A DNA stretch of 64,000 nt, from NCBI GenBank assembly GCA_028826165.1, contig JAPDFW010000103.1, positions 248,001-312,000 on the forward strand, written 5' to 3'. This document shows positions 1 through 64,000 of this stretch, piece by piece. A program made the translations under genes and the position numbers. A model generated the notes under the pieces. It was not told where the DNA came from, did no database searches, and saw only the letters and a list, made by a program, of their open reading frames with translations. The stretch's first letter is position 1, and each line of letters starts with the position of its first letter. The stretch comes from Anaeramoeba ignava BMAN. Its lineage: Eukaryota > Protista > Anaeramoebae.

Positions 1-740
1 TTTTATAAATAATTTTATAAATAATTTTATAAATAATTTTATAAATAATTTAATAAATAATTTTATAAATAATTTTATAAATAATTTTATAAATAATTTT
101 ATAAATAATTTTATAAATAATTTTATAAATAATTTTATAAATAATTTTTAATATTTAATTTTATAATTAATTTTATAAATAATTTTATAAATAATTTTAT
201 AAATAATTTTATATTTAATTTTATAAATAATTTTATAAATAATTTTATAAATAATTTTATATTTAATTTTATATTTAATTTTATAATTAATTTTATAATT
301 AAGTTAATAAATAATTTTTATATATAATTTTATAATTAATTTTATATTTAATTTTTATATTTAATTTTTATATATAATTTTATAAATAATTTTATATATA
401 ATTTTATAAATATAATTTTATAAATAATTTTATAAATAATTTTTTATAAATAATTTTATAAATAATTTTATAATTAAGTTTAATAAATAATTTTATAAAT
501 AATTTTATATTTAATTTTATAAATAATTTTATAAATAATTTTTATAATTAAATTAATTTTATAAATAATTTTATAATTAATTTTATAAATAATTTTATAA
601 ATAATTTTATAAATAAATTTATAAATAATTTTATAAATAAATTTATAAATAAATTTATATTTAATTTTATAAATAAATTTATAAATAATTTTATAAATAA
701 TTTTATAATTAATTTTATAATTAATTTTATAATTAATTTT
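1..740. repeat. (TTTTATAAATAA)n ~12-bp satellite inside the last visible Ank1 intron
   Basis: Directly visible tandem 12-mer, downstream of the GT donor at 753 on the minus strand. Confidence 0.9.
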
Positions 741-1683
741 AATAAAAATTTACATACTAAATTATTTGTAAATGATTTATTAATTGTTTGTAAATCATTT
801 CTTTGATATTTACTTTCTAATTATAATCATTTTATTTCAAAAAAATTAATCAAATTTTTATTCATTTATTAAAAAAAATCAATCAAACATTTTTAATCTC
901 TATATCAGCACCAAAAGAAAGGAAATCATAAATAATATGTTCTGAACATTTCCAAAAACAAGCAAAATGAAAAGGTGTATTTCCCTAAATAAAAATTTAA
1001 AAAAGAAAATCAAACTAAAAAAAAATCATAAAAACAAATTATTTTTAAAATTTTTTATTTATTTATCAGAAAAAAACTTACTTAAATTTAATTTTCAATT
1101 TGAATTTTGCTTAAAAATTATTCAGTTATAAAATTACAGCCTAAATTAAATTCAAATTAAATTCAAATTAAGTTCAAATTAAGTTCAAATTAAATTCAAA
1201 TTAAAAGTTAAATTTTTTTACAGACTTTTTTGTTAATAAATAAAAAAATTTTCAATTATAAATTCAATTTTATTATAATATTATTTTACATTTTGAATAT
1301 TTGGATTCGCTTCATTTTTTAATAATAATAAAATTATTTCATGATTTTTTCCTTTGCTTGCAAAATGTAATAAAGTATTTCCATCCTAAAATAAAAATTA
1401 AAAATCAAATAAAAAATTTATGAATTAAAACAATTTTAAATTATAAAAGAAATTTACTTTCTAAATTATTTTTTATTTTGAATTAATATTTATTTTAAAT
1501 TATAAAAGAAATTTACTTTCTAAATTATTTTAAATTAATTTATTTTGAATTATTTTTATTTTGAATTGAATTATTTTTTATTTTAAATTATTTTACATTC
1601 GGTTTATTAATTCCAGAAGAAGAAACTAATTTTCTAACTTTTTCAATATCATGAGTTTCAATTGCTTTTTGAATTTCGGACAT
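1..1683 (-). CDS. Ankyrin-repeat protein (Ank1) with single-codon microexons; 3' part runs off the window start
   Basis: Manual splice model: exon 1683-1597 (MSEIQKAIETHDIEKVRKLVSSSGINKPN); microexon AAA at 1519-1517 and/or 1460-1458; exon 1385-1290 (DGNTLLHFASKGKNHEIILLLLKNEANPNIQN); TCT 1224-1222; GCT 1140-1138; exon 984-889 (GNTPFHFACFWKCSEHIIYDFLSFGADIEIKN); AAA 816-814; TAT 756-754. All junctions are GT-AG and phase 0. Confidence 0.88.
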
Positions 1684-1790
1684 TTTAAAAATTATTAAAA
1701 GAAAAAAAATGAAAAAAAAAATTTTAAATTTAAATTTTTTCATTTTCATTTTTTTTTAATTTTTATTTAAATTTTTAATCAAAAAAAAAA
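1684..1790. promoter_or_regulatory. 107-bp bidirectional promoter region (Ank1/VPS41) with T-rich TTCATTTT initiator-like motifs on each strand
   Basis: Head-to-head ATGs at 1683(-) and 1791(+). AAAATGAAAA at ~1706-1715 and TTTTCATTTTCATTTT at ~1737-1752. Confidence 0.55.
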
Positions 1791-4700
1791 ATGTCAAATG
1801 AAAATTCAAATGAAAATACAAATGATAAAAATATTATAATGGATAATGAAACAGAAATTCCAAAACAATTTATAATTCCAAACAAAATACATGACGATTT
1901 TTTAGATGCTTTTCTTGAAGAAGATGATGAAATTGAAGAAGAAAATTATGAAAAACCACCTCTTTTAAAATATGAAAGAATAGGATCTTTTAATATACAA
2001 AAAGAAGAAAATGATCAAGAATTATCACAAACAATATCTTGTTTAAAACTTACTAATAATTCTTATGTATATTAAAGATTTGGATCAACTTATTTAATTT
2101 AAAAAAAAAAAACGGAAAAAAAAATATTGAAAAATTTTTTTATTGAGAAAAATCAAAATTCAGACAATCTTTTATTATATAATTATAATCAAATGTTCTT
2201 TATTTTAATTATGATTCCATTTTTTTTATAATGATTTGTTGTTTTTTTATTATTCAGATAATTGGAACTCATCAAGGAAAAATATACAACTTACCATTTG
2301 ATAAAATTGTTGAATTTAAATCACAATTTTCTTATGAATCAACACTTATTGATATTTGTCTTGATTCAACATGTAGATATATTGGAGCATGTTTTAGAGA
2401 TGGTATTAAGAAAAATTGAAAACAATTATCAAGTCTTTTAATATTGATTTGGATAAAAAAATTAATTTTGATTTTATTTTGTTTTGAAAAGGAACTGTTA
2501 TTGTGTTTGATTCATTAAATGATCAAGCTACAAAATTTGATTTTGATGATCAAATTACTTGTCTTGCAATTCATCCTAATTTCAAGCCAAAAGGAGGTTC
2601 TTGTGTTTGTGGAACTAAAACAGGAAAAATTATTTATCGAGAAAAAAGTGAATTTGAAAATTAAAATCAAAATCAAAATTAAAATTAATATTAAAATTAA
2701 AATTAAAAAAAGAATTCTTTTCAAGATCAAAAATTCTTTATTCGGGAAACGGTGAAATAATTTCATTAACATGGAAATCAAATTATATTGTATGGAGTAA
2801 TCAAGAAGGAATATTTGTATTTGATATTGAAACTGAAAATCCACTTGGAGTAAGTGATTAAATTTATTTAAAAAAAAAACAAAGAAGGAAAAAATTGAAA
2901 AAAAAAGGAAAATTGGAAATATAAAAACCAAAGAAAGTACCACCTTTATCAGGTTCATTCCCATCACTAAACAATTACAGATGCAATTTTAAATGGATCT
3001 CTTCAGATTCATTCATAGTTGGATGGGCAAATGTGATTATCCAAATCCAAATAACCAAACAAAGAACAGTCAAATGGAAAAGTCTTCCACCTTTTAATTT
3101 TATAATTTGTGGGATTGGATTTCATGACAACGACTATTTAGTGTTCACAATGGAACACTTGAAAAGTCGGTTAACAGATGAAAAAATAGGGAAAATTTTG
3201 AAAACAATCCAAAACTTCCACGAAAAGAAGGAAAAAAAGCAAGAAGAAATAGAAGAAGAAATAAAAAAGGAGGAAATATTTGAATATTTACAAAATCAAT
3301 TCAATTTAATCCCCGACGTGAGAATAATCACGCAAAAGGGGGAAGAAATATTAAAAGAAACGATATCAATAAAAGGATATGAAGTATGCAGTCACATTGA
3401 TTTCCGGATGGAAACTCAATGCATGGATTGGGAGATCGACAGGGGATGCCAGACGCAATCAAAGCTGTATGTCTTCACGTCGCCGTTCCAATTTGTGCGT
3501 GCGACGGAAGCTGATGCCGACGACAAAGTAACTTGGCTTGTCGAAAGATTACGGTATCAGGACGCCTTTGATGTTGCTCTGGAAAACTCGGGTCGGTTGA
3601 AAAGAAACAACCCGACAAAACTCGGCGAGAATCTTCTTCGACACTTGCTCGCCTCGAAGAATAAGTTCAAGATCCAATCAGCGGCCCTGCAGTGCCCAAA
3701 GGTCTGCGGCGAAAATCCGTTGATGTGGGAAAAGTGGATCTCGCAGTTCTTCGAGAACCAGCAGTTTCAAGAAATCTCGCCATACATCCCCATTCAGAAT
3801 CCCCGTTTGAAACAGGAAATATACGAAATGATCCTCAACTCGTTTCTTGAAAACGATAATCTCGACTTATTTTACCAAACAATCAACAAATGGCCAAAAA
3901 ATATATACAATCCAAGAGCCATAATTCTCATCATTTTGGACAAGCAAAAAAAAATCAACTCGCTCGACGAACGTCTTGCACTTCCGTTGGCCGATTTATA
4001 TATTGAAATTAAGGAATACGACAAAGCGCTCAAAATCCATTTTTATCTCAAAAAACTTGATGTTTTTGAAATGATTGAACTTTATAATATTTTCGACTCG
4101 GTGAGCCACAAAATTTCTGAGCTCATCAAACTCGACGCAACCAAAACAATCCAACTTCTGGTTCTCAACACAGACAAAATTGCACCCTCAATTGTGGTGC
4201 CGCAATTGTCAAACAACAAGCAACTTCTTTATCAATATCTTCTTGATTTATCGGATCGCAATCCAAAATCGATCCAAGATTATCATGTGAATTTAATGAA
4301 GCTCATTTTTGAATTCGACCCCAAAAACCTCCTCAATTTCTTCAAGGGATCCAACTACGTCCCTTTGGAAATTGCTTATGAATTTTGCCAAAAAAATTCT
4401 CTTTATAATGAATCTGTTTATATTTTGAAAAGAATGGGCCAAAATTTAGATGCCCTTATACTGATGTTGGACAAGCTTAAAAACATCAACAAGGCAATAA
4501 AATTTGTGATGAAGGAAAATGACAACGAATTAATGACTCGGTTGATCAATTATTGCCGAAGTTCAAATCCAAATTTTTTCACTCCTCTTTTGAAGAGTGT
4601 TGTTCATTCCCAATTCCAGATCACAAAGCTTTTGCAAAGAATCCCACAAGGCGTGGAAATACCAAAACTCGGAGAAGCTCTCAAATTTCTTTTGTTGGAA

Positions 4701-4976
4701 TACCAGTCAAAAGTTAAACTCAAAAATCTAGCAACTGAGGTTATTATTCGTGACTGTGCCGGATTGATGTTTTCTTTAAATTCAAGAATGAGAATGGGAA
4801 TGGTCATCCAAAAGGATAGGATTTGTCCCATTTGCTCAGGCAAAATTGTTCAATCTGATGATGTTGTTCTTTTTTTCTGCGGTCATACTTTCCACAAATC
4901 TTGTCTTCGTGAAAAAACTTCAAATCAACCTTTTTGCACTGAATGTGCTGTTAAACAAAAATCAGATAATGATTGA
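1791..4976 (+). CDS. VPS41: Vacuolar protein sorting 41 (HOPS subunit): WD40-like N-terminus, clathrin/CHCR repeat, C-terminal RING
   Basis: EKPPLLKYERI, IGTHQGKIY and DDKVTWLVERLRYQDA motifs; C-terminal CPIC...FFCGHTFHKSC..CTEC. Four GT-AG introns (2067-2257, 2403-2491, ~2649-2712, ~2850-2933) join the exons in frame. Confidence 0.92.
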
Positions 4977-5248
4977 TTGATTAATTAATTAACTAAATAT
5001 TAACGTTGATTTTTTCCTTTTTCCTTTTTCCTTTTTTCTTTTTTCTTTTTTAGTGTTTTTCTCAAAATAAAAGAGAATTAATTTAATAATTTAATTTTGT
5101 TCCACTTTTTTTTAAATTTATTTTCTTTTACAATTTTACTTAAATTTTTTTTAAATTTTGTTAATTAATTCTTATTAAAAAAAGAATCAAAAAAAAATAT
5201 CTTTGTTTTTCAATTTAAAATTCTTCTAATAAATTTCATTTCTTTTCT

Positions 5249-7061
5249 TTAATTAATTATGATTGATCTTGATTTTGATTTTTGAGTTCCATTTATATTT
5301 TTAGGATCATTTTCAATATTTGAACAATGAATATAACCTTCTTTATTTGATTGAAGATGCTTTACAAAAAGTAAATCATTTTTTTCTTTTGAAATGATAA
5401 AAAAATCATCTCCTTTTTTATAAGAAAGAAGAGAAGAATCATTTTCAGGTGCAATAAATTTTTTTTTTGCATAAACTTTGGTGAATTTTTTTCCAATAAA
5501 CATAAGATGATATTCATCGAATCTTTCCATTAAAATTCCACTATTTTTAAAAATGTAAAAATTATTTTAATTTTATGAATATTTCTTTTTTATCAGTTTT
5601 AATTTACGGAAATGTTCCTATTTGTTTTTTTTGATTCATTCCAAGCCACCATCCACTTTTATCTTGAGATATTATACCAATAACTTCTCCTTTTTCAAAT
5701 GATAAATCTTGATCATTATTTCCAAAAAAATTAACAAGAGATCTGATTTATAAAATAAATAATCATTTAAGATTGATTTTTCATAATTTTTTTAAGATTG
5801 ATTTTATATACCTTGTTTTAAATAATATTTTTTGATCACTTGATTCAAAAATCTTTTGGATTTCATTTTCATTTAATTCATTTTGATTTTGATTTTCATT
5901 TTCATTTTCATTTTCATTTTCATTTTCATTTTGATTTTCATTTAATTCATTTTGATAATTTTCATTTTGATAATCTTCATTTTCATAATTTTGATCATAA
6001 TTTTCATTTTGATAATCTTCATTTTCATAATTTTGATCATAATTTTCATTTTCATAATCTTGTTGTTGATAATTTTCATTTTGATAATTTTGATTTAATT
6101 CATTTTGATAATCTTCATTTCCATAATTTTGTTGTTGATAATTTTGTTGTTGATAATTTTCATTTTGATAATTTTGTTGTTGATAATCTTCATTTTCATA
6201 ATTTTGTTGTTGATAATTTTGTTGTTGATAATTTTCATTTTGATAATTTTGTTGTTGATAATTTTGTTGTTGATAATTTTGTTGTTGATAATTTTCATTT
6301 TGATAATTTTGTTGTTGATAATCTTCATTTTCATAATTTTGTTGTTGATAATTTTGTTGTTGATAATTTTGTTGTTGATAATCTTGTTGTTGATAATTTT
6401 CATTTTCATAATTTTGTTGTTGATAATTTTCATTTTGATAATTTTGTTGTTGATAATTTTCATTTTCACAATTTTGATTTAATTCATTTTCATAATTTTC
6501 ATTTTCATAATTTTCATTTTGATAATTTTCATTTTCATAATTTTCATTTTGATAATTTTGTTGTTGATAATTTTGTTGTTGATAATTTTGTTGTTGATAA
6601 TTTTGTTGTTGATAATTTTGTTGTTGATAATTTTGTTGTTGATAATTTTGTTGTTGATAATCTTGTTGTTGATAATTTTCATTTTGATAATTTTCATTTT
6701 GATAATTTTGTTGTTGATAATTTTCATTTTCATAATTTTGTTTTTGATAATTTTGTTGTTGATAATTTTGTTTTTTTCTAGTTTTATTTTGAATTTCAAT
6801 TTGTATTTCAATTTTATCATCTTTATAATTATTTTGAATTTTATTTTTATTTTGGATTTTGTTTATATTTTTATTTTGAATTTTATTTATATTTCTATTT
6901 TGAATTTTGTTTATATTTTTATTTTGAATTTGATTTATATTTTTATTTTGAATTTTGTTTATATTTCTATTTTTTGGATTATTTTTAATATTAAAATTAG
7001 ATTGTGAAGGATTTTGTGTTATCTTTTCAAATTTAGCTAATAAATTTCTAAAATTTGACAT
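5249..7061 (-). CDS. Double-SH3-domain protein with a long N-terminal YQQQN/YENEN pentapeptide-repeat region
   Basis: ORF 7061-5781 splices (donor ~5810) to SLVNFFGNNDQDLSFEKGEVIGIISQDKSGWWLGMNQKKQIGTFP (SH3-1), then (donor ~5587) to the ORF ending at 5249 containing AKKKFIAPENDSSLLSYKKGD...EGYIHCSNIE (SH3-2). Confidence 0.85.
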
Positions 7062-7365
7062 TTTAAAAAAAAAAACAATTTAAAAAAAAATGAAAAAATG
7101 AAAAAATGAAAATGTTTTTTTTTTGCTAAATTTTTGAAAAGAAAATAAAGAAGAAAAAAAAAAGAAGAAAAAAAAGAAAAAGAAAAAAAGAAAGAAAAAA
7201 GAAAATTGAATTTATCCTTGAATTTAAAATTGAAATTGGATATAAATTTAAAATTGAATTTGAATTGAATTTAAAATTGAATTTAAAATTGAAATTGAAT
7301 TTAAATTGAAAATTGAATATAAATTGGAAATTGGATATAAATTGAAAATAGAATTTAGATTAAAA

Positions 7366-7923
7366 TTAATTGGAATCTTTTTCACTTTCTACTTCGTCAT
7401 TATCTTTTTTAGTTTCTCTATCTGAATTGTTACTATCATTATCACTTTGGTTATTATCCTGATTTTCATTTGAATTTTTATCTGAATCTTTATCTAAATC
7501 ATCATCTGAATTATTATTTGAATCTTCATTTGATTTTTTATCTGATTTTTTATTTGATTTTTCATTTTGATTTTCATCTGAATTTTTATCTGAATCTTCA
7601 TTTGAATCTTTATTTTGATTTTCATTTGATTTTTTATCTGAATCATAATCTAAATCATCATCTGAATTTTCATCTATATCTGAATCATTATCTGAATCAA
7701 CATCTTTTGTTAAATTAGTTGAACTTTGTAAAGTAATAAGATCTTCATTTTGGTTATCATTATCATTATTATTATCATTATCATTATTATCATTATCATT
7801 ATTATTATCATTATTATTATCATTATTATTATCATTATCATTATCATTATTATTATCATTATCATTATTATCATTATTATCATTATTATTATTATTATCA
7901 TTATTATTATCATTATTATTATC

Positions 7924-7958
<35 letters not shown>

Positions 7959-10900
7959 CATTATCATTATCATTATCATTATCAGAAGAAGAATCAAGTT
8001 TAAAATCACTTTGACTTGACTTTTCATCACTTTCAGCATCTCCATTATTTTCAACATCTCCATTATTGTCATCATCTCCATTATTTTCATCACTTTCGGA
8101 ATTTTTATTCTTCTCATCTTCTTGAGCTTTATTTCTAAATGTGAATTGTTTAGGTTCTTCTCTTTCATAAAATAAAAGATAAGCTTCTGCTGTTTTAACT
8201 TGACTTTCATTAATCTTATAAACATGACTATCATCAAAACAATACCAATTATTATTTAATCTATTCTTTGCATATGTAATATAATGACCGCCTCCTGAGA
8301 ATCCCAAATGATTTGATACAGCATACAAATGATAAATTGGTTTATATTCCTGCTCCCTTTCAACCATATTTTCAAGATTCAATTCAAATGGAAAATCGAC
8401 ATAATCATCAATTTTGGATCGTGAAAAACTTCCATAAGAAAATCTTTTGAGATGAATAATTAATATTTTCGGCAAATTCCAAAAATCCATTTTCTTTGTT
8501 GCTTGAACAAACTTTTTACAAATCGGACAATACCATTCATTCTGAGTACTTAATTTTTCTTCTTTCATGAAGTGCCTAAAGCAAGAATCCAAAGTAATTC
8601 CTATTTTTCCTTCCATATATTCCTGTTTTTTTTCCTCTTCATCCTGTTTTTCAAAAGTTTCTAATGGAATGTAATTTTCTGTCAAATTTGGATTCCATTG
8701 TATTTCGAATTCGGTATCTTGATTAACGAAAAATTTATCAATAGTTTTGTTTTGATAACCATATGAATACATTCTTGTATTATAAATCTTAAAGAAAGGT
8801 CGATGCACTCCGGGAAGAAATTCCCATTTTTCACAAAGTTTATCGATTTTTTCTTCTCCTGTTTTCAAAGATTCAGTCTCAAAATTATAATCCTGAAATT
8901 CATCATCTGAACTATAGGTTGTGGATGAAGTCTGTGTTATATATGGTGATAAATCTTCTGATACTTCATTATCTGAAATATCATCGGAATTTGAATCTGA
9001 ATTAGAAGTGCTTGTCGAAAAGTCAGTATGTCGAGAATATGAATAAATTATATTTGAAGTAAAATTTTGATTTTCTGACTGTGTCTCTTTTTGGTCAGAA
9101 TCAGAATTTAAATTTGTGTCTTTTTCTTTATTATCTTGATCCTCATTATTATCTTCACTTTGCTTATTCTTTTCATTTCGTTTTTTTTCTTTTTTTTCTC
9201 TTCTTAACTTCTTGAGTCTTTTTTTTTCTTTTTTCTCTTCTTCTTTTTCTTTTTCTTTCAGTGATTCTCTTTCCTTCTTCAATTTCTTTCTTTCTTTCTG
9301 AAGTTTTTTTCTTGCTTTTTTTCCTTCATCCCGTATTTTTTGTATTTCTTGTTTCCATTCTTCATTTTTTTTCAATTTTTCTTTTTGTTTGTTTTGGATT
9401 TCTTCCTCAGTTTCTTCAGATGGAATTTTATCAAAAGGAATGAATTTTTCGACCAAAGGTAATATTTTTTGATATAATTCATCATAGCTGATATTACCAT
9501 GTTTTAATGGGAGAATCAATGGATATGAAACTTTATCTTCGTCAGTATATCCTGATCCAAAAAATTTATATATCAATTTTTTTTGATAAATTATGATATT
9601 AAAAATTTCATTATTTTCTTGTTCTTCTTTAGAATCTTTTTCATCTGAGTCTTTTTCATCTGAATCTTTTTCATCTGAGTCTTTTTCATCTGAGTCTTTT
9701 TCATCTGAATCTTTTTCATCTGAGTCTGAATCTTTATTATCTTCATTTTCATTTTGATTTAATTCATTTTGATCTTCATTTTCATCTTGATTTTCATTTT
9801 CATTTTCATTTTCATTTTCATTTTCATTTTCATTTAATTCATTTTCATCTTGATTTTCATTATCATTTTCATTTTGATCTTCATTTTCATTTTGATTTTC
9901 ATTTTCATTTTCATTTTCATCTTGATTTTCATTTTCATTTTCATCTTCATTTTCATTTTCATTTTGATTTTCATTTTCATTTTCATTTTCATTTTCATTT
10001 TCATCTTCATTTTCATTTTCATTTTCATTTTCATTTAATTCATTTTGATTTTCATTTTCATTTTCATTTTCATTATCATTATCATTTTCATTTTCATTTT
10101 CATTTTCATTTTCATTTTCATTTTCATCTTCATTTTGATTTTGATTATCATTTTCATTTTCATTTTCATTTAATTCATTTTCATTTTGATTTTCATTTTG
10201 ATTTTCATTTTCATTTTCATTTTCATTTTCATTTTCATTTTGATTTTGATTTTGATTTTGATTTTGATTTTCATTTTCATTTTCATTTTCATTTTCATTA
10301 TCATTATCATTATCATTTTCATTTTCATTTTCATTATCATTTTCATTTTCATTTTCATTTTCATTTTCATTTTCATTATCATTATCATTATCATTATCAT
10401 TTTCATTTTCATTTTCATTATCATTTTCATTTTCATTTTCATTTTCATTATCATTTTCATTTTCATTATCATTTTCATTTTCATTATCATTATCATTTTC
10501 ATTATCATCTTGATTTTCATTTTGATTTTGATTTAATTCATTTTCTTTTAATTCATCTTGATTCTGATTTTGTTTTGATTCAAGAATTTCTTTACTTGGT
10601 AATTCATATGCATAAAGTTGATCTCTTGGTGTTTTTTTCAATAACATTTCTGTTGATGTAATTTTTTCATATACTCTATGATAATAAATATCAGTCAATA
10701 AAATTGAATCAGCAGGAATTCCAGAAACTTGAGAAACCCTTTCACAAAAAATTTCCAAACTTAAATCATCATCAAAATGTAATTCAAATTTCTTGGGAAA
10801 TTTTTTAGGATCTTTAAAAACAACAAAAGTATTAAATTTCCAGTGTCTTCTTAAAGGAATTGGAAGAGAAGGATACATTGAAGGATCAAAAGTTTTAGAA

Positions 10901-13900
10901 ACAATTTTACATTCTGGACAAGTTAGAGTTGATTTGAAAAGACCTTGAAATAAATCAACAATAATTGAATCATTTCTTATTTTGTGTTTTTTCCAAGATT
11001 CTTCTGCAATATCTTCTTCATTTCTATTATATCCTTGTACGGGATCTGTTGTTGTTTTATCTTTGATTCTATTTAAATCTTCGTGTAATCCATCTAATAA
11101 AAATGCACAAAATTCTTGTGAATCTTGTTGTGATGTTCCTAAAAATTGTTTTGCATATTTTCCAATAGAAGATTTTAAACCATATGGATAAATCGAAGAA
11201 TAACTTCCCGACCAAACCTAATAATATTTTATATATTTTAAATATTTTAATATTTTAATATTTTTTATATTTTTTATATATTTAAAATATTTTATATATT
11301 TTATATATTTTATATATTTTAAATATTTTATATTATTTTATATATTTTATATATTTTATATACATCTTTCATAAGTTTCCCAAATTCGATAGCAATTTCA
11401 CCTTTCATTCCAATCTTATTTGTAGTATTAATTTCAGAAGTATATAAACCAGATAAGAAATATTGAGCTAAAGGAGCGGTGTTATGAAGACATTGAAGAA
11501 TTGAATTCATAAAACAGGTATTTCCAATATTAGATAAACCAGTTAAACCTCTAATAGCATCACTTTTATGATAGTTATAATTATAACTATTGCTCATTCC
11601 ATATCCAGTGCTTTGTGTGGTATTAAGTGATGAAGTTGAATAAGAAATACTTGATCTTAAATTAAATTATTTAAATTAAATTAAAAATTTCAAAATATTA
11701 TATTTTTATATTAATCTACTTTTCTTTTGTTTCTGATTCTGATTCGAATTTAATAATGATATTAAAAGGTTCTAATGAATTTAAATTTCCTAATAATTCA
11801 TTTTCATCTTCAATTTTTTCTATTCTAAAGTAGTTTATATAAAGGTCGACTTTATTTAAATAAATTTAAATAAATTTAATTTTAAAATCATTTGATATGA
11901 TTTATGATTTATCAAAAAAAATATTTTACAATTTTCTTTTAAATCATAATGTTCTTTAATTTTTTTTCTAAGAACTTTCACTTTTTCAGTTCTACTTAAA
12001 TAAAATTTGGTTTTTTGATATTTTTTATTCTCAAATTTCACTTTGATCTTTAGTTTGTGAATCTCAAGTCGAGGAGAAAAATCTTTTTTTAATTTAATAT
12101 AATAAAAGCGAAGTTCTGGTCCACCTCCATATCTTTATATTTAATTTTTAATTTTTAATTTTTAATTTTAATTTTGATTTTGATTTTGATTTTAATTTTA
12201 ATTTTGATTTTGATTTTAATTTTAATTTTAATTTTAATTTTGATTTTAATTTTAATTTTAATTTTAATTTTTAATTTTTAATTTTAATTTTGATTTTAAT
12301 TTTAATTTTAATTTTTATTTTAATTTTAATTTTAATTTTAATTTTAATTTTAATTTTAATTTTAATTTTGATTTTAATTTTGATTTTGATTTTGATTTTA
12401 ATTTTAATTTTAATTTTAATTTTAATTTTAATTTTAATTTTGATTTTAATTTTAATTTTAATTTTAATTTTAATTTTGATTTTTATTTTAATTTTAATTT
12501 TGATTTTGATTTTGATTTTAATTTTAATTTTGATTATTTACTTTTTTTGAAGATATTTCCAAATAGGAGCAGCTAAAACTTTATAATTCATGGACTCTTT
12601 AATAGATTTACTTACTTGACCATTTTGAAGAAGTATTGAATTATCTATTGGTTTTAAAGATTCATAATCAGGATCATCTTCTTCTGATTTAATATAAGAT
12701 TTCCAATCAGAATACCAAGATGTATTAATTAAATAACCACTATCTCCTGCTTTAGTTTCTGGTAATAATCTCACTTTATTTACTAAATATTCATATTCCT
12801 CAGCTTTCGTTAATATTTGATTTTCATCATCCAAATCTATTTCACTTTCTGAATCTATTTTAATTTTTTATCAGATTTTTATTTGAATTTAATTTTAATA
12901 TTAATTTTAATTTTAATTTTGATTTTAATTTTAATTTTGATTTTAATTTTAATTTTAATTTTAATTTTAATTTTAATTTTAATTTTAATTTTAATTTTAA
13001 TTTTAATTTTTTAATTTTTACTTTGAGTTTCATTTGTATCTTCTTCTAAGTTAATTGATTCTAATTCTTCCATTTTTTTTGCACCTCCAGTTTTGAGTTT
13101 TTGATTTGCATAATTTGATAAATAAAATTCCATAGGATTTTGATTTTTATTTTCATTTTCATTTTCATTTTGATTTTGATTTTGATTTTGATTTTGATTT
13201 TAATTTTAATTTTGATTTTGATTTTAATTTTAATTTTGATTTTGATTTTGATTTTGATTTTAATTTTAATTTTGATTTTAATTTTGATTTTAATTTTAAT
13301 ATTAATTTTGATTTTGATTTTAATTTTAATTTTAATTTTAATTTTTACTTTGAGTTTCATTTGTATCTTCTTCTAAGTTAATTGATTCTAATTCTTCCAT
13401 TTTTTTTGCACCTCCAGTTTTGCGTTTTTGATTTGCATAATTTGCTAAATAAGATTCCATAGGATTTTGATTTTTATTTTCATTTTCATTTTCATTTTCA
13501 TTTTGATTTTGATTTTGATTTTCATTATCATTTTCATCTTGATTTTCATTTTCATTTTGATTTTCATTATCATTATCATTTTCATTTTCATTTTGATTTT
13601 CATTTTCATTTTCATTTTCATTTTCATTTTCATTTTCATTTTGATTTTCATTTTGATTTTGATTTTCATTTTCATTTTGATTTTCATTTTCATTTTCATT
13701 TTCATTTTCATTTTCATTTGAACTTGATTCATATTCTGATGATTTTTGTTCTTGTTGTTTTTGTGAAATTGCTTTATTTGCTTTTGTATTTTCAGAATCG
13801 CTTTCTGATCTTGTTTGCGAATCTGTTATTTCTATCACTCTTTTAGGCGGTTTGTTTTTTTGATTTTTTAAATCATCTTCTATTTGTTTCTCTTTTGTTT

Positions 13901-14566
13901 CAGTTTTTAATTTAGTTTGTTCTTTGGTTTTATAATCACTATCACTATCAATATAACTATCACTTTGACTCAAACTTTGACTTGTGTTATTATTGTCACT
14001 TTCATTTGATTTTTTACTTATGCTTTCGCTTATACTTTCGACTGTACTTTCACTTTTACTTTTACTTTTACTTTTACTTGTACTTTTACTTTACTTTTAC
14101 TTTTACTTGTACTTGTACTTTTACTTTCACTTTTACTTTTACTTTTACTTTCACTTTCATTTTCATTTTCATTTTCATTTTGATTTTGATTTTCATTTTC
14201 ATTTTCATTTTTATTTTGATTTTGATTTTGATTTTGATTTTGATTTTCATTTTGATTTTGATTTTCATTTAAATTTTGATTTTGATTTTCATTTTGATTT
14301 TCATTTTGATTTAAATTTTCATTTTCATTTTCATTTTGATTTTCATTTAATTCATTTAAATTTTCATTTTGATTTAAATTTTCATTTTCATTTTGATATT
14401 GAATTTGATTTTGATTTTGATTTTGATTTTGATTTTGATTTTGATTTTGATTTTGATTTTGATTTTGAATTTGTTTTTGATTTTGATTTTCATTTTCATT
14501 TTCAATTTGATATTGAATTTCATTTTGATTTTCAATTTGTTTTTCTTTTAAAGTGTTTTGATCCAT
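7366..14566 (-). CDS. USP4/11/15-like ubiquitin carboxyl-terminal hydrolase (DUSP + UBL-like + split USP domain) with NE/ND low-complexity inserts
   Basis: Cys box [21 protein letters not shown]; [21 protein letters not shown]; His box [33 protein letters not shown]; [23 protein letters not shown]. About 5 GT-AG introns and one probable 1-nt indel near 14090 in an (ACTTTT)n tract. Confidence 0.92.
12140..12535. repeat. (TTTTAA/TTTTGA)n hexamer tract in a USP intron
   Basis: Visible hexamer array between donor 12541 and acceptor ~12133. Confidence 0.9.
13021..13170 (-). pseudogene. Duplicated 3' part of a USP exon (pseudo-exon) inside an intron
   Basis: Second copy of [39 protein letters not shown] plus its GT donor, 327 bp from the first copy. 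Three substitutions; no upstream AG acceptor. Confidence 0.7.
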
Positions 14567-14840
14567 TTCTTACTAAAATAAAGACTTTAGAATTTTTAAA
14601 TTTTTGAATTTTGTGTGTTTTTTTGTGTGTTTTGTTTTGAATTGTGTGTTTTGTTTTGTTTAGTTTAAATTTAAAAAAAAAAAATGAAAAAAATGAATTT
14701 AAAAATTTAATTAAAAAAAAGGAAAAAAAAAAGAAAGAAATAAAAAAATTTAATTAAAAGATTTTTTCTTTTTTTTTTCATTTTTCTTTTTTTTTTTCGT
14801 TATTTTTCTTCTTTATTTTTTCTTTATTAATTTTTTGGAA

Positions 14841-17800
14841 ATGTCTTATCAAAAAAGATCTTATTCTCTTGTAGAAAAAATGCTTGATATAAAATCAATT
14901 CGAAATAAAGAAGAAATTGAAAAAAACAAAAGAATATTGAGAACTGAATGTAAACAATAAATTTTTTTTTGTTTTTTGTTTTTTTTGTTTTTTTAAATTA
15001 ATTTTTGCTTGTTCAAAAGTTAATTATCCTTATGAATTACCTCAAATTATTCAAGAAGAACAAAAAGAACTTAAATTCTCTCAAAATCCAAAAAGTTTTT
15101 TACCAATTTATTTAGATTCTAAAGGAAATGTTTATAATTTATATTTCGAAAAATTGGATTTAAAAGAAATTTTTGCTTCTTTTGAAAATGAAAAATCTAA
15201 ATTTAATCATAAAATTATTAAGAATTTTCCAAAATTAAATCGACCTTCTCCAAAATTTCCTGATGACTTAAATTTTAAGGATTTTTCTGATTTTGAAACT
15301 GCCTTAATTAATTGGAAAAAGGATATGTTAACTTATATTGGATTTGCGAAGATTCCAAAAATAATTGGAAGAGCTTATGAAAGACCACAAGTTGATTTAA
15401 AAAAAGTAGAAATTCAAATATAAATATAAATCCAAATCAAAATCAAAATATCAAAATCCAAATTCAAAATCAAAATCAAAATGAAAATCAAAATGAAAAT
15501 CAAAATCAAAATCAAAATCAAAATCAAAATCAAAATCAAAATCAAAATCAAAATCAAAATCAAAATCAAAATCAAAATCAAAATCAATATCAAAATCAAA
15601 ATCAAAATCAAAATCAAAATTAAAATTAAAATTAAAATCAAAATCAAAATCAAAATCAAAATCAAAATTAAAATTAAAATCAAAATCAAAATCAAAATCA
15701 AAATCAAAATCAAAATATAAATCAAAATTAAAATCAAAGGTTTTAGATCAAACTTCAGAACAACAAAGAAAAATTGAAAAAAAAATGAAAACCCAAAGTG
15801 TTTCAATTAAACATTTTCCTTCTTTATTATCACCAAAACCAAAAGTATAAAAAAATCCAATAAATAAATTAAATAAATTAATTAAATAAATTAAATAAAT
15901 TAATAAAAGGTTCAATTTAGAGAAACAATAAGTGAAATCATAGATTTTCATCTTCCAACTAATTTCACAAAAATATCATGGGATCAAGAATTAATACCAG
16001 AAGAACCTGATCCTGAAAATTATAAAACTTTTGAAGGTTAAATCCAAAAAATATTCCTTTTAATTCTCAAAAAAAAAATTATTGATTTGATTTGATTTTA
16101 AAATAGAATTTGAAATTGCTTTCCAAAAATGGTCTCAAATTATTATGAACACAACCTCATTAATACCTCCACATGCTATAAACTTTGTTGATATGTTTGG
16201 ATTAATTACAAATAAAGAAAAACAAAGAAGAGAATTTCAAACAAAAGAAAAAGAAAAAAAAAGAAGACTCAAAGTATTTTGAAAAGAGAAATATTTTGTT
16301 TATATTTAAAGTTTAATGAATTTTGTTAAAAAAAATAGGAGAAGCTTTCAGAAAACAATGAAACAATAACACATCCAAATTTATATTTGAATTGGATTTT
16401 AAAAGTTAATCAATTTGTTGTACTTAATTCTTTAAATATTCAAGATTTTGAAAAAAAGATATTTTCCAAATCAAATTTTGTTGAATTAAAGGAAAATGAT
16501 GATCAGAATAAATTTGAAATAAATAATTTCCATCGACAAGAAAGCGAGAAAATTGTTTTACTCAAAAAGACACAATCAATGATGAGGATTATTCCAACAA
16601 AAGAGGAATTTGAAGAAAATCAAAAAACAGAAAAAGAAGAAAAAGAAATTGAAGATTTCGAACCAAAACAGAATTTATTAAATGGAAATACAATTGATCA
16701 AATTAATCAATTTATTGATTCTGTTATTAGTTTACAAAATCGAAATTTAACTAAATATCAACAATTCCATTCTGCAATTTTGGGAATTTGTCATGGTTTT
16801 TTTTCAAAAAGCTCAAAAGATCAACAAAACAAATTTGATAATTTTAATCAATATCTTAGACGAAAAGATATTTCAATGAAATTAATAAATGAATCTGTTG
16901 ATTCACCTGATAATATTGTTGTATTTATTTAAAAAAATAAAAATAAAAATAAAAATAAAAACTATAATTATCAATGAAATGGAAAAATTAAAAATTAAAG
17001 GGAAAAGAAGTTACTTTTGCAATTCCAAAATATGAGCTATCAACACCTTTTACAATAAAAGAACTCCAAACAAACCAAAAGTCGCTTCGAAATGAAGTTA
17101 TTAATTTAGATAAAGAACACAATGAAAATAATTTAATGGCTTGGAATCATCCAGTTTCTCTACCAACTGTATTTTTAATTAAAACATAAAAATTCTTCAA
17201 TTTTGGTTTTATGATTTTGATTTGTTGAATTGATAGGAATTAGCAAAATTCCAAGAATTGATTTTAAAGTTGGAATCTTTTGATCTAGATATTTTTCTCA
17301 AGTTTTTTACTCAATTTATTTATTTGGATCGGTTTGAACAATTATTATGGGAAAAAAAGATGTATTTAAATAATAAATCAGTCATGGAGTATATTGCTCA
17401 ATGTTTCACTTCAGAAAATTTCAAAGAATTACTAAAATTATTAAATTATTCTCCTTCTATTCTTTTTCAGTCAAAAGTAAACCAAATAATATTTTCATCT
17501 CTTCCTTCTGAAAATTTACAAAGTTGAATTTCTTATTCTCTTGGATTTTGTTAGGTTAGTTTATTTATCAAAATTTTCTTTCTCTTTCCGAAATCAATTG
17601 AAATATTCAAGACTTATCTTGATTCTTACCAAATGGAGGAAATATATCATATTACTTTTGCTTTTAATTTTCTAGCAAAAAATTCTTTTCAATTATTTCC
17701 TTGTGTTCATGTTTTCCAAAATTTTGATTTAGTTGTAAGAATTTCATTTAAACAAAAAACAAAAAGAAAAGTTTTAATGTGAAAAATGGAATATAAATGG

Positions 17801-19634
17801 GAAATTTTTAGAAATCAAATATTAAATACTCAATTTTAGAAAGAGACATATTCTTTCATTATTATTTGAAAATTCTATATCAATTAATTCAATCACAAAG
17901 AAGATACAGTTTTGATTCAATAAGTAGAATTTTAAAGGAAAAAGTAAATTATCTTGATGCTTCAATTCAAACGGGAATAGATATGAATAAGGATTATTTC
18001 GATCATGTATTTAAATTTATTTGTTCCAATTCGATTCACAATTCAGCATATTATTTATTTATTCTGATGCAACTTTTGGAGATTGAATCACAAACATTTC
18101 TTGTAAATTATAAAATTTAAATTGAAATTAAATTGAAATTAAATTGAAATTAAATTGAAATTAAATTGAAATTAAATTGAAATTAAATTGAAATTAAATT
18201 GAAATTAAATTGAAATTAAATTGAAATTAAATTGAAATTAAATTGAAATTAAATTGAAATTAAATTGAAATTAAATTGAAATTAAATTGAAATTAAATTG
18301 AATAGGGCCAACTACAATCAGAATCAATTGGATTATTCCAAAAATTAACAAACCCTCAAAATTCAAAATTCACAACCGTTAAACTTGCTTATCATCAAAT
18401 TTGGAAAAAATTACTCACTCTTCCTAATTGGAAATTCTTTCTTCTTTCACAATATTCAAAAAGAACACAACTTTTAATATCGGAGCTAAAATCAATAATA
18501 GAAAACAATAATAAAAATAATTCATCACTAATTGTAGAACTTATTAAATGTTATCTTAAAAATATATTGGAATCTTCAGATCAAAAAAACGAAACAGAAA
18601 TAAACATTTCTATTCCATTAAAAATTTTCGAGCTTTTGAAAGAATCTATATCTGTCAAGAGAAAAAAAAATGGGATTACTGAAATTGCAGAAATTTTATC
18701 ACTTTTTATCAAGTTATTTATGAAGCAAAAATTAATTCATTTTGAAAGCATTGTAAATAAAAAATCCAAAAAAGAAAATAAATGGATTGTAACAACCCAA
18801 TTCCTTCAAGAAATGATCAATTTAACAACCGAGAAATATGAAAAAGATGAAATTAAGACGTTTCTTTTTGCTTCTATCAGATTTATTCTTCGAACAAATC
18901 AATCATCCAATCCAAATTTGATTTTCCCGAATCAAGAAAATTTTTATTCTTCAATAATCTCTTCAATTCAAGAAAACAAAAAAGTAACTATTGCTCAACA
19001 AATGTGGGGAGTTTTCACTGACTGTGTTATTTATCAACCAGGAAGCATCTCCTTTTTTATTCAAAATGATTTGTTTAAATCTTTATTTGAAACACTATCA
19101 CCTCTAAATTATATCAATTCAATTTATGCAATGAAAACAATGGTAAAAATCATGAATTTAGTTAGTAAAGAAAGTGAAAGAATTTCCCAAAACAAATTTC
19201 CAAGACGTTCTCAAAAAAATTCTCTTCAATCATTTCAAAAAGACCAGAAAATTTTTTATCGTTTTATGGAAAAAAACTTATTGATTCTAAAAATTCATTT
19301 GATTTATACAGAATGTTTTCTAAAAAACAAAGAAGGTCAACTTTTTACGGTAAAAAATACAAAAAGATCTCATTTCTTTCCAAAAACATGAAAAGTGTTG
19401 ATCATATAATATATAAAAATTTTTTTTATTCTTTTTATTATTTAGAATTTGGGTCATGTTTATGAAGGTTTTTTTAAATCCAAAAAAATGGTTAAATTGA
19501 TGAAAAATGGTCCAAATAAACATATGTTTGAAGAAGAAATTTTATTAATGAGTCGAGTACTTGGATATGATAATTTAGGGAAAAATAATCAAAAACAAAA
19601 AAGGAAAAAGCATCAAAAATCAAAACAGAAATGA
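14841..19634 (+). CDS. Large multi-exon helical protein, probably Sca1-complex scaffold (ScaA)-like
   Basis: ATG at 14841; ORF pieces 15154-15423, 16387-16932, 17258-17527, 17866-18120, 18567-19391 and 19449-19634 are separated by GT-AG introns. Repeated motif PKFPDDLNFKDFSDFETALINW / PEEPDPENYKTFEEFEIAFQKW. The ScaA assignment is from recollection of the family, not a search. Confidence 0.55.
18119..18300. repeat. Near-perfect (AAATTGAAATT)n 11-bp tandem repeat in an intron
   Basis: About 16 identical units between donor ~18103 and acceptor ~18305. Confidence 0.92.
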
Positions 19635-19775
19635 ATTTGGAATTATTTTTTCTTTCTTTCTTTTCTTTCTTTTCTTTTTTTTTGGATTTAATTTGAAAAT
19701 AATTGGATAATGAAAAGAAAATCAAATAAAAACAAATTCAATAAAGAATTTTAATTTTAATTTTAATTTTAATTA

Positions 19776-21554
19776 TTAATTATTAAATTTGTTAATTAAT
19801 AAATCAAATAAATTTGGATTTGTTTGGTTTAATTGAAAATAATCAATTCCAACTTGAAGTTCATTAATAATTTCTTGTGTAATTTCAATTTCTTCTTTAA
19901 TTTGATTTGAATAAATCCAATATTCTAATATTTGAAATGATTTATTACTTAATTCACTATAATCTTTAACTTTGTTAGATTTATCTTCTGTAACAGATAA
20001 AAACATTCCTCGATATAATTCACTTCTCATTATTAATATTAATTTAGGAAATTTATATTGTTTTTCTTTTCTTTCAATAATAAAATCTTTTTCATTTTCA
20101 TTTTCATTTAAATAAATTCTTTTCATTGTTTCTTCAATTTTTTCATTTGAATTTATAATTTCTTTAATTTCAGAATATAATTTTGGATTTATTTTGGAAT
20201 TATTTGAATAAATCATTTCAAATATTTGATTTGATTCTTTAATTGATTTATTTGAAATAATTTCTTGAAGTTTTTCAATTTGATTTTCAATTTGATTTTG
20301 ATTTTGATTTAATCTATATTTCAATATTAATTTATGAGCTTCAATTATTTCTCCATTTTCTGTTTTAAATGAAATATCACAAAATTCTTTTCTTTGAAAT
20401 AATTTTATCAAATCTTCTTCAAGATTAGAAAAAGGAGGAGGAGAATAATAAATAAATGTATGATAAACTCCACAAGAAATATGATAATTAGAAATTTCTT
20501 CATTAAATCTTAATTTAGGAAGTTTAATTCGAATTGGAAATGGTTGATCTTCTGTATCTCCAGTTCCTAATTCACCAGAATAATTATTTCCAAATACTAT
20601 TAATTTTGAATTGGAAGTTAAAATCAAAGTATGATAATAACCAACAGAAAAATCAAGAATATAATCATTTTCAAATAAAGATGATTTTATTTCAGTAAAT
20701 CCATAAGTATCTTTCTCAAGTCCATTATATTGCCAATATCCACATGAATAAAGTTTTCTTTTTGGATTTTGATTTTCATTTTCAATCAACATTATTGAAT
20801 AAGTACATCCACATTTAATATCAATTATTTTACCTTTTGGAATATTTTGTATTTTGGTTAATTCTTGGATTTTTGTTTCTTCTTTTCTTGTTGATGTTCC
20901 TAATCCAACTTGATCATATTGATTATCTCCGCATCCAAATAATTCTTGATTTGAATTTAAAAGAAACATATGATAAGAAGAATTTCCTGAAAATATTTTA
21001 GAAACATTTTTCATCATTAAAATTGGTTTTTTTGTTTCTTTAAGTGTTTCAGAATCAAAACCAAGTTGACCATATCTATTTAAACCAATTCCATAAACAT
21101 TTTGATTTGAAGTTAATAAGTAAATTGAAACTTTTCCAGAAACAATATCTTCAATTATTCTATCATTTTTATCTTCAATTAATGATGAAATATTGATAAA
21201 TTCTTTTGGTAATCCTGCAAATATGTTTGTACTTATTTTGGCAAATACATTTCCTTCTTTTGTTAAAATAGCTTCATTTGAATAACCAACAGTTACTTTT
21301 TCAATATTTTCTTCAATTTGGATTTCTTCAGGTTTTTGATTTGAATCATTTTCACTTAAATATTCTATTGCTTTTCCATTTTCAAAAAGGAAAACTATTG
21401 AAAAAAAGCCTGATGAGATTTGTTTAATTTGTTTTTCATTTTCATTTTCATTTTCAAAATTAAACTGAATTGGAATTGGTTTTGTTATTTTATTTGGTTC
21501 ATTTTTTAAAAGAATTGGAAATATATTTCTTCCAAAAAATAAAATTTCATTCAT
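19776..21554 (-). CDS. RCC1-repeat + tandem BTB domain protein (copy A), intronless
   Basis: RCC1 repeats (YGIGLNRYGQLG, FGCGDNQYDQVGLG, FGNNYSGELGTGD, VGYYHTLILT); BTB-like FCDISF..IEAHKLILKYR and KLILIMRSELYRGMF. Confidence 0.88.
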   Translation of the reverse strand: MNEILFFGRNIFPILLKNEPNKITKPIPIQFNFENENENEKQIKQISSGFFSIVFLFENGKAIEYLSENDSNQKPEEIQIEENIEKVTVGYSNEAILTKEGNVFAKISTNIFAGLPKEFINISSLIEDKNDRIIEDIVSGKVSIYLLTSNQNVYGIGLNRYGQLGFDSETLKETKKPILMMKNVSKIFSGNSSYHMFLLNSNQELFGCGDNQYDQVGLGTSTRKEETKIQELTKIQNIPKGKIIDIKCGCTYSIMLIENENQNPKRKLYSCGYWQYNGLEKDTYGFTEIKSSLFENDYILDFSVGYYHTLILTSNSKLIVFGNNYSGELGTGDTEDQPFPIRIKLPKLRFNEEISNYHISCGVYHTFIYYSPPPFSNLEEDLIKLFQRKEFCDISFKTENGEIIEAHKLILKYRLNQNQNQIENQIEKLQEIISNKSIKESNQIFEMIYSNNSKINPKLYSEIKEIINSNEKIEETMKRIYLNENENEKDFIIERKEKQYKFPKLILIMRSELYRGMFLSVTEDKSNKVKDYSELSNKSFQILEYWIYSNQIKEEIEITQEIINELQVGIDYFQLNQTNPNLFDLLINKFNN

Positions 21555-21597
21555 TTTTGAAAAGAAAAAAATGAAAAAAATAATTTTAATTTTAATT

Positions 21598-23361
21598 TTA
21601 ATTTTGATTATTAAATTTCTTAATTAATAAATCAAATAAATTTGGATTTGTTTGATTTAATTGAAAATAATCAATTCCTCTTTCTATCTCATCAATTATT
21701 TCTTGTGTAATTTGAATTTCTTCTTTAATTTGATTTGAATAAATCCAATATTCAAATATTTGGAATGATTCATTACTTAATTCACTATAATCTGTAACTT
21801 TATTAGAAGTATCTTCTGTTACAGATAAAAACATTCCTCGATATAATTCACTTCTCATTATTAATATTAATTTTGGAAATTTATATTGTTTTTCTTTTCT
21901 TTCAATTATAAAATCTTTTTCATTTTCATTTAAATAAATTCTTTTCATTGTTTCTTCAATTTTTTCATTGGAATTTATAATTTCTTTAATTTCAGAATAT
22001 AATTTTGGATTTATTTTGGAATTGTTTGAATAAATCATTTCAAATATTTGATTTGATTCTTTAATTGATTTATTTGAAATAATTTCTTGAAGTTTTTCAA
22101 TTTGATTTTCATTTTGATTTAATCTATATTTTAATATTAATTTATGAGCTTCAATTATTTCTCCATTTTTGGTTTTAAATGAAATATTGCAAAATTCTTT
22201 TCTTCTAAATAATTTTATCAAATCTTCTTCAAGATTAGAGAAAGGAGAAAGTGAAAGGAAAGGGGAATAATAAAGAAATGAATTTTGAAATCCACAAGAA
22301 ATATGATAATTGGAAATATTTTCATTAAATCTTAATTTAGGAAGTTCAATTTGAATTGGAATTAATTGATTATTTGTATCTCCAGTTCCTAATTGGCCAA
22401 ATCTATTATCTCCAAATCCTATTAATTTCCCTTTATATGTTAAAATCAAAGTATGATTATATCCAACAGAAAAATCAAGAATATCATCATTTTCAAATAA
22501 AGATGATTTGATTTCAGTAAATTCTTTTGTATCTTGAATTTTGCCAAAACCGTTATTTTGAGAATATCCACATGAATAAAGTTTTCTTTTTGGATTTTGA
22601 TTTTCATTTTCAATCAACATTATTGAATGCCAACTCCCACATTTAATATCAATTATTTTACCTTTTGGAATATTTTGTATTTTGGTAAAGTTTTTGATCG
22701 TCTTTTCTTTTCTTGATTCTCCTAATCCAAGTTGACCGTTTGCATTATTTCCTGATGCAAATAATTCTTGATTTGAATTTAAAATAAAGATATGATAAGA
22801 AGAATTTCCTGAAAATATTTTAGAAACATTTTTCATCATTAAAATTGGTTTTTCTGCCTGAGTTGGTGATTTAGAACCAAGTTGAGAATAATAATTATCA
22901 CCAAAACCATAAGCATTATGATTTGAAGTTAATAAGTAAATTGAATTTTCTCCGCAAACAACATCTTCAATTATTCTATCATTTGTATCTTCAATTAATG
23001 ATGAAATATTGATAAATTGATTTGGATTTTTTGGATTAATAGCATATCCTTTTGCAAATACATTTCCTTCTTTTGTTAAAATAGCTTCATTTTGAAAACC
23101 AAAACTTACTTTTTGAATATTTTCTTCAATTTGAATTTTTTCAGGATTTTGTTTTGAACTTTGTAAATATTCTATTGCTTTTCCATTTTCAAAAAGGAAA
23201 ATTGTTGAAATCCAACTTGTTGAAATTTGTTTAATTTGTTTTTCATTTTCATTTTCATTTTCATTTTCAAATTTAAATTGAATTGGTTTTGCTATTGTTT
23301 CTGTTTCATTTTTGAAAAGTTTTGGTTTTTTATTTCTTCCAAAAAATAAAATTTCATTCAT
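21598..23361 (-). CDS. RCC1-repeat + tandem BTB domain protein (copy B), intronless; true start at 23361
   Basis: Paralogue of copy A beginning MNEILFFGRN. The ORF-track extension to 23658 is read-through from an upstream gene fragment. Confidence 0.88.
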   Translation of the reverse strand: MNEILFFGRNKKPKLFKNETETIAKPIQFKFENENENENEKQIKQISTSWISTIFLFENGKAIEYLQSSKQNPEKIQIEENIQKVSFGFQNEAILTKEGNVFAKGYAINPKNPNQFINISSLIEDTNDRIIEDVVCGENSIYLLTSNHNAYGFGDNYYSQLGSKSPTQAEKPILMMKNVSKIFSGNSSYHIFILNSNQELFASGNNANGQLGLGESRKEKTIKNFTKIQNIPKGKIIDIKCGSWHSIMLIENENQNPKRKLYSCGYSQNNGFGKIQDTKEFTEIKSSLFENDDILDFSVGYNHTLILTYKGKLIGFGDNRFGQLGTGDTNNQLIPIQIELPKLRFNENISNYHISCGFQNSFLYYSPFLSLSPFSNLEEDLIKLFRRKEFCNISFKTKNGEIIEAHKLILKYRLNQNENQIEKLQEIISNKSIKESNQIFEMIYSNNSKINPKLYSEIKEIINSNEKIEETMKRIYLNENEKDFIIERKEKQYKFPKLILIMRSELYRGMFLSVTEDTSNKVTDYSELSNESFQIFEYWIYSNQIKEEIQITQEIIDEIERGIDYFQLNQTNPNLFDLLIKKFNNQN

Positions 23362-23417
23362 TTTTGAAAAGAAAAAAATGAAAAATGAAATTTTAATTTT
23401 AATTTTAATTTTAATTT

Positions 23418-23722
23418 TGATTATTAATAAATCAAATAAATTTGGATTTGTTTCATTTAATTGAAAATAATCAATTCCAGTTTTAAATTCATTAATTATT
23501 TCTTGTGTAATTTCAATTTCATCTTTAATTTGATTTGAATAAATCCAATATTCAAATATTTGAAATGATTTATTACTTAATTCACTATAATCTGTAACTT
23601 TATTAGATTTATCTTCTGTTACAGATAAAAACATTCCTCGATATAATTCACTTCTCATTATTAATATTAATTTTGGAAATTTATATTGTTTTTCTTTTCT
23701 TTCAATTATAAAATCTTTTCAT
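23418..23722 (-). pseudogene. 5'-truncated RCC1-BTB fragment (last ~100 codons)
   Basis: EKDFIIERKEKQYKFPKLILIMRSELYRGMF...NPNLFDLLI is nearly identical to the 3' ends of copies A and B, and directly abuts the minisatellite at ~23722. Confidence 0.85.
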
Positions 23723-23995
23723 TAATTTATTTCAAAAATGGAATAAAGAATATTAAATAATTAAATTTAAAATTAATTATATTTTATATATTTTATTAAC
23801 ATTTCTTTATTTAAAATAATATAAAATTATTCCCAATAATTTAATAAAATTAATAAAATATTTTAATTAATTTATTTCAAAAATGAAATAAAGAATATTA
23901 AATAATTAAATTGAAAATTAATTATATTTTATATATTTTATTAATATTTCTTTAAAATAATATAAAATCATTACAAATAATTTAATAAAATTGAA
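23720..23995. repeat. ~144-bp minisatellite type 1 (about 2 units), 3' of BTB-TLDc copy 1
   Basis: Unit TTAATTTATTTCAAAAATGGAATAAAGAATATTAAATAATTAAA... is repeated; same family as 45760-46780. Confidence 0.8.
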
Positions 23996-24809
23996 AAGAA
24001 AATGAATTTTATTTTAATAAAGATAAATATTTAATTTTAATAATATTTAATAATAATTTAATTTAAATATATTTTTAATTTAATTTAAAATAATATTTTA
24101 ATTTTTTATTTTATTATTATATTTTTATTTATTTATTATTCAATTTTAATTAATTAAAATAAAATAATATTAAAAAGTGGAATAAATTTTTTTAATAAAT
24201 ATATATATTTAATTTTAATAATATTTAATAATAATTTAATTTAAATTTATTTTAATTTAATTTAATATAATATTTTTATTTATTATATTAATATTTTTAA
24301 TTATTTATTATTCCAATTTTAATTATAATAAAATATATTAAAAATAAAATTAAAAATTAAAAATTTTAAATAAATTGAATTTAACATGATTGAATAAGAT
24401 AAACTTTCTAAAAAAATAATTTACTAATTATTCTATTTTTGATTTTGATTATAATTTATTAATATTTAAATATTAATTAATAATAAATTTTATTTGATTT
24501 TTTTTATTTTAATATTTTAATTAATGAATTTAAATTTAATTATTATTAATTTCTATTTTCAATTTTTATTTTTATTTATTATATTAAAAATATTCAATTT
24601 TTTTAAAATTTATTATTTTTTTTTTTGGATTATTTTTATTAATTAAATTTTTAATAAATATTTTAAATTAAAATTAAATTATTTAAAATTAAATTTGTTT
24701 TTTATTATTTTAAAGAAATTAATTTGATTAAAAGTAAATTAAAATTGAATTAAATTTTGAAAAAAAAAAATTAAAAAAAAAGTTTGATTTTCTTATTATT
24801 AATTAATTT

Positions 24810-26474
24810 TTAAATGAAATAAGTTTCAACTTCATCAACAACCCATGAAGAATAAGAACCAGCTAAATAACTTTTACCTTCATTTGTATTCCAAGTAATT
24901 CCATTAGGTAGATTATAACTATGACCAAAATTTGAATTACCAGGTTGTAAATTAGAATTTAACCAAATATCATTATATCCATTTCCACCACCAAATAATG
25001 GACCATAACTATTATAGTTTGAATGAATTGCATATCCTTCATGACCTTGTTTAATTGTAAACTTTGCAGGTATTCTATCCCCTTTATCATTTCTTAATGA
25101 AAAAATAAATGCATTTGAATCATTAATCCATTCTCCACCTGTTGAATATTTAAATCCAACTTGAGTAAAACCTCCAAAAATAAAATTATCTTTTGTTTTG
25201 ATAATAATTAATGTTTTTACTTTCCCATCAACTGCTTTATGCCAATTTTGACAATTAAATCCATCTTTTTTTGCTGAAAATCCTTTTTTCATTTTAGAAA
25301 AAAAATCATTATCATTTATCCATTCTTGTAATTTCTTAACATATTCAATATCTTTAATAATTTCTGAATCTGAAAATTGAGGAAAATTCTTTTTTAATTC
25401 AATCTCTGCTTTCAAATCTTGATTTTCTTTCTTCCATTTCTCCTCAATTTCTTTGTTTTTATCTTCAACTTCTTTCTTCCATTTCTCTTCAATTTCCTTT
25501 TCTTTGTTTTCAATTTCCTTCTCTTTTTTTTCAATTTCTTTGTTTTTCTCTTCAACTTCTTTCTTCCATTTATCTTCAATTTCCTTCTCTTTGTTTTCAA
25601 TTTCTTTTTGATTATCTTGAATAACTTTGTTTTGAATATCAACTAAAAAAGATTTAGGAAAAAAATCAAATTGTTTTAATTTATCAAAATCTTGTTTTGA
25701 AATTGAATCTTTATCAAATAATGAAAAAAAAGAATGAAATAATCTTTTCTTTTCAATTCCTTTTTCTTTTTCTTTTTCTTTTTCTTTCTTTCCTTTTAAT
25801 CTTTCATTTCTTTTTTCAATCCAATTATTTAAAAATTGAAAAAAATCAAATTGAAAAATTTCTTTTTTTTCTTGTTTAAATTGAATAAATTTGATAATTT
25901 CTTCTTTAGTTAAATTGAATAAATTCTCATTATTCTGAATTTGGGAAAAATTTTGATTTATTAATTCAAAACATTTTATTTCAATTTCATTTGAATTTAA
26001 ATTTCGATTTTGAAATAAAAATTGGAAAAAATTTGAATAATTAATTGAATTTAAAATTTTTTTTTGAATAATTTCTTTCAATAAATTTAATTTAAAATAA
26101 ATTGAAATTTCTAATAATTGAATAAGATTTTCTTGATTCTCAAAAGAAATATTTCCATAATAAATATAACTCAAAATTGATTCCATTTCTTTTTTATTAA
26201 ATTGATTTAAAGAAATAGAAAGAGATTCTTGTCTTAATGACTCATTAAAAAAAGGAGATCTTGAAGATAAAATTGATTTATGAACTTTAATTTCAAAAGG
26301 ATTTGATTTATTCTCAACAAAAATTGAAAAATCTTTAAATGAATTTCCATTTAAAAGGTTTGAATAATTTTTAATTAAATTTTTTGTTACTTTTTTTTCT
26401 AAATTTTTCATTTCATTTTCATTTTGATTTTGATTTGCATTTTCAATTTGGTTGTTATTATTATCATTATCCAT
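24810..26474 (-). CDS. BTB + coiled-coil + TLDc domain protein (copy 1), intronless
   Basis: BTB: FKDFSIFV..IKVHKSILSSRSPFF. TLDc: GFSAKKDGFNCQNWHKAVDGKVKTLIIIKTKDNFIFGGFT..AFIFSL..GPLFG..VDEVETYFI. Confidence 0.92.
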   Translation of the reverse strand: MDNDNNNNQIENANQNQNENEMKNLEKKVTKNLIKNYSNLLNGNSFKDFSIFVENKSNPFEIKVHKSILSSRSPFFNESLRQESLSISLNQFNKKEMESILSYIYYGNISFENQENLIQLLEISIYFKLNLLKEIIQKKILNSINYSNFFQFLFQNRNLNSNEIEIKCFELINQNFSQIQNNENLFNLTKEEIIKFIQFKQEKKEIFQFDFFQFLNNWIEKRNERLKGKKEKEKEKEKGIEKKRLFHSFFSLFDKDSISKQDFDKLKQFDFFPKSFLVDIQNKVIQDNQKEIENKEKEIEDKWKKEVEEKNKEIEKKEKEIENKEKEIEEKWKKEVEDKNKEIEEKWKKENQDLKAEIELKKNFPQFSDSEIIKDIEYVKKLQEWINDNDFFSKMKKGFSAKKDGFNCQNWHKAVDGKVKTLIIIKTKDNFIFGGFTQVGFKYSTGGEWINDSNAFIFSLRNDKGDRIPAKFTIKQGHEGYAIHSNYNSYGPLFGGGNGYNDIWLNSNLQPGNSNFGHSYNLPNGITWNTNEGKSYLAGSYSSWVVDEVETYFI

Positions 26475-26869
26475 TTTGTTTTTTGTTTTTTGTTTTTTGT
26501 GTTTTTGTTTTTGTTTTTTAAAAAAAAGGAAAAAAATGAAAAAAAAAAATTTAAAAAAAAATGAATAAAAAAAGTGGATTTTGAAAATAAATAAATATAA
26601 AAAATAAGAATAAATTTAAATTAATAATTAATTTAATTTTCTTTTTAATTTATTATTTTAAATTAATTTATTAATAAATTATTATTATTTTTTATTAATT
26701 TTTATTATTAAAAAAAAGGAAATTTATTTTAATTTAATTTTTAATTTAATTTTTTTTTGGAATTTAAAAATTATTAATAAATTTAAATTTAAAAACAAAT
26801 TTCTAAATTAATATTAATTCAATTTAATTCAAAAAGATAAAATTTTAATTTCAAAAAAATCAATTTTCA

Positions 26870-28305
26870 AAATATTTTTAAATAATAAAATATTTAAATC
26901 TAAAACATTAAATTATTATTTTAATAATAAAATTAAATATTAAATTATATTTTTAAATTAATTTATAAATTAAATATTAAATTAAACCTATTTTTATTTT
27001 TTATATTTTTATGTTAAATATTTAAATAATAGAATATTTAAATCTAAAGCAATAAATTATTATTTTAATAATAAAATTAAATATTAAATTATATTTTTAA
27101 ATTAATTTATAAATTAAATACTAAATTAAATCTATTCTTATTTTTATATTTATATGTTAAATATTTAAATAATAAAATATTTAAATCTAAAACAATAAAT
27201 TATTATTTTAATAATAAAATTAAATATTAAATTATATTTTTAAATTAATTTATAAATTAAATATTAAATTAAATCTATTCTTATTTTTATATTTTTATGT
27301 TAAATATTTAAATAATAAAAATATTTAAATCTAAAAACAATAAATTATTATTTTTTAAACATAAAATTAAATATTAAATTATATTTTTAAATTAATTTAT
27401 TAATTAAATATTAAATTAAACCTATTCTCATTTTTATATTTATGTGTTAAATATTTAAATAATAAAATATTTAAATCTAAAACAATAAATAAATTATTTT
27501 ATTGTTTCTTCATAAAATTAAATATTAAATTATATTTTTAAATTGATTTTTAAATTAAATAAATTCAAAATTTGATTTGTTCTTTATTTTTATATTTATA
27601 TGTTAAATATTTGAATAATAAAATATTTAAATCTAAAACATTAAATTATTATTTTAAACATAAAATTAAATATTAAATTATATTTTTAAATTAATTTATA
27701 AATTAAATATTAAATTAAACTTATTCTTATTTTCTATATTTATATGTTAAATATTTAAATAATAAAATATTTAAATCTAAAACAATAAATTATTATTTTA
27801 ATAATAAAATTAAATATTAAATTATATTTTTAAATTAATTTATAAATTAAAAATAATAAATTAAATATATTCTTATTTTTATATTTATATGTTAAATATT
27901 TAAATAATAAAATATTTAAATATAAAACATTAAATTACTATTTTAATAATAAAATTAAATATTAATTTATATTTTTAAATTAATTTATAAATTAAATATT
28001 AAATTAAATCTATTTTCGTTTTTATATTTATATGTTAAATATTTAAATAATAAAATATTTAAATTTAAAACATTAAATTATTATTTTAATAATGAAATTA
28101 AATATTAAATTATATTTTTAAATTAATTTATAAATTAAATATTAAATTAAATCAATTCTTATTTTTTATATTTATATGTTAAATATTTAAATAATAAAAT
28201 ATTTAAATCTAAAATATTAAATTATTATTTTAGACATAAAATTAAATATTAAATTATATTTTTAAATTGATTTATAAATTAAATATTAAATTAAATCTAT
28301 TCTCA
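26870..28305. repeat. ~143-144-bp minisatellite type 2, about 10 units, upstream of BTB-TLDc copy 1
   Basis: AATAATAAAATATTTAAATCTAAAAC recurs at ~26881, 27025, 27168 and onward. Confidence 0.88.
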
Positions 28306-28309
28306 TTTT

Positions 28310-28428
28310 TTATTGATTTTGATTATTAAATTTGTTAATTAATAAATCAAATAAATTTGGATTTGTTTGATTTAATTGAAGATAATCAATTCCAATTTGA
28401 AGTTCATCAATAATTTCTTGTGTAATTT
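28310..28428 (-). pseudogene. Short 5'-truncated RCC1-BTB 3'-end fragment
   Basis: Translates to ITQEIIDELQIGIDYLQLNQTNPNLFDLLINKFNNQNQ*, matching the C-termini of copies A and B. Confidence 0.85.
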
Positions 28429-28567
28429 TTCAAAATAAAATCTATTCCAAAATTTTCTTTTCAAAAACTTTTTATTTGTTCTCAATCTTTTTAAAATAAA
28501 CAATAAAATTTCAAAAAATTAATCAATTTGAAAACCAAATTTAAAATTCATCAAATAATAAATCTAT

Positions 28568-31323
28568 TTAATTATCTTCAGTTCGAGCACAAAAACATTT
28601 ATGAAAAAAACCCTTTTTTTTTGGAAACATTTTTTCTTTTAAAAGAGTTTTAATTTCTTCATTTTCTGTTAAATCAAGTGCAGTTTTTCCCTTTTAAATT
28701 AAGGAATATAAAAAATAAGAACATTTTGATTAAAATTCTTCTTTTTTTTTGGAAAGTAAAAATATTTTCATTTAAATTTTACTTCCTAAATTTTCAAAAA
28801 ATAAAACAATATAAATTTCAAATGAAATTGTTTTTTTTTCAAATCTAATTATTTTATTTACAAAATCTCTTTTGAAAACAGAAGCTTTTGCATTTAGTAA
28901 TTCTTTTACAATTTCAACACTACCAATTTGTGCTGAAAACATAAGAGCAGTTTCTCCCTAAATTAATTAATTTTTATTGATAAATATTTTTCAATTACAA
29001 TTTTCATAAATAAATACTGCCTAAAAATTAAAAATTCAAAAAATTCAATTAAAAATTCAATTAAAAATTCAATTAAAAATTTTAAAAAGAATTCACAAAA
29101 TTTTGTAAATCAACATTTGCTCCTTGAGCAATTAATTCTTTTGCAACTTCAAAATGAACAAAATTTGAAGCAAAATGTAAAGCACTATTACTCTAATTAA
29201 TTCAAAAAAAAAGAAGAAGAAAAATATGACATTTTTTTTTAGAATTTGGAATATTTTTTTTTTTGGAAAATTTACTTCCTTTTAAAAAAAAAATAAATTA
29301 AAATAAAAAATTTAATAAGAAGAAAGTTTTTTCTTGAAATTACATGATCAGTATGATTTATTTCTGCATCATATTTTATTAGTTCTTGAACCATAGCTAA
29401 ATTTCCATATCTTGAAGCAAATATTAAAGGAGTTACTTTCTTAAAATTAAATCAATATTAAATCAATATTAAATCAAAATTAAATAAATTTAAATCAAAA
29501 TATTAAATCAAAATTAAATCAAAATTAAATCAAATTTAAATCAAATTAAATTAAAATTAAATATAAATTAAATCAAATTTAAATCAAAATTAAATCAAAA
29601 TTAAATCAATCAAAATTAAATCAATATTAAATTAAAATTAAATCGAAATTAAATCAAAATTAAATCAAAATAAAAAATTTCTTTTGAAAAATATTTCATT
29701 TTCAAATCTTATTTTCATAATAATAATAATAATAATAAAAAAAACAATTATTAAATTTGAATATAAAAAAATTGTTTTAATTAATTTATTGAGACAAGAT
29801 AAACCTTATCACAACAATTTGGATCTGCTTTGTTTTCAAGTAAATAACGAAGAACATCCAACTGCCCATTTTGAGAAGCAATTAATAAAGGAGTTGAACC
29901 CTTTAAGAATATTTAAAATGAATTTTTGAATTTTAATTTTGATTTTTATTTTGAATTAAAAATTTACATTCTATTTCAAACAAAATAAAATCATTAATTT
30001 TCATCTTCTTTATTAAAAAAAGAAAATGCAATTTATTTTACCAATGTTTGTTTTTCAATATCAGCTTGATTTTCCACTAAATATTGAACAATTTCTAAAC
30101 TTCCTTGGTCAGATGCATAATGAAGAGGAGTCCATCCCTTTTAATAATAATAATAATTTTAAATAATCAAAATAATTTTAAATAAAACAAAATTTACATT
30201 TAAACAAAAATAAAAATTTAAATTAATTTTAAATAAATAAAATTTAAATTGATTTTTAAATAAATAAATTGATTTTAAATAAATAAATTGATTTTAAATA
30301 AATAAATTAATTTTAAATAAATTGAATTGAATTTTAAATAAATTAAATTGATTTTAAAATAAATAAATTAATTTTAAATAAATAAAATTGATTTTAAATA
30401 AATAAATTGATTTTAAATAAATGAATTGGGATTTTAAATAAATAAATTGATTTTTAAATAGATGAATTGATTTTTAAATAAATAAATAAATTTTAAATAA
30501 AATAAATTGATTTTAAATAAAATGATTTTAAATAAATAAATAAATTTTTTAAATAAATAAATTGATTTTAAATAAATTAAATTTATTTTAAATAAATAAA
30601 TTGATTTTAAATAAATAAATTCATTTTAAATAAATAAATTGATTTTTAAATAAATAAATTGATTTTAAATAGATGAATTGATTTTAAATAAATAAATTCA
30701 TTTTTAAATAAATGAAGTTGATTTGAAATAAAAATGAATTGAATTCATTTTAAATAAATAAATTGATTTTAAATAAATGAATTGATTTTAAATAAATAAA
30801 TTGATTTTAAATAAATAAATTGATTTTTAAATGAATTGATTAATTTTAAATAAATAAATTGATTTTAAATAAATAAATTGATTTTAAATAAATAAATTGA
30901 TTTTAAATAAATAAATTGATTTTAAATAAATAAATTCATTTTAAATAAATAAATTGATTGATTTTAAATAAATAAATTGATTTTAAATAATTGAATTGAT
31001 TTTAAATAAATAAATTGAATTGATTTTAAATAAATAAATGAATTGATTTTAAATGAATTGATTTTAAATAAATAAATGGATTGGTTTGAATACTCCTAAA
31101 TCTTGATTAATATCTACTCCTTGTGAAACAAGCATTTTTATTGAAGAAATATCATTTTTTTCAATAGCTTCTTGAAGGGTATAAAGTTCCTTTTATTTAA
31201 ATATAAAAAAATTTTTTTTTTAATTGAATAATTTCTCAATTTATTTTTATTTGCATTTTTATTATTTATAATTTAAATTATAAAAGAAAAAATTGGAAAA
31301 TTATTTACTAAAAGATAATCCAT
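28568..31323 (-). CDS. Ankyrin-repeat protein (Ank2) built of 96-nt exons and 3-nt microexons
   Basis: Exons: 31323-31309 (MDYLL); 31189-31094; 30137-30042 (GWTPLHYASDQG..); 29900-29805 (GSTPLLIASQNG..); 29439-29344 (KVTPLIFASRYG..); 29192-29097 (SNSALHFASNF..); 28957-28862 (GETALMFSAQIG..); 28690-28568 (GKTALDLT..ARTEDN*). Microexons AAT 29970-29968, GAA 29278-29276, GCA 29020-29018, GAA 28785-28783. Confidence 0.92.
30205..31075. repeat. (TTTTAAATAAATAAATTGA)n ~19-bp satellite in an Ank2 intron
   Basis: Visible degenerate tandem array. Confidence 0.88.
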
Positions 31324-31438
31324 TTCAAATAAAAAGAAAAAAAATAAAAAAAAAAAAAAAAATAAAAAGAAAGTGAAAAATAATTTTTTTCATTTTTTTC
31401 ATTTTTTTCATTTTTTTTTCATTTTTTAATTTAATTAA

Positions 31439-33211
31439 ATGAATCCAACAAAAAGAAAAATTTTATTAATTGGTCGTTCAGGAAGTGGAAAAACATCAAT
31501 GCGTTCAGTAATTTTTGCAAATTTTCAAAAATGAAATAAAAAAAAGAAAAAGAAAAATTAAAAAGAAAATTAAAAAAATTTTATTTCAAAATTTAAAAAT
31601 CAAAATATGAAATAAAATTTTAAAATTAAATACATAAAAAATTAAACTTAATTAAATTGATATAGATTCATAAATTTGATGTAAGATTTCTTGGGAATTT
31701 AATTTTAAATTTATGGATTGTGGAGGTAAAAAAATTATTTTAAAAAATTAAATTTTTGAAATTAAATTAAATAAATTATTTTAAAAATTAAATTAAAAAT
31801 AAATTATTATGAAAAAATTAAATTAATAAATTATTTTAAAATTAAATTAATAAATTATTATAAAATTAATAAAATTAATAAATTATTTTAAAATTAAATT
31901 AATAAAATTTTGAAATTAAATTTTAAAATTAAATAAATAAATTATTTTAAAATTAAATTAATAAATTATTTTGAAATTAAATTAATTTTAAATTATTTTT
32001 AAAATTAAATTAATAAATTATTATTAAATTAAATTAATAAATTCTATTATTAAAAATTAAATTAATAAATTTTTTAAAATTAAAATAAAATTTTAAAAAA
32101 ATAAATTATTTTTAAAAATTAAATTAATTAATAAATTATTAAAATTAAATTAAATTAATAAATTATTATTAAATTAAATTAATAAATTATTATTAAATTA
32201 AATTAATAAACTATTTTGAAATTAAATTAATAAATTATTAATAAATTAAATTAATAAATTATTTTAAAATTAAATTAATAAATTATTCTGAAATTAAATT
32301 ATTAAATCATTTTAAAATTAAATTAATAAATTATTTTGAAATTATTTTAAAATTATTTTGAAATTATTAGGTCAAGATTCTTATTTAGAAAATTTTTTCG
32401 GTTCTCAAAGAGATCGAGTTTTTCGTAACGTTGAAGTTCTTATTTATGTTTTTGACGTTACAAGAAAAGATACTGAAAAAGTAAAATTTCATTTTTTATA
32501 AAACAAAACAAATAGATTATAAAATTTATAAAACAAAAACAATAGGATTTAAATTATCTTGAATCATCAGTTTTTGCACTTTCGGAATTTTCACCAGAAT
32601 CCAAAATATTCTGTTTAATCCACAAAGTGGATCTTATACCTGAAGAAGAACGAGAAAATGTGATTGAATCATATAAAGAGGAAATTATGAAATTTTTAAG
32701 TAAATTTTCAGAAATATTAGAAAATCCATTGAAAGTAACTTGTTTTGGAACATCAATTTGGAACGAAACATTATTTTTGGCTTGGTCAAAAATAGTTTAT
32801 TCTTTGATTCCAAAAATTCAACTTTTGGAAGAGCATTTACATAGTTTTTGTCAAATTTGTGATGCAGAAGAAGTTGTTTTATTTGAACGCTCAACTTTTC
32901 TTGTCATTTCTGCTTCTTCTTCAAAAACTTATCAAGATATTCATCGATTTGAAAAAATATCAAAATTTATTAAGCATTTTAAATTAAGTTGCAATAAAGC
33001 TCATTCTCCTTTTCAAAGTATGGAAATTCGCAACAGATTTTTCACAGCTTTTGTTGATTCTTTTACTGCAAATAGTTATATTCTTGTTATTATTTCTGAT
33101 CCTCAAATTGAAAATGCTGCTATTTCTTTAAATATTCAAGTTGCAAGAAATCATTTTGAAAATTTAGTTCAAAAAACTAGAGGAAATGATGATAATGCTC
33201 TTGTGATTTAG
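31439..33211 (+). CDS. RRAGA: Rag GTPase A/B (Gtr1) homologue; 5' part defective in this sequence
   Basis: [23 protein letters not shown]; [12 protein letters not shown](D)CGGQ; [13 protein letters not shown]; IFCLIHKVD; [16 protein letters not shown]; [10 protein letters not shown]; HRFEKIS. Introns 31726-32370 and 32481-~32545. The switch I segment is absent and one G is missing at ~31716. Confidence 0.9.
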
Positions 33212-33381
33212 TTGGATTTTTTAAACCAAAAAATATTTTTTCTTTTTGTTTTTTTCTTCTTTTATTTTCTTCTTCTTTTTTTCTGAAACAAAAACGAAGA
33301 AAATAATTTTCCAGATTAAATTTCCAAAATTAAAAAAAATTTTTTTAACTTAAATTTTAACTTAAATTTCTGTTTTTGTTT

Positions 33382-35075
33382 TCAATTATTTTGATTTGAT
33401 TTTTCTTCAACTTCTTCAAATAATTTATCTCTAATTAAAGGTAAAATTGATTCAAAAGCCATTAATAATCTGTTATCTAAAGTATTTGAACAAACAATTC
33501 TACCATTAGAAGAATTCAAAACAACACCTCCTGAACTATTTTATAAAAAAGAAAAAATAAAATTTTTTTTTTTAGGGAATTTTTTTTGACAGTTTTTTTT
33601 TCGACTTTTTTTTTTATTTACCAAAATGGAACTGATTTTCCTTTTTGTTTTGGAGGTGGAAGATATTGAGAACGCAATAATTTAATTTCGCAATCTTTAG
33701 AGGTAATTTCTTTATATTTTTCTATTGCTTTTGGAATTGCTTCATTAACAATTTTAACGTCACAATGTCTGCATTGAAGGATAACTTTTGGTTCTCTTAA
33801 TTTTAATAAACCCTTTTAATAAAAATGAATTAGTTTTTTTTTTTGTCATTTCTTTTTTCTTTTAAAAAGATACTTGAATTATTAATTTTTCAATTAATTG
33901 TTCATATTGAGGTGATGGTTTTCCAATTTCTGTTAATTTAAAATGAGCTTCTTTTAAAATTCTTTGAACTGCATTATATTTTGCTTTTAAAATTGCCAAT
34001 CTTGTTGAATTAATAATTGTTGAATTTTGACTAAAATTTTTACAAATTTAATTTATAATTTAATTTTGAATTTATTTATAATTTTATTTATAATTTAATT
34101 TTGATTTGATTTATAATTTAATTTTGATTTTGAATTTAATTTATAATTTTATTTATAATTTTATATTGAATTTAATTTATAATTTTATTTTATAATTTAA
34201 TTTATAATTTAATTTATAATTTATTTATAATTTTATTTATAATTTAATTTATAATTTATTTATAATTTTATTTATAATTTTATTTATAATTTAATTTATA
34301 ATTTAATTTTGAATTTAATTTATAATTTTATTTATAATTTTATTTATAATTTTATTTATAATTTTATTTTGAATTTAATTTATAATTTTATTTATAATTT
34401 AATTTATAATTTAATTTATAATTTAATTTTTGATTTAATTTATAATTTAATTTATAATTTAATTTTGATTTAATTTATAATTTAATTTATAATTTAATTT
34501 ATAATTTAATTTATAATTTAATTTATAATTTTATTTATAATTTTATTTATAATTTTATTTATAATTTAATTTTGAATTTAATTTATAATTTGATTTATAA
34601 TTTTATATTGAATTTAATTTATAATTTTATTTATAATTTTATTTATAATTTTATTTATAATTTTATTTATAATTTAATTTATTATTTTATTTATAATTTT
34701 ATTTATATTTTAATTTATAATTTAATTTATAATTTTATTTATAATTTAATTTATAATTTAATTTATAATTTAAATTTGAATTCGAAATTTAAATTTGTAC
34801 ATTTTCTTTTCTGCTAAAATTTTCTTTTTTTTTCTTTCATATTCATCATCAACTAATTGAAATTCTTGATTCATTAAATTTCTTTTTTCAACTTTAAATA
34901 AATTTTCTGCATCTTTTTTTTGTTTTTCAAGTCTTTCTTTTCTTTGATTATCAATTTGCTCAATCATTCTTTCAAAAGTTTCAACAACTTCTTGATCTGT
35001 TAATTTAGCTCTTTTTTTCTGTTTTTGCTTTTTTTCTTCTTGATTTTTTTCTTGTTTGTTTTTTTCTTGTTTCAT
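33382..35075 (-). CDS. ATP6V1E: V-type proton ATPase subunit E
   Basis: LTDQEV..RMIEQI; FKVEKRNLM; QNSTIINSTRLAILKAK; LIIQGLLKLREPKVILQCR; CSGGVVLNSSNGRIVCSNTLDNRL. Three GT-AG introns, the first (34031-34800) satellite-filled. Confidence 0.92.
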
Positions 35076-35311
35076 TTTTTAATCTTTTTTTTTTATTAAA
35101 AAAATTGAAAAAAAAAAAATGAAAAAAAAATTTAAAAAAAAAAATTTTTCAAATTAAAATAAAAAGTGGTTTTAATCCATAAATTTTATTTAGATGACTC
35201 ATTATAAAAAGATTTAATAATTTTATTTTCTTTTTGCTTTATTTTTGTTTTATCAAAAAATCAATAAAATTTTTCTTTTTAATTTTTCTTTTTATTTTTA
35301 ATAAAGAAAAT

Positions 35312-35700
35312 TTAACCACCATGTAAACTAGATAAAAAAGCAATTCGATCATTTTGTTGAATTTCATAATTTTCTTCATCTAAAAGAGCCCAATCAATTT
35401 CATTAACTAAAACCATAATTCCAGGACGACTAAGAAGATATAAAAGAAAAAATTTTTTAATTAAATTTTTATTTAAATTTTTTATTTAAATTTTTATTTT
35501 AATTTTTTATTTAAATTTTTTATTTACATTTGTAATTCATTTGTCACAAATTCTTCTTGTCTTGATTTCATTAAATTTTCTTTAATCCAAATAATTAAAT
35601 GTTTTAAATGTGTTATTTCTTTTGGAAGTGTTGTTTTAACTTCTTTTTGTTTTTCAACTAAAGCATCTAATCCTCCTAAAAATTCTATTGTAACATTCAT
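35312..35700 (-). CDS. URM1: Ubiquitin-related modifier 1 (absent from the ORF track)
   Basis: [19 protein letters not shown]...[39 protein letters not shown]; one intron at 35430-35527. Confidence 0.95.
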
Positions 35701-35809
35701 TTTGTTTTCTTTTATTTTCTTTTATTTAATTTAAAATGAAAGAAGAAAAAGGAGAAAGAAAGAGAAAAAAAATGAAAAATTGAAAAAGAAAAAAAAATCG
35801 GATAAATAA

Positions 35810-36290
35810 TTTTAATTTTAAATTTGATTTTTAATTTTAATTCTAATTCTAATTTTAATTTTAATTCTAATTTTGATTTTAATTTTAATTTAGATTTTAA
35901 TTTTAATTTTAATTTTAATTTAGATTTTAATTTTAATATTAATTTTAATTTTAATTTTAATTTTAATTTTAATTTTAATTTTAATTTTGATTTTAATTTT
36001 AATTTCAATTTTGATTTTGATTTTAATTTTAATTTTGATTTTTGATTTTAATTTTAATTTTAAATTTTGATTTTAATTTTAATATTGATATTAATTTTAA
36101 TTTTGATTTTAATTTTAATTTTAATTTTAATTTTAATTTTAATTTTTGATTTTAATTTTAATTTTAATTTTAATTTAAATTTTAATTTTGATTTTGATTT
36201 TAATTTTGATTTTAATTTTAATTTTAATTTTAATTTTTGATTTTAATTTTGATTTTAATTTTGATTTTGATTTTAATTTTAATTTTAATT
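35810..36290. repeat. Intergenic (TTTTAA)n hexamer tract
   Basis: Visible array between the URM1 5' end and the stop of the NRK-fusion gene. Confidence 0.9.
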
Positions 36291-36317
36291 CGGATAAAAA
36301 TTATTCCTATTCAAAAA

Positions 36318-39300
36318 TCATTTTTGATCAAGAAAGAATTGTTTGTTAAAACTTCTTTTTTCTTTTCCTGATTTCATTTGAGAAAATAAATCGAAAATAA
36401 GATCTAAGGCTTGTTGCACAACAACAACTTTAGGTAAAGTACCTTCAATTTGATGAATACTTGAATTTTCAATTAAAGGAAGAATAGATTTTTTTCTATA
36501 AGATTCATATTCAGGCCAAAGAAAAAGATGAAAATAAACTTCAGGAACAGTAGTTGTTGACATTCTTCGATTATACATTATATCTTCTGAAATTTCTATC
36601 CAAATTTTAATATCAAAAATTGAATTTAATTCTTCTAATGCAAATAAAAGAAATCCTTCAATAATTAAAATATGCTGCTTTTTTTCTTTCAAATGTATCA
36701 TAACTTGTCGAATTTGTTCCTTCATTTCATCCCATAAAATTGCACCTGGATTTTCCCAATTTCCTTTGTGTTGAAATATCCATTTTCTATCGAAGAAATA
36801 ATCTTGATGAAATGCTTGAGTATTAAAAATCATCTCTAATTTTTTGGCTAATTCTCCTTTTCCACTTCTACTTGCTCCTGAGATTCCAATAACTAAAATG
36901 TCATCATCTTCAAAATCAGGTTTAATATCCTTATTTTTGAATTAAATATTGAATTGAATTGAATTGAATATTGAATTAAATATTGAATTGAATATTGAAT
37001 TAAATATTGGATTGAATATTGAATATTAAATTGAATATTGAATTGAATACTAAATATTGAATTGAATATTGAATTAAATATTGAATTGAATATTGAATTG
37101 AATATTGAATTGAATTGAATATTAAATATTGAATTGAATTAAATTAAATATTAAATTGAATATTGAATTGAATATTGAATATTGAATTAAATATTAAATA
37201 TTGAATTGAATTGAATTAAATATTGAATTGAATATTGAATTAAATATTGAATATTAAATTGAATTAAATATTGAATTGAATTAAATTGAATTAAATATTG
37301 AATTGAATTGAATATTGAATTAAATATTGAATTGAATTGAATATTATTGAATTGAATTGAATTGAATTAAATATTGAGTATTAAATATTGAATATTAAAT
37401 TGAATTAAATATTGAATTGAATTAAATTGAATTAAATATTGAATTGAATTAAATTGAATTGAATATTAAATATTGAATTAAATATTGAATTGAATGGATA
37501 TTGAATTGAATATTGAATTGAATATTGAATTGAATATTGAATTGAATATTAAATTAAATATTGAATATTGAATTGAATTGAATTGAATATTAAATTGAAT
37601 TAAATATTGAATTGAATTAAATTGAATATTGAATTGAATTGAATATTAAATATTGAATCGAATTAAATATTAAATTGAATATTGAATTCAATTTAATTAA
37701 ATATTGAATGGATATTGAATTGAATATTAAATTAAAATATTGAATTAAATATTTGAATATTGAATATTGAATTGAATAAATATTGAATTAAATATTGAAT
37801 TAAATATTGAAGTAAATATTGAATGAATATTGAAAATTTGAATCAAATTGGAATTCAAATATTGAATTGGAAATTGAATATCGAATTGAATATCGAATCG
37901 AATCGAATGAAGTGAATATTGGAATAATAAAATCAAATATTGAATCAAAAAATCATTGAATATTGAATATTGAATTGAATTAAATATTGAATTAAATATT
38001 AAATTAAATATTAAATTGAATATTAAATATTGAATTAAATATTAAATTGAATATTAAATATTGAATTGGATTGAATATCGAATTGAATATTGAATTGAAT
38101 ATTGAATTGAATTGAATTGAATATTGAATTAAATATTGAATTGAATATTGAATTGAATTGAATTGAATTGAATTGAATATTGAATTAAATATTGAATTGA
38201 ATTGAATTGAATATTGAATTGAATATTGAATTAAATATTAAATATTGAATTGAATTTGAAATGGAATATTGAATGAATATTGAATTGAATATTGAATCGA
38301 ATCAAATATTGAATTGAATTCAAATATTGAATCGAATGAATTGGAATCGAATACAAATCGAATATTTAAAATAAAATATTAAATTGAATATTAAAATTGA
38401 ATATTAAATTGAATATTGTATATTAAATTGAATATTAAATATTAAATATTGAATTAAATATTGAATATTGAAATTGAATTTGAATATTGAATTAAATATT
38501 AAATATTGAATTGAATTAAATATTGAATTAAATATTAAATTGAATATTATTGAATTGAATTAAATTGAATTAAATATTGAATATTGAATATTAAATATTG
38601 AATTGAATTAAATATTGAATTCAAATATTGCCAAATATTGAATGAATATTAAATCTTGGTGAATATTAAATATTGAATATTAAATGGGTGAATATTAAAT
38701 ATTAAATATTGAATATTGTATATTGAATTGAATTAAATATTAAATTAAATTGAATCGAATTGAATATTGAATTGAATTGAATTAAATTGAATTGAATTAA
38801 ATATTGAATTGAATATTAAATTAAATATTGAATTAAATATTGAATTGAATATTAAATATTAAATTGAATATTAAATATTGAATTAAATTAAAAATTGATT
38901 GAATATTGAATATTAAATTGAATTGAATATTGAATACTAAATATTGGATTGAATACGAATATTAAATTGAATTGAATTGAATACCAAATATTGAATTGAA
39001 TATTCTAAATATTGAATTGAATATTGAATATTGAATATTGAATATTGAATTGAATTGAATTGAATATTAAATATTGAATTAAATATTAAATTGAATATTG
39101 TATATTAAATTGAATATTGAATTGAATTGAATTAAATTGAATTGAATTGAATTAAATATTGAATTAAATATTGAATTAAATATTGAATTAAATATTGAAT
39201 TGAATATTAAATATTAAATTGAATATTAAATATTAAATTAAATTAAATATTGGATTGAATATTGAATATTAAATTGAATTGAATATTGAATACTAAATAT

Positions 39301-42300
39301 TGAATTGAATATTGAATTGAATTGAATTGAATATTAAATATTGAATTAAATATTAAATTGAATATTGTATATAAATTGAATATTGAATATTGAATATTGA
39401 ATTAAATTCGAATTGAATATTGATTAAATATTGAATTAAATATTGAATTAAATATTGAATTGAATATTGAATTGAATATTGAATTAAATAATTGAATTGA
39501 ATTAAATTGAATATTGAATTGAATATTAAATTGAATTGAATATTGAATTAAATATTGAATTAAATATTGAATTTAAATATTGAATTAAATATTGAATTTA
39601 AATATTAAAATATTGAATTCAAATATTGAATTCAAATATTGATTTTAATATTGAATTAAAATTGAATTAAATATTAAATATTGGAATACTGGAAAATACC
39701 AAATATTAAATTGAATCGAATTGAATCAAATATTGAATATGGAATTGAATATTAAATTAAATATTGGAATTAAATTTTAAATTGAATTGAATTGAATTGA
39801 ATTGAATATTAAATATTGAATTGAATTATAAATAAAAATTTAAAATATTAAAATATTAAAAATTGAATTGAATATTAGTAAATATTGAATTGAATAAAAA
39901 TATTGAATGAAATATTGAATCGAATATTGAATTGAATTAAATATTGAATATTTGGTAAAATTGGTTAAATTAAATATTAATTAAATGAATTAAATATTGA
40001 ATTGAATTAAATATTGAATAAATTGGGAAATGAATATTAAATTGAATTAAATATTGAATTGAATTGAATTGAAAAATATTGAATTAAAAGATTGAATTGA
40101 ATAATGAATTGAATTGAATAAAAATATGAATTGGTGAAAAATATTGGGTAAATATTAAATGAATATTGAAATCGAATTAAATATTGAATTAAATATTGAA
40201 TTAAAATGAAATTGAATCGAATATTGAATATTGAAATTGAATATTGGAATTGAATATTGAATTGAATTCGAAATAAAATTGGTGAATATTGAATTCGAAT
40301 GAATTGAAATATCGAATACGAATTGAATTGGAATATTGAATTGAATTGAATTAAATATTGAATTAAATATTGAATAAATATTGAAATTAAATATTGAATA
40401 CCTGAATATCGGAATTGAATATTGAATTGAATATTGAAATTGAATATTAAATCGAAATTAAATATTGGATTGAATTGAATATTGAATTAAATCGAATATT
40501 GAATTGAATCGAATAAAATTGATGGGAATATTGAATTGAATATTGGAATATTGAATTAAAATTGAATATTGAATCGAATATTAAATTGAATTGAATATTG
40601 ACCGAATTGAATTGGGTGAATATTGAATTGAATATTGTATTGGTGAATATTGAATATTGGATTGAATATTGAATTGAATTGAATATTGAAATTGAATTGA
40701 ATATTGGATTGAATATTGAATTGAATTAAATATTGAATTAAATATTGAATTAAATATTGAATTAAATATTAAATATTAAAATTGAATATTAAATATTGAA
40801 TTAAATATTGAATTAAATATTGAATTAAATATTGAATTGAATTGGAATATTGAATTAAATATTGAATTAAATTGAATATTGAATATTGAATATTGAATTG
40901 AATATTGAATTAAATATTGAATTAAATATTGAATATTGAATATTGAATTAAAATATTGTATATTAAATATTGAATTGAATTGAATTGAATATTAAATATT
41001 GAATTAAATATTGAATTGAATATTGAATATTAAATTAAATATTGAATTGAATATTAAATTGAATATTGAATATTGAATATTGAATATTGAATATTGAATT
41101 GAATTGAATTAAATATTAAATATTGAATTGAATTATTTGTAAATTGAAATATTTTTAAATTGACAAACTTTCACTCTTTCTTCATAATAATTTTTCACAA
41201 AATCTCTTTCTTCAAGTTCAATTTTTTCATAAGTTTGAAATGATTTTGCAGATAAATGAGTAGTAAAAGGAAATGAAAAAAAAGATCCCATTCTTTCAGG
41301 AAAAGAAAACCAAATTTTTTGAAAATAATTTTGAATTTTTGTTTTTTCAAAAATTGATTTGAATGTTAAAGCAATTGATTGAGCAGGTTTTTGAGAAGTA
41401 TGATCAAAAGGATAAATAATAGAATTATGCTTATTTTCAACAGCAACTTTCAAAGCTAAAAGTAATTGTTTTTCATAATTTTTTTGTTGTTTTGGATCTT
41501 TTTTTTTGTTTGTTTATTTTTCCAAAAAATTTTTCCGATTTTAAAATTTTTTTTTCCGATTTTGAATTCTAAATTTTTTATATTTTAAATTTTTACCAAA
41601 TTTCAAAATGCAAACACAAGAAAAATATTCTGGTTTATCAAGAAATGGAAAACCTTGTAATTCTGAACCTCGAATTAACATAACTTTTGGAAAATATATA
41701 ACTGAATTTTTTTTATTAGGAAATTTCAATTTTCTTGAAGGTTCATATTTAAATGGATCAGAAAATAATAAATATAAACTTGATTGACAAAGAATTATTG
41801 CTAAAATTTTAATTTTAAATTTAAATTTAAATTTAAATTTAATTTTAATTTTAATTTTAATTTTGATTTTAATTTTAATTTTGATTTTAATTTTGATTTT
41901 GATTTTAATTTTAATTTTGATTTTGATTTTAATTTTGATTTTAATTTTAATTTACAAAATTGATTTTGAACACTGCAAATAGTTTTTTCACTAAAAAAAA
42001 ATTATATAAAAAAGAAGAAGATTAATTCCAAAAAATAAAAATAAAAATAAAAATAAATAATTCAATTTACTTTAATTTTTCAAAAGGAATTTCTAGAAAA
42101 AGAATTGGATTTAAATCTGTTTGTTTTTTCATATAATTAAGATTTTCTAAAGTATCACCAAGAGAATTATGAATTAAAACTTCATTTTTATTATTTGGAT
42201 TATTTTCGAAAGTAAAATGATGATTTTGAGTATAAATTTGAGTTGATAAAATTTCTTCTTGAAGTTCCGCTTTTGAAATTTCTCTTTTTTGCTTATTTTT

Positions 42301-42699
42301 ACAATGATAATAACCTTGTAAAAATGATTGAAATGTAAAACTCATTGCAATTTTAAGGAGTTTTGAGTTATTATTTTTAACATTTTGATATCTAATTGAA
42401 AATTTAAGCCATTGTTCATGATTAAAAATATATTCAATAAATGGTTTTAATTCTTCTTTTTCAATTTGATTTTCAATTTGATTTTCTTTTTCAATTTGAT
42501 TTTCTTTTTCAATTTGATTTTCTTTTTCTTTTTCTTTTTCAAGTTGTCTTTCAATTTTAATTTGTTTTTCAAGTTGTCTTTGTTGTTCAGTTCCAACTTC
42601 TTTATCATAAATTAAATCTGGTGGAAATTTGTTTTGTTCCTTTTCTAAATTTGGATTCAGTTCAAAGAATTGGTTAAATAAATTTTTTTCTTTTGACAT
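36318..42699 (-). CDS. Fusion: degenerate microbial-type PARG (TIGR02452/DUF2263-like) + nicotinamide riboside kinase-like P-loop kinase
   Basis: Exons 42699-42071, ~41990-41956, ~41800-41597, 41497-41169 and 36929-36318 join in frame via GT-AG. PARG-like VIYFPKVMLIRGSELQGFPFLDKPEYFSCV and ENKHNSII..FQKIWFSF. Kinase ILVIGISGASRSGKG, HQDYFF, ILIIEGFLLF, YFHLFLWPEY. Confidence 0.72.
36935..41135. repeat. 4.2-kb (ATTGA/ATATTGA/ATTAAAT)n satellite filling one intron
   Basis: Continuous degenerate array between donor 41168 and acceptor 36930 (minus strand); noisier patches near 37800 and 39600-40700. Confidence 0.92.
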
Positions 42700-42811
42700 T
42701 TAAAAAAAAAAAAGGAAAAAAATGAATTTAAAAAAAAAAGAAAAACAAAAAATTTTATTCAAAAAATTAAAATTAAAATTAAAATTAATACAAAAATTAA
42801 AATTTGGAAAT

Positions 42812-44831
42812 TTAATTTGAATTTGGATTCATTGCAATTTCTTGATTTGATTTTATTGATTTTGTTTCTGGTTTTTTATTCGAAACTGTAAAAACTTCAC
42901 GTTCTAATTTTTCTCTTTTTGGAATATTTTGTTTATTTAAATCAAATGAATTTATTTTCTCTTCTCCATTAGAAAAAGATTGTAATTGTGATTCAAATTC
43001 AACTTCAACTTCAACTTCAGATTCAGAAACTGTTTCTGGTTGAAATTGAACTCTTTTTTGAAAATATTCATCATCAAGTGAAACTTCTTGTCGATATCCA
43101 ATTAGTAAATAATTCAATGCTTTAAACCATTTATCTCGATTTATTTTAGTTAAACAAGAAATGAAAAATATTCTTGTTGGTGTAAAAATTTGAAGGAATT
43201 TTTCTTCTAACACTTTTTTTATATTTTAATTTTGGATATAATTTATAATTTTATTTATAATTTAATTTATAATTTAATTTATAATTTAATTTATAATTTT
43301 ATTTATATTTTTATTTATAATTTTGAATTTTAATTTTGATTTAATTTATAATTTAATTTATAATTTAATTTTGAATTTAAATTTATAATTTAAATTTATA
43401 ATTTAAATTTATAATTTATTTATAATTTAATTTATAATTTAATTTATAATTTAATTTTGAATTTAATTTATAATTTTATTTATAATTTTATTTATAAATT
43501 AATTTATAATTTTATTTATAATTTAATTTATAATTTTATTTATATTTTTATTTATAATTTAATTTATAATTTTATTTATAATTTTATTTATAATTTTATT
43601 TTTAATTTTATTTATAATTTTATTTATAATTTTATTTATAATTTTAATTTATAATTTTAATTTATAATTTAATTTATAATTTTATTTTATAATTTTATTT
43701 TATTTAATTTATAATTTTAATTTATAATTTAATTTTAATTTTTATTTATAATTTATTTTGAAATTTTGTTATGATTTAATTTAAAATTTGATTTATAATT
43801 TTATTTTTCAATTTTATTTAAAAATTTTATTTATTTTTTATTTTCTTTTTTTATAATTTATTTTATAATTTAATTTAAATTTAATTTATAAAAAAATTTA
43901 TCTTTTTCTTTATAATTTTATTTAAATTTTATTTATAAAAATTTCAATTTATAATTTTCATTTATAATTTTTTTATTTATTTTTATTTATTTATTTATTA
44001 ATTTTATTTATTTTTTTATTTTAATTTATTTAGAAAAGAAAATGAAAAATAAAATTTTTCAAATTGAAAAATTTTTAACAAAAATTTTAAAAATAATTAA
44101 AAATTTTCGAAATTTTTAAAAATAATTTAAAAAATAATTAAAAATTTATAAAGAATTTTTATTTTATTTTTGTTTTTATTTTTAATTTTATTTATAATTT
44201 TTATTTAAATTTTTATTTACAATTTAAATTTATAATTTTATTTAAAATTTAAAACAATTTTAATTCAAAATTTAATTTATAATTTTATTTATAATTTTAT
44301 TTAAAATTTTTTTATAATTTAAATTTATAATTCAAATTTATAATTCAATTTATAATTTTTATTTATAATTTAATTTATAATTTTAATTTATAATTCCATT
44401 TTTTTTATTGCAAAAATTTGATATTTTTCTTTTATAATTTTATTTATAATTTTATTTATAATTTTGTTTATAATTTAATTTATAATTTTATTTATAATTT
44501 TATTTATAATTTTATTTATAATTTAATTTATAATTTTAATTTATAATTTAATTTATAATTTAATTTATAATTTAAATTTGAAAATTGGTATTTGAAATGG
44601 AAATTCGTTTTGAATGTGTTCTGTTTAAAATTATTTACTGCTTATTTTTTCAATATCTGATAAAAAAATTATTCCTCTTGGTTTTTCATTTTCTTTTTTA
44701 GAATATTTAATACAAAATTGATTTGCAACAAAATATCTTTTTCTAAATGATTGAACAATTAAACCTTTTTTCAATAAAAAACCTTCAATATAAATTTTTT
44801 CACCAATTTCAATTCCAATTTCAATTTCCAT
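42812..44831 (-). CDS. PH-domain protein (two exons)
   Basis: IYIEGFLLKKGLIVQSFRKRYFV..KYSKKENEKPRGIIFLSDI is joined by intron 44638-43213 to LQIFTPTRIFFISCLTKINRDKWFKAL. Confidence 0.85.
43230..44575. repeat. (TTTATAATTTAA/TTTATAATTTTA)n ~12-bp satellite in the PH-gene intron
   Basis: Same unit as the V-ATPase E intron 34050-34790; the centre is degenerate. Confidence 0.85.
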
Positions 44832-45057
44832 TTATTTATTTAAAAAAGAAAAGAAAAATGAAAAAAAATGAAAAATTTTCAAATGAAAAAAAAATTTAAC
44901 AAAAAATATAAAAAGAAAAAAATAAATAAAAAATTTTCGAATGAAAAGAAAAAATAACAAAAAAAATAATTAAAAAATATAAAAAGAAAAAAAAAAGAAA
45001 ATCATTTTTTTATTTTTTGTTTTTATTTTTTGTTATTAAATTATTATTATAAAAAAA

Positions 45058-45663
45058 ATGTCAAATTTTGAAACAATTAAATGTGTTGTAATTGGAGATG
45101 AAAAAGTAGGCAAAACAAGTTTAATAATCAAAAGTTCAAGAAAACAATTTCAACCAGAATATATTCCAAAAAAAGCAGATAATTATTCATTATTAACAAA
45201 ATTCAATTCTAAAACAATTCAAATTGGATTTTGGGACACAATTTCAAATGATGAATCTAATAGACTTCGTCCACTTTCTTATGCAAAAACTGATATTTTT
45301 CTTGTTTGTTTTTCTTTGTCATCAAGATCTTCTTTTGAAAATGTTGAATCAAAATGGATTCCAGAAATTAAACTTTATTCTCCTAATGTTCCTTTTATTC
45401 TTGTTGGTACAAAAAAGGATTTGAGAGCAAATCATAATTTTATCCAAAACTTGAAAAATAAAAATCAATTGATTTCTTCAAAACAAGCTAGAAAACTTGC
45501 TAAAAAATTGGATGCTTTTCAATATATTGAAGTTTCTGTTTTGTCTCATCAAAATATTTCAAAAGTTGTTGATGAAACTATTCGTTCTGTTCTTTATCCT
45601 GAATCAAAGAAAAAGAAATCTTTGAGAAAATTAAATGATGAAAAGAAATGTTCAATTTTATAA
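45058..45663 (+). CDS. Atypical Rho/Rac-family small GTPase with CAAX box, intronless
   Basis: IKCVVIGDEKVGKT, RLRPLSY, SFENVESKWIPEI, LVGTKKDLR, Rho insert, polybasic tail and CSIL. Confidence 0.92.
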   Translation: MSNFETIKCVVIGDEKVGKTSLIIKSSRKQFQPEYIPKKADNYSLLTKFNSKTIQIGFWDTISNDESNRLRPLSYAKTDIFLVCFSLSSRSSFENVESKWIPEIKLYSPNVPFILVGTKKDLRANHNFIQNLKNKNQLISSKQARKLAKKLDAFQYIEVSVLSHQNISKVVDETIRSVLYPESKKKKSLRKLNDEKKCSIL

Positions 45664-45759
45664 AAAAACAATTCAAGAAATTAAATTTTTGTTTTTATTT
45701 TGTTTTTATTAAAATTTTTAAAAATAAAACTGTAATTTACACTTAAACTTAAACTTTTC

Positions 45760-46780
45760 ATTTTTATTTCAAAATTTAAATCAATAATATTAAATACTTA
45801 GATTGAAAATTAATTATATTTTATATATTTTATTAATATTTCTTTATTTAAAATAATATAAAATAATTACCAATAATTTAATAAAATTAATAAAATATTT
45901 TAATTAATTTATTCCAAAAATGAAATAAAGAATATTAAATACTTAGATTTAAAATTAATTATATTTTATATATTTTATTAACATTTCTTTATTTAAAATA
46001 ATATAAAATAATTACCAATATTTAAATAAAATTTAATAAAATATTTTAATTAATTTATTTCAAAATTTAAATCAAGAATATTAAATAATTAGATTTAAAA
46101 TTAATTCTATTTTATATATTTTAATTAATATTTCTTTATTTAAAATAATATAAAATTATTCCCAATAATTAAATAAAATTAATAAAATATTTTAATTAAT
46201 TTTATATCAAAATTTAAATCAATATTATTAAATAATTAGATTTGAAAATTAATTATATTTTTATATATTTTTATTAATATTTTTTTATTTAAAATAATTA
46301 AAATTATTACCAATATTTAAATAAAATTAATAAAAATATTTTCATTAATTTATTTCAAAATTTAAATAAAGAATATTAAATACTTAGATTTAAAATTAAT
46401 TCTGTTTTATATATTTAATTAATATTTTTTTTATTTAAAATATATAAAATTTTTACTCCCAATATTTTTAATAAAATTAATAAAATATTTTAATTAATTT
46501 ATAAAAGAAAAATGGAATAAAATAAATATTAAATAATTAAATTTAAATTTAATTTATTTTAATTTATTTTATTAATATATTTTTTATTTAAATTAATATA
46601 AAATAATTACCAATAATTTAATAAAATTAATAAAATATTTTAATTAATTTATTTCAAAAGTGGAATAAAGAATATTAAATAATTAAATTTCAAGTTAATT
46701 CTGTTTATATTTTTATCAACTTTTCTTTATTTTAGAATAATATAAAACTATTCCCAATAATTTAATAAAATTAAAAAGAA
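45760..46780. repeat. ~144-bp minisatellite type 1 (about 7 units), 3' of BTB-TLDc copy 2
   Basis: AATATTAAATACTTAGATT recurs with ~145-bp period; homologous to 23720-23995. Confidence 0.85.
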
Positions 46781-47581
46781 AAATATTTTTAATAAAGATA
46801 TTTATTTAATTTTAATAATATTTAATAATAATTTAATTTAGAATTAATTATATTTTAATTTGATATAATATTTTTATTTATTATATTAATATTTTTGATT
46901 ATTTATTATTCCAATTTTAATCCATAATAAAATATATTAAAAAGTGGAATAAATATTTTAATAAAGATAAATAATTAATTTTAATAATATTTAATAATAA
47001 TTTAAATTAGATTTATTTTAATTTAATTTGATATAATATTTTAATTTATTATATTAATATTTTTAATTATTTATTATTCCAATTTTAATTATAATAAAAT
47101 ATATTAAAAATAAAATTAAAAAATTAAAAAATTTTAAATAAATTGAATTTAACATGATTGAATAAGATAAACTTTCTAAAAATAATTTACTAATTATTCT
47201 ATTTTTGATTTTGATTATAATTTATTAATATTTAAATATTAATTAATAATAAATTTTATTTGATTTTTTTTATTTTATTATTTTAATTAATGAATTTAAA
47301 TTTAATTATTATTAATTTCTATTTTCAATTTTTATTTTTATTTATTATATTAAAAATATTCAATTTTTTAAAATTTATTATTTTTTTTTTTTGGATTATT
47401 TTTTATTAATTAAATTTTTAATAAATATTTTAAATTAAAATTAAATTATTTAAAATTAAATTTGTTTCTTATTTATTATTTTAAAGAAATTAATTTGATT
47501 AAAAGTAAATTAAAATTGAATTAAATTTTGAAAAAAAAAATTAAAAAAAAAAAGTTTGATTTTCTTATTATTAATTAATTT

Positions 47582-49303
47582 TTAAATGAAATAAGTTTCA
47601 ACTTCATCAACAACCCATGAATTATAAGAACCAGCTAAATAACTTTTAGCTTCATTTGTTCCATAAGTAATTCCATTAGGTAGATTATAACTATTACCAA
47701 AATCTGAATAACCAGGTTGTAAATTAGAAGATAAATAAAAATCATTTCCAAAATATGGACCACAACTATTATAGTTTGAATAAATTGCATATTGAGGTGT
47801 TTTAATTGTAAACTTTGCAGGTATTCTATCCCCTTTATCATTTCTTAATGAAAAAATAAATGCATTTGAGTCATTAATGTTTCCTGTATTTCCATTAAAT
47901 CCAACTTGAGTAAAACCTCCAAAAATAAAATTTTGTTTTGTTTTGATAATAACTAATGTTTTTCCTTTCCCATCAACTGCTTTATGCCAATTTTGAGAAT
48001 TAAATCCATCTCTTTTTGCTGAAAATCCTTTTTTCATTTTAGAAAAAAAATCATTATCATTTATCCATTCTTGTAATTTCTTAACATATTCAATATCTTG
48101 AATAATTTCTGAATCTGAAAATGCTTTTCCGAATTCCTTCATTTGTTTTTCATATTCCAAATCTTTTTGATATTGTTCTCCATATTTATCAAAAATAGGT
48201 TTCATATCCTCAACTTCTTTCTTCCATTTCTCTTCAATTTCTTTATTTTTATCTTCAATTTCTTTCTTCCATTTCTCTTCAATTTCAATTTTCATTTGTT
48301 GATTTTCTTTCTCTTTATTCTCAATTTCTTTCTTCCATTTATCTTCAATTTCAATTTTCATTTGTTGATTTTCCTTCTCTTTATCTTCAATTTCTTTCTT
48401 CCATTTCTCTTCAATTTCAATTTTCATTTGTTGATTTTCTTTTTGATTATCTTGAATAACTTTGTTTTGAATATCAACTAAAAAAGATTTAGGAAAAAAA
48501 TCAAATTGTTTTAATTTATCAAAATCTTGTTTTGAAATTGAATCTTTATCAAATAATGAAAAAAAAGAATGAAATAATCTTTTCTTTTCAATTCCCTTTT
48601 CTTTTTCTTTTTCTTTTTCTTTCTTTCCTTTTAATCTTTGATTTCTTTTTTCAATCCAATTATTTAAAAATTGAAAAAAATCAAATTGAAAAATTTCTTT
48701 TTTTTCTTGTTTAAATTGAATAAATTTGATAATTTCTTCTTTAGTTAAATTGAATAAATTTTCATTATTCTGAATTTGGGAAAAATTTTGATTTATTAAT
48801 TCAAAACATTTTATTTCAATTTCATTTGAATTTAAATTTCGATTTTGGAATAAAAATTGGAAAAATTTGAATAATTAATTGAATTTGAAATTTTTTGAAT
48901 AATTTCTTTCAATAAATTTAATTTAAAATAAATTGAAATTTCTAATAATTGAATAAGATTTTCTTGATTCTCAAAAGAAATATTTCCATAATAAATATAA
49001 CTCAAAATTGATTCCATTTCTTTTTTATTAAATTGATTTAAAGAAATAGAAAGAGATTCTTGCCTTAATGATTCATTAAAAAAAGGAGATCTTGAAGATA
49101 AAATTGATTTATGAACTTTAATTTCAAAAGGATTTGATTTATTCTCAACAAAAATTGAAAAATCTTTAAATGAATTTCCATTTAAAAGGTTTGAATAATT
49201 TTTAATTAAATTTTTTGTTACTTTTTTTTCTAAATTTTTCATTTCGTTTTCATTTTGCATTTTGATTTGCATTTTCAATTTGGTTATTATTATTATTATT
49301 CAT
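47582..49303 (-). pseudogene. BTB + coiled-coil + TLDc protein (copy 2), with two 1-nt indels (pseudogene or assembly errors)
   Basis: Near-identical to copy 1 in the BTB region. An extra base at ~49257 and one A fewer at ~48865 split it into ORFs 48832-49278 and 47582-48427. Confidence 0.75.
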
Positions 49304-49421
49304 TTTGTTTTTTGTTTTTGTTGTTTTTTTTTTGTTTTTTAAAAAAAAGGAAAAAAATGAAAAATTAAAAAAGGAAAAATTTTTGTTTTTTTGTTTTTTG
49401 ATTTAATTTAAATTTTTGGAT

Positions 49422-50669
49422 TTATTTTCTTTTTTCTGTAAAAAGTTTTTCCATTAATAAAATAAAATTTTGAATTCTTGATTTCAAAAAATCATTTGAT
49501 TCAAATTTTTCTGCAAAAAGATCACCAGATTTAGGAGAAGGTTTATTTTGTTGAGAATATTCTTCAAAAGAATCTTTGTCATAAGTCCAACCATCAGAAG
49601 CAATAACTGGTTCTTTCATAATTTGATTTGAAATTGGACAGAAAAATTCGGAAGGAATTGAATCTTTTAAAATATTTTCAAATATTTTTAAATCAATATC
49701 TTTTTTATCAGATTTATTTTTTGGATAAAAAATATTCCAATTATATTTGGGTTGATTTTCTTTTTCAAGATTTGGAATTTTTGAATAGATTTCTTGAGGA
49801 GTCATTTGGGGATTTTGCTCCAAATTTTTTTCATTAACATTTTGGTTCAAATTTTGTAAAATTTTGTCTTTTTGTTGTTGTTGTAAAAGTAGGTTTTTAG
49901 GTTTTCGAATTAATTTATCAATTTGTATTCTATTTTTATCTTGATTTTGATTTTGATTTTTATCTTGAATTTTATCTTGATTTTTATTTTGATTTTTATC
50001 TTGAATTTGATCTTGATTTTTATCTTGAATTGGATTTTGATTTTGATTTTTATCTTGAATTTTATCTTGAATTGGATTTTGATTTTGAATTGGAATTGGA
50101 TTTTGAATTGGATTTTGAATTGGATTTTGAATTGGATTTTGAATTGGATTTTGATTTTGATTTTGAATTGGATTTTGAATTGGATTTTGTAATTCAATTT
50201 TTTTTGTCACAATTTTATCTTTAATTGAATCAGGAATTTTCTTCAAATCAATTCCTTCACAAATAATAGTTTTCAAATTTGGAAGTTTTGAAATTTTTTC
50301 AGGAATTTCTTTAATAGGATTAAAACTAATATCCAATTTTTCAAGTAAAATTAATTCATAAATTGGATCAGGAATTTTTGAAAATTTATTATTGCTAATA
50401 TTTAGTGATTTTAATTTTCCAAGTTTTTTTAATTCTTTTTTGAAATCTGATAATCGATTTTCTGATAAATTCAATTCTTCTAAATCTTTTAATTCATAAA
50501 AATTTTTAGGGAATTGTCTTAAATTGTTTTTTGATAAATTAACTTTTTCTAATTGAACTTGATTAACATCTATTTTATTTGGATCAGTTTGTTGAAGTTT
50601 TTGACTTAAATCCAATTGTTTTGTTTTTTTTGCTTCATCGATTTCTTTTTGAAATTCTTTATTTCCCAT
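49422..50669 (-). CDS. LRR + U-box E3 ubiquitin ligase, possibly N-myristoylated, intronless
   Basis: LRRs (LEELNLSENRL, LKSLNISNNKF, LEKLDISFNPI); U-box IPSEFFCPISNQIMKEPVIASDGWTYDK; MGNK start; QNPI repeat linker. Confidence 0.9.
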   Translation of the reverse strand: MGNKEFQKEIDEAKKTKQLDLSQKLQQTDPNKIDVNQVQLEKVNLSKNNLRQFPKNFYELKDLEELNLSENRLSDFKKELKKLGKLKSLNISNNKFSKIPDPIYELILLEKLDISFNPIKEIPEKISKLPNLKTIICEGIDLKKIPDSIKDKIVTKKIELQNPIQNPIQNQNQNPIQNPIQNPIQNPIQNPIPIQNQNPIQDKIQDKNQNQNPIQDKNQDQIQDKNQNKNQDKIQDKNQNQNQDKNRIQIDKLIRKPKNLLLQQQQKDKILQNLNQNVNEKNLEQNPQMTPQEIYSKIPNLEKENQPKYNWNIFYPKNKSDKKDIDLKIFENILKDSIPSEFFCPISNQIMKEPVIASDGWTYDKDSFEEYSQQNKPSPKSGDLFAEKFESNDFLKSRIQNFILLMEKLFTEKRK

Positions 50670-50789
50670 TTTAAAAAAAAAAAATGAAAAAAAAATAAAA
50701 AAAAAGAAAAAAATGAATTTAAAAAAAAAAAGAAAAATTTTTTATTTTTTTTCTTCTTTTTTTTTAATTAAAATTTTTTTTTAAATAAA

Positions 50790-53700
50790 ATGAATAGTCA
50801 ATTAAAAATTGGTCAAAAAGTTCAAGTTAAAAATCAAAATGGAATTATAAAGTTTCTTGGAAATACAGAATTTGCAACAGGTTTTTGGATTGGAATAGAA
50901 TTAGAAACCCCAAGTAAAGAAAAAAAGACGAAAAAAATTTTTTTAAATAAAAAAAAGCAAATTTTAATATAAAAAAAAATTTTAATTGAATTTTTCTATT
51001 TGAATTTTTAAGCTGGAAGAAATGATGGAAGTATTAATGGAGTTAAGTATTTTGAATGCAAAGAAAATCATGGAATTTTTGTGAGAGAATCATATCTTTT
51101 TCCACCAAAAGATGCATTTGATTTAATTGATGGTAAAAATAAAAAATTTCAATTAAAAAAATTTCAATTAAAAAATTTCAATTAAAAAAATTAATCAAAA
51201 CAAAAAAAAAAAGATGAAACACTTAGAAAAATTGAAGCTCATGGTTTTTTACTTGAAAATCTTGCTCAAAATTCAAATAAAAAAATTCAACTTAAAGAAT
51301 TTGAAGAACAAATTATTAAAAAAGGAGAAATTGGGAAATCTTTTTTAGAAAATCAAAAAAAACAAGATCAACTTTCATTTTTAAAGAAAGAGAAATTTGT
51401 TTCACAAAGAGAAATTGAAAGACTTACATTTGAAGAAAATCTTTTAAAGAAACAAATTCTTGTAGAAAATTGAAATTCATTTATAAATTAAATTAAAATT
51501 AAAATTAAAATTAAAATTCATTTATAAATTAAATTAAAATTAAAATTATAATTAAAATTCATTTATAAAATTAAAATTAAAATTAAAATTAAAATTAAAA
51601 TTAAAATTAAAATTAAAATTCATTTATAAAATTAAAATTAAAATTAAAATTCATTTATAAAATTAAAATTAAAATTAAAATTGAAATCAAAATCAAAATT
51701 AAAATTCATTTATAAAATTAAAATTAAAATTAAAATTCAAATTAAAATTAAAATTAAAATTAAAAATAAAAATAAAATTAAAATTAAAATTAAAATTAAA
51801 ATTCATTACAAAATTTAAAATTAAAATTAAAATTAAAATTAAAATTAAAATTAAAATTAAAATTAAATTTAAAATTAAAATTAAAATCAAAATTAAAAAT
51901 CAAAAATTAAAATTAAAACTAAATTAAAATTAAAATTAAAATTAAAATTAAAATTAAAATTAAAATTAAAATTAAAATTAAAATTAAAATTAAAATTAAA
52001 ATTAAAATTAAAATTAAAATTAAAATTCATTTATAAAATTAAAATTAAAATTAAAATCAAAATTAAAATTAAAATTAAAATTAAAATTTAAATTAAAATT
52101 AAAATCAAAATTAAAATTAAAATTAAAATTAAAATTTAAATTAAAATTCATTTATAAAATTAAAATTAAAATTAAAATTAAAATTAAAATTCATTTACAA
52201 AATCAATATTAAAATTAAAATTAAAATTAAAATTAAAATTAAAATTAAAATTAAAATTAAAATTAAAATTAAAATTAAAATCAATATTAAAATTAAAATT
52301 AAAATCAATATTAAAATTAAAATTAAAATTAAAATTAAAATTAAAATTAAAATTAAAATTAAAATTAAAATTAAAATCAATATTAAAATTAAAATTAAAA
52401 TCAAAAACTAAAATTTGTTATATAAAAGGATGTGGAGCACCTTATTGACTCAGATTACTCAAAAATTGGATTTGAAAGCAATTTAAAAATTTGGAATGAT
52501 TTTAATACAATTAATCAATTAATTGAAGAAGAAAGAATTCAAGTTGAATCTCTTGAATCAAAAAATCGAATATTAATGCAAAATATTGAAAATGCAAGAA
52601 AAACAGCAAAAAAACAAAATGGTTAATTTTAAACACAAAGAAAATTATTGTTTTGATTGAAAAATTTTGATTCAATTCTCATTTAATTTTTCTTTTATTT
52701 ATTATGTATTATTTTTATATTTGATTATCAAAATATTCAAAGAGGAATTAAAGAATAATCTCAAGAAAAAAGAAGAATATATGAAAAAAATAGAAGAATC
52801 TAAAAAAAATCTTCGAGGATTACTCAATTCAAAAGGTTTATTGAGACATAGAAATTCTTCAACAAAGAAAATTAAGAATAAAATTAAAGAAGTTGAATCA
52901 AAAATTCGAGAAAAGAAAAAAATTTTGATTGGAATAGAACAAGGAAAATCTAAACATAAAAGAGAAATGGAATCAGGTTTTTATTCTTTAATCATAAAAA
53001 ATTATAAATTAAAAATTATAAAAATTAAAATTAAAATTAAAATCAAAATTAATATTTAAATTAAAATTAAAATTAAAATCAAAATTAAAAATTAAAATTA
53101 AAATTAAAATTAAAATTAAAATTAAAAATTAAAATTAAAATTAAAAATTAAAATTAAAATTAAAATTAAAATTAAAATTAAAATTAAAATTAAAATTAAA
53201 ATTAAAATTAAAATTAAAATTAAAATTAAAATTAAAATTAAAATTAAAATTAAAATTAAAATTAAAATTAAAATTAAAATTAAAATTAAAATTAAAATTA
53301 AAATTAAAATTAAAATTAAAATTAAAATTAAAATTAAAATTAAAATTTAAAATTAAAATTAAAATCAAAATTAAAATTAAAACTAAAATCAAAATTAAAA
53401 TTAAAATTAAAAGTATTGGAAATACATGATGAAACTGATCGTTCAGATTGGGAATCAAGAGTTATGAAGAGACATCCAGAAATATTAGAATTAAGAGAAA
53501 GAATTAAACCAGTTCAAAGAGCAGTTTCTTTTTCTCGTTATTATTGTGGTGCTAAAACAGAAATTATTGATGGATTAACAAAAGAAGTTATATCTCAATT
53601 AATTATGCAACATTATGATTTTTATAACCAAAAAGAAATTACAAAAGTTCTTGAAGAAAAAACTTCAATTCAATGTAAATAATTTCCAAAATAATAAAAG

Positions 53701-56461
53701 GAAATTTTATAAGATATTTAAATTAAAATTAAATTGAAAAGAAATTTAACAAAATATTTAAATTAATTAAAAAGAAATTTTATAAAATATTTAAATTAAT
53801 TGGAAAGAAATTTTATAAGATATTTAAATTAAAATTAAATTGAAAAGAAATTTAACAAAATATTTAAATTAATTGAAAAGGAATTTAACAAAATATTTAA
53901 ATTAATTGAAAAGGAATTTAACAAAATATTAAAATTAATTGGAAAAGGAATTTAACAAAATATTTAAATTGATTGGAAAGAAATTTTATAAAATATTTAA
54001 ATTGATTGAAAAGGAATTTAACAAAATATTTAAATTGATTGGAAAGAAATTTTATAAAATATTTAAATTGATTTGAAAAGGAATTCAACAAGATATTGGA
54101 ATTAAATTGAAAAGGAAAGAAATTTAGCAAAATATTTAATTTGAAAAGAAATTTTATGAAATATTTAAATTGAATTGGAAAAGAAATTTTACAAAATATT
54201 TAAATTAAATTGGAAAAGGAATTTAACAAAATATTTAAATTAATTGAAAAGGAATTTTACAAAATATTTAAATTGATTGAAAAGGAATTCAACAAAATAT
54301 TTAAATTAATTGGAAAAGAAATTTAACAAAATATTTAAATGAAATTAAATTGAAAAGAAATTTAACAAAATATTTAAATTAAATTGGAAAGAAATTTTAT
54401 AAAATATTTGAATTAATTGAAAAGGAATTTAACAAAATATTTGAATTGATTTGAAAAGAAATTTTATAAAATATTTAAATTTAAAATTTAATTGAATTAA
54501 TTTCATTTAGATCAAGAAGATAAAGGCAAACTTCAAGATAGTAGATTAATGACATTACTTCAATTAGGAATTATTGATTCAGAAAATCTTTGGGATTTAG
54601 TTATGAAAAGTTCGAATACAGAAGGAATGACAAATGAAGAAAGATATGAACTTTTTCAAGATAGAGCAGATAAAATGGGACTTGATTTCATTTGTTAGTT
54701 TATTAAAAAAGATTAATATCCAATTTACTTATTATTATTTATTATTTATTATTTATTATTTCCATTTTTTTTAGTGGAAAATGATACTCCAATTTGGGAA
54801 GAAGGTCCTGATAATGAAAAAAATATTATTTGGGAAAATGTTAAAGAAGATGAAGATGATTCAACAAAAAAAGTTGATTTTTTATCTACAATTTCTGCAG
54901 CTAATATAAATAAATTAATAGAAAAACTAACTTATGAGAAAGGAACAGGTTAATTGAATTAAAAATTAAAATTAAAATTAAAATAAAAATTAAAATTAAA
55001 ATTAAAATTAAAATTAAAATTAATATTAAAATTAAAATTAAAATTAAAATTAAAATTAAAATTAAAATTAAAATTAAAATTAAAATTAAAATTAAAATTA
55101 AAAATTAATATTAAAATTAAAATTAAAATTAAAATTATAATTAAAATTAAAATTAAAATTAAAATTAAAATTAAAATTAAAATTAAAGTTAAAATTAAAA
55201 TTAAAATTAAAATTAAAATTATAATCAAAATTAAAATTAAAATTAAAATTAAAATTAAAATTAAAAATCGGATAAAAAATTTTATTAAAATTTTATTTGA
55301 AAAAAAGATCCAAAATTTGTTCAAGCAATGCTAATGACATATCAATCATTTATGAAACCAGAACATTTATTACTGAAATTAATACAAAGATATCAAGTAC
55401 CAGTATATGATGCAGAAAGGAACGAAAGCGAGAAAGATTGGATCAAGAATAAAGATATAATACAATTACGAGTTTCATCAATAATAAATTTATGGATCCA
55501 AAAACATCCGGGAGATTTCGACAGCAAATTAATCACAAAATTAGAACGTTTTTTAAATCAACACTTGAAATTCGACAAGCCCGGAATGGAAGAGAAAATA
55601 CGGGCGCAATTACAGAAAATTAAAGCGGGTGAAAAAATGTCACTTGAAAAAGGGATGTCATTTGCAGATTCACCACCCGAACCAAAAGTACCCCCTAATA
55701 TTTTCTCGAAAACATTAAGACTTGAGGACTTGGAGGAAGAGGAGTTTGCACGACAAATAACGTTATTTGTTTTCTCTGTCTTCCATGAGATTCAGCCGTC
55801 CGAGTTGGTCCTGCAAGCATGGTCAAAACAAAAATTGAAACAGAAGGCGCCCAACGTCCTGTATATGGCAAGTAAATTCAATGAGCTCGTCGGTTATGTA
55901 TGCACGCAAATTGTACTCCCGAAAAGAGTGCGCGCAAGGGCAAAACAGATGGTCAGGTTCATCAAAATTGCTGAGCATTTTTATCAACAAAATAATTTTG
56001 ACAGTGTCATGGCTATCATTGGTGCGATCAGTAATTCTTGCGTCAATCGGTTGAAGTTCACAAAGAAAGAAGTTCCCAAGAGTTTCTGGAAAATTTACGA
56101 AGAGCTAGATAGAGTCACAAGTAGTGTGAGTGGATATAAAGAATACCGGACACTCCTTAAAACTGTCCAGCCTCCTTGCATCCCTTATCTCGGTGTTTTT
56201 CTTACTGATCTTACCTTTATTTCCGACGGTTCTCCTGATAGGATTAATGGCGATCTCATTAACTTCGGCAAACGCAAGTTATTGTTCACTACAATCTCAG
56301 AAATTCAAAGATTTCAAATTACTCCTTATAACTTGCAAAAAGTGGATCAAATCCAAAAAATTTTGAAATCTTCTTTGGAATTTAAATCTGATAATGATTT
56401 ATATGAGATTTCTAAAGAAAGAGAACCAAGAGGTGCTCAAAAATCTCAAATTAAATTTTGA
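50790..56461 (+). CDS. RasGEF with N-terminal CAP-Gly, coiled coil, LisH-like motif, REM and CDC25 domains
   Basis: CAP-Gly GIIKFLGNTEFATGFWIGIELETP|GRNDGSINGVKYF..HGIFVR; LisH-like ISQLIMQHYDFYNQKEITKVLEEK; REM AANINKLIEKLT..LMTYQSF; CDC25 EFARQITL..NNFDSVMAI..PPCIPYLGVFLTDLTFI..LINFGK. About 8 GT-AG introns. Confidence 0.9.
51470..52405. repeat. (AAATTA)n hexamer tract in a RasGEF intron (also 53000-53410 and 54955-55265)
   Basis: Visible near-perfect hexamer arrays bounded by GT..AG. Confidence 0.9.
53700..54490. repeat. ~30-35-bp tandem repeat (GAAAAGGAATTTAACAAAATATTTAAATTAATT) in a RasGEF intron
   Basis: Visible repeat array between donor ~53676 and acceptor 54510. Confidence 0.85.
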
Positions 56462-56817
56462 ATGAAAAAATCTTTAAAAAAAAAAAAACAAATTGAAATT
56501 TTCATTTTACTTTTTTTTTATTTAATAAGTAAATTTAATTTTAAAAAAAAATTTTTTTCATTTTTTTTTTTTCATTTTTTTTCTCTTCTTTTCTTCTTTT
56601 CTTTTTGAACATTCCTTTTTTTTTTTTCTTTTGAACAAAAACAACAAAAACAAAAACAAAAATAGATTTTCTTTTCTTTTTACTTTTTTCCTTTTTTTTT
56701 TTCTAGATTTTATTTCAAATTCAATTTAAATTTCCAAATCTAAATTTTAAAAAAAATTCTTTTAAAGTTCGAAAATTAAAATTAAATTTAATTAATTTTA
56801 AAAAAGGAAAAATTAAA

Positions 56818-59800
56818 ATGTTCAAAGTAATTTTAAATTAAAAATAAATTAAAAAAAAAAAAAATTTTTTTTGGAATTTATAAAAAAAATTTTTTTTATA
56901 ATAAAAAATAAATAAATAAAAAAGGAAATTAATCCAAATAAAAATCCTTCAAAAATTCTCAATGATTTAAAACAAATTGAAACAAAACAAACATTAAAAG
57001 AATTAAATCAAGAAGAGAATAAAAATTATGAAAAAAATATTTCCACTTCTTTTCCTCAAAGATTTTCTTTTAATTCTGTTAAAAATGAAATTTCTAAATC
57101 AAATGAAAAAAGTTCTTTTGAAGATTTAATGCAGAAATATAGAATACAAACAAGTCCTGATAAAGGAATATCTTTGAGCACTTCTCTTGATAATTCACTT
57201 TTTAAATCGTATCAATTTAATTCAAAATTTAATTCAATATTCAATTCAATTCAATTCAATTTAATTCAATATTCAATTCAATTCAATATTTAATTCAATA
57301 TTCAATATTCAATATTTAATTCAATATTTAATTCAATATTTAATACTCAATATTTAATTCAATATTCAATATTTAATTCAATTTAATTCAATTCAATTCA
57401 ATTCAATATTTAATATTTAATTTAATTCAATATTTAATTTAATATTTAATTCAATATTTAATATTCAATATTTAATTCAATATTTAATTCAATATTCAAT
57501 TCAATATTTAATTCAATATTTAATTCAATTTAATATTCAATTCAATTCAATTCAATATTTAATTCAATATTTAATTCAATTTAATATTCAATTCAATTCA
57601 ATATTTAATTCAATATTTAATTCAATTTAATATTCAATTCAATTCAATATTTAATTCAATATTTAATTCAATATTCAATATTTAATTCAATTTAATTCAA
57701 TTCAATATTCAATTCAATTTAATTTAATTTAATTTAATTCAATTCAATTCAATTCAATTCAATTCAATTCAATTCAATATTTAATTCAATATTTATTCAA
57801 TTCAATATTTATTTCAATATTTATTTCAATATTTTAATATTATTCAATATTCAATATTCAATATTTTAATTTAATTCAATATTATTCAATATTTAATTCA
57901 ATATTTAATTCAATATTCAATATTTAATTTAATTCAATTCAATTCAGTTCAATTTAATTCAATATTTAATTCAATTCAATATTTAATTCAATTTAATATT
58001 CAATTCAATTCAATATTTAATTCAATATTTAGTATTCAATTCAATATTCAATTTAATATTCAATATTCAATTCAATATTTAATTCAATATTCAATTCAAT
58101 TCAATTCAATTCAATATTCAATTCAATATTCAATTCAGTTCAATTCAATTCAATTTAATTTAAAATTTAATTTAAAATTTAATTCAATTCAATATTTAAT
58201 TCAATATTTAATTTAATATTCAATATTTAATTCAATATTTAATTCAATTTAATTCAATTCAATATTCAATTCAATATTTAATTTAATATTCAATATTTAA
58301 TTCAATATTTAATTCAATTTAATTCAATTCAATATTTAATTCAATATTTAATTTAATATTTAATTTAATTCAATATTTAATTCAATTCAATATTTAATTT
58401 AATATTTAATTTAATTCAATATTAAAAATTATTTTGGAAATTAATAAATTAGAAACTTTTTTAAAGAAATGGAACATAATTTCTCAAAATCACCAAATTT
58501 TCATCAAATCAATGATTTATTCAAATTCGAAGAAGAGAAAATAATTGAAAATTTAGAAGACGGAGAAGATGATAATAAAATAAAAACAAAAACAACAGAA
58601 AATAAGAATTCTTTTCCAAAATTTAATGATTTTTCATTCAATAATTTTTCACCATTTCCAAATTCAATTTCTTTCAAGAAAGAAACATCAGAACCAAATA
58701 TTCAAAAAACAATAACAAATCAAAACGGAAACGAATCTTTTTTTGGAAAATTTCAAACAACAAATTCAAACTATTTTCAAACAAGCCTTCAAACATCTCG
58801 CTCATTGTCTTCACTTCCACAATTTGGCAATCATTTTGAACAGAACATGAACAACATGGCATTCAGTCAATCGCCTTCAAAACCCGAATTCACATTTGAA
58901 CAAAATTATCACCATTTCGACAATTATTTCAATGGATTCTATTCAAATTCAAACACAATTTCAAATTCAATTTCTAATTCTAATTCTAATTCTAATTCTA
59001 ATTCTAATTCTAATTCTAATTCTAATTCAACATTCGATTACCCAAATGATTCGCAAATTGAATCATCAACTAATTCTCTCCCAATTCATGATGAATATTT
59101 TAAAAAATCAGAAAATTCAATTTGGAATCTAAATGATCAAAACCAATTCAAAAAATCAAACGAAAAAAAAAAAAGAAAAGAAAAAAAAATTAAAGATTTA
59201 ACACAAACAAATGAAGACTTAATTTTCTCAACAAACGATCAAGAATTCCCTCATAAAACAGAAAACGAAACTGAAAACACTAACGACAATGATATAAATA
59301 ACGAGAATGATAACGAATTTTATAGCAATAACAACAATTCTAATGAAAATGAATCTGACACTTATTCATCAACTCTTTTGAGTCAATCCCAAAATTTTAC
59401 TCAATATGTGGATGCTGAGTTTAAAGCCGGTCGGCGCGCTCGTTTTCTTGCATCTGCAGAATTCAACTTCAATGCTAATGATGCTATTATTGTTGAGGCT
59501 GATCGTGGTGTAGATCTTGGATTTATTGTTAATGTTATTCCCATTGAAAATCAATCAAAAAATTCAAATCAAAACAAACAGAAAAATTCAGACAATTTTA
59601 AACAAGTTATTCGAAAAGCTTATCAACAAGAGGTCGCGGATTTGAGTAGAAAGGAAAAAGATGAATTGAGAGCTTTTGGAATTTGTCAACGGAAAATTAA
59701 AGAGAGAAGAATTCCAATGGAGGTTTTTATATTTAAATTAAAATTAAAATTAAAATTAAAAAAAGCAAAAAAAAATTTTTTAAAAAAAAAAAAGTGGAAC

Positions 59801-60002
59801 AAAAATTAATCTTTTTTTTTATTTTATTATTTAGTTAATTGATTCTGAATTCCAATTTGATAGAAAAAAACTTACTTTTTATTTTACAGCAGAAACAAGA
59901 ATTGATTTTAGAGATCTTGTTAAAGAATTATTTAAAACTTATAAAACAAGAATTTGGATGAAACAAATTTCCAAAACAAATCATAGAAATTCTTTTAAAT
60001 AG
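56818..60002 (+). CDS. PSP1 C-terminal-domain protein
   Basis: [22 protein letters not shown]|[43 protein letters not shown] 9-nt first coding exon (MFK) is predicted; introns ~56827-56924, 57209-58452 and ~59723-59833. Confidence 0.85.
57215..58425. repeat. (TTCAA/TTCAATA/TTTAATTCAATA)n satellite in the PSP1 intron
   Basis: Reverse complement of the 36935-41135 array. Confidence 0.9.
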
Positions 60003-60190
60003 AAAAATAAAAATAAAAATAAAAATAAAAACTTCTTTTTTTTTTTAGAAATCAAAAATACAAAATAAAGAATCAAAAATAGAAAAGAAAAGAAAAGAAA
60101 TTTTTTATTTAATTAATTAATTAAAGAAATTTTTGTTTTTTTTGAGTTAAAAAATTTGGGAATTTTAGAAAAGAAAAGAATAATTTTGAT

Positions 60191-63100
60191 TTAATCAGAT
60201 TTTTCATTTTCATTTTCACTTGATTTTTCATTTTCATCTTCACTTGATTTTTCATTTTCATCTTCACTTGATTTTTCATTTTCATCTTCACTTGATTTTT
60301 CATCTTCACTTGATTTTTCATCTTCACTTGATTTTTCATCTTCATTTGATTTTTCATCTTCATTTGATTTTTCATTTTCATCACTAGTTTCAGTTTCATC
60401 TTCTTCTCCATCTAAATTACTTAAAACTTTCATTGTTGTTTCACGAATAGAATTTGCAACTAATTTTAAAACATTTCCTCCATCATAATTCTCATTTGCT
60501 TGAACTTGTTTTTTAATTGATTCAAAAGTAGAATTCATAATTTGTCGAACAAAATTTTTAGACTTATTTTGTTCTTCTTTTCGGATTTCATTCTCAAATT
60601 CTTCTTTTTTTTCTTTAAAAGATTGAATTTTTTCATTAAATATTCGAGAAGCATTTTCAAAATCTTTTTTTTGTGTTTCGAATTCTGCCTTTTCTTCTTG
60701 GAAATTCAATTTTTCAAGATCCTTTTTTTGTTTTGATTTATTAAGTTCTTCTTGAATTTGTTCAATTTCTTTGGTTTTGTCTTCAATTTCTTGTTTGATT
60801 TGTGTTTTTTCGTTATTTAAATCATCCTGTGATTTTTTTAATGCTTCAATTTGTTTTTTCAATTCCTCATTTTCGTTTTGGATTTGATTCAGTTGATTTG
60901 AGATTTCTTGTTTTTCTTTTTCAAGTTCTTCATTTTTCATTTTGACTTCATCATCATCATCTTGTTTGTTTTCTTCTTTTTTTTGTTGCAAATCTTTTAA
61001 TTCTTGGTTCTCATTTTCGAGTGATTGAATATTTTCTTTGAGTTTTTGATTTTCTTGGTTAATTTTCTCTAATTCTTCCTTATTTTGGTTTTCTTTTGAT
61101 TTAAAATCATTATTCTCATTTTCGAGATTTTTGTTCTTTTCAATTAAATCTTGATTTTCGTTTGTTAATTTTTCTATTGACGACTTCATTGTAGTTGAAG
61201 ATTCGTTTTCTTTTTGGAAATTTGAATCCGATTCTTCTTTTTCCTTTTTGATTTTTTGGATTTCATCTTGGAGTTTTGATTGCTCTTGTTTTTTTTCATT
61301 TTCTAGTTTTTCAAGTTCTTCTTTCAGTCTTGTTTCCGTTTGCTGCTTTTCATTTTGCAGATTTTGTATTGTTTCTTGGAGATTATTTTCAATTTGCGTT
61401 TTTTCGTTTTCTAGTCTTTCAATTCCAGACCCAATATCCAAGTTTTTTGCCTTAAGTCTTTGGATTTTTTCTTGTTGTTTTAATGACGATTTTTTAAGAT
61501 CAGAGTTTTCGGATTGAAGCTCCAAATTTTTGGAATGGAGAACTTGGTTTTCTTGCTTGGCTTGAATGAATTCTTGTTCGTTTAATTTCTGCGAATATTC
61601 TTCTTTTTTTTGTTTCAAAACATTTTTCATTTTTGTTTCAAATTCATTCAAAGATTGTGTAATTTGTTCGTTTTCATTTTTGAGTTTTTCATTTGTTTCT
61701 ATTAATTCAAGTAGTTTTCTTTCAACATCAGGAGAAATAGTATCGGATTGGATCCGAGACATTCTGTCCTGGAAGGCGCCAGTTTGGCCGCCAATCGATT
61801 GTGATCTGTAAATTCTTTCTATTTTTTCTGATATCATTTCAATTGATAATGTAAGTTTGTTGAGTATTGTCTTTGTATCTAATCCTGTTCTTCTTCCTTC
61901 AAATAATAAATCCATAACTTCATTTGATGATAGAAGTTTTTCTGCTTCCAAAAAATGATTTTCATTTTGTTTATAATTTTGTTGATTGTTTTGTTGATTG
62001 TTTTGTTGATAATTTTGTTGATAATTTTGTTGATAATTTGGATTTCTTCGTGTTATTGTTTCTGTTAATTGTGGTGTAAATCCTGGATAATATGTTTGAG
62101 GATAAATTCTTAAATTATCTGGTTCAAATTTTTGTTTGAATTTTCGATATTTTTTTTTTCTGATGTTTTTGTTTTTCTTCTTTTTTTTGGAATAATAATC
62201 ACTTGAATCACTTGAATCACTTGAATCATTTGAATCACTTGAGTCATTGAATCACTTGAATATTTATTTTTCTTTTTCTTTTTCTTTTGTTTTTTCTTTT
62301 TGTTTTTGTTTTTGTTTTTATTTTCTTTTTCATCTTTTTTTTCATCTTTTTTATCATCTTTTTCATCTTCTTTTTTATCATCTTTTTTATCTTCTTTTTT
62401 ATCATCTTTTTGATCTTCTTTTTGATCTTCTTTTTTATCTTCTTTTTGATCATTTTTTTCATCTTCTTTTTGATTATCTTTTTTATCTTCTTTTTTATCT
62501 TCTTTTTCTTCATCTTTTTGATTATCTTTTTTATCTTCTTTTTCTTCATCTTTTTTATCATCTTTTTTATCTTCTTTTTCTTCATCTTTTTTATCATCTT
62601 TTTCTTTATTTGGTTCAATACTAACAATTTCAATAAAAAATAATAATACTGAATTTGCTGGAATTGTTTTTTTTTCTGATTTTCCATAAGCTAAACTAGG
62701 TGGAATTATTAAAAAACGTTTTGAACCAATTTTCATTCCAGTAATTCCTTCACTCCAACCTATTAAAATATTAAATAATTATTATTAATTAAAATATTAA
62801 ATAAATATTAAATTATTTTTTTATTATTTTACCTTTGATTGTATTTTTAGAACCAACTTTAAAACGATAATCTTTTCCTTTTTCAAAACTTGAATCAAAA
62901 GATTTTCCAATTTTAAAAGAATGAGTTGAATCAACAAGCCAACCTATATAATTCACTTTAACAAAATCTTGAGGATGAACTTCGTTTCCTTCTCCATTTT
63001 GTAGATCAAAAAATTCAATTGAGTTTGTAGGAAATTTAAATGAAATCTTTTGTATTGTTATTATCATTGATAATTGACATGAAAATGAAATGAAATCAGT

Positions 63101-64000
63101 CATTGGTTGAATATTTAAAAGCCAAGTTTGTTGATGTTCATCAGAAAATCTAAGAAAATTATCTTTCATCATCTTTAAAATGTGAAGAAAAATATTTTTA
63201 ATTTTAATTTTAAATTTAATTTTGATTTTAATTTTAATTTTAATTTTAATTTTGATTTTAATTTTAATTTTAATTTTAATTTTAATTTTAATTTTAATTT
63301 TAATTTTAATATTAAATTTTAATTTTAATTTTAAATTGAATTTTAATTTTAATTTTAATTTTGGATTTTAATTTTAAATTTTAAATTTTAATTTTGATTT
63401 TAAATTTAATTTTAATTTTAATTTTAATTTTAATTTTAATTTTAATTTTTAATTTTAATTTTAATTTATATTTTAATTTTAATTTTAATTTTAATTTTAA
63501 TTTTTAATTTTAATTTTAATAATTTAAATTTTAATTTTAATTTTAATTTTAAATTTTAATTTTAATTTTAATTTTAATTTTATAAATAAATTTGAATTTT
63601 AATTTTAATTTTAATTTAAATTTAAATTTTAATTTTAATTTTAATTTTTATTTTAATTTTTAATTTTAATTTTGATTTTAATTTTAATTTTAATTTTAAT
63701 TTTAATTTTAATTTTAATTTTGATTTTAATTTTAATTTTAAATTTAATTTTAATTCTAATTCTAATTTTAATTTTAATTTTAATTTTAATTTTAATTTTA
63801 ATTTTAATTTTAATTTTAATTTTATAAATGAATTTTAATTTGAATTTTAATTTTATAAATGAATTTTAATTTTAATTTTAATTTTAATTTTTAATTTATA
63901 TTTTAATTTATATTTTACAATAAATTTTGTGTTTGGAGTAATATTCAAAACGATAATTGGTTTATTCTTATCTTGATAAACAATTAATTGAAAAGTTCTT
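60191..64000 (-). CDS. FKBP15-like protein (WH1/PH-like + FKBP PPIase domain + long coiled coil); 5' end outside the window
   Basis: DNFLRFSDEHQQTWLL; FKBP VKVNYIGWL..GKSFDSS..FKVG..IKG|WSEGITGMKIGSKRFLIIPPSLAYG..IPANSVLLFFIEI. Introns ~63918-63173 and ~62832-62760. One probable 1-nt deletion at ~62247 links ORF 62110-62736 to ORF 60191-61951. Confidence 0.8.
63195..63910. repeat. (TTTTAA)n hexamer tract in the FKBP15-like intron
   Basis: Visible array. Confidence 0.9.

What the first reader, a model, noticed from the sequence alone, without database searches (positions are those of the whole stretch)
754..29970. Microexons map onto the variable target-contacting beta-turn positions of the ankyrin repeat
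Seen: the microexon-encoded residues (K, S, A, K, Y, N, E, A, E) always occupy positions 2 and/or 3 of D/N-x-x-G-x-T-P-L-H. Established: these xx positions are beta-turn residues on the ankyrin binding face and are among those randomised in DARPin libraries. Inference: placing specificity-determining codons on their own frame-preserving exons could let skipping, duplication or mutually exclusive use retune binding one residue at a time. The alternative is a neutral by-product of intron gain or duplication at the repeat boundary.
Basis: partly seen in the sequence, partly recalled or inferred. Interest (0 to 1): 0.78.

Follow-up and report, generated by a model that had tools for sequence, protein, structure and literature searches.

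The report
One-codon exons in amoeba ankyrin hairpins
Two ankyrin-repeat genes of the anaerobic amoeba Anaeramoeba ignava carry ten three-base segments framed by splice signals at the binding hairpin of the repeats, and a spliced transcript of one gene includes such bases; they are likely fixed building blocks that the public model of the other gene misses, not a shown way of switching binding.

Summary
The architecture is real; the diversification idea is unsupported. Two minus-strand ankyrin genes of Anaeramoeba ignava (gene A = KAJ5069562.1, ankyrin-BTB; gene B, ankyrin only) have 96-nt exons separated by intron / one codon / intron. There are 10 AG-NNN-GTA hits on the sense strand of these genes and none in 19 other candidate introns. 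One spliced contig of gene B carries three extra bases at 3 of 3 junctions it spans. The public model of gene A omits all its microexons.

Against tuning: each junction holds just the codons that restore the repeat register, skipping lowers the ankyrin score, and no skipped form was seen (one contig, depth 3.5). One transcript codon (AAT) has no canonical template in the assembly.

Most likely these are constitutive exons made by stacking phase-0 introns at the repeat border, with small duplications as seeds of arrays. Codon-sized ankyrin exons are known from truffle nank genes, and Drosophila sowah has annotated 3-nt exons. This scan noted similar cases before on other DNA (Pelomyxa, SOWAH).

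The parts
1597..1683 (-). Gene A exon 1 (N-cap repeat, ends at hairpin Asn); gene A = ankyrin-BTB protein KAJ5069562.1
   Evidence: identical to residues 1-29 of P0127; Ank + BTB by Pfam
1517..1519 (-). 3-nt microexon AAA (Lys, position 2), copy 1
   Evidence: AG/GT borders; not tested by RNA
1458..1460 (-). 3-nt microexon AAA (Lys), copy 2, supernumerary
   Evidence: one Lys fits the register, two do not
1433..1531 (-). 59-nt-spaced tandem duplication: 40 identical bases holding acceptor, codon and donor
   Evidence: strongest of 105 intron pairs, z 7.9; both copies printed
1290..1385 (-). Gene A exon 2, 96 nt (D-G-N-T-L-L-H ... N)
   Evidence: identical to residues 30-61 of P0127
1222..1224 (-). 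3-nt microexon TCT (Ser, position 2)
   Evidence: not tested by RNA
1138..1140 (-). 3-nt microexon GCT (Ala, position 3)
   Evidence: not tested by RNA
889..984 (-). Gene A exon 3, 96 nt
   Evidence: read; residues 62-93 of P0127
814..816 (-). 3-nt microexon AAA (Lys, position 2)
   Evidence: not tested by RNA
754..756 (-). 3-nt microexon TAT (Tyr, position 3); the next exon lies beyond the window start
   Evidence: not tested by RNA
31309..31323 (-). Gene B exon 1 (MDYLL), predicted
31094..31189 (-). Gene B exon, 96 nt (N-cap repeat)
30138..31093 (-). 956-nt satellite-filled intron; AAT-GTAAAT at 30200-30192 lacks an AG in front
30042..30137 (-). Gene B exon, 96 nt
   Evidence: spliced contig; Pfam Ank
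29968..29970 (-). 3-nt microexon AAT (Asn, position 3), included in the spliced contig
   Evidence: tables 5 and 5c
29805..29900 (-). Gene B exon, 96 nt
29440..29804 (-). 365-nt satellite-filled intron; the spliced contig has AAT here but the assembly has no AG-AAT-GT
29344..29439 (-). Gene B exon, 96 nt
29276..29278 (-). 3-nt microexon GAA (Glu, position 3); contig offsets show 3 extra bases starting with G
   Evidence: table 8
29097..29192 (-). Gene B exon, 96 nt
29018..29020 (-). 3-nt microexon GCA (Ala, position 3)
   Evidence: no contig joins across it
28862..28957 (-). Gene B exon, 96 nt
28783..28785 (-). 3-nt microexon GAA (Glu, position 3)
   Evidence: RNA support only a weak hint
28571..28690 (-). 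Gene B last exon (C-cap and a basic, Cys-containing tail)
   Evidence: no Pfam match

Best explanation
These three-base segments are single-codon exons at the ankyrin beta-hairpin that are likely spliced in constitutively, each supplying a residue the repeat needs for its normal register. They likely arose because phase-0 introns piled up at neighbouring codon borders at the repeat boundary (before positions 2, 3 and 4 of DxxG); the unit 96-nt exon + intron + codon + intron was then likely spread by old repeat duplication. Shown: the layout, inclusion of three bases at 3 junctions of gene B in one spliced contig, and a recent short duplication across acceptor-codon-donor that makes a new microexon. 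Inferred: near-complete inclusion, the order of events, and that the overlap with binding positions follows from the hairpin being the repeat border. The codons can still vary over evolutionary time, and such duplications would seed truffle-like arrays.
For: Microexon count equals the residues needed for N/D-x-x-G register at 6 of 7 junctions that have genomic candidates; the seventh has one spare identical copy. Scores against a profile of 448 natural junctions rise with inclusion: gene B best-domain 46.2 to 59.9, 47.7 to 59.4, 37.2 to 46.4, 44.5 to 53.0 bits; gene A 17.6 to 24.9 (K; KK 18.1), 22.3 to 33.0 (SA), 6.1 to 15.7 (KY). Natural spacing is 33 in 505 of 724 intervals and 32 in 17. The spliced contig includes 3 bases at 3 of 3 junctions, and the two listed joints are absent from the three DNA runs laid. 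Eight internal exons are all 96 nt and all introns are phase 0. Exons share only 14-44% identity with the first aligned exon and flanking introns show no clear kinship apart from the Lys/Lys pair, so the layout is old. Microexon donors are GTAAAT, GTAAAA, GTAATT or GTATTT, like ordinary introns here.
Against: RNA support is one contig at depth 3.5 from a run not on record as RNA; contigs drop minor forms, so skipping could be hidden. Gene A has no read support, and its public model skips all its microexons, which is probably an annotation miss but was not disproved. The last junction of gene B gains on whole-sequence score (22.2 to 36.4) but not on best-domain score (20.1 vs 19.9). The profile test is partly circular because it was built from 33-spaced repeats. 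A second contig (depth 2.8) retains the intron after GCA. Spacing of 34 is fairly common in natural repeats (103 of 724), so Lys-Lys inclusion could be tolerated. 0 of 19 other introns have such exons, which pure neutrality does not by itself explain. The AAT at 29805/29439 has no canonical template.
Confidence: 0.68

Rival explanations
1. Splice-level tuning of binding: hairpin codons are skipped, doubled or chosen alternatively to vary the surface of ankyrin adaptors, such as this ankyrin-BTB protein, like truffle nank genes.
For: Positions 2-3 are randomised binding positions. All candidates keep the frame. One supernumerary microexon exists with both splice sites intact and a 56-nt intron, close to the 57-nt intron between K and Y. 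Precedent in Tuber melanosporum. BTB domain in gene A suggests a Cullin-3 substrate adaptor (recalled function).
Against: No skipped joint in the contigs laid. The spare copy encodes the same residue. Only 1-2 codons per junction, against tens in Tuber. Gene B always uses position 3, which is Asp or Asn in 48% of 443 natural repeats; positions 2 and 3 rank 7th and 8th of 33 in entropy, below positions 5 and 13, which are not on microexons.
Confidence: 0.13
2. Evolutionary rather than splice-level tuning: isolating the hairpin codon between introns lets recombination, conversion or short duplication replace or add single surface residues between paralogues and strains, and selection keeps the layout for that reason.
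For: The 59-nt duplication shows the unit is mutable. The layout is confined to ankyrin genes in this window. Seven different codons occur among the 10 candidates.
Against: No sequence kinship among microexon-flanking introns of different repeats that would point to conversion. Where contigs of the two samples covered microexon codons, no other letter was listed. No strain or paralogue panel was available.
Confidence: 0.12
3. Most candidates are chance AG-NNN-GT strings or are normally skipped, and the public model without them is right.
For: The public model KAJ5069562.1 lacks them. Seven similar strings occur elsewhere in the window. A TAA triplet with AG/GT borders lies in gene A at 1080-1078.
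Against: Strand- and length-specific enrichment, 0 of 19 control introns against 4 of 4 called intron pairs in gene B, direct inclusion in a spliced contig, restored register.
Confidence: 0.04

Closest known systems
[quoted passage not shown] 2012, PMID 22289772; not held; seen only through passages of PMC4986451 and PMC13449251)
   Same: Codon-sized exons in ankyrin-repeat genes; frame-preserving.
   Different: Tuber has tens of mini-exons with extensive alternative splicing in NLR genes. Here there are 1-2 per junction at nearly every repeat, no NACHT domain was found, and no alternative splicing was seen.
Drosophila sowah microexons (PMC8042270 Table S4 rows ME2 TAT, ME3 GGC, ME19, ME119)
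   Same: Annotated 3-nt exons in a gene that is an ankyrin-repeat gene (recalled); earlier scan notes place them in the hairpin loops (not checked here).
   Different: A single animal gene family; orthology to these genes was not tested. Here the unit is a regular 96+3 module in two dissimilar genes of a metamonad.
One-exon-per-repeat ankyrin genes with a conserved intron position and phase (Street, Rose and Barrick 2006; seen only as a reference entry in PMC5100051; content recalled)
   Same: One repeat per exon module, phase-0 introns at the repeat border.
   Different: Two or three introns at neighbouring codon borders, leaving single-codon exons, instead of one intron and a 99-nt exon.

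Membership tests
Tuber nank-type mini-exon diversification system | Codon-sized exons within ankyrin repeats | tested here: met
Tuber nank-type mini-exon diversification system | NACHT (NLR) domain in the same protein | tested here: not met
   P0127 has Ank and BTB only; the gene B model is 240 aa of ankyrin repeats plus a short tail
Tuber nank-type mini-exon diversification system | Arrays of tens of mini-exons | tested here: not met
   at most 2 candidates per junction
Tuber nank-type mini-exon diversification system | Alternative splicing of the mini-exons | tested here: inconclusive
   one contig with inclusion at 3 of 3 junctions, no skipped joint; contigs cannot show minor forms
Ankyrin repeat proteins | Pfam Ank match and 33-residue register | tested here: met
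   7 of 9 exon peptides match PF00023; register restored by the microexons
Spliceosomal microexons (30 nt or less) | Bases included in spliced RNA between GT-AG introns | tested here: met
   met for AAT 29970-29968, and by offsets for GAA 29278-29276; gene A untested
SOWAH ankyrin family | Orthology to SOWAH / sowah | not tested
   no SOWAH sequence was compared; no relative of gene A other than its own record stood out (3 hits)

The most novel reading that the evidence does not exclude
Anaeramoeba builds its ankyrin adaptors from a 96+3 module whose hairpin codon is a separately spliced, duplicable cassette. The Lys/Lys duplication is the first step of a truffle-style array, and across the genome such cassettes are skipped, doubled or swapped to retune ankyrin-BTB ubiquitin-ligase adaptors. 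This would make the ankyrin hairpin a recurrent or very ancient hotspot for codon-by-codon diversification across eukaryote supergroups. A smaller side possibility is that the untemplated AAT uses non-canonical splice sites or trans-splicing.
Probability: 0.15. Interest if true: 0.8.

Novelty: new variant of a known kind. Interest (0 to 1): 0.48.

Why it matters
It extends single-codon ankyrin exons to Metamonada and shows the simple, one-codon-per-repeat state together with a caught-in-the-act duplication. That gives a testable route from ordinary repeat-border introns to the truffle-type arrays. In practice, the public model of gene A lacks five residues at its binding hairpins, so ankyrin sequences and intron counts for this genome are likely wrong in a systematic way. 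If deep RNA showed regulated skipping, it would be a protist case of somatic binding-surface variation.

Tried and rejected
No whole genome is held, so no genome-wide catalogue of ankyrin introns was possible. No RNA holder listed in the run search; 5 runs, one of unknown kind, which behaved as spliced. Gene A was not checked against reads, so use of its six candidates and of one or both Lys copies stays open. Satellite parts of gene B introns were skipped by the read tool, so the missing AAT template could not be checked in DNA runs.

A search with the last exon of gene B found 0 of 13 candidates. The profile search returned generic ankyrins, with no record named Anaeramoeba among the 120 listed of 3,667; these 120 were reused for repeat statistics and are biased toward the query. 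A metagenome scan for microexon + intron + GxTPLHxA gave 4 loci, none a microexon gene: one intronless ankyrin gene and three chance matches. No fold of the spliced proteins was made.

Considered and rejected: AAA at 29439-29437 as a microexon (it starts a 96-nt exon in the contig); TAA 1080-1078 as part of the normal protein (stop codon, weak donor); a processed copy in DNA as the source of the joints (absent from the three DNA runs laid).

Literature: five searches pairing microexon or exon-phase terms with ankyrin or Anaeramoeba found no report for this organism. 'Microexon' has 0 hits in four Anaeramoeba texts and in the searched supplements of PMC11550330; 4 of its 15 files were not searched, and bioRxiv supplements were not seen.

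Full report
Source. The window is 82% A+T. Its Vps41 gene and gene A match NCBI proteins KAJ5069563.1 and KAJ5069562.1 named Anaeramoeba ignava. This fits the published 80.65% genome and 91.86% intron A+T (bioRxiv 10.1101/2023.03.03.530753, section 9 read). No whole genome was held.

Anatomy. The finding joins two minus-strand genes 27 kb apart. Gene A starts at 1683 and leaves the window; its public protein is 327 aa with ankyrin repeats and a BTB domain. Gene B runs 31323-28571 and models as 240 aa of ankyrin repeats with a basic, Cys-containing tail. Eight internal exons are exactly 96 nt, and all introns are phase 0. Between them lie single codons with AG before and GT after. Gene A reads N-[K]-D-G, N-[S]-[A]-G, N-[K]-[Y]-N-K-T-P-L; gene B reads T-L-[N]-G, D-H-[E]-S, N-F-[A]-G, D-F-[E]-G. 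The 15 flanking introns measured are 56-92 nt.

Is it chance? No. The pattern gives 10 sense and 0 antisense hits in 3,707 bases of the two genes, against 7 hits in the rest of the window on both strands. Other lengths from 0 to 12 nt give 0-1 sense hits each in the two genes. Gene B has 4 against 0.21 expected, and 1 of 1,000 shuffles reached 4. A rough intron finder called 19 introns elsewhere, none with an internal AG-NNN-GT; in gene B it called 4 intron pairs, all 4 with the microexon. The finder is heuristic and misses long introns.

RNA. Of 5 runs listed, none is on record as RNA, and 4 were laid on gene B. Run X4 holds a 513-base contig (depth 3.5) lying on four exons with no mismatch. 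Two joints are listed with GT-AG ends and three letters between, AAT in sense in both; the third junction shows three extra bases by offset, starting with G, as GAA predicts. The listed joints are absent from the three DNA runs. A second contig (depth 2.8) starts at the GCA codon, keeps the next intron, and leaves 13 letters unlaid, the number expected if it continued through GAA into the last exon; this is a weak hint only. Contigs show presence, not proportion. Gene A has no read evidence.

A loose end. The AAT between 29805 and 29439 has no canonical template: both internal GTs of that 365-nt intron lie upstream of both internal AGs. This intron and the 956-nt intron 31093-30138 are the two filled with satellite and the two without a canonical microexon; the longer one has AAT-GTAAAT 60 bases before its acceptor but no AG in front. 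The published A. ignava assembly is Nanopore polished with short reads (PMC11550330 passage), and satellites elsewhere in the window look noisy. An assembly or allele difference is therefore the most likely reason; non-canonical or trans-splicing is not excluded.

A supernumerary copy. The first junction of gene A has two AAA microexons 59 nt apart, inside a tandem duplication with 40 identical bases spanning acceptor, codon and donor. One Lys fits the register (24.9 bits), none or two fit worse (17.6, 18.1). This shows directly how a short duplication creates a new intron and a new microexon. Because both copies encode Lys, choosing between them changes nothing; including both would add one residue.

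Do they tune binding? Positions 2 and 3 are randomised in a designed ankyrin library with consensus DxxGxTPLHxAAxNG, together with 5, 10, 13 and 33, and lie in the beta-turn of the binding face (PMC4308713 passages). In 443 natural 33-residue repeats from 120 retrieved proteins these two positions rank 7th and 8th of 33 in entropy, below positions 5 and 13; position 3 is Asp or Asn in 48% (four positions were fixed by the anchor pattern). Anchor spacing was 33 in 505 of 724 intervals, 32 in 17 and 34 in 103. Against a profile of 448 natural junctions, full inclusion raised the best-domain score at 9 of 10 junctions tested (the long first intron with X gained only 2.9 bits; the last junction of gene B did not gain). 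This test leans toward 33-spacing by construction. The public model of gene A skips every microexon; I read this as an annotation miss, but could not prove it.

Mechanism. Best reading (0.68): constitutive single-codon exons produced by phase-0 introns stacked at adjacent codon borders of the repeat boundary and spread by old repeat duplication. The two genes share the border between positions 2 and 3, and most junctions share the one before position 4. Exon peptides are 14-44% identical to the first aligned exon, and among 105 intron pairs the strongest similarity by far is the Lys/Lys pair, so the layout is old while that duplication is recent. That ankyrin genes tend to keep one intron position per repeat is recalled from Street et al. 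2006, seen only as a reference. Rivals: splice-level tuning (0.13), selection for evolvable codon cassettes (0.12), chance or normal skipping (0.04).

Known systems. [quoted passage not shown] These genes share codon-sized exons but fail the NACHT and array tests, so they are not members. Drosophila sowah has FlyBase-annotated 3-nt exons (PMC8042270 Table S4). Earlier notes of this scan report single-codon exons in ankyrin loops of Pelomyxa and of animal SOWAH genes; they gave me the Tuber and sowah leads and are unchecked AI notes. I found no report for Anaeramoeba in five searches or four texts; some supplements were not seen. A metagenome pattern scan found no further case among 4 matches.

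Verdict. A real and partly RNA-confirmed architecture, a new variant of a known kind in a new eukaryote supergroup, with a nascent duplication and one unexplained codon. The diversification role is unshown. Interest 0.48.

Noticed in passing
window 1078-1080 (-): A TAA triplet with AG before and GT after sits in the middle of a 153-nt intron of gene A, about twice the usual length; a decayed or poison microexon, or chance.
   Followed up: partly
window 29440-29804 (-): The spliced contig has AAT here with no canonical template in the assembly; the nearest strings are TGAA-AAT-GAAAT at 29700 and AG-ATT-TG at about 29707.
   Followed up: partly
window 36920-41150: About 4.2 kb of satellite inside what reads as an intron of a P-loop kinase gene (minus strand, VIGISGASRSGKG read by eye); its core looks noisy and unpolished.
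   Followed up: no
window 24810-26474 (-) and about 47582-49300 (-): Two near-identical intronless genes with duplicated flanks; the first is BTB-TLDc by Pfam; in the second the longest ATG frame covers only 281 aa, so it may be frameshifted or mis-assembled.
   Followed up: partly
window 19776-23658 (-): Two tandem intronless paralogues that look like RCC1-repeat + BTB proteins (label recalled, not tested), followed by a partial third 3' end; with gene A and the BTB-TLDc pair, BTB proteins are dense here.
   Followed up: no
window 45058-45663 (+): Intronless Ras-superfamily small GTPase, Rho/Rac-like by eye.
   Followed up: no
window 13021-13140 and 13350-13460: A roughly 120-base exon-like segment with its splice borders occurs twice in tandem within a minus-strand gene that looks like a ubiquitin-specific protease (read by eye); possible duplicated exon.
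   Followed up: no
window 28571-28690 (-): Gene B ends in a basic, Cys-containing tail (KKKGFFHKCFC...), which may be a lipidation or membrane anchor (inference).
   Followed up: no
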